Notes under the pieces: generated by a model
Told to the model about the DNA's origin: nothing
What the model saw: only the letters and a program-made list of their open reading frames with translations
Database searches by the model: none
Assembly (NCBI GenBank): GCA_964478755.1
Contig: CAYZJP010000007.1
Location: forward strand, 1,117-65,116
Source of the DNA: an uncultured Klebsiella sp.
GTDB lineage: Bacteria; Verrucomicrobiota; Verrucomicrobiia; Limisphaerales; SXTU01
Length of the DNA stretch: 64,000 nucleotides
Direction of reading: 5' to 3'
Position numbers and translations under genes: made by a program
Shown here: positions 1 through 64,000 of the stretch, piece after piece
Numbering within the stretch: position 1 is the stretch's first letter
Layout of the letters: each line of letters begins with the position of its first letter

Positions 1-2717
1 ATGTCGCCGACGACCTTGCTGCTCGGCGTGACCTTGACAATGTCACCGAAGAGCGTGTTGACCTCGGCGTAGGTGTGGGCGATCTCCCGCCAGCGGCCCG
101 CGAGGCCCATGCTGGCGGCCTGCTCCTTGAGGTTTGTGTATTGGCCGCCCGGCATCTCGTGGAGATAAACCTCCGCGCTGCCGGCCTTGGGGGCGGTGTC
201 GAATGGCCGGTAATACTCGCGCGCCAGCTCCCAGTAATCGGAGAATTCGTTGAGCGCTTCCAAGTCCAGCTTCGTGTCGCGCGGCGTGTTTTGCAGCGCG
301 GCGACGACGCTGTTCAAGTTCGGCTGGCTCGTGCTGCCGCTCATGCTGGCGATGGCCAGGTCCACCACGTCCACGCCCGCGTCACAGGCGCGCAGGACCG
401 AGCCGGCGTTGATACCGCTGGTGTCGTGCGTGTGGAAGTGGATGGGCAGGCCGACAGTTTCTTTCAAAGCCTTCACCAGCTTGTGCGCGGCATAGGGACG
501 GCACAGGCCGGCCATGTCCTTGATGGCGATCATGTGCGCGCCCATGCGCTCCAACTCCTTGGCCAGCTCGACGTAATACTTGAGCGAATACTTGTTGCGC
601 TTGGGGTCGAGGATGTCGCCGGTGTAGCAGACGGTGGCCTCGCAAATCGCGTGCGTGTCCTGCACGGCCTCCATCGCGGCGCGCAGGTTCGGCGTGTAGT
701 TGAGCGAGTCGAACACGCGGAAGATGTCCATGCCCGAAGCGGCGGCGTGCTTCACGAAACCGGCGACGACGTTGTCGGGATAGTTCGTATAGCCCACGGC
801 GTTGCTGCCGCGGAAAAGCATCTGGAAGCAAATGTTCGGCACGCGCTTCCGCAGCTCGCGCAGGCGCTCCCACGGATCTTCGTGGAGGAAGCGCATCGCC
901 GTGTCGAAGGTCGCGCCTCCCCACATCTCCAGCGAGAATAGCCCCGGCGCGCGGCGCGCGAGCGCGTCCGCCACTGTGAGCATATCGTAGCTGCGGACAC
1001 GCGTTGCCATGAGCGACTGATGCGCGTCGCGGAACGTCGTGTCGGTGACGAGCAGGCGCCTTTGTTTGAGCACCCACTGCGAAAACTTCTTTGGCCCGAG
1101 CTTGTGCAACAGATCGCGCGTGCCGTCGGGTGGGACTTGCTTGTGATCGTAGGCCGGCGGCTGCGCGAGGGCGAACGGCTTCTCCGGTTTGAAGCCTTTA
1201 GCGTGTGGGTTGCCGTTGACGATGATGTTGCCCAAGTAACTCAGCAGCTTCGAGGCGCGGTCGCGGCGATGCTTAAAGGCGAACAGCTCCGGCGTCGTGT
1301 CAATCAGCGTGGTCGTGGCCTGCCCGCTGCGGAACACCGGGTTGTGAATGAGGTTTTCGAGAAACGGGATGTTCGTTTTGACGCCGCGGATGCGGAACTC
1401 GCGCAGCGCGCGGTCCGTGCGCTGAAGTGCCATCTCGAAGGTCTGGCCGGAGCTGGTGACCTTCACGAGCATCGAGTCGTAGAACGGCGTGATGACCGCA
1501 CCCGCAAAGCCCATGCCACCGTCCAGCCGCAGGCCGAAGCCGCCCGCGCTGCGATAGGTGAGAATCTTGCCGTAATCCGGCGTGAACTTGTTCTCCGGGT
1601 CTTCCGTCGTCACGCGGCATTGCACTGCGTAACCGTTGCGAGGGATTTGATTCTGCGGCGGCATCCCGACCTCCGGGCCGTGGAGCGGGTGGCCTTGTGC
1701 GATGAGTATCTGCGCGCGCACAAGGTCGAGGCCCGTGATCACCTCCGTGACCGTGTGCTCGACCTGGATGCGCGGATTCATCTCGATGAAGAACCATTCG
1801 TGCCGATCCAAGTCGTAGAGAAACTCGATGGTGCCGGCGTTGTCGTAGCGCACCTCGCAAGCCATGCGCGCGGCGGCGGCGCAGAGTTCCTTGATGACGT
1901 GCTCGGGCAGGCCGAACGACGGCGCGACCTCGACGACCTTCTGGTGCCGGCGCTGCACCGAGCAGTCGCGCTCGTGCAAGTGAATCACGTTGCCTTGCTG
2001 GTCGCCGAGAATCTGCACCTCGATGTGCTTCGCGTTGGGAATGTATTTTTCGAGGAAGACCGCCGGATTGCCGAACGCCCGCCCCGCCTCCGCCTGCGCC
2101 TCGTCGAGCAGGTTCGCGAGGTCTGCTGACTTGTGGACGACGCGCATCCCACGCCCGCCGCCACCGAACGCGGCCTTGATGATGAGCGGGAAGCCGATTT
2201 CCTTCGCCATCTTCAGCGCGTCGGCGCGGTCGGTGACAGGTTCCTCAGTTCCGGGAAGTGTCGGGACACCGATCTTTTGGGCGAGAGTGCGGGCCGCAGT
2301 CTTGTCGCCCATCATCTCCAGCAGTTCGGGACGCGGCCCGACGAACGTGATGCCCGCCTTCGCGCACGCCCGCGCGAACGCCGCGTTCTCCGACAGGAAG
2401 CCGTAGCCCGGATGGATCAAGTCCACACCGCGCTCCTTCGCCAGCGCCACAATGCTCTCGATGTCGAGATACGCACCGACCGGCCCCTTCCCCTGCCCCA
2501 CCAGATACGCCTCGTCCGCCTTGAAGCGATGCACGCCGAAGCGGTCCTCCTGCGCGTAGATGGCAACGGTGCGCAGACCCAATTCCGTCGCCGCACGGAA
2601 GACGCGGATGGCGATCTCAGAACGGTTCGCCGCCATCAACTTCCTGAAAGACTTGGGGGCCGCTGCGTCGGCTTGCTGTTCGGTGGAAATCTTCTTCGCG
2701 CTGCTGCGTGAACTCAT
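1..2717 (-). CDS. pyc: Pyruvate carboxylase, N-terminal ~905 codons (C-terminus lies beyond the left window edge)
   Basis: Absent from the ORF track because it runs off the window. My reverse-strand translation from ATG 2717 gives MSSRSS...KLMAANRSEIAIRVFRAATELGLRTVAIYAQEDRF (biotin-carboxylase N-terminus). Near the edge it gives ...AEVYLHEMPGGQYTNLKEQAASMGLAGRW...LFGDIVKVTPSSKVVGD (PYC carboxyltransferase signature). All sampled pieces are in one frame. The internal Met of LMAANRSE is an alternative start. Confidence 0.9.
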   Translation of the reverse strand, partial: MSSRSSAKKISTEQQADAAAPKSFRKLMAANRSEIAIRVFRAATELGLRTVAIYAQEDRFGVHRFKADEAYLVGQGKGPVGAYLDIESIVALAKERGVDLIHPGYGFLSENAAFARACAKAGITFVGPRPELLEMMGDKTAARTLAQKIGVPTLPGTEEPVTDRADALKMAKEIGFPLIIKAAFGGGGRGMRVVHKSADLANLLDEAQAEAGRAFGNPAVFLEKYIPNAKHIEVQILGDQQGNVIHLHERDCSVQRRHQKVVEVAPSFGLPEHVIKELCAAAARMACEVRYDNAGTIEFLYDLDRHEWFFIEMNPRIQVEHTVTEVITGLDLVRAQILIAQGHPLHGPEVGMPPQNQIPRNGYAVQCRVTTEDPENKFTPDYGKILTYRSAGGFGLRLDGGMGFAGAVITPFYDSMLVKVTSSGQTFEMALQRTDRALREFRIRGVKTNIPFLENLIHNPVFRSGQATTTLIDTTPELFAFKHRRDRASKLLSYLGNIIVNGNPHAKGFKPEKPFALAQPPAYDHKQVPPDGTRDLLHKLGPKKFSQWVLKQRRLLVTDTTFRDAHQSLMATRVRSYDMLTVADALARRAPGLFSLEMWGGATFDTAMRFLHEDPWERLRELRKRVPNICFQMLFRGSNAVGYTNYPDNVVAGFVKHAAASGMDIFRVFDSLNYTPNLRAAMEAVQDTHAICEATVCYTGDILDPKRNKYSLKYYVELAKELERMGAHMIAIKDMAGLCRPYAAHKLVKALKETVGLPIHFHTHDTSGINAGSVLRACDAGVDVVDLAIASMSGSTSQPNLNSVVAALQNTPRDTKLDLEALNEFSDYWELAREYYRPFDTAPKAGSAEVYLHEMPGGQYTNLKEQAASMGLAGRWREIAHTYAEVNTLFGDIVKVTPSSKVVGD

Positions 2718-2832
2718 AAGCCGGGACGTTTTACAGGACAGGGTGTGGTTGTCCAAGCCCGGATGCGCGCTCAAATTCGTGCCGATTGCGATTTGATCAA
2801 ACCCCTGCGATTGGGCCAGACTCTCGCTCGAA

Positions 2833-5800
2833 ATGAAATTCGCTTCCTCGTTGCCCGACTGCATTGCGCGAAGTGCGCGGCGTTCCGTCGGCCTTCTCAG
2901 CCTGTTGGCAGCGCCGGCCTTCGCCGACTTCCCCGTCCCTTACAACACTGAGCCGGACACGAATTCCGCACCGATGCCCCCCGCACAGGTCGTCGCGCAG
3001 ATGAAGCTGCCGCCGGGCTTCAAGGCCACTGTCTTCGCCGCCGAGCCGGATGTGCAAAACCCCATCGCGCTCGCGTGGGATGCGCGCGGACGGCTGTGGG
3101 TGGCGGAGAACTACACTTACGCCGAGCGCGCGACGCGCTTCGATCTGCGTCTGCGCGATCGTGTGCTCATCTTCGAGGACACGAATGGCGACGGGCATTT
3201 TACTTCGCGCAAAGTTTTCACCGACGAGGTGCAAATGCTGACGAGCGTCGAGGTCGGACGCGGCGGCGTGTGGTTGATGTGTCCCCCGCAGTTGCTCTTC
3301 ATCCCGTGCATGAACGGTGGCGACAAACCCACCGGCCCCGCCGAAGTCATGCTCGATGGCTTCACGCCGCCAGCCGAGAACTATCACAACTTCGCCAACG
3401 GCCTGCGTTTCGGTCCGGACGGCTGGCTCTACGGCCGCTGCGGCGCGTCGGCTCCCGGTGAGATTGGTGTGCCCGGCACGCCGAAAGACGCACGCATTCC
3501 CATGCGTGGCACGATGTGGCGCTATCACCCGACACGAAAAGTATTCGAGGCGCTGAGTTCCGGCTGCACAAACCCGTGGGGCCACGACTGGGACGAGCAC
3601 GGCGAACTCTTTTTCATCAACACGGTCAACGGCCATCTCTGGCACGGCATCACCGGCGCGCACTACGTCCGCCCGCACACGATTGACCCGAACCCGCGCA
3701 CTTATACGCTGATTGACCAGCACGCGGACCACTGGCACTTCGACACGGCACAGGACTGGTCGAAGTCCCGCGATGGCGTGGCGGACGCGCTCGGTGGTGG
3801 CCACGCGCACATCGGCATGATGATTTACCAGGGCGACAACTGGCCCGCCGAATATCGTGGCCGTCTCTTCACGCTGAACATGCACGGCCGCCGCGCGAAC
3901 CAGGAAATCCTTGAACGCAAAGGTTCCGGCTACGTGGGCAAGCACGGCGAAGACTTTTTCATCGTGCCGGACAAATGGTTTCGCGGCATGGAACTCACCT
4001 ACGGCCCGGACGGCGGCGTGTATGTGGCCGACTGGAGCGACACCGGCGAATGCCACGAGGCCAACGGCGTGCATCGCACCAGCGGCCGCATCTACAAAAT
4101 CACCTACGGCGAACCAAAGCGCCCCGCCGTCACCGACCTGACCAAACTCTCCGTCCCCGAACTCGTCCGCCTGCACACGCACGCGAACGAGTGGTTTGCT
4201 CGGCAAGCGCGGTTGCAATTGATCGAGCGCACGGCGAAATCCGCTGACTTGGCCGCCGCCACGAAAGATCTGCGCTCGCTTTTCGCCGCCGAGAAAAGCG
4301 TGGTTAATCAGCTCCGCGCGCTGTGGTCGCTCTACGTCCTCGGTGCGACGGACGAAGCCTTCCTCCTCGCCCAACTCCGCCACCCGAATGAGCACATCCG
4401 CACGTGGGCCGTGCGCTTGCTGACCGATTCGTGGCCGCTAGACACCGTGATGAGCCAGCGCCCCATAGCAGCCGACGTGAGGAGGCTCCAATCTCCCCAG
4501 ACGCCAAAAGCCAGACCCCAAACCCAAGCCAGTCAGAGCCTCCTCACGTCGGCTGCTACCACGCGGGAATTGGGCCGCCTCGCTCGCGAGGATGGTTCGG
4601 GGTTGGTGCGGCTCGCATTGGCCACGATGCTGCAACGCCTGCCCGTCAACCAACGGGCTGAACTCGCCAGTCCACTCGTCTCACGCAACGAAGACGCCGC
4701 TGACCACAACCTGCCTGCGCTCATCTGGTATGGACTCATCCCCACGGTGGAGAATCACGCTGGCGACCTTGTATTTCTCGCCCGCTCGTGTTGGCTGCCA
4801 CTCACGCGCCGTCTTATCGCTCAGCGTCTGGCTGAGGACATTGAGAAAAATCCTGCAGCGGTTAATCAGCTCATGGTGCTAGCAACCGGCGCATCTGAAT
4901 CGTTCCAAACTGACATCCTCAAGGGTGTCGGCGACGGGCTTGCAGGCTGGCGCAAGGCCACGAAGCCGAGCGCTTGGGATGCCTTCGCCAAGCTCATCAA
5001 ACGCTCGCCCAACGCCGCGCTCCGCGACCGCGCGCGGGACTTGAGCGTCGTCTTCGGCGATGGCCGTGCGCTTGATGAAGTGAAGCGCGTTGCGCTCGAC
5101 AAGGATGGCGAAATGAATGCGCGCAAGGCTGCGCTGCAGACACTAATTGAGAGCCGTCCGCCGGACCTGCGCGCGATTTGCGAACAACTGCTCTCTGTGC
5201 GCTTCCTGAACATCGTGGCCGTCCGCGGCCTCGCGCAGTTCGACGACCCGCTCATCGGTGAGAAGCTTGCCAAGAGCTACCGCAGCTTCCACCCAAGCGA
5301 GCGCCCTGCCGTGCTGGACACGCTCGTTTCGCGCCCGACGTTTGCGAAGGCACTGCTGGCCGAGCTTGGCGCGGGCAAGTTCCCGCGCGTGGACGTGACC
5401 GCCTTCCACGCACGGCAGATTCGCAGTTTCAACGACGCTGAACTGAACGCGCAGTTGGCCAAGGCTTGGGGCGAGTTGCGCGAGGCGGCGGCGGACAAGC
5501 AGGCGCTGATCGCGAAGCTGAAGACCCAACTCACACCCGACGTGTTCGCGAAGGCGGACAAGGGTGCCGGGCGCGCGGTGTTCAACCTCGCCTGCGCCGC
5601 CTGCCACCGGCTCTATGGCCAGGGCGGCGAAGTCGGTCCCGATTTGACCGGCGCGGGTCGCGACAACTTGGACTACCTGCTCGACAACATCGCCGATCCG
5701 AGCGCGGTGGTGAACGCGGACTTTCGCATGAGCGTCGTGAACCTCAAGGACGGCCGCACCTTGAACGCGCTCATCGCCGCCAAGACCGAGCGCACGCTCA

Positions 5801-5979
5801 CGCTCAAGACGATGACCGAGACCGTCACCGTCCAGCGCGGCGACGTGACGAGCTTGCAGGAGTCGTCGCTCTCGCTGATGCCGGAGGGTTTGCTTGAAGC
5901 GCTCACGCCCGAACAACGGCGCGATTTGCTCGCCTACCTCATGCACAAGACGCAGGTGCCCTTGCCGGACGGGAAATGA
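2833..5979 (+). CDS. PVC-type membrane-bound dehydrogenase domain / HEAT-repeat / c-type cytochrome protein (paralog 1 of 3)
   Basis: 1048-aa ORF. N-terminal signal peptide (LLSLLAAPAFA). FAAEPDVQNPIALAWDARGRLWVAE beta-propeller dehydrogenase motif, HEAT-like middle region, and C-terminal heme site CAACHRLYGQGGEVGPDL (CxxCH). Carries an in-frame palindromic insert at 4466-4558. Confidence 0.8.
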   Translation: MKFASSLPDCIARSARRSVGLLSLLAAPAFADFPVPYNTEPDTNSAPMPPAQVVAQMKLPPGFKATVFAAEPDVQNPIALAWDARGRLWVAENYTYAERATRFDLRLRDRVLIFEDTNGDGHFTSRKVFTDEVQMLTSVEVGRGGVWLMCPPQLLFIPCMNGGDKPTGPAEVMLDGFTPPAENYHNFANGLRFGPDGWLYGRCGASAPGEIGVPGTPKDARIPMRGTMWRYHPTRKVFEALSSGCTNPWGHDWDEHGELFFINTVNGHLWHGITGAHYVRPHTIDPNPRTYTLIDQHADHWHFDTAQDWSKSRDGVADALGGGHAHIGMMIYQGDNWPAEYRGRLFTLNMHGRRANQEILERKGSGYVGKHGEDFFIVPDKWFRGMELTYGPDGGVYVADWSDTGECHEANGVHRTSGRIYKITYGEPKRPAVTDLTKLSVPELVRLHTHANEWFARQARLQLIERTAKSADLAAATKDLRSLFAAEKSVVNQLRALWSLYVLGATDEAFLLAQLRHPNEHIRTWAVRLLTDSWPLDTVMSQRPIAADVRRLQSPQTPKARPQTQASQSLLTSAATTRELGRLAREDGSGLVRLALATMLQRLPVNQRAELASPLVSRNEDAADHNLPALIWYGLIPTVENHAGDLVFLARSCWLPLTRRLIAQRLAEDIEKNPAAVNQLMVLATGASESFQTDILKGVGDGLAGWRKATKPSAWDAFAKLIKRSPNAALRDRARDLSVVFGDGRALDEVKRVALDKDGEMNARKAALQTLIESRPPDLRAICEQLLSVRFLNIVAVRGLAQFDDPLIGEKLAKSYRSFHPSERPAVLDTLVSRPTFAKALLAELGAGKFPRVDVTAFHARQIRSFNDAELNAQLAKAWGELREAAADKQALIAKLKTQLTPDVFAKADKGAGRAVFNLACAACHRLYGQGGEVGPDLTGAGRDNLDYLLDNIADPSAVVNADFRMSVVNLKDGRTLNALIAAKTERTLTLKTMTETVTVQRGDVTSLQESSLSLMPEGLLEALTPEQRRDLLAYLMHKTQVPLPDGK
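4466..4558. repeat. PAL-5: perfect 23-bp inverted repeat (TAGCAGCCGACGTGAGGAGGCTC / GAGCCTCCTCACGTCGGCTGCTA) with a 47-nt loop, in-frame inside the dehydrogenase/cytochrome gene
   Basis: Arms at 4466-4488 and 4536-4558 are exact reverse complements. Translated in the host frame as ...IAADVRRLQSPQTPKARPQTQASQSLLTSAAT... Coordinates cross-checked against track ORF 4404..4661 (EPPHVGCY). Confidence 0.9.
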
Positions 5980-6854
5980 AATCCGTCCTCCCCGTTCTGC
6001 TCCCGCTGCTCGCGGCGCTGGTCTATGTCCTGGGCGCGTTGCTCGCCAAGCGCTCGGCGGAATTCGGCGTCGGCGTGTGGCGCACGGCCTTTCTCTCAAA
6101 CCTCGTCTCCGCGCTGCTTTTCTCGCTGCTGCTGCCATTTGGAGGGACGTTTCATCTCAAGCTGCTTTGGCAGCCGGCCGTCGTCGCGGTGTTTTACCTG
6201 CTCGGACAGTTGCTGAATTTCTTCGCGCTCCAACGCGGCGACGTGTCCGTGGCCACGCCGGTGATGGGAGTGAAGATAATTCTCGTCGCGTTGTTCACCA
6301 CGCTGCTGCTCACGTCAGGCGTGTCGGCGAAACTCTGGTGCGCGGCGGCCTTGAGTTCGCTCGCCATCGCGCTGCCCAACCGCGCCGACGGCACGCCTCA
6401 CCATCACGTCGGCGCAACGATCCTCTACGCCGGCTGCTCGGCGACGATGTTTGCGCTGTTCGACGTGCTGGTGCAAAAGTGGTCGCCGGCCTGGGGCGCG
6501 GGCCGGTTCCTGCCGGTGATGCTCAGCTTCACCGCACTGTTCAGCCTGGTCCTCGTGCCGTCCTTCCATGCGCCGTTGCGCGAAATTCCCCGCACCGCGC
6601 GGCCGTGGCTGCTGGGCGGCTGCGTGTTCATCGGGTTGCAATCGCTGATCTTCGTCAGTGCCATCGCGTGGTTCGGCAATGCGACGACTGCGAACGTGAT
6701 CTACAGCTCGCGCGGGCTCTGGAGCGTCGTCGCCGTGTGGGGTGTGGGGCATTGGTTTGGCAACCGCGAGCGGCACCATGGCCCGGGCGTGCTGCGGTGG
6801 CGGCTGGCGGGCGCGTTGCTGATGATGGCGGCGATCGCGCTGGCGCTGATTTGA
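5976..6854 (+). CDS. DMT/EamA-like integral membrane transporter
   Basis: 292-aa ORF, very hydrophobic with about 10 predicted helices. ATGA start/stop overlap with the upstream gene at 5976-5979. Confidence 0.65.
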   Translation: MKSVLPVLLPLLAALVYVLGALLAKRSAEFGVGVWRTAFLSNLVSALLFSLLLPFGGTFHLKLLWQPAVVAVFYLLGQLLNFFALQRGDVSVATPVMGVKIILVALFTTLLLTSGVSAKLWCAAALSSLAIALPNRADGTPHHHVGATILYAGCSATMFALFDVLVQKWSPAWGAGRFLPVMLSFTALFSLVLVPSFHAPLREIPRTARPWLLGGCVFIGLQSLIFVSAIAWFGNATTANVIYSSRGLWSVVAVWGVGHWFGNRERHHGPGVLRWRLAGALLMMAAIALALI

Positions 6855-6908
6855 ACGCCGCACTTTGCGCTTCATCGAAAACCGCGTTCCCCTCACACTT
6901 CGCCCCGC

Positions 6909-8159
6909 ATGCTGACCCTCGAAAAATTCACCATCGGCGTGGGCGACCGCTTCGCCCACCAAGCCAAGGCCCAACTCCACGCATTCCAGCTCGCCGCCGC
7001 ACAGGGCGTCGAAGCCGTTCCCGTCTGGAACAAATCCAACCGCGAGCACACCTTCATCGGCTCGCATCCGCAGAGCGTGTTCGACGCCGCGCAGGCCGCG
7101 GTGAAATCGCTCGGCTGGAGCAAGGGCTGGCACGTGGACGCCGACCACATCCGCCTCGAAACGGTGGACAAGTTCATGGCCTGTTCGGATTTCTTCACCA
7201 TTGATGTCGCTGACAGCATCGGCCAGCCCGCGCCCGCCGCGGAGGTCGCCGCGTTCGTCGCGCGCCATCCCGAACTCACCGGCACCGTCAGCATCGCGGG
7301 CGTCAGCGCGCCGTTCACCACCACGCGCGCCGACGTGGAGCGCATCGCGGCAAAATATCTCCTCGCCGTGAAGGACGCCGGGAAAATCTACCGCCACATC
7401 GTCGCGCAAAAAGGCGAGGGCGACATCATCGCCGAAGTCTCGATGGACGAGACCGACGCGCCGCAGACGCCGCCGGAACTGCTCGTCATCCTCGTCGCGC
7501 TCGCGGACGAGAAGGTCCGCGCACAGACCATCGCGCCGAAGTTCACCGGACGCTTCAACAAGGGCGTGGATTACGTCGGCGACCTCGCACAGTTCGAGCG
7601 CGAGTTCAACGACGACCTCGCCGTCATCGCGCACGCCGTGAAGCAATACGGTTTGCCCAGGAACCTGAAACTCAGCGTCCACAGTGGCAGCGACAAGTTC
7701 AGCCTCTACCCGATCATCCGCCGCGCGCTCCAGCGCACCGGCGCAGGCGTTCACCTCAAGACCGCCGGCACGACGTGGCTCGAGGAACTCATCGGCCTCT
7801 CCGAAGCCGGTGGCGACGGCCTCGCGCTCACGAAGGAAATCTACGCCTACGCGCTCGCGCACGTGGACGAACTGTGCGCGCCCTACGCCAGCGTCATTGA
7901 CATCAAACGCGACAAGCTGCCCAGCGCCGACGCGGTCGCGAAATGGACCGGCGCGCAAATGGCGAACGCGCTGCGGCACATACCGAATCATCCCGAGTTC
8001 AACGCCAGCGTGCGCCAACTCCTGCACGTTTCGTTCAAGCTCGCGGCGAAGGCCGGCACGCGCTACACCGATTTGCTGAAAGCCAGCGAAGCCATCGTCG
8101 CGAAGAACGTGACGGAAAATCTCTTCGACCGGCATTTCAAGCCGCTGTTCATCGGTTAA
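6909..8159 (+). CDS. Tagaturonate/fructuronate epimerase (UxaE) family protein, probable
   Basis: 416-aa ORF. The N-terminus LEKFTIGVGDRFAHQAKAQL...PVWNKSNREHTFIGSHP...WHVDADHI matches my memory of the UxaE family. No search was run. Confidence 0.55.
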   Translation: MLTLEKFTIGVGDRFAHQAKAQLHAFQLAAAQGVEAVPVWNKSNREHTFIGSHPQSVFDAAQAAVKSLGWSKGWHVDADHIRLETVDKFMACSDFFTIDVADSIGQPAPAAEVAAFVARHPELTGTVSIAGVSAPFTTTRADVERIAAKYLLAVKDAGKIYRHIVAQKGEGDIIAEVSMDETDAPQTPPELLVILVALADEKVRAQTIAPKFTGRFNKGVDYVGDLAQFEREFNDDLAVIAHAVKQYGLPRNLKLSVHSGSDKFSLYPIIRRALQRTGAGVHLKTAGTTWLEELIGLSEAGGDGLALTKEIYAYALAHVDELCAPYASVIDIKRDKLPSADAVAKWTGAQMANALRHIPNHPEFNASVRQLLHVSFKLAAKAGTRYTDLLKASEAIVAKNVTENLFDRHFKPLFIG

Positions 8160-8169
8160 AATCCTTTTT

Positions 8170-8251
8170 AGCCACAGATGAAACACAGATTGAACACAGA
8201 TAAGCTTCGGCCAAGGAATTCTGTGTTTCGTCTGTGTTCAATCTGTGGCTA
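8170..8251. repeat. REP-A intercistronic hairpin element, short form
   Basis: GCCACAGATGAAACACAGATTGAACACAGA ... TCTGTGTTTCGTCTGTGTTCAATCTGTGGC. Fills the gap between the stop at 8159 and the ATG at 8263. Confidence 0.9.
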
Positions 8252-8262
8252 AGAAAATCTTT

Positions 8263-9087
8263 ATGAAGTCTGCCATCACCATCTCGCTCGTCCCCGAAGC
8301 GCGGGGTGGTCCGTTTGTTTATTGGGATGACTTGGCCGCAGGGTTTGCCGCCGCCGCGCGGCACGGCTTCGACGCGGTGGAGATTTTTCCTCCGATGGCC
8401 AACGCCATTTCCATCGGGCACACGCGCGAACTCATGGAGAAACATTCGCTCAAAGTCGCCGCCGTGGGCACGGGCGCGGGCTGGGTGAAGCACAAGCTCC
8501 GTATCACTGATCCCGATCCCGCCGTGCGCGCGAAGGCGCGCGAGTTCATCTACGGCATCATCAACCTCGGCGGCTTCCTCGGCGCGCCCGCGATCATCGG
8601 CTCGATGCAGGGCCGCTGGGAAGGCGCGGTGTCGCGCGAACAGGCGTTCGATTGGCTGGCGGAGGAACTCACGGCCTTGAGCGAGCGCGCCGCCGCGCAT
8701 CAGCAAGTGCTGCTCTACGAACCGTTGAACCGCTACGAGACAAACCTGTTCAACCGCAATGCGGACGCGGTCGAGTTCGTCACTGCGCGCGGGTTGAAAA
8801 ACGTGAAACTTCTCTGCGACCTCTACCACATGAACATCGAGGAGCAGAACCTCGCGGAATCACTGCGGCGCACCGGCGCGCTAGTCGGCCACATCCACTT
8901 TGCGGACAGCAACCGTCGCGCGATGGGTCTTGGGCACACGGACATTGCGCCCATCGCTGCTGCGTTGAAGGAAATCGGCTACGCGGGTTACGTCTCCGCA
9001 GAGATTCATCCTTTGCCCGACACTGAGATCGCCGCGTCCCAGACGATGGCAAGCTTCCGCAAACACATTCTGAATTCCGTCTCCTGA
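8263..9087 (+). CDS. Sugar phosphate isomerase/epimerase (xylose-isomerase-like TIM barrel)
   Basis: Track ORF is 8245..9087. I trimmed it to ATG 8263 because 8245-8251 lies inside the REP-A hairpin. Motifs GFDAVEIF, LLYEPLNRYETNL and HIHFADSNR are typical of the AP-endonuclease-2/TIM-barrel family. Confidence 0.75.
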   Translation: MKSAITISLVPEARGGPFVYWDDLAAGFAAAARHGFDAVEIFPPMANAISIGHTRELMEKHSLKVAAVGTGAGWVKHKLRITDPDPAVRAKAREFIYGIINLGGFLGAPAIIGSMQGRWEGAVSREQAFDWLAEELTALSERAAAHQQVLLYEPLNRYETNLFNRNADAVEFVTARGLKNVKLLCDLYHMNIEEQNLAESLRRTGALVGHIHFADSNRRAMGLGHTDIAPIAAALKEIGYAGYVSAEIHPLPDTEIAASQTMASFRKHILNSVS

Positions 9088-9105
9088 CTTCCGACTCCTT
9101 TCCCC

Positions 9106-9552
9106 ATGCTGAAAACCCAGCTCCTTCATCCCGACATTCTGCGCATCTGCGCGCAGGCTGGGCATCACGCGAAGATTCTCATCGCCGACGGCAACTATCC
9201 CGCCTCGACGAAGAAGGGGCCGAACGCCGAGCTGATCTGCCTGAATCTTTCGCCCGGCTGCGTGACCGTGGCGCATGTGCTGCGCGCGGTGTTGAGCGCG
9301 GTGCCGGTGGACTATTTGAACACGATGGGCATCCCGGCGGACGACGCTTACGCGAAGTTCGGCGAGCCGCCCGCGTGGGCTGAGTTCCGCGCCATTGCCA
9401 AGGAGGCGGGTGTGACGGCGAGCATCGAGCCGATCTCAAAGTGGGATTTTTACAAGCACGTCGAATCGCCCGACCACGTGCTGACCATCCAGACCGGCGA
9501 CCAGGCGTTGTGGGCAAACGTGCTGCTCACTCTGGGCTGCCGGACAAACTGA
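9106..9552 (+). CDS. RbsD/FucU family sugar mutarotase (D-ribose pyranase / L-fucose mutarotase-like)
   Basis: 148-aa ORF: LLHPDILRICAQAGHHAKILIADGNYPAST...LNLSPG, the typical RbsD/FucU pattern. Confidence 0.8.
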   Translation: MLKTQLLHPDILRICAQAGHHAKILIADGNYPASTKKGPNAELICLNLSPGCVTVAHVLRAVLSAVPVDYLNTMGIPADDAYAKFGEPPAWAEFRAIAKEAGVTASIEPISKWDFYKHVESPDHVLTIQTGDQALWANVLLTLGCRTN

Positions 9553-9557
9553 TTTTT

Positions 9558-9690
9558 GCCACAGATGCACACAGATGAAACACAGATAGGAATCAGGAAG
9601 GCGCGAACACACGAAGAAACTGCGTTGCTGTTCCATTCCTCTCTTCCTGATTCGTCTGCATCTGTGTTCAATCTGTGTCTCTTCTGCGGC
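9558..9690. repeat. REP-A intercistronic hairpin element, long form
   Basis: GCCACAGATGCACACAGATGAAACACAGATAGGAATCAGGAAG ... CTTCCTGATTCGTCTGCATCTGTGTTCAATCTGTGTCTCTTCTGCGGC. Lies between the stop at 9552 and the ATG at 9697. Confidence 0.85.
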
Positions 9691-9696
9691 TAAACA

Positions 9697-10092
9697 ATGA
9701 AAATCCGCCCCCGCATTGGCACCATCGGTGAGATGAAGTTCACTGTTGCGCAGGAGCACGTCATCGACTTCGCGATGGGCGGGATGCCAGCAGTCTTGAG
9801 CACGCCCCGGCTCGTGGCGCTCATTGAGCGCACCGCACGCGAGTCCCTCCATCCGTTTCTAAACAACAACGAGCGGACGGTCGGGACGGAGATTGAAATT
9901 CGCCATCTCGCGCCCACGCCGCTGGGCCAGCCCGTGACCATCACCACGCGTGTCATCGGCACGGAGGCGCGTGCGGTGGACTTCCAGTTTGAGGTTCGCG
10001 ACGCCCACGAGACCATCGCGCGGGGCCTGCACAAACGCGCAGTAATCACAGTCGAAAGCTTTGCGAAGCGTGTCGCGCGCAAGGCCGTCTGA
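9697..10092 (+). CDS. Hotdog-fold thioesterase family protein
   Basis: 131-aa ORF. The ...VLSTPRLVALIERTARESL...TVGTEIEIRHLAPTPLGQPV...FEVRDAHETIARGLHKRAVI pattern resembles FlK-like small thioesterases. Confidence 0.6.
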   Translation: MKIRPRIGTIGEMKFTVAQEHVIDFAMGGMPAVLSTPRLVALIERTARESLHPFLNNNERTVGTEIEIRHLAPTPLGQPVTITTRVIGTEARAVDFQFEVRDAHETIARGLHKRAVITVESFAKRVARKAV

Positions 10093-10106
10093 ACCACCAA
10101 GCCTAT

Positions 10107-11486
10107 ATGAACCGACGCCGATTCCTTCACCAAGGTGCACTCGCCGGAGCCGCGCTCGCCGCGTGTGGTCCAGACCTTTCCGCGCAAGTGGCCGGCGAGC
10201 GTCCGCCGCGCGCGGACGGCGTCACCGTGATCAACCCGCGCAATCGTGTTCCCGTCGGCCTCATCATTGACGACTCGACGTGCCTCGTGAATCTGAACCG
10301 CTTCGCGATGCCGCAGTTCAACGAGGCGTATCTCGGCGCGAACTCGGTGTATCAGCGCAACTGGCGCGAGTGGCCGGCGGAAATTCCCGACAGCTTCGTG
10401 CGCAAGTTCGGCGAGTGGTGCGCCGCGCAGGGCGTGAAGGGCAAATACAGCATCGTGCCGTTCCCCGCGTGCGTGGGCCGGCTCGACCGCGGGCTGCCCG
10501 GCTGGTCGCCGCGCGAGTTGGAGGACAGTCTCAAGCTCGTGCGCGAGCTGATGCTGCCGAACTGGGACATCCACCCCGAGATGGTCACGCACACGCGGGT
10601 GATTGACACGAAGACAGGGCATCCGTTTCCCGACATCACGCCGAAGTTCATGGAGAACTGGGAGTGGACCACGGGCCGCAGCGCGGATGAAATCACCGAC
10701 TATCTCGCCTACGCGCTGCGCATTTTGAAAAACGTCGGCCTGCCGTGCGAAGGCATCACCACGCCCGGCGGCTTCGGCGGCAAGGCGCGCCCGCAGTTGG
10801 CGCAGGCGAGCTTTCAATCCGTGCGCGATGTGTTCGGCGCGGAGATTCCGCATTACTTCCGCGACCTGTTTTCCGAGGGCAACCAAAGCGTCGCGCCCAT
10901 CGTGCAGAACGCGTCCGGTCTCGACGGCCCCGATCCGCGCTGCGTCGTCCACGTGCTCGGTTGCACGGGCGACTGGACTGGCGGCTGGGACTGCACGAAC
11001 CCCGGCGGAGCGGACAAGTTCATCACCGCCGACGGCCAGCGCGGGCGCATGGTGGACGTCATCACGCGAGGCGAGCCGGCCTTCATGCTCGCGCACTGGA
11101 CGGGCATTTATTTCAACGGCTACGAGGTCGGCTTCAAGATTTTCCAGGAAGTTGTGAAGCGGCTGCAAGCTCGTTTCGACAACTTGCACTGGATGAAGTT
11201 GAGCGAAGGCGCGCGCTACTGGGCCGCGAAGGAACTCACGCGCATCGAGCGCGCCGGCAACATCGTGAAGCTTCGCGCGCCCTTTGCCTGCCCGGATTTC
11301 ACGCTGCGCATCGCATCGCGGACGCAAGCGCCGCCGAAGCTCCGCGCTGGCGCGGACGCGAAGCCGCTCACCGAAGTCACCGCACCGCTGAAACTCCAAC
11401 CCGGCACCTGGTGCCGCGATGGCGACGCGACGCTTGCCTGCTTTGCGCTTGCGAAGGGCAGTTCACAGCTTGAACTCACGAACTGA
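10107..11486 (+). CDS. Exported hypothetical protein with twin-arginine signal
   Basis: 459-aa ORF starting MNRRRFLHQGALAGAALAAC (Tat-type signal). I recognised no catalytic motif. Its position in the sugar island suggests a carbohydrate-active role, which is inference only. Confidence 0.7.
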   Translation: MNRRRFLHQGALAGAALAACGPDLSAQVAGERPPRADGVTVINPRNRVPVGLIIDDSTCLVNLNRFAMPQFNEAYLGANSVYQRNWREWPAEIPDSFVRKFGEWCAAQGVKGKYSIVPFPACVGRLDRGLPGWSPRELEDSLKLVRELMLPNWDIHPEMVTHTRVIDTKTGHPFPDITPKFMENWEWTTGRSADEITDYLAYALRILKNVGLPCEGITTPGGFGGKARPQLAQASFQSVRDVFGAEIPHYFRDLFSEGNQSVAPIVQNASGLDGPDPRCVVHVLGCTGDWTGGWDCTNPGGADKFITADGQRGRMVDVITRGEPAFMLAHWTGIYFNGYEVGFKIFQEVVKRLQARFDNLHWMKLSEGARYWAAKELTRIERAGNIVKLRAPFACPDFTLRIASRTQAPPKLRAGADAKPLTEVTAPLKLQPGTWCRDGDATLACFALAKGSSQLELTN

Positions 11487-11492
11487 TTTTGA

Positions 11493-11620
11493 GCCACGGA
11501 TGAAACACGGATTGAACACAGATAAGAATCAGGAAGGCAGGAACACAGGAAACGCCAGAGCTGCCCTTTTCCTGCCGTCCTGCTTTTCTGATAATCCTTC
11601 ATCTGTGTTCCATCTTTGGC
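11493..11620. repeat. REP-A intercistronic hairpin element, long form
   Basis: GCCACGGATGAAACACGGATTGAACACAGATAAGAATCAGGAAGG ... TTTTCTGATAATCCTTCATCTGTGTTCCATCTTTGGC. Lies between the stop at 11486 and the ATG at 11630. Confidence 0.85.
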
Positions 11621-11629
11621 TAAAGCAAA

Positions 11630-12562
11630 ATGCAAACCCGACCTCTTGGTAAGACCGGTCTCCAGCTCCCAATCCTCAGCTTCGGCGCGTCCTCGCTCGG
11701 CGCGGAATTCCGCAGCGTGAAACTCGACGAGGCGCTCGCCAGCGTCCGTGTCGCGCTCGATTGCGGACTCAACTTCATTGACACCTCGCCGTTCTACGGG
11801 CGCGGCATGAGCGAGGTGCTGCTGGGCATCGCGCTCAAGGGCGTGCCGCACGACCGCTACACGCTCTGCACCAAGCTCGGCCGCTACGACCTTCAGCATT
11901 TTGATTTCAGCGCCAAGCGCGTCGCCGAGAGCGTGGACGTGAGCCTGCACCGGCTCGGCACCGACCACCTCGACATCATTCTTTGCCACGACATCGAGTT
12001 CGTGCCGATGCAGCAGATCGTGGATGAAACCCTTCCCGCGCTGCGGAAGATTCAGCAGTCGGGCAAGGTCCGCTTCATCGGCTTCAGCGGCTATCCGATG
12101 AAGATTTTCAAATTCATCCTCGACCAGACCAGCGTGGACTGCGTGCTCTCCTACAACCAATACACGCTCCAAAACACGCGCTTCGCCGACGAGACGATTC
12201 CGTATCTCAAGGCGAAGGGCGTCGGAGTGATTAGCGCCGGCCCGTTCAGCGCGCGCCTGCTCACCAACGCGTCGCTGCCCGCGTGGCTCAAGGAACCCGA
12301 GAGCGTGAAGTCCGCCGCCCGCGCCGCCGCCGCGCACTGCGCGAAGAAGGGCGTGGACATTGCCAAGCTCGCGCTGCAGTTCAGCCTCGCGAATCCCGAC
12401 ATCGCCACGACCGTGAGCGGCAGCGCGAACCCGAACAACATCCGCAACTGGGCCAAGTGGGCCGCCGAGCCGGTTGACCAGCAGTTGCTCGCTGAAGTTT
12501 TGGAAATCTTCAAGCCCGTGAAAAATCTTGGGCACAAGGAAGGATTGCCGGAAAACAACTGA
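11630..12562 (+). CDS. Aldo/keto reductase
   Basis: 310-aa ORF: MQTRPLGKTGLQLPILSFGASSLG..., FIDTSPFYGRGMSE, LDIILCHDIEF. Classic AKR pattern. Confidence 0.85.
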   Translation: MQTRPLGKTGLQLPILSFGASSLGAEFRSVKLDEALASVRVALDCGLNFIDTSPFYGRGMSEVLLGIALKGVPHDRYTLCTKLGRYDLQHFDFSAKRVAESVDVSLHRLGTDHLDIILCHDIEFVPMQQIVDETLPALRKIQQSGKVRFIGFSGYPMKIFKFILDQTSVDCVLSYNQYTLQNTRFADETIPYLKAKGVGVISAGPFSARLLTNASLPAWLKEPESVKSAARAAAAHCAKKGVDIAKLALQFSLANPDIATTVSGSANPNNIRNWAKWAAEPVDQQLLAEVLEIFKPVKNLGHKEGLPENN

Positions 12563-12568
12563 ACCATC

Positions 12569-13555
12569 ATGCGTCACTTCATTCTCCTCATTGCTCTTGC
12601 CTCCGCGCTTCTCGCGCAGGAGCCACCCAGGCTCGCCGCGCCTGTCTTGCGGCGCGATGCCGTCGGCACCGTCACGCTCACCTGTGTCACACCCGGCACC
12701 GTCATTCGCTACTCGATTGATGGATCCGATCCGGGGCCGAAGGGTGGGCCGTATCTCGCGCCCATCGTTCTCCCCACTGGCGGCACGGTGAAGGCGCGCG
12801 CCTACACCGAGGACCGCAAGGTGAAGAGCGAACTCACCGAGGCGAAGTTTGACGCCGTGCCCGGCGCAAAACCGCTGCCATCCACGCTCGTCCCCTGCAC
12901 GCAGGATCGCGACTGGCCGGTTTATGATTGGGCCAAGCGTCACGCCGCCGTCACGAAGATCGCGGCGGAGCGCAAGGCGTCGCTCGTGTTCATCGGTGAT
13001 TCCATCACGCAGATGTTCGGTGGCGAGCCGCACGATCGCGGTCAGCCGGGCAAGGACGTTTGGGAGAAGTATTACGGCAAGCGGAATGTCGCGAACCTCG
13101 GCTTCGGCTACGACTACTTGGAGAACACTCTCTGGCGTTTGCGCCACGGCGAACTCGACGGCGCGAAGGCCAAGGTCGTCGTCATGCACATTGGCACGAA
13201 CAACGCCGGCAAGAACACGCCCGAAGACATCGCCACCGGCGTGCGCGCACTGCTCGACGAGATTCAGCAGCGCCAGCCACAAGCGCACGTCATCCTCATG
13301 GCCATCTTCCCGCGCGGGCCGAAACCCGACGGGATGCGTGCGAAGCTCGACACGACGAACAAACTCCTCGCCCAACTCGACGGTCGGGGCGGCGTGACCT
13401 TCCTCGACATCGGCGCGAAGTTCCTCCAGCCCGACGGCACCATCACCCGCGAGATCATGGGCGACTTCCTGCATCCGACGGCGAAGGGCTACGAGTTATG
13501 GGCCGAGGCGTTGGAGCCGTTGCTGGTGAAACTTCTCGGCGAGGCAAAGCCATGA
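12569..13555 (+). CDS. Secreted SGNH/GDSL-type esterase with an N-terminal Ig-like (chitobiase/FN3-associated) module
   Basis: 328-aa ORF. Signal peptide, then an VTLTCVTPGTVIRYSIDGSDP module, then SGNH blocks FIGDSITQMF, GFGYD, HIGTNN and DFLHPT. Confidence 0.75.
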   Translation: MRHFILLIALASALLAQEPPRLAAPVLRRDAVGTVTLTCVTPGTVIRYSIDGSDPGPKGGPYLAPIVLPTGGTVKARAYTEDRKVKSELTEAKFDAVPGAKPLPSTLVPCTQDRDWPVYDWAKRHAAVTKIAAERKASLVFIGDSITQMFGGEPHDRGQPGKDVWEKYYGKRNVANLGFGYDYLENTLWRLRHGELDGAKAKVVVMHIGTNNAGKNTPEDIATGVRALLDEIQQRQPQAHVILMAIFPRGPKPDGMRAKLDTTNKLLAQLDGRGGVTFLDIGAKFLQPDGTITREIMGDFLHPTAKGYELWAEALEPLLVKLLGEAKP

Positions 13556-14565
13556 AAACTCTGAGTCTGTTTCTAGTGATTGCCAGCACGGTGCTCGTGC
13601 ATGCGGAGCCGAATTGGAGCAGCTTGGCCAAAAAGTCCGACGAATGGTTCCGCGGTGAGGAGGGCGAACGCATCGTGACGAATGTCCTCTCGTGGCAGTC
13701 CGACGTGGGAAGCTGGCCGAAGAACATGGACGCGACGGCGAGCGCCTTCTCCGGCGACACGAAGACAATCAAGGGCACGTTCGACAACAGCGCGACGACT
13801 GGTGAATTGCGTTTTCTCGCGCGGGCATTTCACGCAACGAGCGACGCGCGCTGCGAGGCTGCGTTTCTCAAAGGCTGCGACCACATTCTCAAGGCGCAGT
13901 ATCCGACCGGTGGCTGGCCGCAGTTTTATCCGCCGAGCACGCAGTATCATCGGCACATCACGTTCAACGACGACGCGATGGTGCGACTGCTGGAGTTCCT
14001 GCGCGAGGTCGCGACGGTCAAGGACTACGAGTTCGCGGGCGCGGCGCGGCGGACGGCAATGCGGACGAGTTTCGACCGTGGCATCACGTGCATCCTCAAG
14101 TGCCAGGTCATCGTGAATGGCAAGCCGACGGTCTGGTGCGCGCAGCATGACGAGCTGGACTTGAAGCCGCGGATGGGCCGTGCGTATGAGTTGGTGTCGT
14201 TGAGCGGCAGCGAGAGCGCGAGGGTTTTGCGGCTGTTGATGAGTCTGGAAAATCCCTCGCCCGAAGTGCGTCGCGCCGTGAAAGCGGGAGCAGAATGGTT
14301 CGAGGCGGCGAAGCTCACCGGTATCCGGCAGACTCGCGTGGACGGCGACAAGCGCATCGTGAATGACGCCGCCGCACCACCGCTTTGGGCGCGCTTCTAC
14401 GAAATCGAAACGAACCACCTCATCTTCTCCGGCCGCGACAGTGTGAAGAAATACGACATCGCGGAAATCGAAGCCGAACGCCGCAACGGCTATGCGTGGT
14501 ATGGCTCATGGGGTGAACGCGTCGCGAGCGATTACGCGAAGTGGCGGGAGAAGTGGGAAAAGTAA
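13552..14565 (+). CDS. Pectate lyase, PelA/Pel-15E (PL10)-like
   Basis: Track ORF is 13060..14565. I trimmed it to ATG 13552, which forms an ATGA overlap with the upstream stop and precedes the signal peptide MKTLSLFLVIASTVLVHA. LSWQSDVGSWPKN, YPTGGWPQFYP and ITFNDDAM match my memory of the PL10 family. Confidence 0.65.
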   Translation: MKTLSLFLVIASTVLVHAEPNWSSLAKKSDEWFRGEEGERIVTNVLSWQSDVGSWPKNMDATASAFSGDTKTIKGTFDNSATTGELRFLARAFHATSDARCEAAFLKGCDHILKAQYPTGGWPQFYPPSTQYHRHITFNDDAMVRLLEFLREVATVKDYEFAGAARRTAMRTSFDRGITCILKCQVIVNGKPTVWCAQHDELDLKPRMGRAYELVSLSGSESARVLRLLMSLENPSPEVRRAVKAGAEWFEAAKLTGIRQTRVDGDKRIVNDAAAPPLWARFYEIETNHLIFSGRDSVKKYDIAEIEAERRNGYAWYGSWGERVASDYAKWREKWEK

Positions 14566-14630
14566 ATGGCTGGCCCAAGGCCAAGGAATGGTTGCCGGAA
14601 AGCTCTGAAGCCGGGATTCTCCGGCCCATC

Positions 14631-17600
14631 ATGAATCTGCGACGCCTGACTCTCCTGTTGTTCACTCTTTGCGTTGCTGGTGCATCCGCCGCGCCGGTTT
14701 CGCTCTTCGATGGCAAGACTTTGGTCGGATGGGAAGGCGACACCAACAAGGTTTGGCGGGTGCGCGACGGGACAATTGTCGGCGGTTCGTTGGAGGGAAA
14801 TCCGCGCAATGAATTCCTCGCCACGCTGAAGAGCTACAAAAACTTTCACCTGCGGCTCGAATACAAACTGGTCGGCACGTCGGGCTTCGTGAACAGCGGC
14901 GTGCAGTTCCGCAGCAAACGCATCGCGACGCCGCCGAATGAAATGTCCGGCTTCCAGGCGGACATCGGCGCGGGCTTCTCGGGCTGTCTCTACGACGAGT
15001 CGCGCCGCCGCAAAGTGCTCGCGCAGGCGGACACGAACTTCGTCGCGCGCATCGAGAAGATCGGCGATTGGAACACTTACGAGATCGTCGCGAGCGGGCC
15101 GCAGATTCTGCTTTTCCTCAACGGCCAGCGCACGGCGATCTGGGTCGAACGCGAGGCGGGCATTGACGAAACCGGCGTCATCGCGCTGCAAATCCACGGC
15201 AACTGCAAGGCCGAGGTGGCGTTCCGCAACCTCAGCATTGAAGTGCTGCCGGACTCGGCGGTGCCGGGCGAGGCGGAAGTGCTCAGTCGCTTCGGCAGCG
15301 CGCAGCCGGGCGCGCCAGTCGGGGCGTTCAGCGAGGGGAAGTTCGCGCTGGGGACGAATGAGGTCGTCGTGTTCGTGGGTCAGGAAAATTTCGTCCGCGA
15401 TGCGAAGGCGGGCGAAATCGAAGCGCTGCTGGCGAAAGAGTTCTCGGCCAGGAATCCGCGCTTCCGCTCGATGGCGTGGGAGGCGGACACGGTTTACGAG
15501 CAGTGGCGTGACCTGAATTTCGGTTCGTGGAAAGCGCAGCTCGAAACGGCGGGCGCGACCGTCATCATCACGCAGTTCGGCCAGATGGAGGCGCTGGATG
15601 GCGTCGCGCGATTGCCCGAGTTCACTGCCGCGTATCACCGGCTCCTCGATCAATTCGCCGCCCGCACGCGCAAGGTCGTGCTGGTTTCGCCGATGCCGTT
15701 CGAGAAACCGCTCGCGTCGCACGCGCCGGACTTGACCAAGCGAAACAGTGACGTTGCGGCTTATGCGAACGCGGTGCGGGCGATCGCGAAGCAGCGGGGC
15801 GCGGTCTTCGTGGACGTTTTCGCGCCAGTCACAAAGCGTGGTTCCGGCGCAACACGGCTCACGGAGGACGGGATCCATTTGACCGAGTCCGGCTTGGGTG
15901 AGGTTGCCGCCATCACGGCGCGGCAGCTTGGCGTGGAGCCGAAGTTATCCGCCGAACTGGATCCGCTCCGCGCCGCCATCGTGCAGAAGAACCAACTGTG
16001 GTTCGACGCGTGGCGCCCCGCGAACTGGTCGTTCGTCTATGGCGACCGCGTGAACCAGATGTTCGGCAAGGCCGGCGGCACCGAGCCGTCGCTCAAAGGC
16101 GCGTTCGAGCGGCACCGTCCGCTGGTGGACGCGGCGGACGTGGAGATTCACGTGCTCGCGCGCGGCGGAGCGCCGGTTTCCAAACCGGCACAGTCCGTGC
16201 CGCCGATCAAGTCTCGTGCCGATTTGGAAATCGGCGCTCCGGTCCTTTCTCCCGAGGAAGAGCTGGCCACCTTCACCGTCGCGGACGGTTACGAAATCAA
16301 CTTGTTCGCCTCCGAGCGCGACGGCGTGGTGAAGCCAACGCAAATTGCGTGGGACGAGAAAGGCCGCCTGCTCGTCGCGTGCTCACCGACGTATCCGCAG
16401 ACGCAGGCCAGCGCGAAACGCGCGGACTACATTCAAGTGCTCGAAGACACGCGCGGCGCGGGCCAGGCCGACAAGTCGTGGCGCTTCGCCGAGGGCCTCC
16501 CGATGGTGCAGGGCCCCGACCCCGGCGCGGGCGGCGTGTATGTCTGCGACTTTGATCAGCTCGTTCACCTGCGCGACACCGATGGCGACGGCAAAGCCGA
16601 TGTGCGTCGCGTCCTCTTTAGCGGCTTCGGCATCGGCGACACGCACCAACTCATCAACAGCATTTGCCACGGGTCAGACGGCAGCCTGTGGTTCTCGCAA
16701 GGCTTGCACGCGTTCTCGCGCGTCGAGTCGCCGTGGGGCATCGCGCGCCTTGATCGCGCGGCGGTGTGGCGTTTGAATCCGCGCACGCTGCGTCTCGAAG
16801 GCTTCTTCGGCGGCGGCATGGCGGGCGCGAATTGCTGGGGCATTGCCTTCGATGACTTCAACCAGGTTTTCCACAAGTCCGGCGACCGTCCGCACGGCTA
16901 CTGGACCGTGCCCGGCATGGTGCGCGGCGCGAGTCCCAGCGGCAGCAGCTCGGCGACTTCGGCGGACACGGCGTATCGCAATTCGCCCGAGCAATATCAT
17001 TCCGTCGGACCGCTGTTCGACACGTCGCCGAAGACGACGGCGATTGAATTCATCGGCACGCGCGCGTTGCCGGATGACATTCAGGGCTGCGCGTTGATCG
17101 GCGGCTACTTCGGCGCGGTGGTGGAACTGCATCGCTTGCAGGACGACGGCTCGGGCTTCAAGAGCACACAGTTGCCGAAACTGGTGAAGTCGTCGAACGC
17201 CGCGTTCCGCCCCGTGGACGTGAGCGTTGGCCCGGACGGCGCGATGTATCTCGCGGACTGGTTCAATCCCATCATCGGCCACTATCAAGCGAGCTACGCC
17301 GACCCGCGCCGCGACAAGGCGCACGGCCGCATCTGGCGCATCAGCGCGAAGGGCCGCGCGCCGGTGAAGCAGCCGAATCTCGCTGCGATGAAGCCCGCCG
17401 AACTGCTCGAACAACTGCGTTCACCCGAACGCTGGACGCGTTATCAGGCGAAACGGCTGCTCTTTGATTTGCCCGCGAACGACGTTTTGAAAGCTGCGGA
17501 TGAATTCGTCGCGAAGATTTCTGGCACGACGCTCGACGAGGAAAAGTTGTTGCTCGAAGTCATCGGTGTTTTTGAGGCGCATCAATCGCCGCGTCCCGCG

Positions 17601-18350
17601 CTGCTCGCGAAATTGCTGAACGCGAAAGACGCCCGTGTCCGCGCCTACGGCACGCGCGTCGTCGGCCTGTGGGCGGACAAATTGCCCGACGCCGCGAAGC
17701 TCCTCACTGACCGGGCGCATGATGAGAACGCCCGCGTGCGGCTCGAAGCCGTCGTCGCCGCGAGTTACCTGGGCAAACCGGTCGCCGCCGAGGTGATGAC
17801 CACCGCGCTGGACAAGCCGATGGACAAGTTCCTCGACTACGCGCTGCGGCAGAGCGCGCGCGCGACGCAGCCGCTATGGGCGAAGCCGTTCGCCGACGGC
17901 CAGCTCAAGCTCGCGAGCGCGACGCAGGCCGACTATTTGAAGAAGCTGCTCACCGCTGCGCCGAAGACTGCATCGCCCGGAGAGCAGCTTTACGAGATGG
18001 CCTGCCTGCCGTGCCATCAACCGGAGGGCAAAGGCTTGCCGGGGGTTTATCCGCCGCTGGCCGGCAGCGACTGGGTGCGCGGCGACAAGGCTCGCATCAT
18101 TCGCGTCGTGCTGCATGGCCTCACCGGCCCCGTGACCGTCGCGGGCCAGAACTTCGGCGGCACGCCCACGTCGGTGCCGATGCCTGCGATGGGCGGCTTG
18201 GAAGATGCGCAGCTCGCGGAGCTGCTGACCTTCGTGCGCGGCGAGTTCGGAGCCGGAGCATCGCCCGTCACGGCGAGTGAGGTGAAAACCGTGCGCGCTG
18301 CGACAACAGGACGGGAAGTGCCATGGACGGCGACGGAATTGTCCAAGTGA
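14631..18350 (+). CDS. Multidomain DUF1080 (3-keto-disaccharide-hydrolase-like) / SGNH-like / PVC dehydrogenase propeller / HEAT / cytochrome c protein (paralog 2 of 3)
   Basis: Track ORF is 14541..18350, trimmed to the Met preceding signal peptide MNLRRLTLLLFTLCVAGASA. Contains FDGKTLVGWEGDTNKVWRVRDGTIVG (DUF1080), DGIHLTESG (SGNH block V-like), FASERDGVVKPTQIAWDEKGRLLVA (propeller) and CLPCHQPEGKG (CxxCH). Carries PAL-2 in-frame at 16167-16240. Confidence 0.8.
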   Translation: MNLRRLTLLLFTLCVAGASAAPVSLFDGKTLVGWEGDTNKVWRVRDGTIVGGSLEGNPRNEFLATLKSYKNFHLRLEYKLVGTSGFVNSGVQFRSKRIATPPNEMSGFQADIGAGFSGCLYDESRRRKVLAQADTNFVARIEKIGDWNTYEIVASGPQILLFLNGQRTAIWVEREAGIDETGVIALQIHGNCKAEVAFRNLSIEVLPDSAVPGEAEVLSRFGSAQPGAPVGAFSEGKFALGTNEVVVFVGQENFVRDAKAGEIEALLAKEFSARNPRFRSMAWEADTVYEQWRDLNFGSWKAQLETAGATVIITQFGQMEALDGVARLPEFTAAYHRLLDQFAARTRKVVLVSPMPFEKPLASHAPDLTKRNSDVAAYANAVRAIAKQRGAVFVDVFAPVTKRGSGATRLTEDGIHLTESGLGEVAAITARQLGVEPKLSAELDPLRAAIVQKNQLWFDAWRPANWSFVYGDRVNQMFGKAGGTEPSLKGAFERHRPLVDAADVEIHVLARGGAPVSKPAQSVPPIKSRADLEIGAPVLSPEEELATFTVADGYEINLFASERDGVVKPTQIAWDEKGRLLVACSPTYPQTQASAKRADYIQVLEDTRGAGQADKSWRFAEGLPMVQGPDPGAGGVYVCDFDQLVHLRDTDGDGKADVRRVLFSGFGIGDTHQLINSICHGSDGSLWFSQGLHAFSRVESPWGIARLDRAAVWRLNPRTLRLEGFFGGGMAGANCWGIAFDDFNQVFHKSGDRPHGYWTVPGMVRGASPSGSSSATSADTAYRNSPEQYHSVGPLFDTSPKTTAIEFIGTRALPDDIQGCALIGGYFGAVVELHRLQDDGSGFKSTQLPKLVKSSNAAFRPVDVSVGPDGAMYLADWFNPIIGHYQASYADPRRDKAHGRIWRISAKGRAPVKQPNLAAMKPAELLEQLRSPERWTRYQAKRLLFDLPANDVLKAADEFVAKISGTTLDEEKLLLEVIGVFEAHQSPRPALLAKLLNAKDARVRAYGTRVVGLWADKLPDAAKLLTDRAHDENARVRLEAVVAASYLGKPVAAEVMTTALDKPMDKFLDYALRQSARATQPLWAKPFADGQLKLASATQADYLKKLLTAAPKTASPGEQLYEMACLPCHQPEGKGLPGVYPPLAGSDWVRGDKARIIRVVLHGLTGPVTVAGQNFGGTPTSVPMPAMGGLEDAQLAELLTFVRGEFGAGASPVTASEVKTVRAATTGREVPWTATELSK
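16167..16240. repeat. PAL-2 element in-frame in dehydrogenase/cytochrome paralog 2
   Basis: GGAGCGCCGGTTTCCAAACCGGC ... GCCGATTTGGAAATCGGCGCTCC. The left arm is identical to the reverse complement of the right arm of the pfaC copy at 48864-48935. Encodes GGAPVSKPAQSVPPIKSRADLEIGAPV. Confidence 0.8.
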
Positions 18351-18387
18351 AGGGGCGCGATGCCTTGCTCATCGCAGGGCGAGCATT

Positions 18388-18408
18388 GGGCGGGCAAGCT
18401 GCCCGCCC
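18388..18408. terminator. Hairpin between convergent genes (possible bidirectional terminator)
   Basis: GGGCGGGCA-agc-TGCCCGCCC, a perfect 9-bp GC-rich stem. Only a weak T-run follows (tgcgtttc). Lies between the gene ends at 18350 (+) and 18418 (-). Confidence 0.45.
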
Positions 18409-18417
18409 TGCGTTTCA

Positions 18418-19107
18418 TCACAGCTCTGATTCGTCCTCGGCCTTGAGCGTGGTGACCTGCGACGCGCCTTCGAGGGCGGTGACTTCGTTGACCAGTTCAT
18501 CAATGCGCGCGGGATCGCGGAGCAGGAGGCGGAAGGAGAAGTCCGCACCCTCGTAGCCCTGGTGCGAGCGCTGGCTGGCGAGGTGGACTTTGCGCGCGTG
18601 GCGGTTGAGCAGGAGGCTCAGTTCCATCAGCTCGCCGGGCGAGCGCGCCCAGTGGAGGTTGAGAATGAGGTCGAAGCGGTGGCGTGCGCCGAAGTTGGTG
18701 CCCCAAAGATAAATCATCATGATGAAGATGATGATCGCGCCGACGAGGGTGGTGGAAAACTTCTGGGTGCCGCAGCCCATGCCGATGAAGATGGAGGTGA
18801 GCACGAACGTGGTGTCGAGTGTGTCGCGCAGAATATTGCGGAACCGCACGATGGCGAACACAGCCATCATGCCAAAGGCGGTGACGATGTTGTTCGACAG
18901 CACGGTCATCACGAGCGAGACGATGACGGGCGTCACAACCAGTGCGTTCACAAACGAGCGCGAGTAGCTCAGGCCGGCATGCGTGATCATGTAGGTCCAC
19001 GCCAAGGTCTGCCCGAGAAGGAAGGACAGCAGCAGGCCAAGGGTGACGGCGGGAATATTGGGCGGAGCCAGCGAGGTGTCGCCTTGGAAGAAAAGCCACT
19101 CGTTCAT
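18418..19107 (-). CDS. DUF4956 domain membrane protein
   Basis: 229-aa ORF with N-terminal transmembrane helices and an AVFAIVRFRNILRDTLDTTFVL motif. Sits next to a VTC-domain gene, which is the usual pairing. Confidence 0.7.
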   Translation of the reverse strand: MNEWLFFQGDTSLAPPNIPAVTLGLLLSFLLGQTLAWTYMITHAGLSYSRSFVNALVVTPVIVSLVMTVLSNNIVTAFGMMAVFAIVRFRNILRDTLDTTFVLTSIFIGMGCGTQKFSTTLVGAIIIFIMMIYLWGTNFGARHRFDLILNLHWARSPGELMELSLLLNRHARKVHLASQRSHQGYEGADFSFRLLLRDPARIDELVNEVTALEGASQVTTLKAEDESEL

Positions 19108-19137
19108 GCGCGTCTTGGTTTCGGTTTGCGGAGCAGG

Positions 19138-19161
19138 ATTAAGATTACAATTAAGATTACG
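19138..19161. repeat. Tandem 12-mer ATTAAGATTACA x2 in the VTC-DUF4956 intergenic spacer
   Basis: ggATTAAGATTACAATTAAGATTACgagg. An AT-rich patch between the stop at 19171 and the start at 19107. Confidence 0.6.
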
Positions 19162-19170
19162 AGGAAAAAA

Positions 19171-20043
19171 TCAGAAAAGCGTTCTGGTCGCGCGCACGTC
19201 TTCGTAAAACATGTGCGAGTCATCAAACTCCTCCAGCGGTTGCCGGGCGCGCATTGCCTGGGTCGCGCAGGGCCAACTGAAAAACTTCTCACCCTTGAGC
19301 GCGATGCCGTCGGCATATTTCGCCGCCGTGGTGGTGGTGAGGCCGAAGATGCGCGTGCATTCCCGCAGGAAGTCCGGGAAGCGGCCGGTGAACTTGAACT
19401 CAAGGATCACGTCTTTGCCGAAGACGCAGGTCGGGTTGATGTGGTCGGTCCCAAGCCGCGCGGTCGGCTCGGGCGAGATGAGCACGTTGCGGTCGAAGGT
19501 GACACGGAGCGAATTGTCGTGCTGGCTGACCCACGCTTCGCGGAGATAATGGACGTGAGCCTTGGGCACGGCCTTGTATTCCTTGAGGAATTGGCTGAAG
19601 CGCTGGAGCGCGACGAGTTCCTTGGGGTTGCCCGCTTTGACGAGATGGTCGGGCTGGGGGAGATGCCCCGCGAGCACGTAGTCCACCGATTTGCGCCGCA
19701 CGCCGCCGCGCTGCTTGAGGATGGCGTTGTTCATCCGGCGCTTGATCTCGAAGAACACTGGCGACTCCGGCTCGTTGTCGTAGAATCGCAGCCGCAGTTT
19801 GAAGCGGTTTTTGTTTCCGTTGATCGTGTGCCAGTAAATCGACAGCGCCTCGGAGTCGAGGTAGAGGCTGTGAATGGGGTAAGAGTTGTGCGGTTTGCCG
19901 ACGCCGTAGTCGTCCAGCACGGTGTAGGAACTGATGAACCGCGCGACCGCCAGCGCGGTGCGCTCTGGGATGATGTATTTCAACTCCCAGCGCGAAATCT
20001 GCATTTCCCGGCTCATGGCATCGTGGCAAACGTCCGCAAACAA
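19171..20043 (-). CDS. VTC-domain (polyphosphate-polymerase-like) protein
   Basis: 290-aa ORF: ISRWELKYIIPE...YPIHSLYLDS...FKLRLRFYDN...FFEIKRR, typical of bacterial VTC/CYTH-like tunnel domains. The start could be the internal MSREMQ. Confidence 0.7.
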   Translation of the reverse strand: MFADVCHDAMSREMQISRWELKYIIPERTALAVARFISSYTVLDDYGVGKPHNSYPIHSLYLDSEALSIYWHTINGNKNRFKLRLRFYDNEPESPVFFEIKRRMNNAILKQRGGVRRKSVDYVLAGHLPQPDHLVKAGNPKELVALQRFSQFLKEYKAVPKAHVHYLREAWVSQHDNSLRVTFDRNVLISPEPTARLGTDHINPTCVFGKDVILEFKFTGRFPDFLRECTRIFGLTTTTAAKYADGIALKGEKFFSWPCATQAMRARQPLEEFDDSHMFYEDVRATRTLF

Positions 20044-20154
20044 CCGTTGGAACGAGCGCGGTTGTTACAGGGAAGTGACGGTAAGGTAAAGATTTTCCGC
20101 TGAAACTTGGTGGTTTTCATCCTTCGGTTGCTCAGCTACACACGGACAAACGCC

Positions 20155-21390
20155 ATGAGCCTCGCCACCCATTTGCGCGCGACCGGAGTGCTCCTTGTCG
20201 CCTTGAGCCTCGGACCAGTCGCGCGAGCTGCCGCGCCGCTTGACTTCGACGAGCGCCTCAAGTCGTTTGCCGCCGAGCAGGAAGTGCTGGTCCGCACTCT
20301 GGCGGCCAAACAGCAAGTGCGGGTTGAATCCTCGGTGGGCGAATTCTTCTCGGCCGCAAAAGCCGGTGAATGGAAGGTTGTGACCAACAAGTTTCGTCCC
20401 GTCAGCACGGGGACACCTCAATGGGATTTCGCCAAACCGCATCCAGCCGTGGCCGCGGGAGTTTGGCCGGCGATCGCCGACGTTGGCCTTGCGACCGAAG
20501 TGCTGGTGAAAATGCTGCCCCGGTATGTCGCAATCCTGACTCATGACCTGACGGCAGGACTCCCGCCGGGTGCAATCACTCTGGCCGGCACCGATGCGGG
20601 CTTTCTCTGTCCGACGGTTTTCAGCCGCCCATTGGCTGATGGAGAAAAACGGTTCACTCTTCATCAGAGTTCCTTGACGGCGGCTGGACAATTCTACCTT
20701 CCCGGCAAATTTGACGACACCATCAAGGTGCTGCCAGACGCGGACGAACGGCAACGTGGGCGCGCAATCTTCGAAGCTAATCCAAATCGCGAATTCTTCG
20801 TCGTGGAAGGATTCCCGGTGGACTGGATGTATCCCCACCTCACCCCACATGGAGCCGTCCTAAAGCTGAATCGCGAGCGCATCGGAACGCTGACAGAGGA
20901 AATCTTGATGAATGATCGGTCGTTTTGGTCGGGGCGAATAAAGCAGTTTCTGGGTGCCGACTTCGCGCCACCCGTGACGGTGAAGGAGGTCTGCGACTTC
21001 GTTGACCGGGCCTACGGGCGCCGCGACTTGAAGGGCTTCGCCGGCGATCCGCGCTATCTCCAAAACGAAACTGCGCAAGCAGTCTATTCCAAACTCCGCG
21101 TTGCTATCGCAGGCAACTATTCCTGGCGAGCTGGCCGCTCAGCGAGCGAGCCCGCTGAACAGCAGCGGATGAACGCGGCGGCTGACGGCGCCTTCCTGCA
21201 AGCGTTCGCACTGTGCCCGACCAGTCAGGAAGTGTTGTTTCGTTACCTGAACCTGCTCATTGCGCTACACCGCCATGATGACGCTCTGCTGCTTGTAGAC
21301 TTGGCAGTTAAACTTGCACCGCAAAATCGTTCATTGGAGAAGCTCCGACCGCAATTGGAAAACCTCAAGGCAGGTGTGCCGCTCAAATAG
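20155..21390 (+). CDS. Secreted hypothetical protein with a TPR-like C-terminus
   Basis: Track ORF is 20107..21390, trimmed to ATG 20155 (MSLATHLRATGVLLVALSLGPVARAAAP signal). I recognised no family. Confidence 0.55.
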   Translation: MSLATHLRATGVLLVALSLGPVARAAAPLDFDERLKSFAAEQEVLVRTLAAKQQVRVESSVGEFFSAAKAGEWKVVTNKFRPVSTGTPQWDFAKPHPAVAAGVWPAIADVGLATEVLVKMLPRYVAILTHDLTAGLPPGAITLAGTDAGFLCPTVFSRPLADGEKRFTLHQSSLTAAGQFYLPGKFDDTIKVLPDADERQRGRAIFEANPNREFFVVEGFPVDWMYPHLTPHGAVLKLNRERIGTLTEEILMNDRSFWSGRIKQFLGADFAPPVTVKEVCDFVDRAYGRRDLKGFAGDPRYLQNETAQAVYSKLRVAIAGNYSWRAGRSASEPAEQQRMNAAADGAFLQAFALCPTSQEVLFRYLNLLIALHRHDDALLLVDLAVKLAPQNRSLEKLRPQLENLKAGVPLK

Positions 21391-21446
21391 GAACCGGCCC
21401 GCAATTCGCGTGACTTCCCGGCGCGCTGCCGTTACCAACCCGCGCC

Positions 21447-22367
21447 ATGCTCGGTGCTGTCCTCGCCACGATCTGCTTCGCCTTCTCCGCCGTCTCCGGC
21501 GCGCGGGTGGCCAAGCTCATGGGCGGCACCGAGGCGAATTTCTGGCGGCTCTCGCTGGCCGCGATCTTACTCGCGGCGATGGCGCACGCGTTTGGCTCAG
21601 GGCTGGCGGGCAATGGGTTTTACGTCTTCATCATCAGCGGCTGTATCGGCTTCGGGCTGGGCGACGTTTCACTTTTCCAAGCTTACCCACGCCTCGGCTC
21701 GCGGCTCACGATCCTCATAGTGCATTGTCTCGCCGCGCCGTTTGCCGGGCTAGTCGAATGGCTGTGGCTGGGCACGACCCTCACGCTGGCGCAGATGTTT
21801 TGCGGGGCGGTGATCCTCGCTGGCGTGGCGGGCGCGTTGGCGCCCGAGCATGAGACACACGAGGAGCGGCGTCAGTTCGGCATCGGGATTTTCTTCGCCG
21901 TGCTGGGTGCGATTGGCCAGGGCGGTGGCGTCGTCCTGAGCCGCAAGGCGTATGAGCTTTGCCGGCTCGCGGACCAGCCGATGGACGGGATCACGGCGGC
22001 CTACCAGCGTATTCTTGGCGGCGTGGTCATCTCCGGCCTCGCGTTGCTCGTGGTGAAGCGACAGTTCCTCCTTGCCCGGGCGGAGGTCGCCGTCGCGCCC
22101 GATGCGATGTCCACGACGGAGAAGTGGCAAAAGTCCGGCAAGTGGATTGTCTTCAACGCGCTCGCCGGGCCGACGCTCGGAGTGAGCTGCTATCAATGGG
22201 CGCTCAAGACCACGCCCTCCGCCATGGTGCTGCCCATCGTCGCGCTGTCGCCGCTGGTGGTGATGCCGTTCGCGCGGTGGATGGAGCAGGAGCGACCCTC
22301 GAAGCGCTCGACACTCGGAGCCGTCATCGCCGTGGCTGGCGCCGTGGCGCTCGCTTTGGCCAAGTAG
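21447..22367 (+). CDS. EamA/DMT family transporter
   Basis: 306-aa ORF with about 10 hydrophobic helices and the two-repeat EamA-like organisation. Confidence 0.75.
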   Translation: MLGAVLATICFAFSAVSGARVAKLMGGTEANFWRLSLAAILLAAMAHAFGSGLAGNGFYVFIISGCIGFGLGDVSLFQAYPRLGSRLTILIVHCLAAPFAGLVEWLWLGTTLTLAQMFCGAVILAGVAGALAPEHETHEERRQFGIGIFFAVLGAIGQGGGVVLSRKAYELCRLADQPMDGITAAYQRILGGVVISGLALLVVKRQFLLARAEVAVAPDAMSTTEKWQKSGKWIVFNALAGPTLGVSCYQWALKTTPSAMVLPIVALSPLVVMPFARWMEQERPSKRSTLGAVIAVAGAVALALAK

Positions 22368-22459
22368 TCGCAGCCTTGCACCATCGTCACTTCCCGGTAA
22401 CTTCCGCAGCCCAGCCGCGTCTGAATCGCGCTGTTGCTGAAACCTTGACCAAGCCAACC

Positions 22460-25039
22460 ATGTTGTCCCGCGCTCTCTTTGCCTTGCTCCTCACCGCCGC
22501 CGTCACGTTCGCGCAGAACGGCGACAAGCCCGGCGAAAAACAGGAGTCGCGCGTTCCCAGGGAAAAAATCCCCGCCAACCCGCCGCTCACTCCCGAGGAC
22601 GCGCTCAAGACCTTCAAGCTCCCGCGCGGCTTCCGCATCGAGGTCGTCGCAGCGGACCCGCTCATCGAAACGCCCATCGCGATGCAGTGGGATGCCGCTG
22701 GTCGCTTGTGGGTCGTCGAGATGCCGAGCTACATGCCCACGCCCACAGCGGACGGCGAGAACGAGCCGATCAACCGCATCAGCGTCCTGGAGTCCACGCG
22801 CGGCGATGGGAAGTTTGACAAGAAAACCGTCTTCCTCGACAAGCTCGTGATGCCCCGTGCGCTCTGTCTGGCCTACGGCGGCGTGCTCGTGTGCGAGCCG
22901 CCCGCGCTCTGGTGGTATCCGATTGAAGCCGGCTTGAAGCCCGGCCAACGCGTGCTGGTGGACAAGGCTTACGCGCCCGGCGGCGATCCCGCGCTCGGCA
23001 CGAAAAAAAACCCGGAGCACACCGCGAACAGCCCGACGTGGTTCATGAACAACTGGATTGTTTCCGCGAACCACACCTTCCGTTACCGCCGCGTGGACGA
23101 TGAATGGAAGCGCTCCGGCACGACGTTTCGCGGCCAGTGGGGCATGACAATGGACGACTGGGGCCGGCCGTTCTACAACTCGAATTCCGACCAGCTCCGC
23201 TCCGATCTAGTGCCGAGCGAGTATTATTTCCGCAATCCCTTCTATCGCGCCACCGCCGGCCTGAATCTCCAGCCGCTCAAAGACCAGACCGTCTGGCCGG
23301 GCCGCGTGAACCCCGGCGTGAATCGCGGCTATCAGGAGAAGCAGCTCAAGCCTGACGGCCGCCTCGCCACCTACACCGCGACGTGCGGGCCGGTGATATA
23401 TCGCGGCGACAATTTCCCCGCTGAGTTCCTTGGCAACGCCTTCATCCCCGAGCCGGCGGCCAACATGGTCCGTCGCATGGTGCTCACCGAAAAGCCCGGC
23501 GAGATATCCGGCGTGAATCCCTACAAGGAAGCTGAGTTCCTCACCTCCACCGACGAACTGTTCCGCCCCATCAATGCCTACACCGGCCCCGACGGCTGCC
23601 TTTACCTCATTGATATGTATCAGGGCATCCTCCAGCACCGCGTCTTCCTGACGAGCTACCTCCGCCAGCAGGCCGAGAGCCGTGGCCTCGACAAGGTGCA
23701 TCGGCGCGGACGCATCTACCGCATCGTGCATGAGAGCAAAAAGCCCAGCGCGATCCCGCAGCTCGCTTCGGCCTCGCCCGCTGACTTGGTGAACCGCCTC
23801 GGCCATCCGAACGGCTGGGTGCGTGACACCGCGCAGCGTTTGCTCGTCGAAAAATCTCCCGCCGCCGCGCTTGTCCCGCTCAAGGAGGCGGCCCGCTCCG
23901 CCGCCGATCCGCGCGCGCGCCTCCACGCGCTTTGGACGCTCGACGGCATGGGCCAGATGGACACCGCCACGCTGCTCGCAGCGCTGGAAAAAGAGAAACA
24001 TCCGAAAGTCCGTGCCGTCGCCATCCGCATCGCCGACACCGCGCTGAAGACTTCCGACAAGGACAAGGTTCTTCCGCAGCTCGTCTCGCTGGCGGGCAGC
24101 AAAGACCTGGATGTGCAGGTTCAGCTCGCGTTCACGCTTGGAGAAGCGAAGGAACCCGCCGCCGAGGCCGCGATGCTCACGCTCGCGCGCAACGCCGGCA
24201 CGAACGCGCTCGTGCGCGACGCACTCATAAGCGGCCTTGCGCTGCACGAGGTCGAAATGCTGGAACGCCTTTTCGCGGACAAGTCCTGGGAGGACAAGGC
24301 GAAGGTCGCTGGCGGCGAAGCCTTCATCGGCGCACTGGCCAAGAGTGTTTTCCAACAGGCGAAGGGCGATCGGGTAAACCGCTTGCTGGAACAAATCACG
24401 CGCAAGGAAACGCCCAAGTGGCAAACGCTGGCTGTCCTCGCGAGCCTCAACGCCCCCGCGCCCTCAACCAGGAAGAACGAGCCGCCGCCGCGTGTGAAGT
24501 ATGTGAAGCTCGCCGCCGAACCGCCCGCGCTCGCCTTGCTCGCGCAATCCGACGACAAGACCGTTCAGGCCGCCGTCAAGAAACTGGACAAGGTGGTTGT
24601 GTGGCCCGGCAAGCCTGGCGTGGTGCTGCCCGTCATCAAGCCGCTGACCGAAGCCGAGCAGGCGCGCTTCACCACCGGCAAGACGATGTTCGAGGCCACT
24701 TGCGCCGCGTGCCATCAATTGCACGGCTACGGTCAGGACGGCCTCGCACCGCCGCTCGTGGACAGCGAATGGGTGGCCGGCCCGCCGGAGCGGCTCGCGC
24801 GCATCGTTCTGCACGGCCTCGGCGGACCCGTCACTGTCCTCGGCAAGAAGTGGGATCTCGACATGCCCGCCCACAACACGTTCGACGACGAGACCATCGC
24901 CGCCGTGCTGACCTTCATCCGCCGCGAGTGGGACCACGGCTACGACCCCGTCTCGCCGGACTTGATCAAGAAGGCCCGTGCCGCCACCGTCGGTCGCGAG
25001 TCGGCATGGACCGATGGGGAGTTGAAGAAAATCAAGTAG
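22460..25039 (+). CDS. PVC-type dehydrogenase propeller / HEAT / cytochrome c protein (paralog 3 of 3)
   Basis: Track ORF is 21959..25039 and overlaps the upstream transporter. I trimmed it to in-frame ATG 22460 (MLSRALFALLLTAAVTFAQ signal). Contains VVAADPLIETPIAMQWDAAGRLWVVEM and CAACHQLHGYGQDG (CxxCH). Confidence 0.8.
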   Translation: MLSRALFALLLTAAVTFAQNGDKPGEKQESRVPREKIPANPPLTPEDALKTFKLPRGFRIEVVAADPLIETPIAMQWDAAGRLWVVEMPSYMPTPTADGENEPINRISVLESTRGDGKFDKKTVFLDKLVMPRALCLAYGGVLVCEPPALWWYPIEAGLKPGQRVLVDKAYAPGGDPALGTKKNPEHTANSPTWFMNNWIVSANHTFRYRRVDDEWKRSGTTFRGQWGMTMDDWGRPFYNSNSDQLRSDLVPSEYYFRNPFYRATAGLNLQPLKDQTVWPGRVNPGVNRGYQEKQLKPDGRLATYTATCGPVIYRGDNFPAEFLGNAFIPEPAANMVRRMVLTEKPGEISGVNPYKEAEFLTSTDELFRPINAYTGPDGCLYLIDMYQGILQHRVFLTSYLRQQAESRGLDKVHRRGRIYRIVHESKKPSAIPQLASASPADLVNRLGHPNGWVRDTAQRLLVEKSPAAALVPLKEAARSAADPRARLHALWTLDGMGQMDTATLLAALEKEKHPKVRAVAIRIADTALKTSDKDKVLPQLVSLAGSKDLDVQVQLAFTLGEAKEPAAEAAMLTLARNAGTNALVRDALISGLALHEVEMLERLFADKSWEDKAKVAGGEAFIGALAKSVFQQAKGDRVNRLLEQITRKETPKWQTLAVLASLNAPAPSTRKNEPPPRVKYVKLAAEPPALALLAQSDDKTVQAAVKKLDKVVVWPGKPGVVLPVIKPLTEAEQARFTTGKTMFEATCAACHQLHGYGQDGLAPPLVDSEWVAGPPERLARIVLHGLGGPVTVLGKKWDLDMPAHNTFDDETIAAVLTFIRREWDHGYDPVSPDLIKKARAATVGRESAWTDGELKKIK

Positions 25040-25131
25040 GACGGCGAAATAACCGTTTGCATCCCAGCGGACGTGTGTTAGAAACCGCGCTCCGTTCGGG
25101 CGGTCTGGACGGCAAAAACTTTTCAGAAGCT

Positions 25132-25287
25132 ATGTCACAACATCGCAGTCTCCGCGCCTCCAGCACCCTCGGGGCGAAGCGCAACGTGTTGAAGCGTTAC
25201 GAGCGCGTCGAGGTCCTCAAGAAGGCCGGCAGTTGGAAAGCGGGCGACCGCGTCACCGGACTGCGCAAGACCAAGCCTCCGGTCTAA
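25132..25287 (+). CDS. Conserved small basic protein (51 aa)
   Basis: MSQHRSLRASSTLGAKRNVLKRYERVEVLKKAGSWKAGDRVTGLRKTKPPV, in frame within track ORF 23932..25287. It resembles a small basic protein family I recall from PVC bacteria. A hairpin terminator follows at 25333-25369. Confidence 0.55.
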   Translation: MSQHRSLRASSTLGAKRNVLKRYERVEVLKKAGSWKAGDRVTGLRKTKPPV

Positions 25288-25332
25288 GCCGCCGGTCCCG
25301 CGCCGCGTCCACCTGCTGAACTCTTTCACGGG

Positions 25333-25369
25333 AAGCCGTCCGCCGCGAGGTGGGACGGCTTTCTTCGCT
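25333..25369 (+). terminator. Rho-independent-like terminator after the small basic protein gene
   Basis: AAGCCGTCC-(11-nt loop)-GGACGGCTT followed by TCTTCGCTT. Lies 46 nt after the stop at 25287. Confidence 0.5.
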
Positions 25370-25370
25370 T

Positions 25371-26120
25371 GTGCAAGTCCGCCTCCAAAAGTTTCTCGCC
25401 GAAGCCGGCGTGGCCTCCCGCCGCGCCAGCGAACGGCTGATCGTCAACGGCCTCGTCGAAATCAATGGCCGGGTCGTCAAGGAACTCGGCAGCAAGGTGA
25501 ATCCTGACCACGACGCGGTGAAGGTCGAGGGCCATCCCGTCAAAACCCGCCGCAAGCTTTACGTCGCCCTGCACAAGCCGCGCGGCTTTCTCTCCACGCG
25601 CAGTGACGAGCTGGAGCGGCGCATCGTCACCGATTTGCTCCCGAAGGAATGGTCGCATCTGCATCCGGTCGGAAGGCTCGACAAGGACAGCGAGGGGCTG
25701 ATTTTTCTTACCAACGACGGCGAGTTCACCCTCCGCCTCACGCATCCACGTTTCGGTGTGCGGAAGTGTTACCGCGCCATCGTCGAAGGCCGCGTCGAGC
25801 CGGTGATGCTCCGTCGCTTCCTCGAAGGCGTCGAGCACGAGGGCGAGACGCTCAAGGCCGAGCGCGCCCGCATCGTGGACGCGAACAACTCGCACAGCAT
25901 CGTCGAGCTGGAACTCGCCGAGGGCAAGAACCGCGAGGTGCGCCGCCTCTTCGAGTCGCAAAACCTCATCGTCGAACGCCTCCAGCGCACGCAGATCGGA
26001 CCCATCCGCCTCGCCGAGCTGCCCGAGGGCAAGTGGCGCGCGTTGACCGAAGCGGAAGTAAAATCCCTCCTCAAACTCGCCCCGGTGGCCATTCCGTCCA
26101 CCAAGACGGCCATCCTGTAA
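25371..26120 (+). CDS. rluB: Pseudouridine synthase, RluB/RsuA family
   Basis: S4 domain (VRLQKFLAEAGVASRRASERLI) and catalytic GRLDKDSEGLIFLTNDGE. The track start, GTG 25350, lies in the loop of the upstream terminator hairpin. I prefer the in-frame GTG 25371 (VQVRLQKFL). Confidence 0.85.
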   Translation: MQVRLQKFLAEAGVASRRASERLIVNGLVEINGRVVKELGSKVNPDHDAVKVEGHPVKTRRKLYVALHKPRGFLSTRSDELERRIVTDLLPKEWSHLHPVGRLDKDSEGLIFLTNDGEFTLRLTHPRFGVRKCYRAIVEGRVEPVMLRRFLEGVEHEGETLKAERARIVDANNSHSIVELELAEGKNREVRRLFESQNLIVERLQRTQIGPIRLAELPEGKWRALTEAEVKSLLKLAPVAIPSTKTAIL

Positions 26121-26305
26121 GGAAAGACGATCATCCTCTCGTGGAAGATGGCCATTCTGCCGCAGAATTCGGTCATCCTGCGGTGCAAGATGATGGTCTT
26201 ATCGTGAAGGATAGCCATCCGATAGAGAAAGATGCTCGTCCTGTCGTGAAGGTTGACCATCGGCTACCGCAGTCGTTCTGTCCTGCGGCGTCTGTTCTTT
26301 GTCCG
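26087..26305. repeat. Degenerate tandem array with strict 21-bp period, ~11 units (consensus about GGCCATCCTGnnGTGnAAGAT)
   Basis: The CAT (or CGT/TGT) of the unit falls at 26090, 26111, 26132, 26153, 26174, (26195), 26216, 26237, 26258, 26279 and 26300. The array begins in the last 34 nt of rluB and fills the convergent gap to the PQQ-propeller gene. Confidence 0.85.
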
Positions 26306-26329
26306 GACGCATCCGTTGGCGGGCGGCAG

Positions 26330-27847
26330 TTACCGTAAGTCAAAGCACGCCATCTCGATGGCGTTCCGCACGAAGAGCTTTCCGCCCGCGAGCGCCGGGT
26401 GGTTCCACGTCTTGCCTTTGATGCCGGGGATGCGCGCGAGTTCCTCGTGCTGTGCGGGAGATGCCTTTACCAAGGCAAGGTCGCCGTTTCCGCACAAAAT
26501 AATCAGGTTTCCGCCCGCCAGCACTGGCTGGCCGTATCCGTAGCGGCCGTCCTTCCAGCGCCGCTCGCCCGTTGCGGCGTCGAGGCAGACGAGGATGTCC
26601 TCGTCGAGTCCGTAGAGATGGCCGTTGTGCAGCACCGAGCTGGTGAACTTGTTCTTCAGGAATTTGTTCCGCCACAGTTCCTTCACTGCGAAACTGCTGC
26701 CGGTGTCCGTGCGATTCAACTCAAGCCCCACCGCGCCAGTGCCGTAGCCGCCGCTGAGCACGACGCGGTTCGTGCCGGTCACGATGGGCTGGGCGATGGT
26801 GTTGTCGAACTCGACGTGCCACGGGAAACGCCACAGCGCCTTGCCGTCCGCTGGCGACACGCCAAGCAAATGGCCTGCGCTGTGGATGAGCAACTGCCGT
26901 TCGCCCGCGAGCGTGACGAGCATCGGGGACGAGTAAGCGGCCTTGTCTTCGAGCGCTTTCCACCTCGGCGAGCCGGAGACTTTGTCGTAAGCGATCAGCA
27001 TCCGTCCGTCGCGGCCCTGCGGGTCGCCAGCGAGCACGAGCACCTTGTCATCCACGATGAGCGGCGCGGCGCTGAGCGCGAAGAAAAGGTTCGAGCAACT
27101 GTTCTCGGTGAGCAGGTCGTGCTGCCAGAGCAGCTTGCCAGTCGCTGCTTCGAGACAATGAAACTGGCCCGTGCCACCGAGCGCGTAGAGCCGGCCCTCG
27201 TGCCAAGTCGGCGTCGCGCGCGGGCCTTCGCCGCCCATCCACTCCTGAAAGTGCGCGGCGTAACTGTGCGCCCAGACCTCGCGACCCGTCTCGACTTCGT
27301 AGGCCGTCACCGCCTCCTGCTCGCGCCGCTGCTCGATGGTAAACGTCAACCCATTCGCGACCACGAACGACGCGTAGCCACCGCCAACCGGCTGCCGCCA
27401 CAGCAGCCTCGGCGGCGACTTCACCCAATCCACGTTGATGGGCTGCTCGGTGTAGTGACCGTCGCGCTTCGGGCCGCGGAAGTCGATCCAGTAAGGCGGC
27501 GTGGTTTGCCTTAGAGCGGGCGGCGCGGGCTTCGCTGCGGGCGAAATGCCGGTGCTCGCCCGCGCCTTTTCCAGTCGCGCGTAGTCGGTGACTTGCCAGG
27601 TGGGGATCGGAATCGGCCGCCCCTGCATCTCGAAGCGAAGCCCGGTGAACTTGTGCAGCAGGAAAAGAATCGCCGCCGCATAGACAAGCGAGAACAGCCC
27701 GACTCCCAGCGTGCCGAACAGCTTGCGCCAAACACTTGCCGGTCCGCGCCAAAGCAGCCACAAACCAGCCGGCGGAAACGCGAGCGTGGCCAGCCGGAGG
27801 CGACGAGCAGAAGTGGAGGCTTCTCCGGCTGGCGGTTTGGAATTCAT
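26330..27847 (-). CDS. PQQ-like beta-propeller repeat protein (BamB-like fold) with an N-terminal membrane anchor
   Basis: Track ORF is 26330..27967, trimmed to ATG 27847 (MNSKPP...). Repeated motifs of the form LYALGGTGQFHCLEAATGKLLW and VCLDAATGERRW. Confidence 0.75.
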   Translation of the reverse strand: MNSKPPAGEASTSARRLRLATLAFPPAGLWLLWRGPASVWRKLFGTLGVGLFSLVYAAAILFLLHKFTGLRFEMQGRPIPIPTWQVTDYARLEKARASTGISPAAKPAPPALRQTTPPYWIDFRGPKRDGHYTEQPINVDWVKSPPRLLWRQPVGGGYASFVVANGLTFTIEQRREQEAVTAYEVETGREVWAHSYAAHFQEWMGGEGPRATPTWHEGRLYALGGTGQFHCLEAATGKLLWQHDLLTENSCSNLFFALSAAPLIVDDKVLVLAGDPQGRDGRMLIAYDKVSGSPRWKALEDKAAYSSPMLVTLAGERQLLIHSAGHLLGVSPADGKALWRFPWHVEFDNTIAQPIVTGTNRVVLSGGYGTGAVGLELNRTDTGSSFAVKELWRNKFLKNKFTSSVLHNGHLYGLDEDILVCLDAATGERRWKDGRYGYGQPVLAGGNLIILCGNGDLALVKASPAQHEELARIPGIKGKTWNHPALAGGKLFVRNAIEMACFDLR

Positions 27848-27989
27848 GGTGACGCGGCCGCAAGATACCGGTCCAGCCCGGCGCGTCCACGCCGAAGAGA
27901 CGCTGCCGGAGACTGGCTGGGTGCCTTTTGGGATTTGCCAGCCCCCTGCCCTTCCCGTAGAAAGCACGCTCCCGCTGCGGCGGGTTGTG

Positions 27990-29555
27990 ATGAAACCAGC
28001 AGTCGAACTCTACGATACGACCCTGCGCGACGGCTCGCAGGGCGAAGGCGTCAACTTCTCGGTCGCGGACAAGCTCCGCATCGCCGAGCGCATTGACGCC
28101 TTCGGGATTCATTACATCGAGGGCGGCTGGCCGGGCAGCAACCCGAAGGACATCGAGTTCTTCGCACAGGCCAAGCGGCGCAAATTCAAAAACGCCAAAC
28201 TCGCAGCCTTCGGCTCGACGCGGAAGAAATCCACGCCGGTCGAGAGCGACGACCAGGTGCGCCTGCTCATCGAGGCCGAGACGCCCGTCGTCACGATCTA
28301 CGGCAAGACTTCCATGTTGCACGTGAAGGAAGTGCTCCGCTGCTCGCCCGACGAAAATCTCGGCATGATCGGCGACACCGTGCGTTACCTGAAGGATCAC
28401 GGGAAGTTCGTCATCTACGACGCCGAGCATTGCTTCGACGGCTACAAGCTCGATCCCGAATACGCGGTTGCCACGTGGCAGGCCGCGGAAAAGGCGGGCG
28501 CGGATTTCGTCGTGCTCTGCGACACGAACGGCGGCTGCCTGCCGGGTGAAGTGGCTGCGATCACGAAAACCGCCATCGGCAAACTCAACTGCAAGGTTGG
28601 CATCCACACGCACGATGACATCGGCGTGGGCGTGGCGAACGCACTCGCGAGCATCGAGGCCGGTGCGGTTCACGTGCAGGGCACGATCAACGGCTACGGC
28701 GAACGCACGGGCAACTGCAACCTCACGAGCGTGATTCCTTGCCTGCAATTGAAGATGGGCAAGGTGTGTTTGCCCGCGGCATCACTGCGCAAGTTGAAGG
28801 AGCTTTCCCAGTTCGTGGATGAAATCGCGAACCTCCGGCACAGCCCGCGCCAGCCGTGGGTGGGTTCCGCCGCGTTTGCGCACAAGGGCGGCACGCACGT
28901 GAACGCGGTGCAGAAGCTCGCGGCGAGTTACGAGCACATTGACCCCGCGCTCGTGGGCAATGAACGCAACATTCTCGTCAGCGATTTGTCGGGCCGCAGC
29001 AACATCCTGCTCAAGGCGCGCGACCTCGGCTTCAAGCTGCCGGACGATGCGCCGGAGACGAAGGCCATCCTGAACCGCGTGAAGGAACTGGAGCATGACG
29101 GCTACGAGTTCGAGGCCGCCGAGGCGTCGCTCGCGCTGCTCATCCGCGGCATCCTCGACCACAATCCGGAGCTGCTCTTCACGGTGGATGACTATCACGT
29201 CTCCATGCGCGGCAACCGCAAGACCTCGACGAACGAGGCGACGGTCAAGGTGCGCGTCGGCAGTGAAGTTCATCACGAAGTTGCCGAGGGCGACGGCCCG
29301 GTGAACGCGCTGGACAGCGCGCTGCGTCGCGCGCTGGCGAAGTCATTTCCGCAGATCAACAATGTGACGCTCACCGACTACAAGGTGCGCATCCTCGACA
29401 GCGTGGCCGGCACCGGCGCGAAGACCCGCGTGCTCATTCAATCCACCGACGGCAAGCGCGATTGGGGCACCGTGGGCGTGAGCGAAAACATCATCGAGGC
29501 GAGCCTCCAGGCGCTGGTGGACAGCATGGAGTATGCGCTGCTGAAGAAGTCTTGA
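27990..29555 (+). CDS. cimA: Citramalate synthase (LeuA/CimA family)
   Basis: Track ORF is 27711..29555, trimmed to in-frame ATG 27990 (MKPAVELYDTTLRDGSQGEGVNFSV...IHYIEGGWPGSNPKD). 521 aa with a C-terminal LeuA-dimer-like region. Confidence 0.85.
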   Translation: MKPAVELYDTTLRDGSQGEGVNFSVADKLRIAERIDAFGIHYIEGGWPGSNPKDIEFFAQAKRRKFKNAKLAAFGSTRKKSTPVESDDQVRLLIEAETPVVTIYGKTSMLHVKEVLRCSPDENLGMIGDTVRYLKDHGKFVIYDAEHCFDGYKLDPEYAVATWQAAEKAGADFVVLCDTNGGCLPGEVAAITKTAIGKLNCKVGIHTHDDIGVGVANALASIEAGAVHVQGTINGYGERTGNCNLTSVIPCLQLKMGKVCLPAASLRKLKELSQFVDEIANLRHSPRQPWVGSAAFAHKGGTHVNAVQKLAASYEHIDPALVGNERNILVSDLSGRSNILLKARDLGFKLPDDAPETKAILNRVKELEHDGYEFEAAEASLALLIRGILDHNPELLFTVDDYHVSMRGNRKTSTNEATVKVRVGSEVHHEVAEGDGPVNALDSALRRALAKSFPQINNVTLTDYKVRILDSVAGTGAKTRVLIQSTDGKRDWGTVGVSENIIEASLQALVDSMEYALLKKS

Positions 29556-29579
29556 CACATATACAGCTTGATGTATAGA
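29552..29579 (+). promoter_or_regulatory. Sigma70-like promoter (TTGACA-N16-TATAGA) with an imperfect palindrome, upstream of vapB
   Basis: TTGACA at 29552-29557 and TATAGA at 29574-29579, in a locally AT-rich patch. An imperfect inverted repeat ACATATACA...TGTATAGATGT spans the spacer. The vapB ATG at 29587 is only 8 nt past the -10 box, which implies a leaderless or near-leaderless mRNA. Confidence 0.45.
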
Positions 29580-29586
29580 TGTCTCC

Positions 29587-30036
29587 ATGAAACGGCGGAC
29601 GAAATACGAAACAAAGACCAGCGAGCCGATGGTCCTCAACGACGCTCTGGCACTTCCGCCCGAGCCGCCGGCCATGGTGCGCACGCAGATTTATCTGAAC
29701 CGAGTGGAATACGACTTCGTGCAGGCACAGGCGACTCAGCGTGGTGAGCCGATGGCCGCAGTCATCCGGGCGTTCATTGACGAGAAGATGCAACTTCCCG
29801 CCGATGCGTGGACCAACAACCCGATGCTGCGACCCACGCCCGTTGACCCGGATTGGAGTGCTCCTTCTGACGCAGCCATCAACCACGATCATTACCTCTC
29901 GGGCTGTCCCAAGAAGTGGGTCAAAGTGAAGGGCAAGTGGGTCGAAGCCCCGCCGCTGCCGGATGACTACTACACGAATGACGCCAGCTACCGGGCTTAC
30001 AACCGGAAGTTGCAGAAACTGGAAGCCGCCGGATGA
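29587..30036 (+). CDS. vapB: RHH/CopG-like antitoxin with a long C-terminal extension (VapB-like)
   Basis: 149-aa ORF. MVRTQIYLNRVEYDFVQAQATQRGEPMAAVIRAFIDE resembles a ribbon-helix-helix. ATGA overlap with the PIN toxin gene at 30033-30036. Confidence 0.6.
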   Translation: MKRRTKYETKTSEPMVLNDALALPPEPPAMVRTQIYLNRVEYDFVQAQATQRGEPMAAVIRAFIDEKMQLPADAWTNNPMLRPTPVDPDWSAPSDAAINHDHYLSGCPKKWVKVKGKWVEAPPLPDDYYTNDASYRAYNRKLQKLEAAG

Positions 30037-30440
30037 GCGGTCGCATTTTTTTGGACGCCTCGTTTTGGATCGCCTACCGGGACGAACGGCAGGAACACCA
30101 CCTCCAAGCGAAGGACATTCTCCCGCGCGTTTTTCGGGAGCACCAGGCATTCGTCACCACTCTGCCCGTGGTCTGCGAAATCCACGCCTATTTCTCACGT
30201 TCCCGCGTGAAGAAGCGGGTTGTGCTGGACGACCTGTTCAGCAACCCCGTCGTGCATATCGCCGAGGTGTCCGCCAAGGATCAAAACCACGCGTTGGAAC
30301 TGCTCCGCGCGCATCTGGACAAGAATTACTCCCTCTGCGACGCGCTTTCATTCGTCGTGATGCGCCGCCTGAAATTGGAGCGCGCATTGGCCTTCGACGA
30401 GCACTTCCGGCAATTCGGCGAGTTTCAAATCATCGGTTGA
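30033..30440 (+). CDS. vapC: PIN-domain ribonuclease toxin VapC
   Basis: 135-aa ORF with acidic PIN residues in context: IFLDASFWI, VVCEIHAY, LCDALSFVVM. Confidence 0.8.
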   Translation: MSGRIFLDASFWIAYRDERQEHHLQAKDILPRVFREHQAFVTTLPVVCEIHAYFSRSRVKKRVVLDDLFSNPVVHIAEVSAKDQNHALELLRAHLDKNYSLCDALSFVVMRRLKLERALAFDEHFRQFGEFQIIG

Positions 30441-30446
30441 ATTTTC

Positions 30447-33400
30447 ATGAGCGAAATCCCCAAAGCCTACGAACCGCAGTCCGTCGAGGATCGATGGTAT
30501 GACTTCTGGGTGAAGCAGGGCTGCTTCACCGCCGATCCTGCGCGCGTGGGCGACAAGCGCCCGGCGTATTCCATCGTCATCCCGCCGCCGAATGTTACCG
30601 GCATGCTCCACATGGGGCACGTCCTCAACAACACCATCCAGGACATCCTCAGCCGCAAGGCGCGCATGGACGGCAAGGAAGTCCTCTGGCTCCCCGGCAC
30701 GGACCACGCGGGCATCGCCACCGAGGGCATGGTGACGAAGCAAATCCGCAAGGAGGAGAAGAAGTCCAAGCAGGACATCGGCCGCGAAGAGTTCATCAAG
30801 CGCGTGTGGACGTGGAAGGAAAAGCACGGCGGCATCATCATCCAGCAGCTCAAGAAACTCGGCTGCTCGTGCGACTGGACCCGCGAACGCTTCACGATGG
30901 ACCCCGACTACGTGCGCAACGTGCAGCGCGTGTTCGTGGACCTTTACAAAAAAGGGCTGATTTACCGCGGCAAGCGCATGGTGAACTGGTGTCCCGCCAC
31001 GCAGACCGCGCTCTCCGACGAGGAAGTGGAAATGAAACCGCAGAAAGGTTTCATGTATCACTTCAAGGTCGAGGTGGCCGAGCCGGGGAGCGTGGGCGGC
31101 CCGCCTGCTGATTCCGGCGGCTCGCCGGAATCCTCGTCCATCCATCTAAAATCAGAAGAACGAGTGTCAGGCGGGCAGCCCGACACGGCACGCGAGCCGC
31201 GTGCGCTCCCCGGACCGGATGGAAAAATCTGGCTCACCATCGCCACCACGCGCCCCGAGACCATCCCCGGCGACACCGCAGTGGCCGTGAACCCGAAAGA
31301 CCCGCGTTACGCGCACCTCATCGGCAAGCACATCGTGCGGCCGTTGCCGGCGGAATTGCTGCGCGAACAGAAGCTCATCCCGATCATCGGCGACGAGCAT
31401 GTGGATTTCGAGTTCGGCACCGGCGTGCTCAAGGTGACGCCCGCGCACGACAAGGCGGACTTTGAGATCGGCCAGCGCCACAAGCTGCCGCTTGTGGACA
31501 TCATGAATCCCGACGGCACGATGAACGCGCTGGCGGGTGAAAGTCTTGCGGGCTTGGACCGTTTCGAGGCGCGTGCGGTGGCGGTGGAGCGGTTGAAGGA
31601 ACTGGGTGTGCTCGTGGAGGAAAAGCCTTACGAGAACAACGTGGGCTTTAGTCAACGCGCCGACGTGCCCATCGAACCGCGCCTGAGCGAGCAATGGTTC
31701 CTCAAGTATCCGAGTGTGGAAGTCAGCAAGGCGTGCGTGGAACAGGAGGACGCGGAGCGGAGCGCCGATCTCCGAATCGGCGCGTTGGATGACGCTGCTG
31801 AAACACGCCGAATCGGAGTTCGGCGCTCCAAGATGAGTTTCCATCCGCAGCGGTGGGCGAAGGTTTATGACCACTGGCTGGTGAACATTCAGGACTGGTG
31901 CATCAGCCGTCAGCTTTGGTGGGGCCATCGAATTCCGGTGTGGCGTCGTCGTTACTCCAAACAAGAAATCAGAGACGATCCGAAGCTGGGACATTTGATG
32001 CGCGCCGTTGACGATGTCTCTTCTAAAATGGATGCGATCCGCAAAAAATTTGGAGCGCAACTTGGAACAGATAAAAAAAATGATGCACGCCGTTTGATTC
32101 AAGACACATTGTCTGAAAGCAAAGACGCAATTTATTGGTGGCACAATCTTTCGGAAGACGAAAATTGGGTTGAAATTGAAGCAGTAACTTATTCTGAAGT
32201 CGCAGCAAAGTATCTTGAAGGTCGCGGCTTCACCCAAGACCCCGACGTGCTCGACACATGGTGCAGTTCCTGGCTCTGGCCGTTCGCCACGATGGGCTGG
32301 CCGGAGCAGACCGAGACGCTGAAGAAGTTCTACCCGACCACCGACCTCGTCACCGGGCCGGACATCATCTTCTTCTGGGTCGCCCGCATGATCATGGCGG
32401 GCTACGAATACATGGGCGACCTGCCGTTCAAGAATGTCTATTTCACCGGCATCATCCGCGACAAGCAGGGCCGCAAGATGTCCAAGACGCTCGGCAACTC
32501 CCCCGACCCGCTCGAACTCATCGCCAAATACGGCGCGGATGCGCTGCGTTTCGGCACGATGCGCAGTGCGCCGCTCGGTCAGGACGTGCTCTTCGACGAG
32601 AAGGACGTGGAGCTGGGCCGCAACTTCTGCAACAAGCTCTGGAACGCCTGTAGGTTCCGACAAATGGTCGGAACAGTTGAAAGTGGAAAGGTGAAAGCTG
32701 AAAGCCAGGCCGCGGACTCCGCCGTCCCTTCAACTTTCAACCTTCAACCTTCAACTCCTTTCGAAGTGCAGGGCGAGATCAACGCCGCGCTGCTCTCCAG
32801 CGACGACCGTTGGATTCTCCTCCGGCTCGACCAGGCCATCCGCGAGGTGACCGACGCATTGGCCACCTACAACTTCGCCACCGCCGTGCAGGCGCTCTAC
32901 CGCTTCTTCTGGAGCGAGTATTGCGACTGGTATGTCGAGGCGAGCAAGGCGGCGTTCTTCGGCGAGGACGCAAAGCTCAAAGCGAACAAAGTCGCCGTCA
33001 TTGACTTCGCGCTCTCGCACCTGCTGCGGATGTTCCACCCGCTGCTGCCGTTCATCACGGAGGAGCTGTGGCACGGGATGGGTTACTCGGCGGACATGCC
33101 GGAGAATCAGGGCGGCCAGACCATCATGTTCGCGCCTTGGCCCAAGCCGCTTTCTGACGCGGAGAAAGAAACGTGGGGTCTCGATGACACCGTGGAGACG
33201 TTCGCGAACGCGAAGTTCGAGCTGGTGACGCAGGGCCGCAATTTGAAGACACAGTTCAACATCGGCGCGGGCAGGAAGGGCAAGTTCATCCTAAAGCCTG
33301 TCGGCCAGCTCGACGCCAACGAGGCCGAAGTGCTGCGCCTGCTGCTCAGTGCCGAGTCATTGGAACTTAATCCCGACTACGTGCCAAAGAAGGGCACGCC

Positions 33401-33653
33401 CACCGCGCTCTCCCGGCTCGGTGAACTTTACCTGCCGCTGGATGGACTCATTGACGTCGCCGCCGAGCAGTCGCGGCTCGGGAAGGAGCTGGAGAAAATC
33501 CGGGCCGAGATCGCGAAGGTGGAGCAGAAGCTCGCCAATCCGAGCTTCGCGCAGAAGGTTCCGCCTGCGGTCCTCGACGAACACAAGCAGCGGCTCGCCG
33601 ACTGGCAGTCGAAACTGGCGCAGACGAAGGCGGCGATTGAAGCGCTGGGCTAA
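30447..33653 (+). CDS. valS: Valine--tRNA ligase
   Basis: 1068-aa ORF: PPPNVTGMLHMGHVLNNTIQD (HIGH-type), WCISRQLWWGHRIPVW, DVLDTWCSSWLWPF, KMSKTLGNSP and a C-terminal coiled coil. About 120-190 aa longer than typical ValS because of four insertions (see findings). Confidence 0.95.
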   Translation: MSEIPKAYEPQSVEDRWYDFWVKQGCFTADPARVGDKRPAYSIVIPPPNVTGMLHMGHVLNNTIQDILSRKARMDGKEVLWLPGTDHAGIATEGMVTKQIRKEEKKSKQDIGREEFIKRVWTWKEKHGGIIIQQLKKLGCSCDWTRERFTMDPDYVRNVQRVFVDLYKKGLIYRGKRMVNWCPATQTALSDEEVEMKPQKGFMYHFKVEVAEPGSVGGPPADSGGSPESSSIHLKSEERVSGGQPDTAREPRALPGPDGKIWLTIATTRPETIPGDTAVAVNPKDPRYAHLIGKHIVRPLPAELLREQKLIPIIGDEHVDFEFGTGVLKVTPAHDKADFEIGQRHKLPLVDIMNPDGTMNALAGESLAGLDRFEARAVAVERLKELGVLVEEKPYENNVGFSQRADVPIEPRLSEQWFLKYPSVEVSKACVEQEDAERSADLRIGALDDAAETRRIGVRRSKMSFHPQRWAKVYDHWLVNIQDWCISRQLWWGHRIPVWRRRYSKQEIRDDPKLGHLMRAVDDVSSKMDAIRKKFGAQLGTDKKNDARRLIQDTLSESKDAIYWWHNLSEDENWVEIEAVTYSEVAAKYLEGRGFTQDPDVLDTWCSSWLWPFATMGWPEQTETLKKFYPTTDLVTGPDIIFFWVARMIMAGYEYMGDLPFKNVYFTGIIRDKQGRKMSKTLGNSPDPLELIAKYGADALRFGTMRSAPLGQDVLFDEKDVELGRNFCNKLWNACRFRQMVGTVESGKVKAESQAADSAVPSTFNLQPSTPFEVQGEINAALLSSDDRWILLRLDQAIREVTDALATYNFATAVQALYRFFWSEYCDWYVEASKAAFFGEDAKLKANKVAVIDFALSHLLRMFHPLLPFITEELWHGMGYSADMPENQGGQTIMFAPWPKPLSDAEKETWGLDDTVETFANAKFELVTQGRNLKTQFNIGAGRKGKFILKPVGQLDANEAEVLRLLLSAESLELNPDYVPKKGTPTALSRLGELYLPLDGLIDVAAEQSRLGKELEKIRAEIAKVEQKLANPSFAQKVPPAVLDEHKQRLADWQSKLAQTKAAIEALG
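31085..31211. repeat. PAL-1 element in-frame in valS
   Basis: GGGGAGCGTGGGCGGCCCGCC..GATTCCGGCGGCTCGCCGGAATC ... GGCACGCGAGCCGCGTGCGCTCCCC. Encodes GSVGGPPADSGGSPES...TAREPRALPG, in the same element frame as the pfaC copies. Confidence 0.8.
31759..31829. repeat. PAL-2 element in-frame in valS
   Basis: GGAGCGCCGATCTCCGAATCGGCG ... CGCCGAATCGGAGTTCGGCGCTCC. Encodes ...ERSADLRIGALDDAAETRRIGVRRSK... Confidence 0.8.
32676..32755. repeat. PAL-4: GTTGAAAG/CTTTCAAC-type inverted repeat in-frame in valS
   Basis: GTTGAAAGTGGAAAGGTGAAAGCTGAAAG ... CTTCAACTTTCAACCTTCAACCTTCAAC. Encodes VESGKVKAESQAADSAVPSTFNLQPSTP. This is the only copy in the window. Confidence 0.55.
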
Positions 33654-33666
33654 AGCCCGACACCGA

Positions 33667-35214
33667 TCAGAACTGCGCGCCCAGCAGCCACGGCGCGAAT
33701 TCATCATCGCCGAGGCCGGCGAGTTCGCTCTTGGTTTTCTTCCCGCTCGCGACGGCGATGATTTCCTCGAAGATGCGCTGGCCCACTTGCTCCACCGTTT
33801 CCGTTCCATCGAGGATGGTGCCGGCGTTGAGGTCCATGTCCTCGATCATGTGGTTGTAGATCGCGGTGTTGGTCGCGACCTTGATGCAGGGCGAGGGCTT
33901 GCAGCCATAGACGCTGCCGCGGCCCGTTGTGAAGACACCGATGTTGCAGCCGCCGCTGACGAGGCCGGTCATGCTCACGGGATCGTAGCCGGGCGTGTCC
34001 ATGAAGCCGAAGCCGGGCGTGCTGATTTCCTCCGCGTAAGCATAGACGGCGGCGAGTGGTGACTGCCCGCCCTTCGCGACCGCGCCGAGGCTTTTCTCGT
34101 GAATCGTCGTGAGGCCGCCTTCCTTGTTGCCGTAGCTCGGATTGTTATCAATCGAGCCGCCGTTCGCACGCGCGTAGGCTTCCCACCAGTGGATGAGGTC
34201 CACGATCTTCTGTCCGACGGCGGGCGACACGGCGCGGCGTGTGAGCAGGTGCTCGGCTCCGTAAATCTCCGGCGTCTCGGCGAGCACGCTCGTGCCGCCG
34301 TGGCGGACGAGTTCATCGGAGGCGACGCCGAGTGCGGGGTTCGCGGTGATGCCGCTGTTGCCGTCCGATCCGCCGCAGTTCTCGGCGAGGATAAGTTTGG
34401 AAATCGGCTGCGTAGTGCGCTTCATAGCGTTGGCCGCAGGGAGCAACTTCGACACAGCAGCGGCAGCGGCTTCGACGGTTTTGCGGACGCCGCCGGAGTT
34501 TTGAATCGTCAGGAAAGTCGGCGCTGCTTCACCGGCGAGCGGTTCGCCGAGCTTGTGCGCTTCGGCGACGAGATGCACTTGGTTCACTTCGCAGCCGAGG
34601 CCGATCATCACGTAGCCGGCGATGTTCGGATGCCGCGCGATGCCGGCGGTGACGCGCTGAAGGAGCTGGTGCGGTGCGCCGGGCTGGATGCCGCAGCCGA
34701 TCTTGTGCGTGAAGGGCACGACGCCATCAATGCCAGGGAAGTCGCGCTTAAAGTCCGATCCGCGAAAGCGGTCGGCCACGTAGCGCGAGACGCCGGCGGA
34801 GCAGTTCACGCTGGAGATGATGCCGATGTAATTGCGCGTGCCGGCCTTGCCGCCGGGACGAGTATAGCCTTGGAACGAACGCACCTCCGCCGCTGGACGA
34901 TACGTCACAGGGCGCGCGTCCACGCCAAAGGCGTAGTCGCGTCCGAAGTCCTTCAGCTCGACGTTGTGCGTGTGGACGTGCTCGCCCGGTGCGATGCGGC
35001 CTTTCGCGAAGCCGATGGTCTGGCCGTATTTCGTGACGGGTGCGCCATCGGGGATTTCAGCGACCGCGATCTTGTGTCCCGGCGGAATGCCCTTGGCCAT
35101 CGTGAGTCGGAGCGAGCCACTTTCCAACTCAACACCAGCCTTGAGCGGGCGTTTCACCACGACGACGTTGTCGGCGGGATGAAGCCGCAGCGTCAGGTCT
35201 TCGAGTTTCAACAT
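33667..35214 (-). CDS. uxaA: Altronate dehydratase (UxaA/GarD family)
   Basis: 515-aa ORF with an N-terminal SAF domain (LRLHPADNVVVVKRPLKAG...GHKIAV) and a C-terminal UxaA domain (NCGGSDGNSG..., GCNIGVFTTGRGS). Confidence 0.85.
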   Translation of the reverse strand: MLKLEDLTLRLHPADNVVVVKRPLKAGVELESGSLRLTMAKGIPPGHKIAVAEIPDGAPVTKYGQTIGFAKGRIAPGEHVHTHNVELKDFGRDYAFGVDARPVTYRPAAEVRSFQGYTRPGGKAGTRNYIGIISSVNCSAGVSRYVADRFRGSDFKRDFPGIDGVVPFTHKIGCGIQPGAPHQLLQRVTAGIARHPNIAGYVMIGLGCEVNQVHLVAEAHKLGEPLAGEAAPTFLTIQNSGGVRKTVEAAAAAVSKLLPAANAMKRTTQPISKLILAENCGGSDGNSGITANPALGVASDELVRHGGTSVLAETPEIYGAEHLLTRRAVSPAVGQKIVDLIHWWEAYARANGGSIDNNPSYGNKEGGLTTIHEKSLGAVAKGGQSPLAAVYAYAEEISTPGFGFMDTPGYDPVSMTGLVSGGCNIGVFTTGRGSVYGCKPSPCIKVATNTAIYNHMIEDMDLNAGTILDGTETVEQVGQRIFEEIIAVASGKKTKSELAGLGDDEFAPWLLGAQF

Positions 35215-35259
35215 GGATTGAGCGTAACAGCGGAACGCTCCACAGCAAGCGCCGCGCGC

Positions 35260-36195
35260 TCAATCGCCATCGCCACCACTGTTGCTGCTCTCGACGGGGC
35301 GGTAGTGCTGCGCCCAGTTCGCGAACGCGCCGAGCTTGCGCGTCTGAATCCACACCTTGCCCTGGCCGCTGAAGCGGCACACGAGACCCTCGCCGGAGAA
35401 GAATAGCGACTTGTAGCCGCCGACGCGTCCGATCTGGTATTGCAGGCCCTCGGTGAACGCGACGATGTGGCCGGTGTCCACGACGTAGGTGCCGGAGACG
35501 TTCATGCAGAACATCGCGCCGAAAGTATTGAACCACAGGTCGCCCTTGCCGGAGCACTTGATGAGGAAGAGACCTTCGCCGGAGAAAAACCCTTTCAAGC
35601 CCTGCCACTGGCTGTCGAGCGTCACTCCCATGCCGCTGGCGACGTAGCCGCCGCTCTGGAGGTAAATGGTGTCGCCGTCGAGATAGACGTGCTCGAGGTC
35701 GCCGGGCGCGCCGGGCGCGATGCCGATGCTGGCGGGCGCGTTCGCGGCGGTGAACTCGTTGACGAACAGGCTCTCGCCGGTGAGCAGCCGCGCGAGGCCG
35801 CCGCCGAGCTTCGTCTTCATCTGCATGTTCGAGTCCATCGTCGCCATCGCGGAGGCCTCGACCTTCAAAATCTGGTTCGCGGGCACCTGCACGGTGACGA
35901 AGGAAAAGTCCGGCCGGCCCTCGATCTGATATTCAAAGTCACGGCGTGTGTCCGGGTTGTAGCCGGAAAGGAGGCGCGTCGAACCCGCAGCAGACGTGGC
36001 CGCGGCGGCGGCCAACGGCGGTGGCGCGCCGGGCGTGGCGAGCGCGGGCGACTGCGCCGCAGTGACCCAGTCGGTCAGGCCCTCGTGGAAGACGTGATCG
36101 GTCGGCTTCAGTTCACCGGACGCGAGCATCTGGCGGACTTGCTCGACGGGGAACGGGCCGGACTGGACGCCGTTACGGTAGAGATGGATTTGCAT
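35260..36195 (-). CDS. GYF_2-domain + AIM24/TIGR00266 (DUF124) family protein
   Basis: Track ORF is 35260..36309, trimmed to ATG 36195. MQIHLYRNGVQSGPFPVEQVRQMLASGELKPTDHVFHEGLTDWVTA is the GYF_2 pattern. The C-terminal part carries the AIM24 motifs GESLFVNEF, YVVDTGHIVAF and SGEGLVCRFSG. Confidence 0.75.
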   Translation of the reverse strand: MQIHLYRNGVQSGPFPVEQVRQMLASGELKPTDHVFHEGLTDWVTAAQSPALATPGAPPPLAAAAATSAAGSTRLLSGYNPDTRRDFEYQIEGRPDFSFVTVQVPANQILKVEASAMATMDSNMQMKTKLGGGLARLLTGESLFVNEFTAANAPASIGIAPGAPGDLEHVYLDGDTIYLQSGGYVASGMGVTLDSQWQGLKGFFSGEGLFLIKCSGKGDLWFNTFGAMFCMNVSGTYVVDTGHIVAFTEGLQYQIGRVGGYKSLFFSGEGLVCRFSGQGKVWIQTRKLGAFANWAQHYRPVESSNSGGDGD

Positions 36196-36215
36196 GGCGG
36201 TGAAAGTGACGGCGG

Positions 36216-36893
36216 TCAGCGTGGTTTCAACTCCGGCCCGAGTTCCCTGCCGAAGCCGCCGGCGTTGTGGCTCTGGCACCAGACCGTGCCCTTGCCGGTG
36301 AAACGGCACACCAATCCCTCGCCGCCGAGGATCGCCGTCATCCAGCTCCCGCCGGCCTTCGTGATGTTGAAGTTCAGCGTCTCCTGAAACGCGACGATGT
36401 GGCCCGTGTCCACGATGTATTCGCCGTCAATGTCGATGGGATAAATCGCGCCGAAGCTCGACAGGATGACCGGGCCGGTGCCCTTGAGGTGCAGCCAAAA
36501 CACGTTCTCGCCGGAGAAGAACGACTTGAAGCCCTGCCAGCCGAGGTCCACATCCACGCTGCTCTCGCAGGCGACGAAGGCGCCGTGCTGGACGATCAGG
36601 TTTTCACCGCGCAGATCGTAGCGCAACAGGTCGCCCGGCATCGTCGCCGCCAGGAACACGTCCCCGGCGACGGTTTCGGCGGTGTAGTGGTTGATGAAAA
36701 AATTCTCGCCGGCCAGCATTCGCTTGATCGCCTTGAAGAATGACCCTGAGTCGCGCTTGTGCGTGGTGGTCGTGAGGGTGAGCGCGTCGCTCATCGCGAT
36801 CATCGAGCCGGACTCGGCGGTGAGGCCCTCGCCGGGCGCGAGCAGCACGCGCGCGGCGGCGTTGCCAGGTTGGTGAAGCAGGTCAATTTGCAT
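36216..36893 (-). CDS. AIM24/TIGR00266 (DUF124) family protein, paralog 2
   Basis: 225-aa ORF with GENFFINHY, YIVDTGHIVAF and GGEGLVCRFTG. Lies 20 nt upstream of the next paralog. Confidence 0.75.
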   Translation of the reverse strand: MQIDLLHQPGNAAARVLLAPGEGLTAESGSMIAMSDALTLTTTTHKRDSGSFFKAIKRMLAGENFFINHYTAETVAGDVFLAATMPGDLLRYDLRGENLIVQHGAFVACESSVDVDLGWQGFKSFFSGENVFWLHLKGTGPVILSSFGAIYPIDIDGEYIVDTGHIVAFQETLNFNITKAGGSWMTAILGGEGLVCRFTGKGTVWCQSHNAGGFGRELGPELKPR

Positions 36894-36903
36894 AACGATG
36901 AAA

Positions 36904-37563
36904 TTAGAGCCGGGGATTCAGCCAGCTCGCCAGCCCCGGCAGACTGCGTGTTTGGATCACAATTTTTCCGCGACCCTCGACGCGCGTCACAAAGCCCTCG
37001 CCGCCGAAGAAGCTGGAGAAAATTCCGCCGGCCAGTTGCAGCTTGAGTTTCATCTGCGGCTCGTAGGCCACGAGATGTCCCGTGTCCACGAGGTATTCGC
37101 CCTCCACCTGCCGCTCCAGCAGCTCGCCATACGCGCCATACCAGAGCGTGCCGGTGCCCGTGACGGTGAGGCGGAAAAGTCCTTCCAGCTCGAAGCCGCT
37201 CACCAACCCCGCCCACTTCACGCCGAGCTTCAGGCCCGGGGTGGACGCGATATACGCGCCGGGTTGGAGGCAGATCGTCTCGCCGTTGAGCTGCACCTCC
37301 CTCATGTTGCCGGGCGTGGTTTGCACGAGGGTCACTCGACGCGGCCCGCTCGTCGTGTTGGTGAAGACGTTGATGAACAGCGACTCGCCCGCGAGGAACT
37401 TCTTGGCGAGGCCGGAAAAGAACCCGCCGTTCAACGTCGCCTTCATCGCGAGGTCGGCGGCCATGCTGGACATCGCGTCGGACTCGGCGACGACGCTCTC
37501 GCCGGGGTCGAGGTCAACGTGCAGGTAGGCGAACGAGGGCGCGCCTTCGATGGTGGTTTTCAT
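36904..37563 (-). CDS. AIM24/TIGR00266 (DUF124) family protein, paralog 1
   Basis: 219-aa ORF with GESLFINVF, YLVDTGHLVAY and GGEGFVTRVEG. Lies 10 nt upstream of paralog 2. Confidence 0.75.
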   Translation of the reverse strand: MKTTIEGAPSFAYLHVDLDPGESVVAESDAMSSMAADLAMKATLNGGFFSGLAKKFLAGESLFINVFTNTTSGPRRVTLVQTTPGNMREVQLNGETICLQPGAYIASTPGLKLGVKWAGLVSGFELEGLFRLTVTGTGTLWYGAYGELLERQVEGEYLVDTGHLVAYEPQMKLKLQLAGGIFSSFFGGEGFVTRVEGRGKIVIQTRSLPGLASWLNPRL

Positions 37564-37708
37564 GTGGGATTTGAAAAGCGACTCAGGGATGAAAGACTTG
37601 CGCGGAGAGTGGAGTTGCCGCAGGACAAAGGCAAGCCAGCGTATGAAGCCGGTGGCAAAGAAAACATCTTCGCCCCTGCCCGTGCCCCGCTAGAAGATGA
37701 GGCTGCGT

Positions 37709-37990
37709 GGAGGTTTTCTGTCTTGGAGGTCGGGTGGTTCGTTCTGGTATCAAGGTTTTCTGTCCCGGAATCGAGGTATTCCGCGCCGGGGGCGAGGAGG
37801 CCCAGCTCAACCGCGAGGTATTCCAAGGCGGAATCAAGGTATTCCGGTTCAGCCACGAGGTTATCTGTCTCAGGTTCGAGGTTATTTGGCCCAGGTTCGA
37901 GGTATTCCGGGCCAGCCGTGAGGTTATCTGGTCCAACTTTGAGGTATTCTGACCCAGAATACCTCGTGGCTGACCCGGAAAACCTCATCT
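37709..37990. repeat. Degenerate tandem array with strict 21-bp period, ~12 direct units (core GAGGTATTC / GAGGTTATCTG) plus 2 inverted units
   Basis: AGGT of the core falls at 37711, (37732), 37753, 37774, (37795), 37816, 37837, 37858, 37879, 37900, 37921 and 37942. A perfect palindrome GAGGTATTCTG-acc-CAGAATACCTC sits at 37941-37965. Inverted cores (ACCT) fall at 37961 and 37982. The array lies immediately upstream of the AIM24 operon start (37563). Confidence 0.85.
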
Positions 37991-38237
37991 CCCGCCCGGA
38001 GTTGGCTATTTTTATACACCCTCACCTCCGCTCTGCCCATCAAACCTCCCCGTCCGGTTGCCTTCTGGAACGGATGGGAGTGCGCGCCAGCGGCTTGGAC
38101 GGCCGTAGCACTCTGCCGCTTTGGTGATCGTCGGGGAAATCACGCGCCGGGCCAATGAGCGGCGGCGTCCAACCCCTTTCCGCCCGTTGTGTCTGCGCTT
38201 CACAGCTCCGCGACGAGGCGTCACAGTCCCGGGCAGC

Positions 38238-38984
38238 ATGAGCGGACCAGCATCAGTCTGGACGAGCGTCGCCCGCATCCTCGCCACGGCGGCGACGGGG
38301 TTGGTTTTGCTGGGCGTGGCCGCGTGTGATGGCAGCAAGAAGAAACCGCAGCCCCAGCCCGGAACCAACGCGCCCGCGCCATCCCCGGTCCCGCCGCCCG
38401 CGCCAACAAACGCGCCCGCCAAGAGCAAGCCCGAGGTCCGGTCGCCGGCGGAGTTGTTTCAGGCCGGATTGAAACTGTGGGAAGGCAAGGGCGTGACGCG
38501 AGACCCGGCGGAGGCGGTGAAGTTGTTTTCCAAGGCCGCCGAGCAGGGCAACGCGGACGCGCAGGCTTATCTCGCGAGCGCGTATCGCACCGGCGGCGGC
38601 GTGCCGAAGAATCCCGAGGAGGCGGCGCGGTGGTTCCGGGCCGCCGCCGAGCGCGGCGACGCGCGGTCGCAGGGCGTGCTGGCCTCGATGTATGGCACCG
38701 GCGAGGGCGTGCCCAAGGACAACGCCGAGGCGGTGAAGTGGTATCGGCTCGCCGCCGAGCAGGGTCTGGTGCGCGCGCAGGCAAACCTCGGCGCGATGTA
38801 TTTCCTCGGCCAGGGCGTGGCGAAGGATCCGGTGGAAGCCTACAAGTGGCTCCACCTCGCCGCGACCAAGGGCGACCAGGAAGCCGTGAAGAATCGCGGG
38901 CTGGTGGCGCAAAAACTTTCCGGGCCGCAGATGATCGAGGGCCGGAAACGCGCGGCGGAGTTCGTGCCGGCCAAGGCGAGATAA
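38238..38984 (+). CDS. Sel1-repeat lipoprotein
   Basis: Track ORF is 38121..38984, trimmed to ATG 38238. Lipobox LLGVAAC, then four or more Sel1 repeats (GNADAQAYLASAYRTGGGVPKNPEEAARWF, etc.). Confidence 0.8.
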   Translation: MSGPASVWTSVARILATAATGLVLLGVAACDGSKKKPQPQPGTNAPAPSPVPPPAPTNAPAKSKPEVRSPAELFQAGLKLWEGKGVTRDPAEAVKLFSKAAEQGNADAQAYLASAYRTGGGVPKNPEEAARWFRAAAERGDARSQGVLASMYGTGEGVPKDNAEAVKWYRLAAEQGLVRAQANLGAMYFLGQGVAKDPVEAYKWLHLAATKGDQEAVKNRGLVAQKLSGPQMIEGRKRAAEFVPAKAR

Positions 38985-39077
38985 TTTTACTATTGGCCAG
39001 CGCGAAGTTTGGCCCCGTGCCTTGACGCATCGCCGCCGGCTGCCATTATCCACGGCGCGAGATTTGGTTCTGAGCTT

Positions 39078-39443
39078 ATGCCTACCTACGATTACGTGTG
39101 CGAGAAGTGCGGCCACCAGTTTGAGAAAGTCCAGTCCATGAAGGACGCGGCCCTGACCAAGTGCCTCAAGGAGAACTGCGGCCAGAAACGCTGGGGCAAG
39201 GGCAAGGTGCGCCGCGTCATGAGCGCGGGCGCGGGGCTGATCTTCAAGGGCAGCGGCTTCTACATCACCGACTACCGCAGCGAGAATTACAAGTCGGACG
39301 CAAAGAAGGATGTGGCTCCGACCGCAAGTTCCACTGGCGAGAGCAAAGGCACTTCCGACAGCAAGCCCGCCGCTCCCGCCACGCCGGCTCCCGCCGCCAA
39401 GACCGAGAGCAAGCCGGCCAAAGCGAAGCCCGCCGCAGCTTGA
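39078..39443 (+). CDS. FmdB-family zinc-ribbon protein (CxxC...CxxC) with a low-complexity tail
   Basis: MPTYDYVCEKCGHQFEKVQSMKDAALTKCLKENCGQ, in frame within track ORF 39009..39443. Confidence 0.75.
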   Translation: MPTYDYVCEKCGHQFEKVQSMKDAALTKCLKENCGQKRWGKGKVRRVMSAGAGLIFKGSGFYITDYRSENYKSDAKKDVAPTASSTGESKGTSDSKPAAPATPAPAAKTESKPAKAKPAAA

Positions 39444-39447
39444 GTTC

Positions 39448-40809
39448 ATGCACGCGCCCGCCGTCCTGTGCCACCGCCGCGTCCGTCCGTGCCACGCCCT
39501 GATGGCGCTGCTCGCGTGGCTGGTGGCTGTGGATGTTTCCTGTGGGCAGGCGCCCATCGCCATGCCGGGCCTGATGCGTTTCGAGAGTCGTTCCTTGCAG
39601 TTCATTGTGTTCGGCGCACCGGTCGGCACGCTGCAGGGTCCGCCGTCGCTTTCGCTCCTCGAGTCCAATCACATGCAGATGGAGCCTGCCCTGCTGGTGA
39701 TGACCTCCGAGCGCGTGAAGACCGAACTGCTCAGGGAACTGGGCCTCGGCGACAACTGGACCGGCCGCATCGTGATCACCGTGCGCGGTGAACTTCCCCC
39801 GACCGAACCGGTGACCATCGAGTCGCAATGGTTCGCCACTGGCTGGCGCTATCGCGTGGTCTTGCCGGGACAGCTCGAACGCACGCGTCTGGTGCGCGCG
39901 TTGACCCGCGCGCTGCTGCTGGAAATCGCCAACCGGGAAAATCCCACCCAGCGACCAGTCGAGATACCGCTCTGGCTTGAGGAAGGTTTCGCCACTCACC
40001 TGCTCGCGCTGAACGGCGACAACCTGGTGCCGGAGATTCGCACGCGCCTCACCAGCGTTCAGAGCGCCACCCCCGATGTCTTCCTCGAAGCCCGCCAGCG
40101 CCTGCGCGGACGCGAGCTGGTGGCGTTTGCCGATCTCGCCATGCTCCACTCCGACCAGCTCGAGAATGAGCAATGGGAAGTGTTCCGCCGCACCGCGCAT
40201 TTGCTCGTGGCGGAGCTGCTGAACCTTCCGGATGGTCGCGCCTCATTGCAAACGATGCTCCGTCAATTGCCCACGTATCTGAACAGCCAGCTCGCGTTCC
40301 AACACGCCTTCGCGGCGCAGTTCCCCACGCTCCTCGACGTGGAGAAATGGTGGTCCGTCGTGTGGATGGATTTCACCGCGCGTGACCAACGGATGCGGCA
40401 CACGCTGGCGCACAGCCTCGGCCAGCTCGATGAAATTCTCGCCGCGCCCATCTCCGTCCGCCTCGGCACCAACGCCGTGCCGGGCCGCAAGGACTTGCCC
40501 CTCCGCGAAGTCATCGCGCACACCGAGTTCGCCCGGCACCAGCCCGCCGTCGCGCAGGCCGCGCTGCAGCTTCAACTTCTGCAAAGCGCCGCGCCCATAG
40601 AACTGGCTCGGCTCATCAGCGATTATCGCCGGACGCTGCTCGCCTACCTCCGCCGCCGCTCCGATTTCAAGTCCGTCTCCAAAAGTGCCGACGCCAAAAT
40701 CGCGACCGAGGACGTGCTGGAAAAGCTCGACCTGCTCGACGTGATTCGCGGTGACTTCCGCCGGCTGGACACTGCGGCCTCCGCTGCTGGCCCGACCGGG
40801 CCGGAGTAA
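39448..40809 (+). CDS. Hypothetical exported protein
   Basis: Track ORF is 39310..40809, trimmed to ATG 39448, which is 5 nt after the fmdB-like stop. Hydrophobic N-terminus (ALMALLAWLVAV). I recognised no family. The start is uncertain. Confidence 0.55.
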   Translation: MHAPAVLCHRRVRPCHALMALLAWLVAVDVSCGQAPIAMPGLMRFESRSLQFIVFGAPVGTLQGPPSLSLLESNHMQMEPALLVMTSERVKTELLRELGLGDNWTGRIVITVRGELPPTEPVTIESQWFATGWRYRVVLPGQLERTRLVRALTRALLLEIANRENPTQRPVEIPLWLEEGFATHLLALNGDNLVPEIRTRLTSVQSATPDVFLEARQRLRGRELVAFADLAMLHSDQLENEQWEVFRRTAHLLVAELLNLPDGRASLQTMLRQLPTYLNSQLAFQHAFAAQFPTLLDVEKWWSVVWMDFTARDQRMRHTLAHSLGQLDEILAAPISVRLGTNAVPGRKDLPLREVIAHTEFARHQPAVAQAALQLQLLQSAAPIELARLISDYRRTLLAYLRRRSDFKSVSKSADAKIATEDVLEKLDLLDVIRGDFRRLDTAASAAGPTGPE

Positions 40810-40864
40810 ACCGCCGCCGCCTCTCTCCGTTTGCAACCTCAACCTTAATCGCAATCCCGTCCCC

Positions 40865-41809
40865 GTGTCCCCTGCCCTCTCCGACCTCCGCGCCGCCGCT
40901 GCCCGCATCGCCGACACCGTCCACCGGACGCCGGTGCTGACCAGCAATAGTCTCGACGAACTGGCTGGCGCGACGCTTTTCTTCAAGTGTGAAAACTTCC
41001 AGAAAGGCGGCGCTTACAAATTCCGCGGCGCCCTCAACGCCGTGCGCCAGCTCACCGACGAGCAGGCCGCGCGCGGCGTGGTCACGCACTCCTCCGGCAA
41101 TCACGCCACGTGCCTCTCATTAGCCGCACGTCTCCACCGGATCCCGGCCTACATCGTCGTGCCTCGCAACGCCCCGCTCATCAAGCAGCGCGCCATCACC
41201 GCCTACGGTGGACGGCTCACACTCTGCGAGCCGACACTCGCGGCTCGCCAAGCCGAGGCCGACCGCATCCAGCGGGAGACAGGCGCGGCTTTCATTCACC
41301 CCTACGACGATGCGAGGGTCGTCGCCGGCCAGGCCACCGTCGCGCTCGAGATGTTCGAACAAGTCCCCACGCTCGATGCGCTCGTCGCACCCGTCAGCGG
41401 CGGCGGGCTTCTCAGCGGACTTTGCATCGCTGCCCGCGCTGTCGCACCAGACACTCGGGTTTGGGGAGCCGAGCCCGCGCTTGCTGACGACGCCTTCCGT
41501 TCCTTGCGCGAAGGCCGGCTGCTGCCCAACACCAACACCGCGACCATCGCCGACGGCCTGCGTGCGTCCCTGAGCGAGCGCACCTTCAACATAATCCGCA
41601 GCCACGCGCGCGGCATTGTCACCGTGACCGAGGAGCAAATCATTACTGCGATGCGGCTCGTGTGGGAGCGGCTGAAAATCATTGTCGAACCTTCCGCCGC
41701 CGTCCCCTTCGCCGCCGTTCTGTCCGCTCCGGAAAAATTCCACGGCAAGCGCGTCGGCGTCGTGCTCACCGGTGGCAACGTGGACTTGGACAAATTGCCT
41801 TGGCAGTGA
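40865..41809 (+). CDS. PLP-dependent threonine/serine dehydratase family protein
   Basis: HRTPVLTSNSLDELAGATLFFKCENFQKGGAYKFRGALNA (PLP lysine context), SSGNHA and GGGLLSG. The track start 40751 overlaps the upstream gene, so I chose the in-frame GTG 40865. The start is uncertain. Confidence 0.8.
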   Translation: MSPALSDLRAAAARIADTVHRTPVLTSNSLDELAGATLFFKCENFQKGGAYKFRGALNAVRQLTDEQAARGVVTHSSGNHATCLSLAARLHRIPAYIVVPRNAPLIKQRAITAYGGRLTLCEPTLAARQAEADRIQRETGAAFIHPYDDARVVAGQATVALEMFEQVPTLDALVAPVSGGGLLSGLCIAARAVAPDTRVWGAEPALADDAFRSLREGRLLPNTNTATIADGLRASLSERTFNIIRSHARGIVTVTEEQIITAMRLVWERLKIIVEPSAAVPFAAVLSAPEKFHGKRVGVVLTGGNVDLDKLPWQ

Positions 41810-41834
41810 AAACGCGACCACTTAAGTCGTCTCC

Positions 41835-42641
41835 TCAAGCCTCCTGACCGGCCCAAGCCACCGAGAGAACGCAGTCCGGTCCAATCCAGCTCCGACAGCG
41901 CAGCGCGGGCTGATGGGCGTAACGCCCAACCCACGTTCCACTTTCTCCAGGTCGAATTTCCGCCAGTGCCAGCGTCTCCCACGGACACGCCAGCCCACAG
42001 CCGAGCGCCTTGCCCAGTGCTTCGCGCGCCGTCCAGAGCAACAGCAGAGCGGTCACTTCCGGGAGCGACACACTTCTCAACCAAGCTTCCTCGAAAGACG
42101 ACAGCGGCACGGCCTTCCGAACTGTCTCCGCACGCCGCGCGTCAATGAGCTCCAAGTCCACCCCGGCTTTCTGTCCACGGGGAAAGGCGACTGCCACGCC
42201 GCGTCCGTTCACGTGGCTCAGGCTCACGCCAAACTCACAATCCACCGGTGCCAGCGCCATCGGTTCGCCGTGCGAGCCGTTCGTGATTTCGATTACGCGC
42301 AACTTGCGAGCGATGCCCTCTACCTCTCCCCCGGTCAAGAAGTGATTTGGGATGAGAGGGTGGTTTATGCCGGGCGCGTGTGCTTCTTCCACGCACGCCA
42401 CAAGAGCCAGCTTCGCTGAGAGTCGTCCCAACGAGAAATTATCGCGTGGCTGGCCAGACTTGAACACGCCGGCGCGCAGGGATTCAGCGCGGGTCAAAAA
42501 ATTTCCCGGCGAAACCTCCGCGAAATCCGCCAAACCCGCGTGGGCAAACCACGCCGTCCACGCCGGTTCTTCCAGCGCCAAGCGCACGGCGCGCTCAGTG
42601 AGCGGGCGTGGTGCGACGAGCGTTTGCCAGTCGGGAATCAT
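41835..42641 (-). CDS. Sfp-type 4'-phosphopantetheinyl transferase
   Basis: Track ORF is 41835..42923, trimmed to ATG 42641 (MIPDWQ...). That ATG overlaps the oleD stop by 1 nt (TGATG). Contains GVDLELID and WTAREALGKALG (W/KEA motif). Confidence 0.75.
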   Translation of the reverse strand: MIPDWQTLVAPRPLTERAVRLALEEPAWTAWFAHAGLADFAEVSPGNFLTRAESLRAGVFKSGQPRDNFSLGRLSAKLALVACVEEAHAPGINHPLIPNHFLTGGEVEGIARKLRVIEITNGSHGEPMALAPVDCEFGVSLSHVNGRGVAVAFPRGQKAGVDLELIDARRAETVRKAVPLSSFEEAWLRSVSLPEVTALLLLWTAREALGKALGCGLACPWETLALAEIRPGESGTWVGRYAHQPALRCRSWIGPDCVLSVAWAGQEA

Positions 42642-43633
42642 CAGCCGCCTCGCTTCAAGTGTTCCGCCAGTCGGCGCAAACCTTCCTCCGTGGACACGCG
42701 CGGCACGTAGCCAAAATCGCGCTTCGACGCGGAGATGTCGAACCAGTGCGCCGTCGTCATTTCGCGCACGACGAAGCGCGTCAGGCGCGGCTCGCGCCCG
42801 CTGCGGGTCAGCGTGTGCGCCATCTCGAAACACGCCGCGAGGAACATCGCCAGCCCCGCCGGCACCGTCCGCGTGACCGGCGGCAACGCGGCGGCCGCGA
42901 GCAGGCGGTTCACCATTTCCCACAGTTCAACCGGCTCGCCGTTCGAGATGAAGTAAGCCTTGCCCGCGCACGGCGAACCCGGCGCGAGCGCATCCGCTGC
43001 GAGCAGGTGCGCGTCCGCGGCGTTCTCGATGTAAATCGTGTCCACGAGCTTTTGCCGCGAGCCGATGCGGCGGAGCTGTCCGGCCTTTGCGCGCGCGATG
43101 AGGCGCGGCAGCAAGTGATTGTCGCCCGGCCCCCAGATGAGATGCGGACGCAGCGCGACCGTCGCGAGCTGCGGGCTGTTTGCGGCGAGGACAAGTTTTT
43201 CCGCCGCCGCCTTCGTGCGCGGATAGTGCGCCTCGAAGTGCGATGGAATCGGAACCGATTCATCCACGCCCTCCATGTCGCACCCGTCGAAGATCACGCT
43301 CGGCGAACTGGTGTGAACGAGCTTTCGCACACCGTGCCGGCGGCACGCCGCGATGACGTTCTCCGTGCCGGTGACGTTCGCGCGATGATATTCCTCGTAA
43401 GCGCCCCAAACGCCCGCCTTCGCCGCGACGTGAAAAACGATGTCACAGCCCGCAGCCGCAGCAGAAACGGCCACAGCAACACCGATGTCGCCGCGCACTT
43501 GTTCGACGCCGAGTTCGCGCAACGCCGTGTGCTCGTGCCGCGAAAAGCTCCGCACATCCGCACCGCGCTGCCGCAGCGCGCGCGCGATGGCGAGCCCGAG
43601 AAATCCGCCGCCGCCGGTGACGAGTGCCTTCAT
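42641..43633 (-). CDS. oleD: NAD(P)-dependent 3-beta-HSD/epimerase-family reductase, OleD-like
   Basis: 330-aa ORF: MKALVTGGGGFLGLAIARAL (Rossmann fold), YPRTKAAAE (YxxxK). Sits with the oleABC-like genes. Confidence 0.7.
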   Translation of the reverse strand: MKALVTGGGGFLGLAIARALRQRGADVRSFSRHEHTALRELGVEQVRGDIGVAVAVSAAAAGCDIVFHVAAKAGVWGAYEEYHRANVTGTENVIAACRRHGVRKLVHTSSPSVIFDGCDMEGVDESVPIPSHFEAHYPRTKAAAEKLVLAANSPQLATVALRPHLIWGPGDNHLLPRLIARAKAGQLRRIGSRQKLVDTIYIENAADAHLLAADALAPGSPCAGKAYFISNGEPVELWEMVNRLLAAAALPPVTRTVPAGLAMFLAACFEMAHTLTRSGREPRLTRFVVREMTTAHWFDISASKRDFGYVPRVSTEEGLRRLAEHLKRGG

Positions 43634-43647
43634 GAATATCTAAAGTT

Positions 43648-43794
43648 GGGGAGCGCGCCCGCCCCGGGCGCCGCCAACCGCGCCCTCGCGGCTGGCCGTT
43701 GCGCGCACGAACACGAAAACTTTCCGTGCATCGGACGCGCCCGGCGGTCGCCGCGAGGGCGCGGCGACCGACACGCGGGGCGCGTGTGCTCCCC
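43648..43794. repeat. PAL-1 element, intergenic copy (oleC-oleD gap)
   Basis: Starts GGGGAGCGCGCCCGCCCC and ends GGGGCGCGTGTGCTCCCC. About 147 bp, the same length class as the coding copies. Confidence 0.7.
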
Positions 43795-43882
43795 GGCGCG
43801 GGAACTCGGCGAGCGGAAAATATTGTGACGTTGCATGCCCATGAGTCCTTTGCAAAATCGCGTTTTATCCCAATGAAAATAG

Positions 43883-44031
43883 CCCAGCGCTTTAGCGCTG
43901 GGAAGACGGAGGGTTGGCGTGGCGCAAGTCCCGCCGGGACGAAAGAAATTCTGTCGTCCCTGACGGGACTCATTTTGTGCTCGCGCCCTGATTACCCAGC
44001 GTTGAAACGCCGGGCTATCATCAACGGCGTT
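43883..44031. repeat. PAL-6 multi-hairpin element, intergenic (oleC-oleD gap)
   Basis: Hairpins CCCAGCGCtttaGCGCTGGG (43883-43902), GTCCCgccGGGAC, GTCCCtgacGGGAC and AACGCC...GGCGTT (44006-44031). Single copy in the window. Its family status rests on my memory of similar PVC intergenic repeats. Confidence 0.5.
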
Positions 44032-44045
44032 TTTGAGAGGTTTCC

Positions 44046-45716
44046 TCATGTCCGTTGCTTCGCCGCCCACACGGCGAGTTTCTCGCGGAAGATTTTTGCG
44101 TTGTGCCGGATGTCCACGGGGAACGCGGGGTGAAACAAAATGTTCCGAATCTCGCGAGTGTGCGCGTGCGCCGCGCCGAGCGAGAGAAGTTCACTTCGCA
44201 GTTTGCCTTCGTCCTGTCCGCGCGCGCCGGCCTCCAGCTCGATGCAAATTACCGGCTCCGTATCGTCACCATTCGGCACGCCCACTAGCGCGCTGCGAAA
44301 GACAGCGGGATGCGTGTTGAAAATCGCCTCGCACGGAATCGTGAACAGCGTCCCGGCCCGCGTGGTGACGCGGTGTGATTTGCGCCCGCAAAACCAGATG
44401 CGCCCGCGCTCGTCGAGCCAGCCCACGTCGCCCATGCGATGCCAGAACGCGCCGCTTGCGCCGGAGATTTTTGCATGCGCAGTGGCATCAGCGCGATTGA
44501 AGTAGGCCCGCGACGCTTGCGCGGCCTGCACAGCGATTTCGCCGATCTCGCCGCGTGGAAGTTCAAGCGAATCGCTCCACGCGGCGATGGGTTCGTCCGT
44601 GATGCGGATGATTTTCACCGCAAGACCAGGCACGGGCGCACCGACGCAGACGCCCTTGCCGTGGTCGGTCTGCGCGCGGGTCTCGTTGAGAATTTCGTCA
44701 CTGCCGATGCTGGCGACGGGCAGGCACTCGGTCGCGCCGTAGGGCGTGAAGACCTGTGCACCATCAGAAAGCAGTTTCGCGAAACGACCGAGCACCTTCG
44801 CAGGCACGGGCGCGCCAGCGGAGATGACGCGGCGCAGCGTCGGGAGTTTTGTATTGTGTAATTCGCCGTGGCGGCCCACGCGGTTGATGAGCGCGGGCGA
44901 GCCGAACATGTTCGTCACGCGGAAGCGCTCGATGGCGGCGATGATTTTTACCGGATCGGCCTGCGCGGGGCGCGTGAAGTCCATTTCCGGCAGCACCTCG
45001 GTCATGCCGAGCGCGGGGCCGAACAGCGCGAAGAGCGGGAACGTGGGCAAATCAATCTCACCCGGCTGAATGTTGTAGAGCCGGCGCACCTGCTCGATTT
45101 GCGCGGAAAACATCTCGTGCGTGTAGAGGACGCCCTTGGGTGCGCCGGTGCTGCCGCTGGTGAACAGAATGGCGGCGGTTTCTTTTGGCTCGGAGGCAAC
45201 AGTGTTGAAAGGATGGTCCGAATCAAAGCCAAGTTGTTCGATTTGCTTCAATGTATGCCCGCCCCAGAACCATTTTCTGCCAACCGTGACCGGGCGATAA
45301 ATCGTTCTTGCTCCCCAGCCGAGCAGCACGCGCGCGGCGTGCGCTTTGGGAACGCCGATGAAGGCTTCCGGCTCCGCCTCCGCGAAGCAGTTGGCGAAAT
45401 TTTTCAAACCGATACCCGGATCAATCAGCACCGGCACTGCGCCGACACGGAACAGCGCGAAGGTCAGCGCGAAGAAGTCGAGGCTCGGCGGCACCATCAG
45501 CGCGGTGCGTGTTTCTCGCGTTATTCCGATGCGCTCAAGTCCGGCAGCGATCCAGTGGGATTTTTCATTCAGTTCGCGAAAGGTGAGTTGCGAATAAGTG
45601 AGCTTCCCAAAGCCATCACGCTGCGGCGCAATGACGGCGGGCGTGTCCGGCTGCCGCCCAGCCATCACGGCGAGGTGCGACGAGATGTTTGCTGTAGCCG
45701 TCGCAGGCACGTTCAC
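44046..45716 (-). CDS. oleC: AMP-dependent synthetase family, OleC-like (beta-lactone synthetase)
   Basis: 556-aa ORF with the adenylation motif ILFTSGSTGAPKGVLYTH. Its GTG start overlaps the oleB stop by 4 nt (GTGA). Confidence 0.75.
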   Translation of the reverse strand: MNVPATATANISSHLAVMAGRQPDTPAVIAPQRDGFGKLTYSQLTFRELNEKSHWIAAGLERIGITRETRTALMVPPSLDFFALTFALFRVGAVPVLIDPGIGLKNFANCFAEAEPEAFIGVPKAHAARVLLGWGARTIYRPVTVGRKWFWGGHTLKQIEQLGFDSDHPFNTVASEPKETAAILFTSGSTGAPKGVLYTHEMFSAQIEQVRRLYNIQPGEIDLPTFPLFALFGPALGMTEVLPEMDFTRPAQADPVKIIAAIERFRVTNMFGSPALINRVGRHGELHNTKLPTLRRVISAGAPVPAKVLGRFAKLLSDGAQVFTPYGATECLPVASIGSDEILNETRAQTDHGKGVCVGAPVPGLAVKIIRITDEPIAAWSDSLELPRGEIGEIAVQAAQASRAYFNRADATAHAKISGASGAFWHRMGDVGWLDERGRIWFCGRKSHRVTTRAGTLFTIPCEAIFNTHPAVFRSALVGVPNGDDTEPVICIELEAGARGQDEGKLRSELLSLGAAHAHTREIRNILFHPAFPVDIRHNAKIFREKLAVWAAKQRT

Positions 45717-46609
45717 TCCTTGACCGGGTGCTTCGCGAAGAATTGCTTCACCAGCGCGAGGATTTCATCGGGCTTGTCTTCGAGCACGAGATGGCTGGCG
45801 TCGGGGAAGCGATGCACTTCGGCCTGCGGCAAAATGCGTTTCCACTCGGCGAGGAAATGATCGTCGAAGACCCAGTCCTTCGCGCCCCAGCACATAAGCG
45901 CGGGCGTGCGCTGAAATTGCGGGAGCTTGGCCTGCACTTCGCTGACGAGCGCGTAGGTCGGGTGGTCGGGCACCAGCGGGATGTCCTGCACGAATCGGAG
46001 CTGCGCGAGCCGGCTCGCCTTCGCGGTGCTGGGCGCGAGATATGGGTCGCGCTCGACGGGCGACAGCTCAGGCGTGGCGACGCCCCGGCGCGTGACGAGG
46101 CGCGCGAAGAGGCCGGCGCGGCGGATGAGCAGCGCGTCGAGCGGCGTGTTGCGGCAGAGCCAGAGCGATGGCGGAAGTTTTTTTGTCTTCGGCAAATGGA
46201 ACGCCGCCGTGTTCAGCAGCACAAGGCGCGCAATGCGGTGCGGGTTCCGCGCGGCCCACGTCATGCCGATCATTCCGCCCCAGTCGTGCAGCACGAGGGT
46301 GATTTTCTCCGGCAGTTTCGCGTGCGCGATGAGCGCGTCGAGGTCGGCGACGCGACGCGCGAGCGTGAATTCGTAGCGCGAATCGTCCGGCTTGTCCGAG
46401 AGGCCGCAGCCGATGTGGTCCAGCGCGAGAACGCGGCACTGATCGCGCAGGCCAAGCACGAGCCGGCGGTAGTAGAAGGACCACGTCGGATTGCCATGAA
46501 CCATCACGACGGCGTCACCGCCCGCGCCCTCGTCGAGGTAGTGCAGGCCGATGCCGTCGCGGTCAAGGAAGTGGCCGACGAAGGGATAGTGTTCGCGGCG
46601 GAAGTTCAC
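45713..46609 (-). CDS. oleB: Alpha/beta hydrolase (haloalkane-dehalogenase-like), OleB-like
   Basis: Track ORF is 45713..46996 and overlaps oleA. I trimmed it to GTG 46609, which overlaps the oleA stop (GTGA); GTG 46612 is equally possible. Contains VMVHGNPTWSFYYR and VLHDWGGMIG (Asp nucleophile context). Confidence 0.7.
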   Translation of the reverse strand: MNFRREHYPFVGHFLDRDGIGLHYLDEGAGGDAVVMVHGNPTWSFYYRRLVLGLRDQCRVLALDHIGCGLSDKPDDSRYEFTLARRVADLDALIAHAKLPEKITLVLHDWGGMIGMTWAARNPHRIARLVLLNTAAFHLPKTKKLPPSLWLCRNTPLDALLIRRAGLFARLVTRRGVATPELSPVERDPYLAPSTAKASRLAQLRFVQDIPLVPDHPTYALVSEVQAKLPQFQRTPALMCWGAKDWVFDDHFLAEWKRILPQAEVHRFPDASHLVLEDKPDEILALVKQFFAKHPVKE

Positions 46610-47658
46610 CACTCCACCCCCATCATCATGCAGTTTAGGCCGCTGCCGATGCCAAGAAAGGCCACGCGCTGGCCGAGCTTCAGCACGCCGCGCTCGTCGG
46701 CGATGGCGGCGGTCACGGGCAGCGCGGCGGTGCCCATGTTGCCGAGGAAGCGGAAGGTCGTGTAGTCCTTCTCGCGCGGCACGCCGATGGATTTCAAGAT
46801 TGCTTCCTGATGCCCGCTGCCGACCTGATGGCAAATCACCTTGTCCACGCTCGCGGCGCTCCAGTTCATCGTGTCGAGAAAAACCTTCCAAGTCTGCACG
46901 CCGAGCGCGACGCCGTTCTTCAGCACGGCGACCGAGTCCGTGGCCATGAACTGTTCGTGCAATCCGTCGCGGCCCGGCTTGATGCCCCAGCGGCAAAGCT
47001 GGTGAAATTCCGGCGCGACCTCGGACACCGCGCCGAGTAGCCGATGCCCACGCAAATTCGAGAAGGAACCATCTGTGAGCAGCACCGCGACCGCGCCGGA
47101 GCCGCCCGTGAACGTGGCCAGCGCGGGCGCGAACTCATCCATGCCGCCGGCACCGTTGAGCATCCGCGCGAGGGCGATCTCGTTGATCTCCCGCGCGCTT
47201 TCGCACGAGACGACGAGGCCGGCGCGGATGTGGCCTAACTCAATGCGATTGGCGACCTCAATCATCCCGTTGAGCACGCCGAGGCAGGCGTTGCTCACGT
47301 CATACACAAACGCGCCGCCGCGCATCCCGATGCCATCGGCGACGGCGCACGCGGTGGCCGGCTCGAAATTTTCGCGGCAGACACCGCAGTAGAGCAGCAT
47401 CCCTAGGTCGCCCGCGCCGAGGTTCGCCTTCTGCAATGCCCTCTTCGCGGCGGCCGTCGCGCCTTGCGAGAGCGGCGTGCCCGGCTCCCACCAGCGGCGC
47501 TCTGAAATGCCCGTCCACGCCTCAAGCTGGCCGGGCTGGATACCGAGCCGCGCGAAGGCGGGCGCGAGCCGTTCCTCCAACTCCGCCGTGGTGACCACGA
47601 CCGGCCCCAACTCGTAGCCGAGCGAGGTGATGTGGACGCGTTGATATTCGGGCATCAT
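46606..47658 (-). CDS. oleA: Thiolase-superfamily FabH-like condensing enzyme, OleA-like
   Basis: 350-aa ORF with active-site context VYDVSNACLGVLNG and C-terminal GSGLNCMMMGVEW. First gene after the REP-A element that follows pfaC. Confidence 0.7.
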   Translation of the reverse strand: MMPEYQRVHITSLGYELGPVVVTTAELEERLAPAFARLGIQPGQLEAWTGISERRWWEPGTPLSQGATAAAKRALQKANLGAGDLGMLLYCGVCRENFEPATACAVADGIGMRGGAFVYDVSNACLGVLNGMIEVANRIELGHIRAGLVVSCESAREINEIALARMLNGAGGMDEFAPALATFTGGSGAVAVLLTDGSFSNLRGHRLLGAVSEVAPEFHQLCRWGIKPGRDGLHEQFMATDSVAVLKNGVALGVQTWKVFLDTMNWSAASVDKVICHQVGSGHQEAILKSIGVPREKDYTTFRFLGNMGTAALPVTAAIADERGVLKLGQRVAFLGIGSGLNCMMMGVEW

Positions 47659-47683
47659 AGCAAGGCCGGACTAAGACGAATCA

Positions 47684-47755
47684 GCCACAGATGAAACACA
47701 GATTGAACACAGACCCGGTTCCCCATCTGTGTTTCATCTGTGTTCAATCTGTGGC
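47684..47755. repeat. REP-A intercistronic hairpin element, short form, between pfaC and oleA
   Basis: GCCACAGATGAAACACAGATTGAACACAGA cccggttcccc ATCTGTGTTTCATCTGTGTTCAATCTGTGGC. Lies between the pfaC stop (47768) and the oleA start (47658). Confidence 0.9.
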
Positions 47756-47767
47756 CAAAGAAAGGTT

Positions 47768-50700
47768 TCATTCGCTCACGCCGCGCACGGTGAAGTTCTT
47801 CATCCCGTAAATCACGCGGCCATCCACCGAGAGAAAACCGTCCACCGTCAGCAACAGGTTCTCATCGTCCCACGCCGTGATGACCGCCTCGACCGTCACG
47901 AGCGAGTCGCGCGGAATCACCTGCCCGCGATACGTCCACTCGTGCTTCGCGTCCATCGCGACGGCTTCCCAGCGCAGGCTCGCAGCGTGGCCCCAGCGTT
48001 TCACGGCGCAGAATTTCAGCAGTTGCAAAAACGACTCCAGACCGAGCGAGCCGGGCACGACGGGGTCTTGATAGAAGTGCGCCTGGAAAAACCACTCGTC
48101 CGCCACGACGCGCTTCGTGCCGCGAATGAAGCCGAGCTGCTTCGGCCCGCCGTCCGGCACCCACGCGGTGATGTCGTCCACCATGCGCAGCATCGCGTCC
48201 GCAAACGGCACTTGTGTTGGATACGGCAGCGACTTCGCGCGCGCCAGTTCCGCCGCGCTCGGCTCGTAAAGTTTCACGCCCTTGATGCCTTCCTGTTTTT
48301 CCAACGCTGCCTTCGGGAAGAAACCAAAGTAGGTGTCGCCGCGATAAATTTTCTGCGCGCCCGCGCTGACCTCGAAATCGAACCACTGGATAATCATCCC
48401 CGCCGAGCTGGAGAGGCGCGTGTTCTTGATGCGCGTGGTGAGCGTGCCCACGCCGGGCCGCACGGGCGCGAACTGCGTGCCAGTGCCGCCGAGGTTGCGG
48501 TAGGAAAGGTCGTCGCTGCTCGTGAGCGCGGAGCCGATGTAGGCCGAGAGCCAGCCGCAGGGCTGCAACGCGATTTCGAGCAGCACGGCGAACGGCATAT
48601 CGCCTTGGCGGTTCGCGGCGAAATACCATTCGCCTGGCGGCACGTCGTATTCCGCCGTGACCTCGCCGCCCGCGACCATCTTGAACGCCTCGCAGCCGCG
48701 AATCTCCGTAATGCGGTCGAGGAATTGATATGGCGCGCGCGGCAGCCGCGCGATGCGACGCGGCGAGTCGGAGTCGAAAATGCGGTAAGGCGCGCCGAAA
48801 GCATCGGATGGATTGCCGCTGGAAAAGGCGGTGATGCGCTCGGGGCCGTAGAGCGCAAACTTCGGAGCGCCGGGCTCCGAACCGGCGTGTCCTACTCCAC
48901 TCGTTACTGCCTGCCGGTTTGGAAACCGGCGCTCCGCCGCATTCCACATCGCCCGCAATTCCTCCCGCGTCACGCCCGTGTAGCGCAGGCTCATGTTGCC
49001 GATTTCGACAATCGCCTTGCCGTCGGCATACATCAGCGCGTCGGCGATGACATACGGCTCCGGCCCGTAGCCGATTTCTTTAATTTCGATTTCGTAAGTG
49101 ACAACCTTCGTCGTCTCCAAAACTTGCCCGCGACACTTGAGCTGACCAACAACGCCGGGCACGGGCTCGAGCGCGACGCCTTCGCGTGCTTCCGCCACCC
49201 AGCCGAGCCGCAGCAGATGCACGCGCAACGTGTGCAGGCAGCACTCATACATCAGCGTGCCCGGCATCACGCGGTCGTCCACGAAATGGCAGGTGAGAAA
49301 CCAGTCGCTCGGATGAATGTCCGCTTCGCCGCGAATCAGCCCGAGACCGAACCGCCCGCCATTCGGCTCAAGTTTTTCAATGCGATGCACGAGGCGCATT
49401 TTTCCGCCGGGCAGCGTCACGGGTTTCGCTAGCTTCAGCGCGGCGAACTTCTCTCCAAAACATTTTGCCAAGTCGCCTTCGCGCAATGCGTCGAGTTGCG
49501 CCGCCGAATACGACTCCACCGCCATCGGCACGAAGTCTTCCCAATCCGCCGGGCGTTTGCCGGGCGTTGGCTTGAGTTGCAGCGCGGTGCGCACGACGCC
49601 TTTGCCCGCCGCCAAATCCTGCGGCGTGAAAAAGCCCGCGCAGCCCTCGGTCATCGTGAGCAGCGGCTGGCCGCCAACGGTGGACTCGAAGTTGAACTTG
49701 AAGAGCCACACGCCGCTCTGCTGGAAAAACCGCTCGATGCGGATGTCATAACGAATCACTTCACCCGGCCCAGGCAGACTGCGATGAAAGCAAACCTTCG
49801 CGTCGAGCAGCCGATACATCGCCAGCCCGCGCGTCTGGAAATCAATGCCGAGAAAACCGGAGAGAAACAAATCCGCCTGACCCGCCTCAACCGCGATGCA
49901 CGTCGGAATGCGCCCGCAATCGAGATACCACGCGCCCGGATGAACATCGTGCTCCGTCACGACTCGCCCGTGTGTCATCGAGCGCGGCTCGCCCTCGATG
50001 GCCGTAATGCGGTCCACCAGTTGCAACGGCGTATCGGGCAGCCGCACGCGCGTCGGGAAGGAATCCACTTCAGCGAAGAGCGAGCCGAGCGCGTTGCCAA
50101 TTTTTCCAATCGCAAATTCAAAACACTGCTCGCGCGTGAGCGAGCGCGGAACAGTCGTCGGAGGAGCGCACGCCGCTGGCGTGCCGTCTTCAGCGGCCCG
50201 CTGAAAACGTCGTTCCTCTAACTCTCCTCCACGCGCCTCGAAGAAAGGTGGCATGACGATGGAATTGGGCGGGCCGCCCAATTCCGCACGCGGGCCGCGT
50301 GCGCTCCCCGCCCCATTCGCCGCCCGCGCCACCAAATCCAACTGCGTCTGCACCGCCTCGGACAGCGACTTGAACACGCCTTGCGAGAACGCCAAGTAAG
50401 CCTCGTGCGCCTGCAACGTCGTCGCCTGCGCCTGCGCCATCGCCGTGAGCAATTCGGCTTCAAAAGGATCCTCTGCAACTTCAGTTCTCGCCGGCACAAG
50501 CTGCGGCTCCGCCCCTCTGCTGGGTGGAACGGGCCACTGGCCCGTCCCGTCGGGCGACTCGCCCGACGGAATTTCGGCGCGTGTCCCTGCTACAATCGTG
50601 CTCCCTTCAGTCCGAGAGTGCGCCGTCGCTCCGCGCAGCGGGTCGCTGCGCGGAACAGGCGAGTCGCCTGTTCCACCCGAACCAGACTTCGGCCGCTCCG

Positions 50701-53700
50701 GCACCACGATGCGCGCACCCGTAATGGGGATGACCACCTGCTTCCCTTCCGGTTCCGGCGCGGCTTCTTCTTCGCGCACGCCATACAGCGGCTCCAAGTT
50801 CACCGGCAAACCTTCGGCCCACAGCGCGCCGAGCACTCGCAGCACGTCCAGCAGCGGCTCCTTCGCCGACAGGCACAGCGAACGGGCGAAGTGCGGCTGC
50901 CCTTCCAAAATCTGTCCAATCATCCGCGAGCACGACGCACCCGGCCCCATCTCGATGAAGAACCGCACGCCATCCGCATACGCGGCTTGCACGACGCGCG
51001 GAAAATCAATCGTGGCGCTGGCCTGCGCGACGATGGCATCCGCCGCCGTCTCACGGTCAGGCAAATAACTGCGGCCCCAGCCGCCGCTGTAGAACGTCAC
51101 GTCCGCCGGCGGCGTGGTCGTGAAGCGATGCAGCTCGCGATACGGCTCCAGCACCGGCTTGAGCAGTTCGCAATGCACCGTGCTCACGCCGTCGAGCGCG
51201 AAGAAGTGGCAGCCGAGTTTTGTTACAAGCGCATGCACCTGCTCCGCGTCGCCGCCGAGGACGCATTCGCGCGGCGTGTTGACGATGAGAATGTAAGTGC
51301 GCGCCAGCCCGGCCATCGCAGCGCGGACTTCCTCGGCGGGCCGGTCAACGAGGCCCGCAACCCAAGCGACAGACTGTTCAGCAGGCAGTTTCCACGCGCG
51401 CCGCAGCGCGGCAGATTCGCCGGTCAAATCCTTCGTGAACAACGTCGAGGCCGTGACGCGCGCGAGCATGTCATCACGTGCAGTCCATGCACGAAGTGCG
51501 AACAAACTCGTGCTCTCGCCGAGGCTGTAGCCGATGGCGGCATTGGGCTTCAAGCCGAGCGAAACCGCGATATCGCTGACGAACGCGCCGAGCGCGACCT
51601 GTCCGCAAATCGAAACGCGCTGGTCGGTGACGGGCACGGTGGCATTCCAGAATTGCGCGGCAAACATCTGGCTGGCGAGCCGGTCGTTCTCGCGATCTTG
51701 CGCGCGAAGAATTTCCGGGAACAGCAATCCCAGTTCGCGCCCCATGTCCGCGAAGTGATTGCCCGCGCCGGGAAAGACGAAGGCGACTTTGCCGCGAACG
51801 CGCTTCTCCGGCGGAGTGAAGAAAAGCCGATCACGGTCGCGGTGGTCGAGTGAAGGTAGGGCCGCGCTGCCGCGCGGCTGTTGGATGAGCAAAGCCGCGG
51901 CATCCAGCAACCGGGCAAATTGCGCGCGTTCTTCGGCGATGAAGGCGAGCGTGAGGAGCGCCGAGCATTGCTCGGCATTGGCGGCGGCTCTGGCCGAGCG
52001 ATGCTCGGCGCTCCAATGCCAGCGACGGGCCAGCGTGTCGAGCGGGGCGCTCGGCGCAGAGGCGGCAAGGCGGCGGAGTGAATCGAGTTGCGCGAGCAGT
52101 CCGGCGGCCTCGTCGGCCGCGAATGTGAAGAGGGCATCCCCCCGCTTGGCAGCAGCCGACGTGAGGAGGATCTGACTGACAGCCCTCTCATTAGCACCGG
52201 GCTTCAGCCCGGTGTGAATGCGCGCAAAGTCGCAAGCCGTTTCAACGGCTTCCCGCCCGCCCGAAACCGTTGAAACGGTTTCGGACTCTTCACTGTCCGG
52301 AGACACCCGGCTGAAGCCGGGTGCTAATGAAACAGGAGATGATGGGTCAAAAACTGGAGCTTCCTCCAACACCACACACACCGCATTGCCATCCACGCTG
52401 CTCGTCGTGACTGCGGCGCGGCGCGGGCCGTCGGCGCGGTCGCGAACCCACGGTTGCGGCGCGGCACCGCGCGCGTGACGCGGCAGCACTTCGCCGTGCA
52501 ATGCGAGCGCGGCTTTCGCGAGATTCACAAGACCCGATGCCGCGCCGGTGTGGCCGACTTCGTTTGCCGCGCTGGCGATTAAAACGGAGTTATCAAAACC
52601 AGCCTCAGCACAAGCGCGCGCGGTGGCGAGTTGCGCTGCGGAGCGCGGCCTTGAGGCCGCAGAAACCTCCGAAGTTTTGTTTCGCTCGGACGGGATCTGG
52701 ATCGCCTCGTCCTTCGCGCGCTTCTGCGGCGTGAACGCCGCGCTCCCAACACCGATACCGCGAATCACGGCGTAGATGCGGTCGTTGTCGCGCTGCGCGT
52801 CGTCGAGACGTTTCAGCACAATTGCCACGGCGCCTTCGCCGGGAATTTCATTCGCACCGAGCGCGGCTTCGGCGAGGCGAGCGCGGAGGTCGCCGGTGAG
52901 TTCCACGCCGCCGGAGAGTGCGAGATCGAGTTCGCCCTGTTGCAGCGCGCGCACGGCGATTTCGAGCGCGCTCAGGCCGCTCGTGTCCTCGCTGCACACG
53001 GTGTAGCTCTGGCCGCCGATGCGGAATTCCTTCGCGATGCGGCTGGCGTTCGTGCCGGCGAGCGCGCCCATCGTGCGGTCGGCGTTGAGCGGCGGGCCAA
53101 CGGAATCCGCGGCAGCCTGTCCATCGCGCAGCATCGCCCAGCGCAGATGAAAATCCGTCGTGCGCAAATCCAACCCGAGGCCGATGAAGACGCCCGTCCG
53201 CGCGGGGTTGGGGCCGTTCACACGCGCGTCGGCGAGCGCGTCGCGCGCGACTTCGAGCATCAACGCTTGCTGGGGCAGCAACTCGCCGAGTTCGCGCGGC
53301 GGAATGCGGTAGCGGTTGACGGGTATGGCGAGGTCGTCAACGAAATAACCGGCGAGCTGGGGAGCGCACGCCGCTGGCGTGCCGTCTTCAGCGGCCCGCT
53401 GAAAACTTTGTTCGACTGATTTGTCTTCCTTCGCCGAGGAAGAAGATGGAGTGACGGGCGAATTGGGCGAGCCGCCCAATCCGGCACGCGGGACGCGTGC
53501 GCTCCCCGTCGAGCCGCAGGACGAGCGGAGCAATTCAGTGTTCAGGCCGCGCCAGTCGAAGCGGGCTTGCGGCTGTGTCTCGGTGTCCGCACCGAGCACG
53601 CGGGCGGCGAAGGAACGGAGATTTTTCCACGGACCGATGTGCGCCGCGAGGCCGACGATGGCGATGGGAAATGGGGGATGGGGAATAGCGTCTGGCGTCT

Positions 53701-55303
53701 GGGGCGAAGCGCTTGGAGCGCCGGCTTCCAAACCGGCGTTTGCCGATGCACCGGAACTCAGCTCTCGCCGAACCGGAGTTCGGCGCTCCGTTTGTCCGCA
53801 CCACTCCTCGATGAGCACGTGCGCGTTGATGCCGCCGAAGCCGAAGCCGTTGATCGCTGCGCGGCGAGGCGCGTTTGCTTCACGACGATTCCACGGCTGG
53901 CTTTCCTTCAACACGCGGAAGGGGCTTTCGCCGAGCGGAATTTTATCCGAGGGCCGCTGAAAATTCGGCACGGCGGGCAGCGTGTTATTTTTCAGCGCGA
54001 GCAAGACCTTGACAAGCCCCGCCGCGCCCGCGCCGGTGAGCAAGTGGCCGATGTTGGCCTTCACCGCGCCGAGCGCGCACTGGCCGCGCTGCCACGGACG
54101 CCCGGCCCAGAGTTGTTGCAGGCTCGTGAACTCGACCGCGTCGCCGACCGGCGTGCCGGTCGCGTGGCACTCGATAAAATCCACCGTCTCCGGCTCCCAT
54201 CCGGCGGACGCGTAGGCGAGCCGCAGCGCGCGCAACTGGCCTTCGGAACTGGGCGAAAGCAAATTCCCGTCGAGATCGTTCGACACGCCCGCGCCGCGGA
54301 TGAGCGCGTGAATCTCATCGCCGTCGCGGAGGGCGTCGGAAAGGCGCTTCAACACGACGACGCCCGCGCCTTCGCCGACGATGAGTCCGCTCGCCGCCGC
54401 ATCGAAGGGCGTGCAACGCCCGCTCGTCGCAAGCGCGCGGAGCTGCGAGAAACCCATCTGCGTGTAGAGCGAATCGGGCCGCGAGACGCCGCCCGCAAGC
54501 ATCGCATCGGCGCGGCCCGCGTGGAGTTCGTCGCTGGCAAGCTTGAGGGCGTAGAGCGATGAGGCGCACGCGGCGTCGAGCGTTCGCGTGCCGCCGCCGA
54601 GGCCGAGGGCTTGCGCGAGGATCCCGGCGGGCAGACCGGCGACGTAGCGGTTGAGCGGATGGGTTTGGAGTGGGTGGAACGGGCTACCAGCCCGTTCCGT
54701 CCGGCCACTGGCCGGGCGGTTGTTATCGTGCGCGCTGGAGCGGCGTGCGCTGGGAGCAGGGATGCGCGCGGTCGTTCCGTTCGGCGGGTCGCCGAACGGG
54801 ACAGGCGAGTCGCCTGTTCCACCCTGCAATGGGCGGACGCCGAAGAGTTTCTCCTCCAGCAACTGCGTCAGGATTTCCTCACAGAGCTTGGAGGAACTTT
54901 CCGTGGGCAACGCGATGTGGCCGAGAGTGACGCCGACGCGGCTGCGGTCGAGTGCAGCGGTCTTTGCGCTGGTGAAGGCGTCGCGGCCCGCAGCGAGCAG
55001 GAGGTGGACGACGGGGTCGAGTTGCGCGAGCAGGTCGCGGTCAACGGCGAGGCCGGCGGGGTCGAGCGTGAAGCCTTCGATGAAACAGGCGCGGTCGGTA
55101 TAGACGCGGTCGGGCGTGCCGGGCGTGGGATGGAGGATGTCGGCGGGGTTCAGCCGCCAGCGGCCCGGCGGCGCGGGACGGCTGGTGTCGCGTCCGGCGG
55201 CGATGATTTGCCAGAACTCGTCCAGCGAGCGAGCGCCGGGGAAGACGCCGCCGAAGCCGACGATGGCGATGGGTTCGCCGAAAGATGGCGGGGCGGCGGT
55301 CAT
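47768..55303 (-). CDS. pfaC: PUFA-synthase PfaC-like megasynthase: KS - CLF-like KS - AT - 2x(FabA-type DH pair)
   Basis: Uninterrupted 2511-aa ORF. KS: IAIVGFGGVFPG, DAACASSLYAL, ECHATGTPVGD, NIGHLLTGAG. The second KS-like domain lacks the Cys (...CSEDTSGLSALEIA). AT-like: FVFPGAGNHF, GYSLGES. FabA-like DH: VTEHDVHPGAWYLD, HPSDWFLTCHFVDDRVMPGTL, EYDVPPGEWYF, ADEWFFQAHFYQDPVVPGSLGLE. No C-terminal acyltransferase. Confidence 0.9.
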   Translation of the reverse strand: MTAAPPSFGEPIAIVGFGGVFPGARSLDEFWQIIAAGRDTSRPAPPGRWRLNPADILHPTPGTPDRVYTDRACFIEGFTLDPAGLAVDRDLLAQLDPVVHLLLAAGRDAFTSAKTAALDRSRVGVTLGHIALPTESSSKLCEEILTQLLEEKLFGVRPLQGGTGDSPVPFGDPPNGTTARIPAPSARRSSAHDNNRPASGRTERAGSPFHPLQTHPLNRYVAGLPAGILAQALGLGGGTRTLDAACASSLYALKLASDELHAGRADAMLAGGVSRPDSLYTQMGFSQLRALATSGRCTPFDAAASGLIVGEGAGVVVLKRLSDALRDGDEIHALIRGAGVSNDLDGNLLSPSSEGQLRALRLAYASAGWEPETVDFIECHATGTPVGDAVEFTSLQQLWAGRPWQRGQCALGAVKANIGHLLTGAGAAGLVKVLLALKNNTLPAVPNFQRPSDKIPLGESPFRVLKESQPWNRREANAPRRAAINGFGFGGINAHVLIEEWCGQTERRTPVRRELSSGASANAGLEAGAPSASPQTPDAIPHPPFPIAIVGLAAHIGPWKNLRSFAARVLGADTETQPQARFDWRGLNTELLRSSCGSTGSARVPRAGLGGSPNSPVTPSSSSAKEDKSVEQSFQRAAEDGTPAACAPQLAGYFVDDLAIPVNRYRIPPRELGELLPQQALMLEVARDALADARVNGPNPARTGVFIGLGLDLRTTDFHLRWAMLRDGQAAADSVGPPLNADRTMGALAGTNASRIAKEFRIGGQSYTVCSEDTSGLSALEIAVRALQQGELDLALSGGVELTGDLRARLAEAALGANEIPGEGAVAIVLKRLDDAQRDNDRIYAVIRGIGVGSAAFTPQKRAKDEAIQIPSERNKTSEVSAASRPRSAAQLATARACAEAGFDNSVLIASAANEVGHTGAASGLVNLAKAALALHGEVLPRHARGAAPQPWVRDRADGPRRAAVTTSSVDGNAVCVVLEEAPVFDPSSPVSLAPGFSRVSPDSEESETVSTVSGGREAVETACDFARIHTGLKPGANERAVSQILLTSAAAKRGDALFTFAADEAAGLLAQLDSLRRLAASAPSAPLDTLARRWHWSAEHRSARAAANAEQCSALLTLAFIAEERAQFARLLDAAALLIQQPRGSAALPSLDHRDRDRLFFTPPEKRVRGKVAFVFPGAGNHFADMGRELGLLFPEILRAQDRENDRLASQMFAAQFWNATVPVTDQRVSICGQVALGAFVSDIAVSLGLKPNAAIGYSLGESTSLFALRAWTARDDMLARVTASTLFTKDLTGESAALRRAWKLPAEQSVAWVAGLVDRPAEEVRAAMAGLARTYILIVNTPRECVLGGDAEQVHALVTKLGCHFFALDGVSTVHCELLKPVLEPYRELHRFTTTPPADVTFYSGGWGRSYLPDRETAADAIVAQASATIDFPRVVQAAYADGVRFFIEMGPGASCSRMIGQILEGQPHFARSLCLSAKEPLLDVLRVLGALWAEGLPVNLEPLYGVREEEAAPEPEGKQVVIPITGARIVVPERPKSGSGGTGDSPVPRSDPLRGATAHSRTEGSTIVAGTRAEIPSGESPDGTGQWPVPPSRGAEPQLVPARTEVAEDPFEAELLTAMAQAQATTLQAHEAYLAFSQGVFKSLSEAVQTQLDLVARAANGAGSARGPRAELGGPPNSIVMPPFFEARGGELEERRFQRAAEDGTPAACAPPTTVPRSLTREQCFEFAIGKIGNALGSLFAEVDSFPTRVRLPDTPLQLVDRITAIEGEPRSMTHGRVVTEHDVHPGAWYLDCGRIPTCIAVEAGQADLFLSGFLGIDFQTRGLAMYRLLDAKVCFHRSLPGPGEVIRYDIRIERFFQQSGVWLFKFNFESTVGGQPLLTMTEGCAGFFTPQDLAAGKGVVRTALQLKPTPGKRPADWEDFVPMAVESYSAAQLDALREGDLAKCFGEKFAALKLAKPVTLPGGKMRLVHRIEKLEPNGGRFGLGLIRGEADIHPSDWFLTCHFVDDRVMPGTLMYECCLHTLRVHLLRLGWVAEAREGVALEPVPGVVGQLKCRGQVLETTKVVTYEIEIKEIGYGPEPYVIADALMYADGKAIVEIGNMSLRYTGVTREELRAMWNAAERRFPNRQAVTSGVGHAGSEPGAPKFALYGPERITAFSSGNPSDAFGAPYRIFDSDSPRRIARLPRAPYQFLDRITEIRGCEAFKMVAGGEVTAEYDVPPGEWYFAANRQGDMPFAVLLEIALQPCGWLSAYIGSALTSSDDLSYRNLGGTGTQFAPVRPGVGTLTTRIKNTRLSSSAGMIIQWFDFEVSAGAQKIYRGDTYFGFFPKAALEKQEGIKGVKLYEPSAAELARAKSLPYPTQVPFADAMLRMVDDITAWVPDGGPKQLGFIRGTKRVVADEWFFQAHFYQDPVVPGSLGLESFLQLLKFCAVKRWGHAASLRWEAVAMDAKHEWTYRGQVIPRDSLVTVEAVITAWDDENLLLTVDGFLSVDGRVIYGMKNFTVRGVSE
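48864..48935. repeat. PAL-2 element in-frame in pfaC (between DH modules)
   Basis: GGAGCGCCGGGCTCCGAACCGGCG ... GCCGGTTTGGAAACCGGCGCTCC. Encodes AERRFPNRQAVTSGVGHAGSEPGAPK. Confidence 0.85.
50163..50309. repeat. PAL-1 element in-frame in pfaC (AT-DH linker)
   Basis: GGAGCGCACGCCGCTGGCGTGCCGTCTTCAGCGGCCCGCTGAAAAC ... GGAATTGGGCGGGCCGCCCAATTCCGCACGCGGGCCGCGTGCGCTCCCC. Encodes GSARGPRAELGGPPNS...RRFQRAAEDGTPAACAPP. Confidence 0.85.
50522..50678. repeat. PAL-3 element in-frame in pfaC (after AT)
   Basis: GGGTGGAACGGGCCACTGGCCCGTCC ... GGAACAGGCGAGTCGCCTGTTCCACCC. Encodes GGTGDSPVPRSDPLRGA...SGESPDGTGQWPVPP. Confidence 0.85.
52151..52172. repeat. PAL-5 solo arm in-frame in pfaC
   Basis: AGCAGCCGACGTGAGGAGGATC matches 19 contiguous nt of the PAL-5 left arm at 4466-4488. 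Encodes ...ILLTSAAAK... Confidence 0.7.
52188..52329. repeat. PAL-7 multi-hairpin element in-frame in pfaC (CLF-AT linker)
   Basis: Terminal inverted repeats TCATTAGCACCGGGCTTCAGCCCGGTGT / ACACCCGGCTGAAGCCGGGTGCTAATGA; each arm is itself an 8-bp hairpin. The centre has CCGAAACCGTTgaAACGGTTTCGG (11-bp stem). Encodes SLAPGFSRVSPDSEESETVSTVSGGREAVETACDFARIHTGLKPGANE. Confidence 0.85.
53359..53507. repeat. PAL-1 element in-frame in pfaC (inside the CLF-like region)
   Basis: The first ~50 nt are near-identical to the 50163 copy (GGGGAGCGCACGCCGCTGGCGTGCCGTCTTCAGCGGCCCGCTGAAAAC). Ends ...GAATTGGGCGAGCCGCCCAATCCGGCACGCGGGACGCGTGCGCTCCCC. Encodes GSARVPRAGLGGSPNS...SFQRAAEDGTPAACAPQ. Confidence 0.85.
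53715..53789. repeat. PAL-2 element in-frame in pfaC (KS-CLF linker)
   Basis: GGAGCGCCGGCTTCCAAACCGGCG ... CGCCGAACCGGAGTTCGGCGCTCC. Encodes TERRTPVRRELSSGASANAGLEAGAPS. Confidence 0.85.
54672..54824. repeat. PAL-3 element in-frame INSIDE the pfaC KS domain
   Basis: GGGTGGAACGGGCTACCAGCCCGTTCC ... GGGACAGGCGAGTCGCCTGTTCCACCC, 153 bp = 51 codons. Encodes QGGTGDSPVPFGDPPNGTTARIPAPSARRSSAHDNNRPASGRTERAGSPFHP, about 50 codons upstream of DAACASS. Confidence 0.85.
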
Positions 55304-55356
55304 GCGCGGGACGCTCGGCGAGTGCGTGAGCGGGGCGGAGTGCGAGTGGGCCGTTT

Positions 55357-55491
55357 CCCCTCACCCCGGCCCTCTCCCTTGGGGAGAGGGAGAAACACAG
55401 TCAGCGGTGGGCTAGGACGTGCGTGTCCGAAAAACTCGAAGACGGGCGAGCTGGTTCCCTCTCCCGGAGGGAGAGGGTTAGGGTGAGGGGG
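55357..55491. repeat. PAL-8 composite palindrome in the pfaA-pfaC spacer
   Basis: CCCCTCACCCCGGCCCTCTCCCTTGGGGAGAGGGAG (55357-55392) and its inverted partner CCCTCTCCCGGAGGGAGAGGGTTAGGGTGAGGGGG (55457-55491). Confidence 0.85.
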
Positions 55492-55593
55492 AAGGGAAAG
55501 TTGAATGAGCGATGCGCTTTGGACGGAACGCGCGTTGCGATTTCGAGCTGGCGGAAAGGCGGCTTCGCGCGGCGGGGCGCCGCAGACACTTTT

Positions 55594-55618
55594 CTGCGAC
55601 GGGGCGTCGCAGCCACGG
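55594..55618. repeat. PAL-9 hairpin, intergenic copy
   Basis: CTGCGACGGGGCGTCGCAGCCACGG, just downstream of the pfaA stop. Confidence 0.75.
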
Positions 55619-55643
55619 ATGCAGCTACGGGACGCAACGGGGT

Positions 55644-58600
55644 TCACGCGGGCAGATGGTTCTGGCGGAAGGCTTCGCGGAGGTTCGCGTCCACGACAAA
55701 CTCGTAGCCTTCGCCGAGCGCGAGCAACGCTCCGGCGCGGTCGAAGAATTGCAGGTCGGCCACGGCCACGGGCGTTTCCGCCGAGGTGACGCGCGCGACG
55801 ACGCGGCTGCCGCCGGTCTTCGGGAACGCGGCGAACTGCCGGAAGCTCCGCAGCGCGCACGGCAGCGACGGCGCGGCGCGTTGCGCGGTGCTCCACAAAA
55901 TCATGAGCTGAAACGCGGCATCGAGCGCGAGCGGGTCGGCCAGCCACGCGGGCCGCAGCGGCTGGGCAATCATCTGCTTCGGCGCGGGCGCGGAGCGGAC
56001 GAGCGCGGCGGCGTTCGTCGGATTGCAGACTTCGAGCGCCTCGATGCATTGGAAGTCCGGGCCGTGGAAGAGACGTCCATCGCCATAAACTTTCTCCGAC
56101 AAAATGCCGTTGCGCTTCACGGCGGGCGTGATGCTCGGTGCGGTGGGCAGCGTGTCCGCGAGAAGAATTTCCGCCGTGGCGTGCAGCGTGGATTTGTTGC
56201 CGCCGTTGCGGCTGGTGAATTGCACCGGCACGGCGAGCAGGCCGTCGCGCGGCTGCGGCGGTGCAGCGGAAACGGTGACGTGCGCGGTGGCGTCGCCTTC
56301 GAGGACGAGGCCCTTGAGCACTTTGAAGCCGTCGAAGCCGTGGAAGGCGAGGCCGGGGTTGCCGTGCAGCGCGCCGTGCGCGAGCCACTCGATGATGAGC
56401 GCAGCCGGCAGGACAGCGCGGCCGTTCATGACGTGCGAGACGAGGCAGGGCAGCGCGCGGACGGAAATGTCACGGTCGAACGCGGGGTGGAAACTGGAGG
56501 GGGAACTTACTGGTCCGGGTGGAACGGGCCACTGGCCCGTTGCGGCGGGCGACCCGCCCGCCGCTCGAACTGCGCCCAGTGCGACCCGGTTCGGCTGAAC
56601 GGTGACGGTGCCGAAGCTCGACGGCAGGTTGCCGTCGAGAACGGCCAAGTTGGCCGTTCCACCCTGAACAGGCTGGGCCAACGCGAGGATTTCGACGGCT
56701 TCGCCGGTGGGGGCGAGCACGTCGCGGACGAAGCAATCGGCTCCGGCGTCCGGCTCGATGAGGCCGACGCCTTCGCGCTCGAAGATTTTGCGGAGGCCGT
56801 CGTTGACCATGCCGCCGTTCCACGGGCCCCAGTTGAAGGCGACCACGCGGCACTGCGGGCGGCGGCGGGCCTCGGCCTGCGCCATCTTGTTCAGCACTTC
56901 GTTAGCGGCGGCGTAATCCACCTGGCCGGTGCGGCCGAAGCGTCCGGTGTAGCTGGAGAAAAGTGCGATGAGGCGAAGGTCGTCGGTCGCGGTCGCGGCG
57001 AGGAGGTTGCGAAGGCCGTGGACTTTCGTGCCATAGACGAGGTCGAATTGCTCCTCGGTCTTTTGCTCAATGAGTTTGTCGGCGAGCACGCCCGCGCCGT
57101 GGATGAGGCCGCGAATCGGGCCGTGCGCGGCGCGGACTTCCGCGAGCGTGGCGGTGACGGTGGCGGCATCGCGGACATCGAGCGTGGCGTAGTGCGCGAG
57201 CGCGCCGGTCGCGCGAATCTCAGCGAGGTGCGTGCGGATTTCGCGCTGGGCCATGACTTCGCGGAACTTCGCTTCCAGCCGCTTCGGCGAGCGGTCGCCG
57301 TCGGCGTGCGCGAGCAGGGCCTTCTTAATGTCGGCTTCGCTCGTGAGGCCGACGAGCCAGTGCGGCTCGGCGTCGGGCAACGTGCTGCGGCCCAGCAGGA
57401 GGAAGCGCGGCTGGTGGCGGCGAGCGAGTTCGAGGACGGACGTGGCGGTGACGCCGCGCGCGCCGCCGGTGACGACGACGAGGTCGCCGCGCTGGAGGGC
57501 GGGCGCGGGGTTGTCGAGCACGGGGGCGGTCTCGATTTCGAGGCTGTAGCGCTGACCGCCGAAGAGGCCAACCTCGATTGGGCCGGCGCGGAAGATTTCC
57601 TCGGTGATTTGGTTCGCGAGTTCGGTGCCGCTGGCCGCGCCGGGGTCGAGGTCGAGAGCTTTGCAGTGAACTTCCGGCCACTCGTGGCGCGCGGTTTTCA
57701 CGAGGCCAGCGAGGCCGCCGCTGACGACGTCGGCGGTCGCGTTCATCACGCCGAGGCCGAAGAGTCCGTCGAGGCGTGAGGCGGAGACGAGCACGGCGGC
57801 TCCGCTGCGACCAGCCGCGCGCAGCGAGGGCGCAGCGACTTGGATGAGACGGAAGGCCGACTTGAGGAAAGCGTCGCCGCCGGACGCAGCGGGCGCAAGC
57901 AGAACGAGCGCGGCGGGCAACGGGGCGTTGCGGTCGGCGAGCAGTTCGGTGGGCGCGCCGCGACGGACGGTGAGGCCGCGTTGCTCAAGGTTCTTGACGA
58001 GCGCGGCGGTGAGGCTGGTGCCATCATCGGTGAGCCAGACGAGTGAGCCGGGCGCGAGCGTGACGTGCGGGCGCGTGTCGGCGGCTGGGAAAGGCGTAGG
58101 GCGGAGGATTTGGCGGAAGAGCGTCGGCCTGGGTGGCACGGGCGACTCGCCCGTGACGGTCGGCGACCCGCCGACCGGAATGGCAGAAGGCAAGCGAGTG
58201 GGAAGCTGCGCTGGCTTCGCAACGGACGCGTTCGTCGTTTCGTCCGGCGAGTCGCCGGACGGGACAGGCCAGTGGCCTGTTCCACCCGGAGCAGAACCCG
58301 CGCACAGGAAATCCACGACCTCCTGCAGGGTGCGAAGGGAGCCGAGGTGCTCGGGTTTGATTTCGGGAGCGCTGGGAAGTTGCGTGCGGAGCGCGGCCAT
58401 GATTTCGACGCGCTTGATGGAGTCCACGCCGAGGTCGGAATCCAGCCCCATGCCGAGGTTCAACATCTCGAGGGGGTAGCCGGTTTTTTCAGAGACAACT
58501 TGAAGGAGAACGCGACTGGCTTCGGCAGCGTCAACACCGGCGGAGACAAATGCATCCCGTGCGCTGTCCGCCGCTGTAACGCCACGCACTTCAACCGTGG

Positions 58601-61600
58601 AAGAGCCGCCCGCGCAGAGGAAGTTCACCACGTCCTGTAAAGTCTGCAACGTGCCGAGGTGCTCGGGTTTCACCTCCGGCGCATCGGGCAGGCGCGCGCG
58701 CAACGCGGCCATGATCTCGACGCGCTTGATGGAATCAATGCCGAGGTCGCTGTCCAGGCCCATGCCGAGCGTGAGCATCTCGGCGGGGTAGCCGGTTTTT
58801 TCGGAAACAATTTCGAGAACAGACGTCGCAATGCGGGAAATGTCCGCAGTTTGTGGAACGCGCGACTCCGGCGGGCAGTTCCCATCGTCGTGCTGGGATC
58901 TCTGTTCGACCGGCTTTTCATTGCGAACGACGACTGAAGTCTGAGCGGCAAATGAATCGGGCGCGACGCCCGATTCAGCACGCGAGACGCGCGCGCTCCC
59001 CAACGCTTCACGCTGCATCGGAGCCGATGAAACGGGCGCAGGAGCGATTCTCTGCACAGCGTCCGGCGCGGCGGCGGGCGCGAGCGGCGGCAGGCCGAGC
59101 AATTCGCGGCGCTGGCCCAGCAGCGATTCGAGCGAGCGGCGGGCGGCCTCCTGGTTTGCGAGAAATTGCTGGTGCAACTGCGCGGTCTGCTCCTGCAGCT
59201 TTTGCAGAGCGAGCATTCCCTGCTGCGCCGTTTGCAGCGCGGCGGCAACGTCACCGGAAAGCGGCGCGGCAGGCGAAGCAGCGCGTTGCTCCGGTGAAGT
59301 GTTGCTGTTCGCATTGACCATTTCGCGGCGCGGCAGCGGCGGACGTTCCGGCGGGCGCGTCATGCGGACGTTCGCGCCGGAGACGGGCACAGTGAACGCG
59401 GGCTTCGCGTTCTTTACCGGCGCGGCGGGCGGGACAGTTTCCCACTTCGTCAAATCCACCGCGTGACCGAGCGCGGCAACGCGGCAGAGCGCGATGGCGA
59501 GATCGAACGTGCCGTTGCGCGTGCCGCGCGAGGCGTCGAGCGCGATGGCATCCACGTCGCGGCCCGGCAGAATCGCCTGCACGAGGTCGCACAGCACGTG
59601 GCCGGGGCCGAGTTCGAGGAAGGTCGTAACGCCGTCCGCGTGCATCGTCTCCATTTGCTTGATGAAGTCCACGGGGCGCACCATCTGGCTGGCCAGCAGG
59701 TCGCGCGCGGGCTTCGCGCCCGGCGGGTATTCCCTGGCCGTCGAGTTCGCATAGACAGGGATGCGGCCCTTGGTGAAAGGAATTTCCTCCAGCACGGCGG
59801 CGAACGGCTCGCGCGCGTCGGCGACGAGCGAACTGTGAAACGCGGCGGCAACCGGCAGCACGCGGGCGCGGATGGAGCGCTTCGCGGCCTCGCCGGCGGC
59901 GTATTCGATCTGAAGCTTCGGCCCGGCGAGCACGAACTGCGTGGGGGAATTGCGGTTGGCGATGACGAGCTGCGAATCGTTCAGGCGCGCGAGTTCGGCG
60001 ACGGTTTTTTCCTCCGCCTGCACGGCGAGCATGGAGCCGCGGTCGCTGTGGCCGTTGCGGTTCGCCATCAGCCGGCCGCGCACGTTCGAGAGCAGGTGCA
60101 GCGACTCGCGCTTCAACCGGCCCGCGCCGTAGAGCGCGGCGAGTTCACCGTAGCTGTGGCCGGAAGTCGCTTCGATCGTGATGCCGAAGGATTCCGCAAG
60201 GCTCAACGCGGCGACGCTCACCGCGCCGAGCGCGGGCTGCGCGACGTCGGTGGCCTTCAATGCTTCTTCCTGCGCGTGACGGGCTTCGTCGTTGAAGGCG
60301 GGATGCGGGTAGATGAAGTCGCTGAGGCGTGGCTGCGCCGCCTCGGCGCAGCGGGGTGCGGGCGACGCCGCGTCGCCCGTTCGTGCAGCGGGGCGCTGCG
60401 CCCACGCGGACTGCGACGAGGGCGTCGCAGCCACGGCGAAAGCAGCGTCAGCGTCGGCCAGCGCGTCGAGCACTTCGGGGAACTGGCACGCGAGGTCGCG
60501 GAACATCCCGACGTATTGCGAGCCTTGACCGGGGAAAAGCGCGCCCAGTTTGCCGCGCCGCTCGCCGGAGCCGAAGCAGACGCCGGTGGGCAAGGCCCAG
60601 GAAGTTTTGTCGGGATGTTTGTCGAGCATCGCGAGCGCAGCATCGCGGAGCGGGGCGAGAGAGAATTGTTCGGAAGCCACCCCCTCACCCCGGCCCTCTC
60701 CCCCGGCGGGGGCGAGGGAGGAGGAGGCGGTGGGTTTTGACGACGATTCTTTTGAAAGCGGAAGCAACAGGCGGAACTTCGCTTCGATGCGGAAGGACTG
60801 GCGCGAGGCGTGGGCGCGGCGGCGAAGGTCAGGCCAGGGAAGTTCAGTAGGCAGCGCGGCGAGTTGCGCGCGGAGGTCGGAAAGTTTTTCGGCGCAGAGC
60901 GCAAGGATTTCCACGTCGCCGTTCCAATCGGGTGCTTGGCGCGCGCCGCCGTGTTCTTCGAGGACGCAGTGAAAATTCGTGCCGCCAAATCCAAAGGCGC
61001 TCACGCCAGCGCGGCGTGGATGATTCGCGCGCGGCAGCCACGGGCGCTTCGTCGTGTTCACGTAGAACGGCGAGCCGGGCGCGGCGTCATCGAGCGGCTG
61101 GGAAACTTTGATGGTGGGCGGCAGGACTTTTCGTTCGAGTGCGAGCGCGGCCTTGATGAGTCCGGCGACGCCGGCGGCGGCCTTCGTGTGGCCGATCTGC
61201 GACTTCACCGAACCGAGCGCGGCCCAAGCGCCATCTGACTTCGCGGCGGAAAAAACTTTCGTGAGCGAACGCAGCTCCGTGGCGTCGCCGACTTTGGTGC
61301 CGGTGCCGTGGGCTTCGATGAGTTCAACCGTGTCAGCGGTGACATCCGCGTTGGTGTAGGCGCGTTCGATGGCCTGGATTTGGCCTTCGGAGCGCGGCTC
61401 GTAAATCGCGCCGCCGCGTCCGTCGCTCGACGAGCCGATGCCCTTGAGCACGCAGTAAATTTTGTCACCGTCGCGCTCGGCGTCGGTGAGGCGCTTGAGC
61501 ACGACCATGCCGAGTCCTTCGCCGAGGATGGTGCCGTCGCAATTTTTGTCGAAGGGCTTCGCGTCCCCCGTCGGCGAGAGCGCCGGGGTTTTGCTGAAGC

Positions 61601-62330
61601 ACATGAACATGAAGATGTCGTTGAACGTGTCCACGCCGCCGGTGATGACCATGTCCGAGCGGCCGGACTGCAACTCCAGCGCGGCCAGGTGCAGCGCGGC
61701 GAAGCTGCTCGCGCACGCGGCGTCCACGACGCAGTTCGTGCCGCCGAGGTCGAGGCGCGCGGCGATGCGGCCCGCGGCGACGTTGCCGAGCAAACCGGGA
61801 AAGGAATTCTCCTGCCACGGCACGTAGCCGTCGGCGATGCGCTGCACGACATCCTCGGCGAGTTCATCATCAACGCCGGCTTCTTTCAACGCGCGCCGCC
61901 AGATTGGATGACCGAGCCGCGCGCCGAGCGGGATGACGAGTTCGAGCGCGCCGGTGACGCCGAGGAGCACGCTGGTTTTCTGGCGGTTGAAGGGCTTCTT
62001 GTCGTAGCCCGCGTCGGCGAGCGCCTGTTTCGCGGCGACCATGCCGAGCAGTTGCGTCGTGTCGGTCGCCTCGATGTCCTTCGGCGCGATGCCGAATTCC
62101 ATCGGGTTGAAGTCCACCGGCGAAATGAAACCGCCGCGACGCGCGTAGGTCATGTCGGGCGACTTCGGGTCGGCGTTGAAGAAATCGTCGGTCTTCCAGT
62201 GCGTGCGATCGGGCAGCGGCGTAATGGCGTCGGCGCCGGACTTGATGTTGCGCCAGTAGGCCTGGAGGTCATCCGCCTTCGGGAAGATGCAACTGAGGCC
62301 GACAATGGCGAGGGGGGCGGACTGGCTCAT
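55644..62330 (-). CDS. pfaA: PUFA-synthase PfaA-like megasynthase: KS - MAT - ACP - ACP - KR - PKS-type DH
   Basis: Track ORF is 55644..62534, trimmed to ATG 62330 (MSQSAPLAIVGLSCIFP), which overlaps the pfaD stop by 1 nt (TGATG). KS: DAACASSFAAL, EAHGTGTKVGD, SQIGHTKAAAG. MAT: FPGQGSQYVGM, GHSYGE. Two ACPs: LGMGLDSDLG[IV]DSIKRVEIMAAL. KR: VVVTGGARGVTA. DH: LVSHVMNGRAVLPAA. Confidence 0.9.
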   Translation of the reverse strand: MSQSAPLAIVGLSCIFPKADDLQAYWRNIKSGADAITPLPDRTHWKTDDFFNADPKSPDMTYARRGGFISPVDFNPMEFGIAPKDIEATDTTQLLGMVAAKQALADAGYDKKPFNRQKTSVLLGVTGALELVIPLGARLGHPIWRRALKEAGVDDELAEDVVQRIADGYVPWQENSFPGLLGNVAAGRIAARLDLGGTNCVVDAACASSFAALHLAALELQSGRSDMVITGGVDTFNDIFMFMCFSKTPALSPTGDAKPFDKNCDGTILGEGLGMVVLKRLTDAERDGDKIYCVLKGIGSSSDGRGGAIYEPRSEGQIQAIERAYTNADVTADTVELIEAHGTGTKVGDATELRSLTKVFSAAKSDGAWAALGSVKSQIGHTKAAAGVAGLIKAALALERKVLPPTIKVSQPLDDAAPGSPFYVNTTKRPWLPRANHPRRAGVSAFGFGGTNFHCVLEEHGGARQAPDWNGDVEILALCAEKLSDLRAQLAALPTELPWPDLRRRAHASRQSFRIEAKFRLLLPLSKESSSKPTASSSLAPAGGEGRGEGVASEQFSLAPLRDAALAMLDKHPDKTSWALPTGVCFGSGERRGKLGALFPGQGSQYVGMFRDLACQFPEVLDALADADAAFAVAATPSSQSAWAQRPAARTGDAASPAPRCAEAAQPRLSDFIYPHPAFNDEARHAQEEALKATDVAQPALGAVSVAALSLAESFGITIEATSGHSYGELAALYGAGRLKRESLHLLSNVRGRLMANRNGHSDRGSMLAVQAEEKTVAELARLNDSQLVIANRNSPTQFVLAGPKLQIEYAAGEAAKRSIRARVLPVAAAFHSSLVADAREPFAAVLEEIPFTKGRIPVYANSTAREYPPGAKPARDLLASQMVRPVDFIKQMETMHADGVTTFLELGPGHVLCDLVQAILPGRDVDAIALDASRGTRNGTFDLAIALCRVAALGHAVDLTKWETVPPAAPVKNAKPAFTVPVSGANVRMTRPPERPPLPRREMVNANSNTSPEQRAASPAAPLSGDVAAALQTAQQGMLALQKLQEQTAQLHQQFLANQEAARRSLESLLGQRRELLGLPPLAPAAAPDAVQRIAPAPVSSAPMQREALGSARVSRAESGVAPDSFAAQTSVVVRNEKPVEQRSQHDDGNCPPESRVPQTADISRIATSVLEIVSEKTGYPAEMLTLGMGLDSDLGIDSIKRVEIMAALRARLPDAPEVKPEHLGTLQTLQDVVNFLCAGGSSTVEVRGVTAADSARDAFVSAGVDAAEASRVLLQVVSEKTGYPLEMLNLGMGLDSDLGVDSIKRVEIMAALRTQLPSAPEIKPEHLGSLRTLQEVVDFLCAGSAPGGTGHWPVPSGDSPDETTNASVAKPAQLPTRLPSAIPVGGSPTVTGESPVPPRPTLFRQILRPTPFPAADTRPHVTLAPGSLVWLTDDGTSLTAALVKNLEQRGLTVRRGAPTELLADRNAPLPAALVLLAPAASGGDAFLKSAFRLIQVAAPSLRAAGRSGAAVLVSASRLDGLFGLGVMNATADVVSGGLAGLVKTARHEWPEVHCKALDLDPGAASGTELANQITEEIFRAGPIEVGLFGGQRYSLEIETAPVLDNPAPALQRGDLVVVTGGARGVTATSVLELARRHQPRFLLLGRSTLPDAEPHWLVGLTSEADIKKALLAHADGDRSPKRLEAKFREVMAQREIRTHLAEIRATGALAHYATLDVRDAATVTATLAEVRAAHGPIRGLIHGAGVLADKLIEQKTEEQFDLVYGTKVHGLRNLLAATATDDLRLIALFSSYTGRFGRTGQVDYAAANEVLNKMAQAEARRRPQCRVVAFNWGPWNGGMVNDGLRKIFEREGVGLIEPDAGADCFVRDVLAPTGEAVEILALAQPVQGGTANLAVLDGNLPSSFGTVTVQPNRVALGAVRAAGGSPAATGQWPVPPGPVSSPSSFHPAFDRDISVRALPCLVSHVMNGRAVLPAALIIEWLAHGALHGNPGLAFHGFDGFKVLKGLVLEGDATAHVTVSAAPPQPRDGLLAVPVQFTSRNGGNKSTLHATAEILLADTLPTAPSITPAVKRNGILSEKVYGDGRLFHGPDFQCIEALEVCNPTNAAALVRSAPAPKQMIAQPLRPAWLADPLALDAAFQLMILWSTAQRAAPSLPCALRSFRQFAAFPKTGGSRVVARVTSAETPVAVADLQFFDRAGALLALGEGYEFVVDANLREAFRQNHLPA
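56517..56664. repeat. PAL-3 element in-frame in pfaA (KR-DH linker)
   Basis: GGGTGGAACGGGCCACTGGCCCGTTGC ... GGCCAAGTTGGCCGTTCCACCC. Encodes QGGTANLAVLDG...AAGGSPAATGQWPVPPG. Confidence 0.75.
58131..58287. repeat. PAL-3 element in-frame in pfaA (ACP-KR linker), opposite orientation to the 50522 copy
   Basis: GGGTGGCACGGGCGACTCGCCCGTGAC ... GGGACAGGCCAGTGGCCTGTTCCACCC. The sub-hairpins GGCGACTCGCC and GGCCAGTGGCC are swapped end-for-end relative to the other copies. Encodes GGTGHWPVPSGDSPDE...VTGESPVPP. Confidence 0.85.
58321..58830. repeat. Tandem ~312-bp duplication encoding the two ACP domains of pfaA
   Basis: Blocks beginning TCCTGCAGGGTGCGAAGGGAGCCGAGGTGCTCGGGTTT (58321) and TCCTGTAAAGTCTGCAACGTGCCGAGGTGCTCGGGTTT (58633) align over about 190 bp. 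I estimate ~80% identity by eye. Confidence 0.8.
58855..59001. repeat. PAL-1-like (diverged) element in-frame in pfaA (AT-ACP linker)
   Basis: Ends ...GAATCGGGCGCGACGCCCGATTCAGCACGCGAGACGCGCGCGCTCCCC and starts GGAACGCGCGACTCCGGCGGGCAG. Encodes GSARVSRAESGVAPDS...CPPESRVPQ. Confidence 0.6.
60411..60436. repeat. PAL-9 hairpin in-frame inside the pfaA AT domain (part of a ~110-bp insert at 60330-60437)
   Basis: CTGCGACGAGGGCGTCGCAGCCACGG, a 1-nt indel relative to 55594-55618. The flanking hairpins GGCGACGCCGCGTCGCC and GCAGCGGGGCGCTGC belong to the same insert. The insert encodes VAATPSSQSAWAQRPAARTGDAASPAPRCAEAAQPR, between ADADAAFA and LSDFIYP. Confidence 0.75.
60680..60720. repeat. PAL-8 half-element in-frame in pfaA (KS-AT linker)
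   Basis: CCCCCTCACCCCGGCCCTCTCCCCCGGCGGGGGCGAGGGAG. The first ~22 nt are identical to the intergenic copy at 55357. Encodes SLAPAGGEGRGEGV. Confidence 0.8.
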
Positions 62331-63871
62331 CACGTAACAGGCTTTGCGTTCAACAACTCGTGCAGACGACTCGGTTCGATGGGAGCACAATCCGCCTCGC
62401 CCGGCAGCAAGGGAATTCCCTGCATGCGCAGCGCGTGCGCGCGCAGGTGGACCGCAGCTCCGTATATCAAGTTCAGCGCGACGACCTCGGCGCGGCGATT
62501 CTCCGGCTGCGCGAGGAACGTGCCGCGCGTCCACTCATTGAACGCGCCCATCGCCGGCCCGCACCAGATTTGATAGTCCATTACGCGCGACGGCTCGCCG
62601 GCGTTGGCCCAGCGCGAGCTGAGGCCGAGGTAACTGCGGAAGACCAGCGCCATCTGGTGCTTCGCGTCGCGCTCGGCGCGCTCGACTTGCTTCGCATCGC
62701 GCTTGAGCCAGAACTCGCGCGTGGTCCGCCAAGTCTCGTCGAGCGTGGCGCGGAAGAATTGTTTCTCCAACTGCGCGCGGTCCGCCTCGGGAATCGCGTC
62801 GAGGCTCGGATGCGCGCGGTAGAGTTCCCAGAGCTTCGCGGCGCGCATCGGGAACATCGTGCCGCGCTTGAGCACCTGGAGCTTCACACCCATCTCGAAC
62901 ATGTCGGCGGCCGGAGCCATCGCAGTGTCCGCCTGCTCCGCTTGCGCGAGCATCTTGCGCACGACGTCGCTGGAGCCGGACTCGACGCACGCCTGGTTCA
63001 CGGAGCCAGTGACGACGTAAGCCGCGCCCATCGCGAACGCCGCCGCCAAGCCCGACGGCGTGGACAAACCACCAGCCGCACCGACCCGCAGCGGCTGCGC
63101 GTAGCCGAACTTCGCCTGCAGCCGGTCGCGCAGCGCCAGCAGCGTGGGCAACAGCGTGACGAGCGGGCGGTTGTCCGTGTGCCCGGCGGAATCCGCCTCG
63201 CCGGTCACGTCCTGCGCGACGGGGATTTGCGCGGCGAGCGCGGCCTGCTCGCCGGTGAGTTCGCCGGTGCGGACGAGTTCATTCAGCATCTCCGCCGGCG
63301 GCGGTGAGAAGAATTGCGTCGCCACTTCGACGCGCGAGACTTTTGCGATGATGCGGTTGGGCGTTATGATGCTGCCCGCCGCGTCGCGATGAATACCCGC
63401 GACGCGATACCGAACGACGGGCATCGTGAGCCGTAAATAAGCGGACGCTTCGATGAGGCGCACGCCACGGTGATTAAGCAACTCAGCAACGGCAGCCTCG
63501 ATGTCCGGCTCATTCGGGCTGTGGATGAGATTGACTCCGAAAGGCAGGCCGGGAATCTCGCGTTGCAATCGGTCCACCGCAGAGGCGACGCGTTCCGGTC
63601 CAAGGCCGGCTGCGCCGAAGAAGCCGAGCATCCCGCCGCGCGCCATCGCCTCGACCAGTTCGACCGACGCGATGCCATTCGCCATCGCACCGGCCACGTA
63701 AGCGTAACGCAGCCCGTGGTCGCGTCGGAAAGTTGCATCGCCGAGACTGTCTAACACCTGTGTGAGCGAAGGGGACGAGTCGCGTCCGATGGCGCTCGGG
63801 TGCGCGTCGGCGTGACCCCGCCGCGTCGCCGCGCCAGTGGCCGTTTTGGTTTCAGTTTCTAGCTCAATCAT
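62330..63871 (-). CDS. pfaD: PfaD-family enoyl reductase (nitronate-monooxygenase-like TIM barrel)
   Basis: 513-aa ORF with FRRDHGLRYAYVAGAMANGIASVELVEAMARGGMLGFFGAAGL, typical of PfaD. Confidence 0.9.
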   Translation of the reverse strand: MIELETETKTATGAATRRGHADAHPSAIGRDSSPSLTQVLDSLGDATFRRDHGLRYAYVAGAMANGIASVELVEAMARGGMLGFFGAAGLGPERVASAVDRLQREIPGLPFGVNLIHSPNEPDIEAAVAELLNHRGVRLIEASAYLRLTMPVVRYRVAGIHRDAAGSIITPNRIIAKVSRVEVATQFFSPPPAEMLNELVRTGELTGEQAALAAQIPVAQDVTGEADSAGHTDNRPLVTLLPTLLALRDRLQAKFGYAQPLRVGAAGGLSTPSGLAAAFAMGAAYVVTGSVNQACVESGSSDVVRKMLAQAEQADTAMAPAADMFEMGVKLQVLKRGTMFPMRAAKLWELYRAHPSLDAIPEADRAQLEKQFFRATLDETWRTTREFWLKRDAKQVERAERDAKHQMALVFRSYLGLSSRWANAGEPSRVMDYQIWCGPAMGAFNEWTRGTFLAQPENRRAEVVALNLIYGAAVHLRAHALRMQGIPLLPGEADCAPIEPSRLHELLNAKPVT

Positions 63872-64000
63872 CGCCCTAGCCCCGCTTCGGACGGCGCTGT
63901 CGGCGCGGTCTTCAGGGAAACGCCGGATTCACTGGCGGTTCGCTCACGAGGCGAGCGGGGATTTGAACAGGAAACGGAGGTGATAAACCATCAAAATATT

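Follow-up and report, generated by a model that had tools for sequence, protein, structure and literature searches.

The window, i.e., the whole stretch of 64,000 nucleotides that was analyzed, belongs to a genome (G000) with an assembly of 5.26 Mb in 270 contigs (93.9% complete, GC 0.638); its host is a soil-type Verrucomicrobium. On the forward strand it carries valS, the reading frame of which holds three palindromes, all of them in frame, and one further segment of low GC content:

30447..33653, forward strand: valS, an ORF of 1068 aa matching NF004349 and 1gax; the sole valine--tRNA ligase gene found in the assembly
31078..31218 (core 31085-31211), forward strand: PAL-1, inverted repeat of the GGGGAGCGC...GCGCTCCCC family (fold z -7.69; nhmmer E 3.8e-22)
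31759..31829, forward strand: PAL-2, inverted repeat (fold z -7.08); a REPIN-like inverted doublet of a GGAG-headed REP hairpin
31947..32231, forward strand: low-GC hypervariable segment (GC 0.38-0.47), residues ~501-595, non-palindromic
32675..32756, forward strand: PAL-4, inverted repeat (fold z -3.10); a hairpin with arms of GTTGAAA-like and TTTCAAC-like heptamer runs

Identity, length and copy number of valS

The valS product scores 1067.6 bits against the NCBIfam model NF004349 (valine--tRNA ligase; cut-off 704) and 917.8 bits against TIGR00422 (cut-off 612.1), and it aligns with Thermus ValRS (1gax, 862 aa) at E 1.5e-188. The sequences HMGH (55-58) and KMSK (677-680), which we take to be the HIGH-type (HxGH) and KMSKS-type motifs, are present, and residues G57, H58, K677, M678, S679 and K680 are invariant in a 27-row valS alignment. 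With a frame that is open throughout, a family score far over the cut-off and intact, invariant catalytic motifs, the view of the earlier note that the host gene is not a pseudogene is well supported. That note had also described the protein as longer than usual, which it is: the 860 positions of NF004349 cover residues 6-1063, leaving about 200 residues beyond the model, and the excess over the insert-free valS of relatives (882-900 aa) is approximately 170-190 aa. The palindromes account for 46 + 27 + 29 = 102 aa of this excess, and the low-GC segment for most of the remainder. Moreover, the assembly contains one full-length valS match and no second valS could be found in it (93.9% complete), in agreement with the single copy assumed previously; six further matches are short, weak (E 1.1e-14 or weaker) and of 28-38% identity, as expected of other class I synthetases.

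Structure and placement of the inserts

Each segment was folded as single-stranded DNA and compared with 200 dinucleotide shuffles. PAL-1 has arms of 52 nt (31078-31129 and 31167-31218; 73% complementary) around the core GGGGAGCG...CGCTCCCC, and the arms of PAL-2 (31759-31786 and 31802-31829) and of PAL-4 (32675-32702 and 32729-32756) are 28 nt long and 89% and 82% complementary, respectively. None of the 200 shuffles folded as well as PAL-1 or PAL-2, and a single one did so for PAL-4. The ORF, the inverted repeats and the fold z-scores thus agree in confirming three palindromes in a 1068-aa valS, at the places where they had first been noticed. The low-GC segment served as a control (32000-32140; z +0.68, with 147 of 200 shuffles folding equally well) and, as it has no other copy in the genome and contains no palindromic element, it is a separate phenomenon, as it had been taken to be.

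The alignment with Thermus ValRS is interrupted exactly at valS residues 214-260, 422-451, 501-595 and 739-785. No conserved block is lost at the insert sites, and all three palindromes lie exactly between aligned blocks, so that the structural placement proposed earlier could be carried through for each of them. PAL-1 (residues ~214-260) falls at the joint of Thermus residues 207 and 208, among the first residues of the CP1/editing-domain part, where the empty allele of relatives reads GAAGCGCCGGGCAC joined directly to TGGCTC; PAL-2, with the hairpin unit GGAGCGCCGATCTCCGAATCGGCGC and the translated reading RSADLRIGALDDAAETRRIGVRRS, stands in place of Thermus 364-367; and PAL-4, read as VESGKVKAESQ...STFNLQPST, lies between the blocks aligned to Thermus 447-589 and 606-858, i.e., between the catalytic and anticodon-binding parts, in keeping with its earlier description as near the anticodon-binding region. 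In an AlphaFold2 model of the valS product, which is poor overall (27-row alignment; mean pLDDT 61.1, pTM 0.39), the PAL-1 and PAL-4 stretches have no secondary structure (pLDDT 26-47 and 32-45) and the elements flanking them are confident (pLDDT 89-90 and 76-90). The whole of 412-496 around PAL-2 is low too, as are Rossmann-fold parts, and low confidence is therefore not specific to PAL-2.

Copies of the palindromes elsewhere in the genome

Two of the palindromes have relatives within the window itself, and a candidate transposase gene is found on contig C60:

16215..16240, no strand assigned: PAL-2-type REP unit with an adjoining degenerate partner, in frame in a 1277-aa DUF7133/cytochrome c ORF (Pfam)
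50162..50309, reverse strand: PAL-1-family copy (nhmmer E 1e-29), in frame in a 2530-aa PUFA/polyketide synthase ORF (Pfam)
53359..53507, reverse strand: PAL-1-family copy (nhmmer E 1.1e-30), in the same 2530-aa PUFA/polyketide synthase ORF
58854..59001, reverse strand: PAL-1-family copy (nhmmer E 4.4e-13), in frame in a 2296-aa synthase ORF
Contig C60, 28015-29064: candidate REP-associated tyrosine transposase, a 349-aa ORF (NF047646, E 1.7e-20)

The PAL-1 family comprises 21 loci of 122-152 bp (nhmmer), each a nested palindrome with a GGAGCGC head, built of the head, hairpin 1, hairpin 2 and a core, followed by their mirror images. Its 24-nt ends, GGGGAGCGCACGCGTCCCGCGTGC, occur in inverted pairs, and such terminal inverted repeats are shared with MITEs. 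No direct target-site duplication was evident by eye at 12 copies, the palindromic ends blurring the exact borders; the lack of an evident duplication of the TIR type is as expected for HUH elements. Eleven of the 21 loci lie in frame in ORFs supported by a codon model, the same classifier calling 417 of 1000 random points genic. Ten of the 11 genic copies are read in one frame (G-S-A/V-...). Of 19 element orientations at genic loci, the three frames are free of stops in 3, 15 and 14, and of 13 at non-genic loci in 9, 6 and 12, from which it follows that stops alone do not explain the preference for the G-S-A frame. None of 14 Y1_Tnp matches (10 of them over the cut-off) had PAL-1-type ends on its contig, the eight strongest being flanked by other hairpin types.

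The PAL-2 unit is 26 nt long with an 8-bp stem, and 83 units (44 distinct) occur at 47 loci; at 30 of these, the valS copy included, the units are inverted and measure about 70 bp end to end. A strict pattern of the unit has 78 matches in the genome, and the same pattern read backwards has none. Stem cells pair in 87.8% of cases (shuffle maximum 83.2%), and pair 10-19 covaries: 21 distinct units have G-C there and 20 have A-T. All units share the head GGAG(CGC), one base apart from the canonical GTAG. Of 30 free PAL-2 loci, 16 are in frame within ORFs that the codon model supports, and all 21 host ORFs that were tested have Pfam domains (ThiC, aconitase, MetH, UvrA, AcrB, aldehyde dehydrogenase and PUFA synthases, among others).

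The C60 transposase candidate reaches 73.4 bits against NF047646, under the curated cut-off of 80. In this genome, hairpins of the PAL-2 type are found immediately upstream of the gene and also, in frame, within it, and in relatives GGAGCGCC heads lie on both sides of the homologous gene at four of five loci examined (G021, G034, G016 and G010), none being found at the fifth (G037). Among ten genomes with at least 20 matches to the PAL-2 pattern, only four have a transposase match of at least 60% identity and two have none at E <= 1e-10, and a weaker match is present in five of 16 genomes without the pattern. Judging from the linkage of gene and hairpins, the C60 RAYT-like transposase is likely to be the mobilizer of PAL-2.

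The same valS sites in relatives

The valS comparison comprised 33 rows, i.e., the sequence from the window and 32 sequences from 30 relatives. Sites 1, 2 and 4, together with a fifth site that is empty in the window, hold 47 inserts of at least 30 nt, 34 of which fold with z < -3, and none of the 47 breaks the frame or brings in a stop. No insert is present at the PAL-2 site in 17 of 32 rows, nor at the PAL-4 site in 18 of 31. Where the sites are filled, some relatives have the elements seen here (PAL-2 and PAL-4 in G019, a PAL-1-type element in G037 and G023), and the same loops of others hold at least seven further palindrome types (GTAGCAGC.., GTAGCGGCG.., GTAGTGGGAC.., GGTAGGGCGCG.., GGAGCGCCGAGC.., TATGAAGTAGG.. 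and GTACCTCGCC..). A wider survey of 80 Verrucomicrobiota valS loci, with a faster alignment method and a reduced number of shuffles, gave at least 30 nt of extra sequence at the four sites in 21 of 78, 30 of 78, 27 of 79 and 23 of 79 loci. Site 3, that of the low-GC segment, is variable in nearly all relatives, with such extra sequence in 77 of 80 loci, and folds with z < -3 in only one of the 53 folded, providing a non-palindromic control for the other sites.

The insert codons appear to evolve almost neutrally, as dN/dS is 0.78 for PAL-2 and PAL-4 between the window and G019 (47 codons) and 1.22 for PAL-1 between the window and G037a (22 codons); these values are soft, with few codons and possibly non-orthologous alignments. 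The flanks give 0.14 (595 codons) and 0.066 (379 codons), respectively, which points to strong purifying selection.

Proposed translation and tolerance of the inserts

We propose that PAL-1, PAL-2 and PAL-4 are small mobile DNA repeats, non-autonomous and of the same kind as REPs/REPINs and RPEs, which would have landed in frame in valS loops or inter-domain linkers where added residues are harmless, and whose transcription and translation would yield floppy loops without a function. PAL-2 would most likely have spread on single-stranded DNA by the action of the REP-associated tyrosine (HUH/Y1) transposase of C60. Taken as a whole, this explanation of mobile repeats in permissive valS loops, read through in frame, seems to us quite probable, and the complete lack of frame breaks and stops among the 47 inserts supports the reading of the earlier note that the inserts are translated and tolerated.

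That the palindromes might escape translation, either through excision from the mRNA or through ribosomal bypassing as with the GC-rich palindromic 'byp' elements of some yeast mitochondria, has in its favor that stable hairpins are possible in all three. However, untranslated inserts would be out of frame in two thirds of cases, and the constraint seen in all 47 is expected only if they are read. Four of 21 listed sequencing runs were examined in this respect, two of DNA and two of RNA. The RNA runs cover only conserved stretches of relatives (at least 88% likeness), and may thus not contain the organism itself. At RNA joints from which 31082-31229 is missing, the letters are those of the empty site in relatives, and one such joint also occurs in DNA run X2, so that these joints represent insert-free relatives and not splicing of PAL-1. 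Furthermore, the only two matches in Rfam, both to models of animal microRNA precursors, stay under the gathering threshold (28.6 bits for a threshold of 79, and 25.4 for one of 88) and are chance hairpin likeness. Escape from translation is accordingly very unlikely. As a separate observation, contig depth in RNA run X16 is high over 32675-32816.

It is equally hard to believe that valS is decaying or dispensable, with a clean second copy in the unassembled part or in a co-binned strain: the assembly is incomplete and in 270 contigs, and one relative (G001) does have valS twice, with 962 and 963 aa and on different contigs, but no second copy was found here, the catalytic motifs are intact, the flanks are under strong purifying selection (dN/dS 0.07-0.14) and many relatives have comparable inserts in a single detected valS. 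Assembly artefacts, for their part, can be set aside almost entirely. Short-read contigs often break at palindromes, and a contig of run X1 does end within PAL-2 (31786), but contigs of two DNA runs, which may derive from the same sample as the window assembly, span PAL-1 (30900-31786) and PAL-4 (32621-32927), and the elements recur at their respective sites in independent genomes (PAL-2 and PAL-4 in G019, the PAL-1 type in G037 and G023). A further option is that the inserts are adaptive, serving as new ValRS surface or partner peptides, or as mRNA hairpins that slow the ribosome for domain-wise folding. Their position at the borders of aligned domain blocks, the repeated filling of the same loops in different lineages and the maintenance of palindromy while codons change would agree with this. 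Nevertheless, close relatives lack the inserts, the peptides differ wholly between lineages with dN/dS near 1, the same families occur in unrelated genes and between genes, and purifying selection against all other positions would produce the same recurrence in these loops, which leaves an adaptive role improbable.

The origin of PAL-4 is less certain than that of the other two. It may, at least in its case, have involved no transposition, the hairpin arising in place through heptamer slippage and fold-back template switching, with the arms kept alike. This would fit arms that are runs of near-identical heptamers, host codons just before the insert (GTTCCGAC) that by eye pair with the first inserted bases (GTCGGAAC), and a different heptamer hairpin at exactly the PAL-4 junction in G004 and G016. 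Copies with its arm order are also few: among 16 other two-arm heptamer hairpin loci only one shares it, the remaining 15, all non-genic, having the opposite order, and a second two-arm and a one-arm relative were seen by eye. On the other hand, other loci contain arm sequences nearly identical to those of PAL-4 (94% over 34 nt at C35, with similar stretches at C181 and C4), and RNAalifold found no common, compensated structure in four site-4 hairpins (G000, G019, G004 and G016; 10 pairs, -0.2 kcal/mol), so that descent of the two hairpin types from one insertion is not supported. We therefore consider formation in place unlikely, and mobile origin remains our preferred reading for PAL-4 as well.

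Comparison with known palindromic repeats

The phenomenon itself is already in print, as intragenic REPs, notably in Opitutus terrae, and as the palindromic elements of Rickettsia, and the present case adds no new principle or system. Intragenic GTAG/CGTC-tagged REPs are short tagged hairpins, often inverted dimers encoding 20-30 aa, with several sub-families that have alternative complementary stems (Di Nocera, De Gregorio & Rocco 2013, BMC Genomics 14:522, PMC3733652). In that account, most REPs are intergenic, and degenerate tags occur, among them GTGG in O. terrae; this verrucomicrobium has the highest count of intragenic REPs, within known genes; the hosts of such REPs include uvrA as well as genes for tRNA synthetases; REPs flank the RAYT genes to which they belong; and intragenic inserts are argued to lie in flexible loops (PMC3733652). 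Compared with what is described there, the present genome has the head GGAG(CGC) rather than GTAG, genes hold roughly half of the copies of PAL-1 and free PAL-2 whereas the REPs of that study are mostly intergenic, one gene has three elements of three families, and in relatives the same loops are occupied by other families (PMC3733652).

REPINs, two REP hairpins inverted around a short spacer, have been described as extragenic (Bertels & Rainey 2011, PMC3116915). PAL-2 resembles the REPIN-RAYT system portrayed there in being a repeated short palindrome, arranged as an inverted REP pair, with a single RAYT-like gene flanked by the same hairpins. Unlike those REPINs (PMC3116915), it is genic at 16 of 30 free loci, and its putative mobility shows only as filled and empty sites between relatives; moreover, the RAYT-like gene contains a REP pair of its own, in frame, and falls short of the NCBIfam cut-off. 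PAL-2 hence differs from the REP definition in both tag (GTAG) and extragenic location.

PAL-1 resembles the Rickettsia palindromic elements (RPEs), which lie in frame in genes and for which no transposase is known (Ogata et al. 2000, 2002, via PMC10969869 and PMC3733652). Like them, it is a palindrome of about 100-150 bp, in frame in unrelated and partly essential genes with one preferred frame, it appears compatible with protein fold and function, and no transposase was found for it among the Y1_Tnp matches. Its host, however, is a free-living member of another phylum, and the likeness is one of kind only. Finally, BoxC / PIT / TM_ECO intrastrand-triplex repeats are GC-rich and interspersed, sometimes in palindromic pairs, and in E. 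coli TM_ECO is reported from intergenic sites only (Holder et al. 2015, PMC4666352). According to the consensus given there, the BoxC / TM_ECO motif was discarded as a candidate, as its CCCTCNCCC ... GGGNGAGGG ... GGGNGAGGG blocks are absent from the whole valS of the window. By eye, the site-1 insert peptides of two relatives (G006 and G015; LSPERGEGE...) resemble this motif.

Implications

It is conceivable, although we think it doubtful, that in Limisphaerales or Pedosphaera-like bacteria nothing excludes REP-type palindromes from coding DNA and that they repeatedly colonize the same few inter-domain loops of housekeeping enzymes with family turnover, as a main engine of protein length growth in the clade; the hairpins might then persist in part through ribosome pausing at domain borders or arm-to-arm template correction, beyond mere tolerance. 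What the locus does indicate is that an essential aminoacyl-tRNA synthetase present in a single copy can accommodate three mobile hairpin repeats, approximately 100 residues, without signs of decay, and that the same valS loops are refilled by different repeat families in the clade. For annotation, this means that long housekeeping proteins in Verrucomicrobia MAGs may be taken as real genes and not as frameshifted junk, and that repeats encode the odd low-complexity peptides (GSARVPRAESGV..., RSADLRIGAL...). As regards evolution, the matched filled and empty alleles offer a natural map of permissive ValRS sites, as well as a system for studying the entry of REP/RAYT elements into coding DNA.

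Palindromic Inserts in valS and Their Placement in the Enzyme

We focused our attention on valS, the valine--tRNA ligase gene, whose product was identified by NCBIfam model NF004349 (1067.6 bits, cut-off 704; residues 6-1063 on the 860-position model) and by its match to the Thermus thermophilus ValRS (1gax, 862 aa; E 1.5e-188). Both the HMGH and the KMSK motif are preserved in it and do not vary across a 27-row alignment. The relevant features are:

30447..33653, + strand: valS ORF, valine--tRNA ligase, 1068 aa (NF004349 and Thermus ValRS match)
31078-31129 / 31167-31218: PAL-1 arms, 52 nt, 73% complementary
31759-31786 / 31802-31829: PAL-2 arms, 28 nt, 89% complementary
32675-32702 / 32729-32756: PAL-4 arms, 28 nt, 82% complementary
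31947-32231: low-GC segment of valS, non-palindromic

These inverted-repeat arms bear out the positions at which the earlier note had placed the three palindromes. Folded as single-stranded DNA and compared with 200 dinucleotide shuffles each, PAL-1, PAL-2 and PAL-4 gave z-scores of -7.69, -7.08 and -3.10, with 0, 0 and 1 equally good shuffles, whereas a control of 141 nt out of the low-GC segment gave +0.68, and 147 of its 200 shuffles folded equally well; the palindromes are therefore real and beyond chance. Moreover, PAL-1 and PAL-4 are spanned by contigs from two DNA runs, which may share the window's sample of origin. Over the PAL-4 region (32675-32816), summed contig depth was 844 and 441 in metatranscriptome X16, and 30 and 17 in another RNA run; the X16 depth could come from a relative's transcript or from unrelated heptamer hairpins.

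The alignment to Thermus ValRS, which the earlier note had recommended, falls into five blocks, and the three inserts lie at gaps between them. Inverted repeats, fold z-scores and alignment gaps together confirm that valS holds palindromic inserts.

Table. Aligned blocks between the valS product (query) and Thermus ValRS
Block 1: query 3-213, Thermus 2-207
Block 2: query 261-421, Thermus 208-363
Block 3: query 452-500, Thermus 368-416
Block 4: query 596-738, Thermus 447-589
Block 5: query 786-1064, Thermus 606-858

PAL-1 (residues ~214-260) is a clean insertion with Thermus residues 207 and 208 on either side. The solved ValRS fragments 1wka and 1wk9 (146-147 residues), which we take to be the CP1 editing domain, match query 259-395 starting at fragment residue 15, which would put PAL-1 close to where that domain begins. 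PAL-2 (inside 422-451) stands in place of four Thermus residues downstream of the editing domain, and PAL-4 (inside 739-785) has the catalytic block on one side and the C-terminal anticodon-binding part on the other. The fourth gap, residues 501-595, is the low-GC segment. In an AlphaFold2 model made from the 27-row alignment, poor overall (mean pLDDT 61.1, pTM 0.39), PAL-1 is predicted to lack secondary structure, its 10-residue blocks having pLDDT values of 47, 30, 26 and 30 next to strands at 90 and 89; for PAL-4 the predicted values are 45, 32 and 32, and the helices on either side have 76 and 90. As residues 412-496 around PAL-2 and much of the Rossmann fold are themselves of low pLDDT, the model says nothing specific of PAL-2.

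Directly upstream of valS (29587-30440) lie two small overlapping ORFs of 149 and 135 aa; the second looks PIN-domain toxin-like by eye, and the pair may be a putative toxin-antitoxin system.

Empty and Filled Alleles in Relatives

A valS gene was present in all 41 genomes searched, including G000, the assembly behind the window, where it is apparently single-copy; no match contained a stop. We aligned 32 valS sequences from 30 relatives with that of G000 (33 rows), naming the loops that hold PAL-1, PAL-2 and PAL-4 sites 1, 2 and 4, and the low-GC region site 3; a fifth insert site, near residue 839, is empty in G000. Every site has insert-free alleles, GAAGCGCCGGGCAC and TGGCTC adjoining in the empty site 1 DNA, and the shortest whole proteins have 882-900 aa (G028, G025, G020, G029, G032, G033). 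Sites 1, 2, 4 and 5 hold 47 inserts of at least 30 nt, three of them from G000, and all 47 keep the frame; 34 have a fold z below -3 (RNA parameters, 60 mononucleotide shuffles, short flanks folded too). At the DNA level, the relatives' inserts are palindromes of at least seven further types, namely GTAGCAGC.., GTAGCGGCG.., GTAGTGGGAC.. and GGAGCGCCGAGC.. at site 1, GGTAGGGCGCG.. at site 2, and TATGAAGTAGG.. and GTACCTCGCC.. at site 4, several of them with the classical GTAG head. Relative G019 lacks PAL-1 but shares PAL-2 and PAL-4 with G000, site for site, and PAL-1-type elements occupy site 1 in G037 and G023.

In a ValS tree from which the insert columns were left out, all eight rows whose site 1 is filled cluster together (SH-aLRT 92), and G014, empty at site 1, joins them at a node supported at 99. 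Four palindrome types occur in this cluster, which points to a single, old expansion of the loop with subsequent turnover, or to recombination. In the same tree, G024 and G037, labelled as other families of the order, nest within the clade of the window's genus, possibly through transfer, recombination or mis-binning.

In pairwise comparisons over small samples, with uncertain orthology of the inserts, dN/dS between G000 and G019 was 0.78 for PAL-2 plus PAL-4 (47 codons) vs 0.14 for the flanking blocks (595 codons), and between G000 and G037a 1.22 for the aligned part of PAL-1 (22 codons) vs 0.066 for the flanks (379 codons). These ratios point to an enzyme under strong purifying selection with insert peptides almost free of it, a contrast that speaks against the peptides having a role. 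Together with the 47 frame-keeping inserts, it supports, at the level of sequence, the earlier claim that the inserts are translated and tolerated.

A wider survey of 80 Verrucomicrobiota valS loci, in which the closest records bear the titles Verrucomicrobia, Pedosphaera sp. or Limisphaerales, gave the same picture.

Table. Extra sequence at valS sites in the wider survey (loci with at least 30 nt extra; folded inserts with z below -3)
Site 1: 21/78; 11/19
Site 2: 30/78; 24/30
Site 4: 27/79; 12/27
Site 5: 23/79; 10/23
Site 3 (control): 77/80; 1/53

Site 3 is variable in nearly all loci yet non-palindromic, so that the low-GC segment is a different phenomenon; it resembles an insertion domain that varies by lineage and may have been acquired by exchange from a relative of lower GC, and no second copy of it was found across G000.

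Other valS genes were unusual in their own ways. G001 has two complete valS genes, of 962 and 963 aa, on different contigs, C89 and C125 (loci L037 and L038); the pair reflects either a genuine duplication or the presence of another strain in the bin, for which 3% contamination is given. In G022 (L052; ORF of 1326 aa), the insert at site 2 is 690 nt long, non-palindromic and internally duplicated (...LYDHKAKK...), and site 3 holds a second large insert. Two of the 80 surveyed loci carry a domain-sized ~950-980 nt extra at site 1; these are assumed to be L147 and L149 (titled Prosthecobacter / Verrucomicrobiaceae), the longest valS matches at ~3.8 kb.

Dispersed Repeat Families and Their Copies Inside Genes

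The G000 assembly (5.26 Mb, 270 contigs, 93.9% complete, GC 63.8%) was searched for further copies. PAL-1 belongs to a family of nested palindromes of 122-152 bp, in the order head GGGGAGCGC, hairpin 1 (ACGCG-N3-CGCGTGC), hairpin 2 (a variable stem around GGCG-N3-CGCC), a ~40-nt core, and a mirror image ending GCGCTCCCC. A profile of 12 copies found 21 loci, including the valS copy (E 3.8e-22) and three further copies in the window. The nhmmer profile missed a PAL-1-type insert (GSAPVSVAVDGVSPS...GGTPALPG) in an aconitase C-terminal-like ORF on contig C60 (L078:2233-2997, -), so the family exceeds 21 loci.

In PAL-2, two copies of a 26-nt hairpin, GGAGCGCCG-N-TC-N-CGGCGC, form an inverted doublet. 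G000 has 83 of these units, 44 of them distinct, spread over 47 loci, and at 30 loci units stand in inverted orientation; the strict pattern matched 78 times and its reverse 0 times. The stem shows covariation, with G-C at pair 10-19 in 21 distinct units and A-T in 20. Stem cells were paired in 87.8% vs a maximum of 83.2% among 500 shuffles, with the reservation that the units had been gathered with a palindromic query. At 17 of the 47 loci the doublet is cargo inside a separate, nearly identical ~140-bp MITE. This MITE has 23-bp terminal repeats GGGCGCATCTTGACACTGCCCCC (e.g., C45:18517-18588 and C8:9158-9229).

PAL-4 is built of heptamers, GTTGAAA-like and then TTTCAAC-like. Among 17 two-arm simple-sequence hairpin loci of this kind in G000, 15 have the opposite arm order, and only the valS copy and C181 share that of PAL-4; inspection by eye adds C4, another relative with two arms, and C35, where a single arm is matched at 94% over 34 nt.

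Copies were classified with a codon model as genic when a stop-free frame ran through the element and at least 50 codons on each side, and the spanning frame was the best of six in both flanks.

Table. Genic fraction by repeat kind
PAL-1 loci: 11/21
Free PAL-2 loci: 16/30
Random points: 417/1000
MITE-embedded PAL-2 copies: 1/17
Heptamer hairpins: 1/17 (the valS copy)

By these counts, PAL-1 and free PAL-2 show no depletion in coding DNA, in contrast to the two other repeat kinds of this genome. All 21 host ORFs submitted to Pfam had clear domains, and hosts include ThiC, aconitase, methionine synthase, a UvrA-family protein, AcrB, aldehyde dehydrogenase, MmeI-type restriction enzymes, PSCyt/PSD1 proteins and two PUFA/polyketide megasynthases of the window. 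Ten of the 11 genic PAL-1 copies use one reading frame from the head (G-S-A/V-R-V-P-R-A-...), a preference for which stop-free frame counts do not alone account.

A RAYT-like Gene and the Spread of the Elements

G000 has 14 Pfam Y1_Tnp matches, 10 above cut-off, and the flanks of the eight strongest carry other hairpin types. One of the weaker matches, a 349-aa ORF adjoining the aconitase-like one (C60:28015-29064; L078:1180-2229, -), is the relevant one here: it matched NF047646, the REP-associated tyrosine transposase (RAYT) model, at E 1.7e-20 and 73.4 bits, below the cut-off of 80. An array of PAL-2-type hairpins lies directly upstream of its likely start, and three more units lie in frame within the gene, with the HUH part and the tyrosine part on either side, probably lowering the score. 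The GGAGCGCC heads in G000 are found upstream of and within this gene. In the loci of five relatives with matches to this protein (67-85% identity), heads stand on both sides of the gene in four (G021, G034, G016, G010) and are absent in G037. Heads flanking C60-type genes match the REPtron arrangement of RAYTs, and for this reason we take PAL-2 as a REPIN-like doublet (an inverted pair of REPs, short tagged palindromic repeats), which the C60 enzyme would mobilise in trans on single-stranded DNA.

Across genomes, all incomplete MAGs, the co-occurrence of PAL-2 pattern and transposase is loose: of ten genomes with at least 20 pattern matches, four have a transposase match of at least 60% identity and two none at E <= 1e-10, and five of the 16 genomes that lack the pattern have a weaker match. 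The GGAGCGC head is common to PAL-1 and PAL-2; the Y1_Tnp search of G000 found no transposase gene beside PAL-1-type ends, and no target duplication was evident by eye at 12 PAL-1 copies. For PAL-4, growth in place through slippage and fold-back copying is a live alternative to spread as an element; a test for compensated descent between the two site-4 hairpin types gave nothing. Overall, PAL-2 and PAL-1 are selfish palindromes, the former REP/REPIN-like and the latter like the Rickettsia palindromic elements (RPEs), and PAL-4 is a simple-sequence hairpin.

Three other Y1_Tnp or RAYT-like ORFs of G000 deserve mention. On C11 (~4216-7200; L097:820-3801, -), a ClpB-type ORF with AAA, AAA_lid_9, AAA_2 and ClpB_D2-small domains has an in-frame Y1_Tnp (IS200/RAYT-like) domain at residues 535-612, amid two ATPase modules and flanked on both sides by GGCGACGCCTCGTCGCC-type hairpins; a whole REPtron would seem to be translated within this chaperone gene. 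At C131:712-1956, a Y1_Tnp gene is flanked by two copies of one ~90-bp NuoK-like gene 3' end, a long duplication at the insertion site. Finally, arrays of another hairpin, GCCCACAGACGGCGAYTWCAARTCGCCGGCAC, surround the RAYT-like ORF at C5:62601-64240 and also interrupt it in frame.

Relation to Earlier Work

A literature search on intragenic REPs in Verrucomicrobia returned Di Nocera et al. 2013 (PMC3733652) as its sole result. Passages of that paper report that GTAG- and CGTC-tagged REPs occur within genes, with the highest intragenic GTAG count in the verrucomicrobium Opitutus terrae, that REP dimers code for 20-30 aa, that both O. terrae uvrA genes carry double inserts, and that tRNA synthetase genes were struck in three other species; the insertions are argued there to be probably neutral because of their location in flexible loops. 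In addition, the RPEs of Ogata et al. are recounted in a MITE review (PMC10969869). The BoxC/triplex motif, another kind of repeat, does not occur in valS.

The palindromes represent an already-known kind of phenomenon, of which valS is a well-documented case: as judged from the alignments and dN/dS ratios, they appear to sit in frame in loops where a functional enzyme can accommodate them. Three points add something to it: more than 100 valS genes provide matching alleles with and without inserts at four or five loops that are hit recurrently, the elements are not depleted from coding DNA, and a RAYT-like gene bears its own REPs in frame.

Follow-up and report, generated by a model that had tools for sequence, protein, structure and literature searches.

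Gene content of the cluster

Positions 41835-63871 of the window (the whole 64,000 nt stretch of DNA that was analysed) carry eight genes on the minus strand, in the order pfaD, pfaA, pfaC-like, oleA, oleB, oleC, oleD and an Sfp-type PPTase, in agreement with the order and coordinates given in a first-pass annotation. All eight are uninterrupted and retain their active-site motifs. Family E-values across the cluster range from 1e-9 (PPTase) to 1e-231, and the pfaA and pfaC-like ORFs extend over 6.7 kb and 7.5 kb, respectively, which excludes a chance origin of the gene calls. The flanking genes have no relation to the cluster; one encodes a PLP enzyme on the opposite strand, and the hydrolase gene upstream lacks conservation. 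The genes, in order of transcription, are:

62330-63871, minus strand: pfaD, opening gene of the cluster, FMN-type enoyl reductase (TIGR02814 pfaD_fam, 633.5 bits, cutoff 449)
55644-62330, minus strand: pfaA, 2228 aa, KS-MAT-ACP-ACP-KR-DH (PKS type, PS-DH) by Pfam
47768-55303, minus strand: pfaC-like gene (pfaBC-type fusion), 2511 aa, KS-CLF-AT-(pseudoDH-DH)x2 by Pfam
46606-47658, minus strand: oleA, head-to-head (non-decarboxylative Claisen) condensing thiolase, activity predicted from sequence
45713-46609, minus strand: oleB, haloalkane-dehalogenase-like alpha/beta hydrolase, predicted beta-lactone decarboxylase (Abhydrolase_1, 110 bits)
44046-45716, minus strand: oleC, predicted olefin beta-lactone synthetase of the ANL family (PRK09274, 767 bits, cutoff 478)
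42641-43633, minus strand: oleD, predicted NAD(P)H-dependent 2-alkyl-3-oxoalkanoate reductase of the 3-beta-HSD/SDR family (Pfam 3Beta_HSD, 195 bits)
41835-42641, minus strand: Sfp-type 4'-phosphopantetheinyl transferase (PPTase, PfaE role), last gene of the cluster (Pfam ACPS PF01648, 36.7 bits, cutoff 25)

PfaD contains the Pfam domains NMO and FabD_helical_ins. The start of pfaA was placed at the ATG at 62330, giving the N-terminus MSQSAPLAIVGLSCIFP; the mechanical ORF extends to 62534. PfaA shows the motifs DAACASS, HGTGT and GHSYGE and two copies of LGxDS, and the PfaC-like protein shows DAACASS, HATGT, NIGH and GYSLGE. The latter has four FabA-like stretches, two of which carry the catalytic His motif (aa 2006 and 2409), giving DH2, and it matches PDB 6riw at 342 bits, an entry deposited solely as 'ORF10' that we take to be a PUFA-synthase KS-CLF structure. 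The components of a Type I Pfa system are all present: a PfaD-family ER, a PfaA with KS-MAT-tandem ACP-KR, and a KS-CLF protein that combines paired FabA-type DH domains with a fused AT. Judged by gene order and domain content (PMC3098273, PMC4882568), the synthase is predicted to belong to Type I (secondary lipid) of Shulse and Allen.

Against the OleA structures of Xanthomonas campestris (PDB 3ROW, 3S21, 4KU2 and others) the oleA product scored 198.6 bits, with 36% identity to X. campestris OleA, compared with 73.4 bits for the best FabH. With model NF006720 it reached 466 bits (X. campestris OleA itself, 475), and FabH models gave 72-102 bits. Residues C125, E99, H277 and N307 align with C143, E117, H285 and N315 of the X. 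campestris enzyme, where Glu117 is the OleA-specific base, and all four are invariant in 18 relatives. Together, these scores and the conserved catalytic residues identify the thiolase as OleA, and a FabH/KASIII identity was rejected.

The assignments of the next three genes as OleB, OleC and OleD, also proposed in the first-pass annotation, are supported. OleB has its Asp nucleophile within HDWGG. It scored 137-154 bits with haloalkane dehalogenase NCBIfam models, every one below cutoff, and no OleB-specific NCBIfam model matched; its best PDB matches are dehalogenases and unnamed hydrolases. Homologues at 58-90% identity carry the JGI name cis-3-alkyl-4-acyloxetan-2-one decarboxylase, and these support the OleB assignment. 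For OleC and OleD the top NCBIfam models are olefin-specific. OleC matched OlefBLtnSynXan and OlefBLtnSynShew over its full length (689.7 and 689.0 bits; genus-level cutoffs 900 and 850; next family 188), and OleD matched NF042422 oxyalk_red_OleD over residues 1-325 (447.7 bits, cutoff 580; next family HpnA, 148). With the Shewanella-specific models the scores were 689 bits for OleC and 418 bits for OleD. As neither reaches its curated equivalog cutoff (689 bits for OleC, cutoffs 850-900; 448 bits for OleD, cutoff 580), both proteins are judged to be divergent members of their families. The PPTase contains the motifs GVDLE and WTAREALGK and had no NCBIfam matches.

Gene junctions, spacers and palindromic elements

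Read from the sequence, the pfaD stop overlaps the pfaA start within TGATG. The oleD/PPTase junction overlaps in the same way (TGATG), and the oleA/oleB and oleB/oleC junctions each overlap at GTGA, so that oleB is overlapped at both ends. The four overlapping junctions represent translational coupling. An earlier count of five such junctions was not borne out, the same source having listed only these four. The remaining genes are separated by spacers:

55304-55643: pfaA-pfaC spacer, 340 bp, with GC-rich inverted repeats of the 'ccctcaccctaaccctctccctccgggagaggg' type
47659-47767: pfaC-oleA spacer, 109 bp, with a long inverted repeat of family CACAGATGAAACACAGATTGAACACAG
43634-44045: oleC-oleD spacer, 412 bp, with an E1 palindromic element at 43648-43794 and, on the minus strand, a terminator-like hairpin at 43883-43902

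All three contain palindromic repeats, one of which belongs to a dispersed family of elements. Further copies of the CACAGATGAAACACAGATTGAACACAG family occur in the window at 8165-8255, 9566-9700 and 11489-11633. The E1 element in the oleC-oleD spacer, 15 bp upstream of oleD, has a folding energy of -119 kcal/mol.

Palindromic elements of about 150 nt are also found in frame within the pfaA, pfaC and valyl-tRNA synthetase genes. Those in the two megasynthase genes, which carry at least nine copies or fragments, include:

58853-59001 (approximate), 58131-58287 and 56517-56664: an E1-like and two E2 elements, in frame in linkers of pfaA (span 56517-59001)
54672-54824: E2, an in-frame insertion within the PfaC KS domain (aa ~156-209)
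53359-53507: E1, in frame in PfaC (aa ~596-650), terminal inverted repeat GGGGAGCGCACGC, MFE -85 kcal/mol
50522-50678 and 50161-50309: E2 and E1, both in frame, in the linker between AT and DH of PfaC

The main insertions all lie in inter-domain linkers, with one exception. The E2 element at 54672-54824 splits the Pfam KS match, and PDB 6riw aligns query residue 211 to chain residue 161; among the relatives, this insertion is shared solely with locus L041. The E1 element at 53359-53507 is absent at the DNA level from L041, L013, L047 and L011. Relatives bear in-frame insertions of their own. The peptides encoded by these elements in PfaA and PfaC may be translated and tolerated, or may even serve as linkers.

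Conservation of gene order in related loci

The pfaD-pfaA-pfaC order is general among 80 pfaD-anchored metagenome loci. Among 77 related genome loci, whose records are labelled as at least five phyla, 67 have the C-terminal end of pfaC immediately ahead of oleA in the same orientation, with a median gap of 34 bp (60 bp or less in 43 loci). Downstream of oleA, an OleB homologue follows in 67/73 loci, OleC is present in 54/63 and OleD in 48/57, and a PPTase-homologous ORF directly follows oleD in about half (24/47). The order pfaC-oleA-oleB-oleC-oleD is strongly conserved.

The spacers of the present cluster are much reduced in these relatives. In 35 relatives a median of 49 nt separates the aligned ends of pfaA and pfaC, falling to 2-11 nt in the closest relatives. 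The pfaC-oleA spacer is merely 8 bp in L001, L002, L004 and L013, and most relatives have 2-8 bp between oleC and oleD. Since relatives lack these spacers, a tight operon appears to be the ancestral state.

If the spacer palindromes serve to terminate or attenuate transcription or to affect RNA stability, the cluster would not be one operon. The strong hairpins could split it into up to four transcription units (pfaD-pfaA, pfaC, oleABC and oleD-PPTase), an arrangement that is quite possible, if not the expected one. It is favoured by the lengths of the spacers (340, 109 and 412 bp), by the long inverted repeat between pfaC and oleA, by the terminator-like hairpin with a T-tract at 43902-43883, and by the stable E1 fold so close to oleD. 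On the other hand, a scan for sigma-70-like promoters, which may not suit this phylum, found none in any spacer, the relatives point to an ancestral tight operon, and REP-type hairpins are common inside operons without terminating transcription (PMC3733652). We infer that the eight genes are transcribed as a single unit.

Comparison with known systems

The myxobacterial pfa1-pfa2-pfa3 genes reportedly have the same arrangement as here, with the ER gene first, then KS-AT-ACPn-KR-DH and KS-CLF-AT-DH2. Myxobacterial Pfa3 is said to end in an AGPAT domain that passes the PUFA to lipids, with no ole genes there; by Pfam, this domain is absent from the present PfaC-like protein. X. campestris has a homologous OleA of the same NCBIfam family, and its OleB, OleC and OleD have the same roles as here. 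In contrast to the present cluster, its OleABCD receives acyl chains from ordinary type II FAS, is not known to be accompanied by pfa genes, and yields mono-unsaturated or branched olefins.

The chemistry of Shewanella oneidensis MR-1 (pfaEABCD and oleABCD) resembles that proposed here, in that Pfa-supplied acyl chains pass through OleABCD to C31:9, a product dependent on pfa in Shewanella (PMC6463001). Its pfa and ole genes are at separate loci, however, and follow the order pfaA-B-C-D with a separate PfaB; the Type A pfaA has 4-6 ACPs (Shulse and Allen), compared with two here, and the system also supplies EPA for membranes and involves a thioesterase, PfaT (PMC6463001). In Photobacterium profundum SS9, pfa and ole are chromosomal neighbours as in the present cluster, but they form two distinct operons that flank the thioesterase gene pfaT (orf6), and the pfa genes are arranged in the canonical gammaproteobacterial way (PMC6463001).

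The closest parallel is Geobacter bemidjiensis Bem, which has the tandem arrangement pfaD-A-B-C-oleA-B-C-D-pfaE and makes hentriacontanonaene, C31:9 (Yoshida 2016, PMC4882568). It shares the order from ER to PPTase, an AT-carrying pfaBC-type fusion, ole genes directly downstream and the PPTase in last position, a likeness drawn from the published description, no Geobacter locus being among the 80 related loci listed. The cited papers place it in the Deltaproteobacteria, whereas the present cluster is from the Limisphaerales (Verrucomicrobiota), and the palindromic elements in spacers and linkers are a feature of the present cluster. Shulse and Allen (2011) had described ole genes as 'often linked' to these clusters and proposed the Type I cluster as the supplier of olefin precursors (PMC3098273). 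The first-pass annotation had presented the pfa and ole genes as fused here and separate in Shewanella; their contiguity is confirmed, but the implied novelty is overstated because the linkage was already published in 2011 and 2016. The pfa-oleABCD-PPTase layout is already known, having been published for Geobacter, and the present cluster is a sound but ordinary example of it.

Predicted pathway and alternatives

From its gene content, the cluster probably encodes a dedicated Pfa-fed polyolefin pathway in this uncultured member of the Limisphaerales (Verrucomicrobiota). In keeping with this reading, no thioesterase, AGPAT domain or acyl-CoA ligase is encoded within it. Following established knowledge of the families, the PPTase would convert the two ACP domains of PfaA to the holo form, and PfaA, the PfaBC-type protein and PfaD would use malonyl units for the iterative, oxygen-free synthesis of a polyunsaturated acyl chain with methylene-interrupted double bonds. 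In Shewanella, the Pfa-made chain for this route is 16:4n-3. OleA would join two polyunsaturated acyl thioesters head-to-head, giving a 2-alkenyl-3-oxo acid, OleD would reduce the 3-oxo group, OleC would close the beta-lactone using ATP, and OleB would decarboxylate the lactone to leave a central cis double bond. The output would be a C31:9-like polyene. With only two ACPs in PfaA, against 4-6 in Type A pfaA clusters (Shulse and Allen), chain length and yield may differ. Direct channelling of the acyl chains to an olefin rather than to phospholipids, as first proposed from the gene order, is likewise predicted.

A dual-use synthase is unlikely, although it has precedents. Most of the Pfa output would then be long-chain PUFA destined for membrane phospholipids, and only a share of the flux, in the form of a 16:4-type intermediate, would reach Ole, as in Shewanella. 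Contiguity would in this case reflect co-regulation rather than dedicated channelling. One Pfa synthase in Shewanella and Photobacterium does provide both EPA and the C31:9 precursor, with the separate thioesterase PfaT modulating both (PMC6463001), and Shulse and Allen left a stand-alone product of pfa homologues possible (PMC3098273). Against this, the cluster has neither a separate PfaB nor an AGPAT domain or thioesterase; PfaA carries just two ACPs; pfaC and oleA nearly abut in most relatives; and the products of such clusters in anaerobes are 'largely unknown' save for C31:9 (Yoshida 2016, PMC4882568).

The dedicated pathway could also end elsewhere than at a C31:9-like polyene: at a beta-lactone or ketone, or at an olefin of very different length or unsaturation. 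OleC homologues act in beta-lactone natural-product pathways too. The OleC and OleD scores under the equivalog cutoffs, and an ACP number unlike that of Type A pfaA clusters (Shulse and Allen), would suit such a product. We consider this improbable, since OleB is complete and its gene is translationally coupled on both sides, and the same gene order yields C31:9 in G. bemidjiensis.

The in-frame insertions in PfaA and PfaC, one of them inside a KS domain, count against the pathway reading. That these mobile palindromic elements, present in both megasynthase genes, have disabled PfaA or PfaC and left a decaying cluster with no product is nevertheless very improbable, as the 6.7- and 7.5-kb ORFs are uninterrupted, every catalytic motif is intact, the main insertions but one lie in linkers, the essential valyl-tRNA synthetase bears the same kind of insertion, and relatives carry in-frame insertions of their own.

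Genes no more than 8 bp apart in relatives, and a cluster with no release enzyme, would fit a direct handover from the Pfa ACPs to OleA, though a fit is not proof. It is conceivable, if rather doubtful, that the pfaC-adjacent OleA clade receives both acyl chains directly from the ACPs of the Pfa synthase, bypassing any thioesterase or CoA ligase, in which case PfaD-PfaA-PfaC-OleABCD would be a single dedicated hydrocarbon megasynthase with a polyene as its sole output.

Gene content and limits of the cluster

Eight consecutive minus-strand ORFs lie between nt 41835 and 63871 of the window, and each has a domain or family match, confirming the gene content and order given in the first-pass annotation. 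In descending coordinates, and together with the spacers found at the three non-overlapping junctions, they are:

62330–63871, minus strand: pfaD (TIGR02814, 633 bits; cutoff 449)
55644–62330, minus strand: pfaA (start codon ATG at 62330; 2228 aa; N-terminal sequence MSQSAPLAIVGLSCIFP)
55304–55643: pfaA-pfaC spacer, 340 bp, with GC-rich inverted repeats
47768–55303, minus strand: pfaC-like gene (2511 aa; KS, CLF, AT and four FabA-like stretches)
47659–47767: pfaC-oleA spacer, 109 bp, with a long inverted repeat
46606–47658, minus strand: oleA (matches to OleA structures and NCBIfam)
45713–46609, minus strand: oleB (haloalkane-dehalogenase-like hydrolase)
44046–45716, minus strand: oleC (olefin beta-lactone synthetase models)
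43634–44045: oleC-oleD spacer, 412 bp, with a palindromic element and a terminator-like hairpin
42641–43633, minus strand: oleD (oxyalk_red_OleD model)
41835–42641, minus strand: PPTase (Pfam ACPS; motifs GVDLE and WTAREALGK)

Stop and start codons overlap at pfaD/pfaA and oleD/PPTase (TGATG in both) and at oleA/oleB and oleB/oleC (GTGA in both); the five overlaps claimed previously were a miscount. PfaA carries KS, MAT (GHSYGE), two ACP (LGxDS at aa 1197 and 1301), KR and PKS-type DH domains. In the PfaC-like protein the KS motifs are DAACASS, HATGT and NIGH and the AT motif is GYSLGE. Two of the four FabA-like stretches have the catalytic His motif (at aa 2006 and 2409), which corresponds to the common (pseudoDH-DH)x2 arrangement.

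Downstream of the PPTase gene is a PLP-dependent enzyme on the opposite strand (40751–41809). The window includes 129 bp of sequence upstream of pfaD, and an identical contig (L081) was used to extend it by 1.2 kb. In the extension is the incomplete ORF of an alpha/beta hydrolase (L081 nt 3–1151; Hydrolase_4/Peptidase_S9-like; 382 aa or more), which is on the pfaD strand and has its end 178 bp upstream of pfaD. This hydrolase was considered as a missing thioesterase and rejected, as none of 80 pfaD-anchored metagenome loci has a homologue near pfaD; it probably lies outside the cluster, and the limits were for this reason set at 41835 and 63871. Neither a thioesterase nor an acyl-CoA ligase is encoded within these limits, and an AGPAT domain is also absent. 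Across the whole window, Rfam and tRNA scans gave no matches.

Identity of the Ole proteins

The thiolase can be assigned firmly to OleA on sequence criteria, upholding its earlier description as OleA-like. It scored 198.6 bits against the sequences of Xanthomonas campestris OleA crystal structures (3ROW, 3S21, 4KU2, 5VXD and others) and 73.4 bits against the best FabH, and is 36% identical to X. campestris OleA over its full length. All four catalytic residues are kept in the alignment: C125, H277 and N307 (X. campestris C143, H285 and N315), and the OleA-specific Glu, E99 (X. campestris E117). The top NCBIfam model, NF006720, is labelled '3-oxoacyl-ACP synthase III' and matches the window protein at 466 bits and X. 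campestris OleA at 475 bits; FabH models reach just 72–129 bits for both proteins alike.

Judged by their family matches, OleB, OleC and OleD are divergent proteins whose closest relatives are clearly the olefin enzymes. OleC aligns over its full length with two olefin beta-lactone synthetase models (689–690 bits; narrow cutoffs 850–900) and exceeds the cutoff of their parent family, PRK09274 (767 bits; cutoff 478); the next family reaches 188 bits. OleD matches oxyalk_red_OleD at 448 bits (cutoff 580), followed by HpnA at 148. The proposed OleC-like and OleD-like nature of the ligase and reductase is favoured by olefin models being the best matches, though below their cutoffs. OleB is haloalkane-dehalogenase-like with its Asp nucleophile in the motif HDWGG, and its homologues (58–90% identity) carry the JGI name cis-3-alkyl-4-acyloxetan-2-one decarboxylase. 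PDB searches with OleB, OleC and OleD returned no olefin-pathway structure among the matches, so that comparison with a characterised protein was possible for OleA only.

Linkage of pfa and ole genes in related genomes

The contiguity of pfa and ole genes, a check proposed in the first-pass annotation, was surveyed with an alignment of OleA relatives as query and one genome per species. The best 80 of 311 relatives were taken with 10-kb flanks, a sample of this OleA clade and not a random one of ole clusters, and the eight window proteins were mapped onto these loci by tblastn. The closest are Limisphaerales MAGs (L001–L004 and L041), with OleA identities of 88–91%. Record labels in the best 80 of 311 include Verrucomicrobiota (Limisphaerales, Pedosphaera, Opitutus), Planctomycetota (Schlesneria, Planctopirus, Phycisphaerae), Beta- and Gammaproteobacteria, Elusimicrobia and one acidobacterial MAG.

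The nearest OleA clade is as a rule linked to a Pfa synthase: among the best 80 of 311 relatives, the PfaC C-terminus lies directly upstream of oleA on the same strand in 67 of the 77 species-level genomes that have 600 bp or more of sequence ahead of oleA. Gaps have a median of 34 bp and do not exceed 60 bp in 43 loci. Downstream of oleA in the same best 80 of 311, OleB was found in 67/73 loci, OleC in 54/63 and OleD in 48/57, and an ORF matching a PPTase profile follows straight after oleD in 24 of 47, including all of the closest relatives. The pfaA and pfaC genes abut (aligned ends a median 49 nt apart in the 35 loci where both can be seen), and the order pfaD-pfaA-pfaC is general among the 80 pfaD-anchored metagenome loci.

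One locus (L145) has a variant layout, pfaA-pfaC-oleA followed by pfaD. Some Schlesneria genomes (L062, L063 and L076, including the complete NZ_CP172346) carry an OleA homologue without pfaC, oleB, oleC or oleD within 10 kb, which may be a stand-alone paralogue. Several record titles of cluster-bearing MAGs (L006, L008, L009, L011, L014, L017, L022, L032, L039 and L040) name Klebsiella, Akkermansia muciniphila, Bordetella or Enterobacteriaceae; such labels on MAGs with a Verrucomicrobia-like cluster appear to be taxonomic mis-assignments in the database entries.

Repeats in the spacers

Relatives among the best 80 of 311 frequently have 8 bp between pfaC and oleA and 2–8 bp between oleC and oleD; in L041, the closest of them, insertions are found at different junctions. 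A tightly packed operon is the ancestral state. In the window, the pfaC-oleA spacer is filled by a copy (47672–47768) of an AT-richer intergenic hairpin family (AGCCACAGATGAAACACAGATTGAACACAGA and its inverted copy), with the other three copies at 8165–8255, 9566–9700 and 11489–11633. One exact 18-nt match to this family occurs in a relative (L006), likewise just upstream of oleA. The oleC-oleD spacer holds a 147 nt element (43648–43794; fold of -119 kcal/mol) and a terminator-like hairpin at 43902–43883. A third repeat type, translating as PLPxGEGxxxxxR...LPLPAGEGRGEGER, is found in the pfaA-pfaC spacer, and occurs in frame within PfaC of four relatives, near window aa 987–1042 in L013, L014 and L047 and near aa 2122–2145 in L041. 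A promoter and terminator scan, which is uninformative for this phylum (counts close to shuffled expectation), found no promoter in any spacer.

Palindromic elements inside genes

The pfaA and pfaC ORFs are intact and hold the same element families as the spacers. The two families, E1 (about 149 nt) and E2 (148–157 nt), have GGGGAGCGCACGC and GGGTGGAACGGGC, respectively, as terminal inverted repeats. The copies are:

50161–50309: E1, in pfaC
50522–50678: E2, in pfaC
52188–52330: further palindrome, in pfaC
53359–53507: E1, in pfaC
54672–54824: E2, in pfaC
56517–56664: E2, in pfaA
58131–58287: E2, in pfaA
about 58853–59001: E1, in pfaA
about 31063–31211 and 31754–31829: element copies in the valyl-tRNA synthetase gene (30447–33653, plus strand)

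The pfaA and pfaC elements have minimum free energies of -84 to -99 kcal/mol and are translated in frame, for example as GSARVPRAGLGGSPNS...FQRAAEDGTPAACAP and GGTGDSPVP...GQWPVPP, giving insertions of roughly 50 aa. Alignment with 20 relatives showed these stretches to be insertions missing from most of them, with the same peptide types at other positions in others. The copy at PfaC aa 596–650 is missing at the DNA level from L041, L013, L047 and L011, and the flanking GCTCGNC may be duplicated at this insertion, the alignment being ambiguous. All of the main insertions are in inter-domain linkers except one, at aa 156–209, which interrupts the N-domain of the PfaC KS.

Valyl-tRNA synthetase, which is essential, has in-frame insertions from these same repeat families: its extra segments at aa 214–260 and about 422–451 coincide with element copies and are clean gaps against the Thermus thermophilus enzyme (1GAX). 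Between aa 500 and 596 the protein is longer by roughly another 65 residues. The window also encodes three paralogous large proteins with DUF7133 and a C-terminal cytochrome c domain (2833–5979, 14541–18350 and 21959–25039, plus strand), of the PVC-type heme-binding membrane dehydrogenase-like family; HEAT repeats are present in two of them, and 3-keto-disaccharide hydrolase and GDSL domains in one. Short repeat-derived peptides occur in the first two, at aa 554–579 and aa 541–569.

These elements resemble Rickettsia palindromic elements. A comparable case is the verrucomicrobium Opitutus terrae, for which REPs inside genes were reported in large numbers (Di Nocera et al. 2013, PMC3733652; for a relevant review, see PMC10969869). 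Given that report, in-frame palindromic elements were rejected as new for Verrucomicrobia. They are a known kind of phenomenon, and their density in two megasynthase genes is striking.

Relation to known clusters and proposed pathway

Type I clusters with a pfaBC fusion have been described in Geobacter, Pelobacter, Desulfuromonas and Gemmata, and were proposed to supply the olefin precursor; the same paper notes that G. bemidjiensis makes hentriacontanonaene (C31:9) (Shulse & Allen 2011, PMC3098273). The G. bemidjiensis gene order reported by Yoshida et al. (PMC4882568) is that of the window, pfa and ole operons are adjacent in P. profundum SS9 (Allemann et al. 2019, PMC6463001), and oleABCD is on record for Verrucomicrobia and other PVC genomes (PMC5673642, PMC10176705). 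Because of these published layouts the arrangement is already known; the contrast drawn earlier with the separate loci of Shewanella was correct but does not imply novelty. By its gene content, the locus is best classed as a Type I pfa + oleABCD + pfaE cluster, an already-known class. With the identities, intact motifs, coupling and conserved synteny observed here, its reading as a dedicated pfa-ole olefin cluster is supported, and what is added is the quantified linkage survey and the observation of element insertions.

From established knowledge of the enzyme families, the PPTase would activate the two ACPs and the Pfa proteins would build a polyunsaturated acyl chain anaerobically. Two chains would then be condensed head-to-head by OleA, the 3-oxo group reduced by OleD, a beta-lactone formed by OleC, and decarboxylation by OleB would give a cis-olefin. 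By analogy with Geobacter and Shewanella, the product would be C31:9-like. Opitutaceae TAV2 and Planctomyces maris reportedly produce C31:9 as well, which is not counted here as evidence. We infer that the cluster is co-transcribed and that chains pass from ACP to OleA. The lack of a release enzyme in the cluster and the near-abutting pfaC and oleA of relatives would fit a direct hand-off, without proving it.

With this locus, the layout already published for the pathway is extended to uncultured Limisphaerales of fresh water and soil. The prevalence of linkage in the nearest OleA clade supports the idea that, outside marine Gammaproteobacteria, many homologues of 'PUFA synthase' are in reality hydrocarbon synthases. 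This is relevant to interpreting biogenic hydrocarbon cycling in metagenomes and to picking compact clusters for polyolefin production.

Follow-up and report, generated by a model that had tools for sequence, protein, structure and literature searches.

Host genes and operon context

The locus raises the question of what the palindromic DNA segments inside two intact megasynthase genes are, and how they came to be there. Both genes lie on the minus strand of a 64-kb stretch of DNA from a soil-type verrucomicrobium of the order Limisphaerales (hereafter the window, meaning the whole stretch analysed). The original prediction had described two uninterrupted ORFs of 2511 and 2228 aa, and ORF analysis confirmed both. 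The first, a PfaC/PfaB-like megasynthase (47768-55303, 2511 aa), carries KS, KS-like/CLF, AT, and FabA-type DH domains in Pfam searches. The second, a PfaA-like megasynthase (55644-62330, 2228 aa), has the order KS-AT-ACPx2-KR-DH, with two ACPs. Its length was counted from the ATG that overlaps the stop codon of the upstream PfaD-like gene, and the longest ORF extends to 62534. The operon runs pfaD-pfaA-pfaC, followed by oleA/B/C/D-like genes, and the pfaA-pfaC-oleA/B/C order is kept in orthologous contigs. PfaA-like and PfaC-like proteins and a PfaD-like enoyl reductase occur together by Pfam and gene order, as in a Pfa-type PUFA/secondary-lipid synthase, and no PfaE phosphopantetheinyl transferase was seen within the 64-kb window. 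The pfaA-pfaC spacer is 340 bp long and filled with repeats; five orthologous contigs show a 4-bp overlap of the two genes instead.

Palindromic elements within and around the pfa genes

Direct-repeat and inverted-repeat searches and self-BLASTN recovered, at or near the predicted positions, the palindromic segments that had been proposed for the pfa genes. In total, 14 nested-palindrome segments of 44-167 bp were counted in the two genes, and they fall into about nine families (A to I). Nine elements make up 14.6% of the length of the PfaC-like gene and five make up 9.1% of the PfaA-like gene.

In the PfaC-like gene, the KS N-terminal domain carries a family B element at 54671-54826 (ends GGGTGGAAC ... 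GTTCCACCC, four sub-hairpins), which corresponds to a loop at aa 160-211 (QGGTGDSPVP...). This loop is empty in most orthologs and holds family A or another family in others. The KS-CLF linker contains a family C element at 53715-53790 (aa 506-530, ERRTPVRR...GAPS), an inverted dimer of a GGAGC tag plus hairpin. It is followed by a family A element at 53350-53516 (GGGGAGCGC ... GCGCTCCCC; aa 597-651, GSARVPRAGLGG...FQRAAEDGTPAACAP) and by an inverted dimer of the GGAGCGCGGCC-hairpin, family H, at 52640-52746 (aa 854-888). The family H element was present in 5 of the 22 orthologs, and the sister ortholog P0009 has no copy. At 52188-52330 (aa 992-1038) a family D element has a family E element nested inside it (52228-52287), and immediately downstream of the pair, at 52141-52178, is a single arm of the family seen at 4466-4558. 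A GGAGCGCCGAGCA-hairpin dimer of family C type occupies 51955-52014 (aa 1098-1117), and the ortholog P0005 has a collapsed single-hairpin form of it. Two elements were located in the AT-DH linker: a family B copy at 50520-50686 (aa 1540-1595, GGTGDSPVP...TGQWPVPP), a site where nearly all orthologs carry some repeat family, and a family A copy at 50163-50310 (aa 1666-1714, GSARGPRAELGGPPNS...), which is 81% identical to the family A sequence at 53361-53508. The last is a family C element between the DH modules at 48863-48936 (aa 2124-2148, ERRFPNRQ...EPGAP). The peptides quoted in the original prediction (GGTGDSPVP, GSARGPRAELGGPPNS and ERRTPVRR...GAPS) are thus all present.

In the PfaA-like gene, a single family F arm at about 60677-60720 (CCCTC..GGGAGAGGGCCGGGGTGAGGGG, translated as SLAPAGGEGRGEGV) is identical to the intergenic family F copy over 20 nt. 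A family I element with three hairpins of the CTGCGACG..CGTCGCAG type lies within the AT region at 60332-60430 (aa 634-664). Among 20 orthologs it was found in this genome only, and a relative of it is present in the pfaA-pfaC spacer. The linker preceding the first ACP holds a family A element (58855-59002, aa 1111-1160), and the linker following the second ACP a family B element (58131-58287, aa 1349-1400, GGTGHWPVP...TGESPVPP). Another family B copy, in the KR/DH interval (56510-56671, aa 1886-1940), recurs in just 2 of 19 orthologs, and in one ortholog the site is occupied by family A.

The same families had also been predicted elsewhere in the window, in two intergenic regions, in valS and in two dehydrogenase/cytochrome genes, and this was borne out. 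The pfaA-pfaC spacer contains family F and family I copies at 55351-55618 (F at 55351-55496, I at about 55560-55618), and a family A copy lies between the oleD-like and oleC-like genes (43648-43794). The valS gene carries a family A element in the opposite orientation (31078-31218) and a family C element (31759-31829, aa 439-461). Of the two DUF7133/cytochrome-c genes, one encodes a 1269-aa cytochrome-c/HEAT protein with a family C element in the linker directly before the DUF7133 domain (16166-16241); the other encodes a 1048-aa protein with a family G element, a perfect 23-bp inverted repeat, directly after that domain (4466-4558). About 20 copies of families A-I were found in the window. 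Eighteen of them are intragenic, and the predominantly extragenic location typical of REPs was not observed. The predicted concentration in megasynthase genes was also clear, as the pfa genes represent 26% of the coding DNA and hold 14 of the 18 intragenic elements (binomial P = 6e-6).

Location of the inserts in the host proteins

The inserts occupy loops and inter-domain linkers according to predicted and experimental structures. In the AlphaFold2 model of the PfaC-like region (pTM 0.85), pLDDT fell below 50 at the inserts (residues 159-208, 509-537, 600-648, 858-884, and 986-1000) and, apart from these, at residues 1-4 alone. One insert falls inside the catalytic KS domain. ValS was compared with the sequence of the T. 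thermophilus ValRS structure (1GAX): the family A insert adds about 47 residues cleanly between residues 207 and 208, and the family C site has about 30 residues versus 4 in the T. thermophilus enzyme. The elements in the DUF7133 genes are located at domain borders.

Presence and absence in orthologs

The elements are lineage-specific indels, judging from alignments of 22 PfaC-like and 20 PfaA-like sequences, which agrees with what the original prediction expected of an ortholog comparison. In both alignments, the element positions are spanned by short linkers in the outgroups and in most of the ingroup. At sites s1 and s3, for instance, the outgroup linkers are 11-17 residues long versus 66 in this protein. 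When ten hot-spot sites were compared across the 22 PfaC orthologs, ingroup members had either no element or one of family A, B, C, F, or another family, in a pattern discordant with the tree, and the presence/absence picture in the PfaA orthologs was the same. Orthologs at about 83% nucleotide identity lack the inserts or carry another family in the same loop. Even P0004 and P0009, which are 93-95% identical at the DNA level, differ by two whole elements. The features that stand out are how dense the elements are and how often the same sites are reused. The sequence is probably a metagenome assembly, and repeats are known to cause assembly errors, a worry countered by independent assemblies that contain the same kinds of inserts.

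Architecture of the elements

The region 47768-62534 contains 34 perfect hairpins with a stem of at least 8 bp, compared with 5.9 ± 2.8 in dinucleotide shuffles (z about 10); in the remaining window there were 21, against 12.2 ± 3.0 expected from shuffles. The predicted single-strand folds of a family A copy (-52.1 kcal/mol, z = -5.3) and of a family B copy (-53.3 kcal/mol, z = -5.9) were also far more stable than expected. Full copies consist of two inverted arms with a spacer of 15-90 nt between them, which is the doublet plan of REPINs. Each family B arm has two hairpins, so that the full element has four. The arm has the tag G-GTGG-AAC, followed by a stem of 7-9 bp with a conserved AC at the tip, as in REPs. 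The tag of families A, C, and H is GGAGC, which is outside the published GTAG/CGTC variants. Terminal inverted repeats are present in these 60-167 bp elements, as they are in MITEs. Copies within the window are 61-89% identical to one another and therefore give no sign of current activity in this genome.

Family B was then followed into related genomes. The pattern of its arm matched at least 114 genome stretches, nearly all of them from Verrucomicrobiota/Limisphaerales MAGs, and among the matches listed several MAGs have 5-15 contigs each. In the matched loci there are 54 full copies built on the four-hairpin plan. Hairpin 2, left unconstrained by the search pattern, forms a perfect stem of 6 bp or more in 118 of 159 arms, with 80 distinct sequences, compared with 3 of 159 in the shuffled control. 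Of 136 arms in related loci, at least 47 are buried within long ORFs that show coding-type periodicity, a rough lower bound from a crude classification by ORF length and GC3>GC2. The intragenic arms use all six frames, with 5-10 arms in each, which indicates that family B is not a fixed coding module.

Association with a RAYT in related genomes

A RAYT was identified in related genomes by NCBIfam NF047646 (E = 3.9e-20, 72 bits, slightly below the 80-bit cut-off). Its HUH motif is DHVH and its Y motif is YxxxNP. In related genomes it is bracketed by family B arms in loci L023 and L120, as published REPs flank their RAYT, and by family A-type arms in L126, L127, and L192. No RAYT was found within the 64-kb window, and the link comes from other genomes in this order and from metagenome contigs. 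The RAYT clade is usually itself embedded in frame in host genes, among them alaS and recG.

Taken with the architecture, this association leads us to consider the segments very probably to be mobile palindromes of the REP/REPIN type, spread by a RAYT and read through in frame as disordered loops. The unit is a short tag (GTGG-AAC in B; GGAGC in A, C, and H) with one or two GC-rich hairpins behind it, and two units facing each other across a spacer form the elements of 60-167 bp. These would spread as single-stranded hairpin DNA through a RAYT (HUH/Y1) that is presumably encoded elsewhere in the genome. An insertion into a gene would survive only if its net effect on length is divisible by three, if no stop arises in the host frame, and if the site is a surface loop or linker. 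Surviving copies would be near-neutral or neutral, and they would be transcribed and translated with the host protein to give loops that are rich in Ser, Pro, Gly, and Arg and disordered. Since megasynthases are rich in permissive linkers, many copies could accumulate in them, with a few permissive or targeted sites struck repeatedly by different families.

Spread without a dedicated transposase, through template switching, microhomology-mediated repair at forks, or gene conversion, would make the RAYT link incidental. The junctions lend this some weight. When filled and empty sites s1, s3, and s4 were compared at the DNA level, neither a duplication nor a clean insertion boundary was found, and about 10 codons of the ancestral linker had been replaced. 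Because the boundaries are ragged and duplications are missing, the insertion chemistry is not readable from these comparisons. At the empty sites s1 and s4, GGAAC/GGGAAC is present at the point where the element ends start, and different families occur at identical sites, as if an existing repeat attracts the next. To our knowledge, mobilisation of a REPIN by a RAYT has never been reconstituted. We nevertheless regard a transposase-free origin as improbable, given that 77 of the 84 RAYT copies (52-81% identical) retain the catalytic HUH and Y motifs, which argues for maintained activity. Moreover, in several unrelated host genes the RAYT lies between the same arms, which is expected of a unit that moves together with its ends.

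It is less probable still that the segments are classical IS-derived MITEs, whose terminal inverted repeats would be recognised by a DDE transposase with no involvement of a RAYT. Their size of 60-167 bp and their terminal inverted repeats fit the operational definition of a MITE, and in-frame MITE insertions are known (PMC10969869). But the target-site duplication usual for MITEs was found neither at the flanks of the 54 family B copies nor in the filled/empty comparisons, the arms are tagged hairpins with co-varying stems as in REPs, and the sole transposase seen between matching arms, where only RAYT was looked for, is the RAYT.

Frame, stop codons, and composition of the inserts

The original prediction that every coding copy keeps the host frame open held for all 18 intragenic copies, which preserve the frame and have no stop codon in it. 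Since GC-rich copies are often open in several frames, an open host frame is by itself weak evidence, and stop-codon avoidance was informative for family A only, which has one to three open frames. In the family A copy at 50163-50310, the host frame is the sole stop-free frame of the six. The length from arm to arm in family B, taken modulo 3, gave counts of 21/8/25; these are uninformative, as many copies are intergenic and the exact boundaries are hard to place. The open frames suggest that the inserts are translated.

If the inserts instead never reached the finished enzyme, having been taken out by DNA excision, RNA processing, or protein splicing, their frame and stop content would be free to vary. 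The uniformly preserved host frame, kept open even in the family A copy with stops in its five other frames, makes this very unlikely. The hairpins would make good RNase substrates, yet Rfam and tRNA scans of the 64-kb window gave no match, including none to group I/II introns, and Pfam detected no intein/Hint domain in the host proteins.

The behaviour of the inserts is that of read-through non-coding DNA. GC at codon positions 1/2/3 was 0.70/0.67/0.68 in the inserted codons versus 0.67/0.47/0.81 in the host codons, and the insert residues showed an excess of S/P/G/R and a deficit of Y/M/L/W/F. Members of the same families turn up in intergenic DNA and in unrelated genes, where both orientations and different frames are represented. 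These results support the earlier view that the segments are repeats at the DNA level and not PKS sequence. PKS and PUFA-synthase linkers are often Ala/Pro-rich and of variable length, and the inserts do fall in linkers, but the idea that protein-level evolution of ordinary, fast-changing low-complexity linkers produced these segments, with palindromy by accident, is already contradicted by the flat GC profile, by near-identical DNA in intergenic regions, valS, and the DUF7133 genes in other frames and orientations, by the hairpin excess, and by the short outgroup linkers at s1 and s3.

Comparison with known systems

The original prediction classed the elements as RPE-like. This stood for the in-frame behaviour, while the closest class proved to be REP/REPIN elements associated with a RAYT, as in relatives a RAYT lies between family A or family B arms. 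As outlined in PMC10969869 and PMC3733652, RPEs (Ogata et al. 2000) are palindromes of about 100-150 bp from several families that lie in frame in unrelated genes, at predicted surface loops. The elements here share the several palindromic families, the in-frame insertion into intact host ORFs, and the positions compatible with the host fold, a resemblance in behaviour only. RPEs are confined to the Rickettsiales, with small AT-rich genomes, and RPE-1 has no known cognate transposase. In contrast, the host here is a GC-rich free-living verrucomicrobium whose relatives carry a RAYT flanked by the same arms, and nothing leads one to expect that the two are homologous in sequence.

The suggestion that a multi-family equivalent of RPEs in a PVC-type genome had not been described was too strong. 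In-frame intragenic REPs were reported earlier, and Opitutus terrae has the most intragenic GTAG REPs (PMC3733652); in-frame REPs within tnpA_REP genes have also been reported (PMC6006769). The GTAG/CGTC REPs of O. terrae, from the same phylum (Di Nocera, De Gregorio & Rocco 2013, PMC3733652), are likewise GC-rich tagged stem-loops, mostly inverted dimers, and a GTGG tag variant is reported for GTAG-20. They lie in frame in uvrA, ligase, and helicase genes, and in tRNA synthetase genes of other species, adding 20-80 residues, and here too housekeeping genes are hosts. A RAYT flanked by the same REPs is common to the published REPs and the elements described here. Compared with O. terrae, as known from its description, our elements come from another order (Limisphaerales), have two hairpins per arm and four per element, use in families A, C, and H the GGAGC tag that is off the published list, and reach an extreme density (14 elements in two genes), with different families at the same loops repeatedly.

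REPIN-RAYT systems of Pseudomonas and E. coli (PMC8049555) share the inverted doublets that form a long hairpin and the single RAYT bracketed by the same REP. The motifs DHVH / WQ / Y[IV]xRNP resemble those of RAYT subclass 2.7 ([ND]HVH, WQ, YI[LR][NQ]NP; PMC6006769). However, classical REPINs are extragenic and their RAYT is free-standing, whereas the copies in the window are mostly intragenic and the RAYT is usually embedded in alaS or recG. MITEs such as Nezha, Correia/NEMIS, ERIC, and BOX (PMC3184786, PMC10969869) are also small and non-autonomous, with inverted termini and in-frame ORF fusions. DDE-type IS elements are the source of those MITEs or are required by them, and target-site duplications are usual; here no duplications were seen and the termini are tagged hairpins.

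The kind of insertion is thus already known from Rickettsia and Opitutus terrae, and what distinguishes the present case is the unusual density and the link to a likely transposase. The embedding of the RAYT in host genes may be more of a novelty than the intragenic repeats. We found no description of a RAYT inside alaS or recG, or of REPs in PUFA synthases, in the open-access literature.

Implications

The two 7-kb biosynthetic genes show the extent to which a proteome can tolerate selfish DNA, with about 9-15% of their length consisting of repeat DNA that is presumably translated. The inserts mark natural permissive sites in the KS, CLF, AT-DH, and ACP linkers, and in the annotation and engineering of Pfa/PKS proteins of Verrucomicrobiota the segments should be treated as dispensable inserts. 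A candidate transposase with the same arms, which is absent for Rickettsia, makes the spread of in-frame palindromes experimentally approachable.

More speculatively, and with doubt outweighing our confidence, a REPIN-RAYT lineage of the Verrucomicrobiota may have specialised for life inside coding sequence, with both of its parts carried as translated in-frame inserts: the doublets in PUFA synthase and ValRS, and the RAYT in AlaRS, RecG, a PFL-like enzyme, and others. Insertion aimed at particular loops would explain why at least four families occur at one site of about 10 codons. The expression of the transposase and its vertical inheritance would then depend on essential host genes, and the inserts would be a standing source of linker material for megasynthases, which would amount to the linker innovation suggested in the original prediction. 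A RAYT residing in alaS or recG would, if it holds, be an unusual mode of persistence for a mobile element.

Palindromic Repeat Families Are Concentrated in the pfa Genes

The window has a GC content of about 64% and carries, on the minus strand, genes for a PfaD-like enoyl reductase (62330-63871), a PfaA-like protein of 2228 aa (55644-62330; KS-AT-ACPx2-KR-DH) and a PfaC/PfaB-like protein of 2511 aa (47768-55303; KS, KS-like, AT and FabA-type DH). The 2228-aa ORF begins at an ATG overlapping the stop codon of pfaD, a start that fits the ortholog consensus MSQSxPLAIVG. Both the named orthologs and the repeat search indicate Verrucomicrobiota, order Limisphaerales/Pedosphaerales. The original prediction of palindromic insertions in both megasynthase ORFs, with the same families elsewhere in the window, was borne out. 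Repeat finders, self-BLASTN and a hairpin scan recovered 14 nested-palindrome segments in the two pfa genes, both of which are free of interruption. In the PfaC-like gene the elements total 1098 bp, or 14.6% of its length, and in the PfaA-like gene 610 bp, or 9.1%. Elsewhere, valS holds two copies of these families, each of two DUF7133/cytochrome-c genes holds one, and others lie in intergenic DNA (43648-43794 and 55351-55618).

Family A (about 148-167 bp) has the ends GGGGAGCGC ... GCGCTCCCC, and family B (about 150-167 bp) has the ends GGGTGGAAC ... GTTCCACCC and four sub-hairpins. Family C (60-76 bp) is an inverted dimer of GGAGCGCCG plus a hairpin, family E is nested within family D, family F reads CCCTCTCCC..GGGAGAGGG, family G is located in a DUF7133 gene, and H and I are further families among the window elements. 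Folded as single strands, a family-B copy reached -53.3 kcal/mol (z = -5.9) and a family-A copy -52.1 kcal/mol (z = -5.3). No Rfam family matched the elements. Perfect hairpins with a stem of at least 8 bp numbered 34 in the pfa region compared to 5.9 ± 2.8 expected from dinucleotide shuffles, and 21 compared to 12.2 ± 3.0 in the remainder of the window. The expected concentration in megasynthase genes also held, since 14 of the 18 intragenic elements lie in pfa, although pfa is only 26% of the coding DNA (P = 6e-6). The repeat excess in the pfa region is far above chance expectation.

At the pfaA-pfaC junction (55304-55643), family-F and family-I copies make up a spacer of 340 bp. Five orthologous contigs have pfaA and pfaC overlapping by 4 bp (ATGA), so that translational coupling in the window has probably been lost to the repeats. 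Directly downstream of pfaD-pfaA-pfaC lies an oleA-like gene (46606-47658), accompanied by genes resembling oleB (alpha/beta-hydrolase, 45713-46996), oleC (AMP-ligase, 44046-45716) and oleD (3-beta-HSD, 42641-43633), all on the minus strand. The gene order pfaA-pfaC-oleA/B/C is kept in orthologous contigs, and PfaA has only two ACPs. The pfa-ole neighbourhood (42641-63871) suggests a polyolefin or secondary-lipid pathway.

Several other features were observed in the window. Three large paralogs on the plus strand (2833-5979, 14541-18350 and 21959-25039) contain DUF7133 and HEAT repeats, with cytochrome c as the C-terminal domain. This domain layout is typical of the PVC group, and in two of the three paralogs a domain border carries one of the repeat elements. 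Three tandem paralogs on the minus strand (35260-36309, 36216-36893 and 36904-37563) share 57-64% DNA identity. A separate, AT-richer palindrome family (CACAGATGAAACACAGATTGAACACAGA ... inverted; 8165-8262, 9544-9703, 11487-11633 and 47672-47768) is confined to intergenic spacers at gene ends, was not found in 117 related loci, and looks like a terminator or REP-like element. An intergenic array at 37711-38000, between the genes at 36904-37563 (minus) and 38121-38984 (plus), contains about five copies of the 21-bp unit CGAGGTTATCTGGCCCAGGTT, was also scored as a 63-bp period, and overlaps long inverted repeats.

REP-Type Anatomy and the Link to a RAYT Clade

One genome per GTDB species was scanned with the family-B arm pattern, which gave at least 114 matching stretches, nearly all of those listed being from Verrucomicrobiota, Limisphaerales or Pedosphaera MAGs. 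Among the matches listed, at least 54 full copies shared a common plan, in which a tag, hairpin 1, hairpin 2 and a spacer are followed by both hairpins and the tag inverted, with size classes of about 101, 125, 147-149 and 158 bp. The search pattern left hairpin 2 unconstrained, and 118 of 159 distinct arms paired perfectly there over at least 6 bp, compared to 3 of 159 in the shuffled control. Its tip has a conserved AC, and 80 different sequences were seen. The stems of the family-B arms co-vary. REPs that form inverted doublets (REPINs, BIME-like) have this anatomy, and the GTGG variant of the GTAG tag in O. terrae REPs matches the family-B foot G-GTGG-AAC (PMC3733652). The proposed likeness to the Rickettsia palindromic element stood for the in-frame palindromes, but the elements are closer to the REP/REPIN-RAYT class than to RPE.

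RAYT genes were located on GTDB MAG contigs (L023:3032-3601, L038:7417-7953, L048:2343-2921 and L097:618-1187) and on the metagenome contigs L118-L197. The RAYT of L023 is bracketed by two family-B arms 600 bp apart and carries the HUH motif PDHVHLII and the Y motif RYVCGNP. It matched NCBIfam REP_Tyr_transpos over 142 of 146 model positions (E = 3.9e-20) with 72 bits against a cut-off of 80 bits, and Pfam Y1_Tnp weakly; relatives of it are encoded at three further GTDB loci and in no fewer than 513 metagenome stretches. The RAYT motifs DHVH / WQ / Y[IV]xRNP are similar to those that Quentin et al. give for subclass 2.7 (PMC6006769). Arms of family-B type flank the RAYT in L023 and L120, and arms of family-A type do so in L126, L127 and L192, the left flank in L126 reading GGGGAGCGCGCGCGGCTCGCGTGC ... 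ACACGCCAGCGGCGTGTACT(A/C)CCC. Since arms of both types flank one RAYT clade, both major window families belong to RAYT-bracketing REP sets. The 64-kb window itself contains no RAYT, and we infer RAYT-driven mobilisation in its genome from these relatives. Judged from sequence alone, spread of the palindromes without a transposase is unlikely, and an origin of the elements as IS-derived MITEs is less probable still.

The Inserts Are Probably Read Through and Occupy Loops and Linkers

The GC content of the 668 insert codons was flat over the three codon positions (0.70/0.67/0.68) compared to 0.67/0.47/0.81 in 7431 host codons, so the periodicity that real genes of this genome show over codon positions is missing from the inserts. 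Their peptides are rich in Ser, Pro, Gly and Arg and nearly without Tyr, Met, Leu, Trp and Phe. The same element DNA is read in differing frames and orientations from host to host: family A reads GSARGPRAELGG... in the pfa genes and EPGSVGGPPADSGG... in valS, and family-B arms inside genes of related genomes use all six frames. In the family-A copy at 50163-50310, the sole stop-free frame is the host frame. The inserts are non-coding-type DNA that is probably read through, not PKS sequence. Their removal before translation is very improbable, because it would leave no constraint on frame or stops.

An AlphaFold2 model of residues 1-1000 of the PfaC-like protein (67-sequence alignment; mean pLDDT 78, pTM 0.85) had pLDDT below 50 at residues 1-4, 159-208, 509-537, 600-648, 858-884 and 986-1000, which, apart from residues 1-4, are exactly its five inserts. 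In the alignment of ValS with T. thermophilus ValRS (1GAX), residues 3-213 correspond to chain residues 2-207 and residues 261-421 to 208-363; with this clean break, the family-A copy therefore represents about 47 extra residues between the adjacent residues 207 and 208. The copies in the DUF7133 genes are placed at domain borders. The elements occupy loops and linkers of their host proteins, in agreement with the original prediction. In another part of ValS (aa 500-596; window 31947-32235), corresponding to the stretch from chain residue 416 to 447, the protein is about 65 residues longer than the T. thermophilus enzyme. This segment, in which no palindrome was detected, could be a decayed element or an insertion of the ordinary lineage-specific kind.

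Lineage-Specific Gains at Recurrent Sites

Alignments of 22 PfaC-like and 20 PfaA-like orthologs, with an NJ tree from 2017 ungapped columns, identified the segments as lineage-specific indels, as had been anticipated. PfaC has ten insert hot spots, at which the outgroups and many ingroup members have short linkers. Short-linker orthologs have 16-17 residues at site s1 (54671-54826), a loop within the KS N-terminal domain, and 11-20 residues at site s3, compared to 66 at each in the window protein. The backbone nucleotide identity to the window was about 83% in all five ingroup orthologs checked. Each site in the ingroup is empty or occupied by family A, B, C, F or another, in a pattern discordant with the tree. 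At s1, family B occurs in the window and ortholog P0014, family A in P0002 and P0004 but not in P0009, the sister of P0004, a family-A-like variant in P0003 and P0013, and a further family in P0008. The empty orthologs retain an outgroup-like linker (EQATFGTGTSPALKTH), and the filled states are therefore independent gains, each replacing about 10 codons. P0004 and P0009 differ by two complete elements despite 93-95% DNA identity, so gain or loss has gone on until recently. Elements common to the window and an ortholog at the same site are 67-85% identical, mostly near the backbone identity, consistent with old, inherited copies. That the segments are native linkers shaped at the protein level is contradicted by the data and scarcely credible.

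When the orthologs L198:250-7302 and L199:1001-7828 were compared, the empty s1 read ...CTGGAAC followed by CTCGCCC..., and the empty s4 (52640-52746) ...GGGAAC followed by TCCGC.... The GGAAC/GGGAAC coincides with the start of the element ends (GGTGGAAC, GGGAGC) at s1 and s4; this match was not seen at s3. It could reflect a target preference or an excision footprint.

RAYT Genes Embedded in Host Genes

In 34 of the 84 RAYT-clade loci examined, the RAYT lies in frame within alaS, at two or more insertion positions, and in 32 it lies within recG, between helicase motifs I and II. One RAYT is within a PFL-like glycyl-radical enzyme, a further 12 lie within other long open frames or are truncated where the contig stops (one of these host genes encodes an Ala_racemase_N-domain protein), and only five are apparently free-standing. 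Of the 84 loci, 77 have an intact HUH motif (DHVH), and most have an intact Y motif. Many of the loci are probably descendants of a few old insertions, so independent events are far fewer than 84. Quentin et al. set aside TnpA proteins that were "unexpectedly long", treating them as annotation errors or fused genes (PMC6006769), and no description of RAYT embedded in alaS/recG-type host genes was found in the open-access literature.

Discussion

In the most likely mechanism, copies of REP doublets reach new sites, probably through single-stranded hairpin DNA on which the RAYT acts. Selection would purge all genic insertions other than those that preserve the frame, bring in no stop codon and fall in a tolerant loop or linker, and most copies would pile up in megasynthases, with their many long inter-domain linkers. 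The reuse of few sites may reflect a scarcity of permissive sites or a target preference.

Rickettsia RPEs are an established case of in-frame palindromic insertion (summarised in PMC10969869). In-frame GTAG/CGTC REP insertions are known in several bacteria, with the most intragenic GTAG REPs in the verrucomicrobium O. terrae, in uvrA, ligase and helicase genes (PMC3733652), and in-frame REPs within tnpA_REP genes have been described (PMC6006769). In-frame palindromic insertion itself is therefore already known, and the claim that such inserts had no prior description is weakened by O. terrae. No paper describing REPs in PUFA synthases was found in the open-access literature. The observation is confirmed, and its interpretation is supported with refinements of class and novelty. 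What is new is the families themselves (Limisphaerales, double-hairpin arms, GGAGC tag), their hosts, which are Pfa-type megasynthases adjoining an ole cluster, the element density, and the recorded turnover of different families at identical loops. The embedded RAYT genes, although a side observation, may matter more than the feature of the window.
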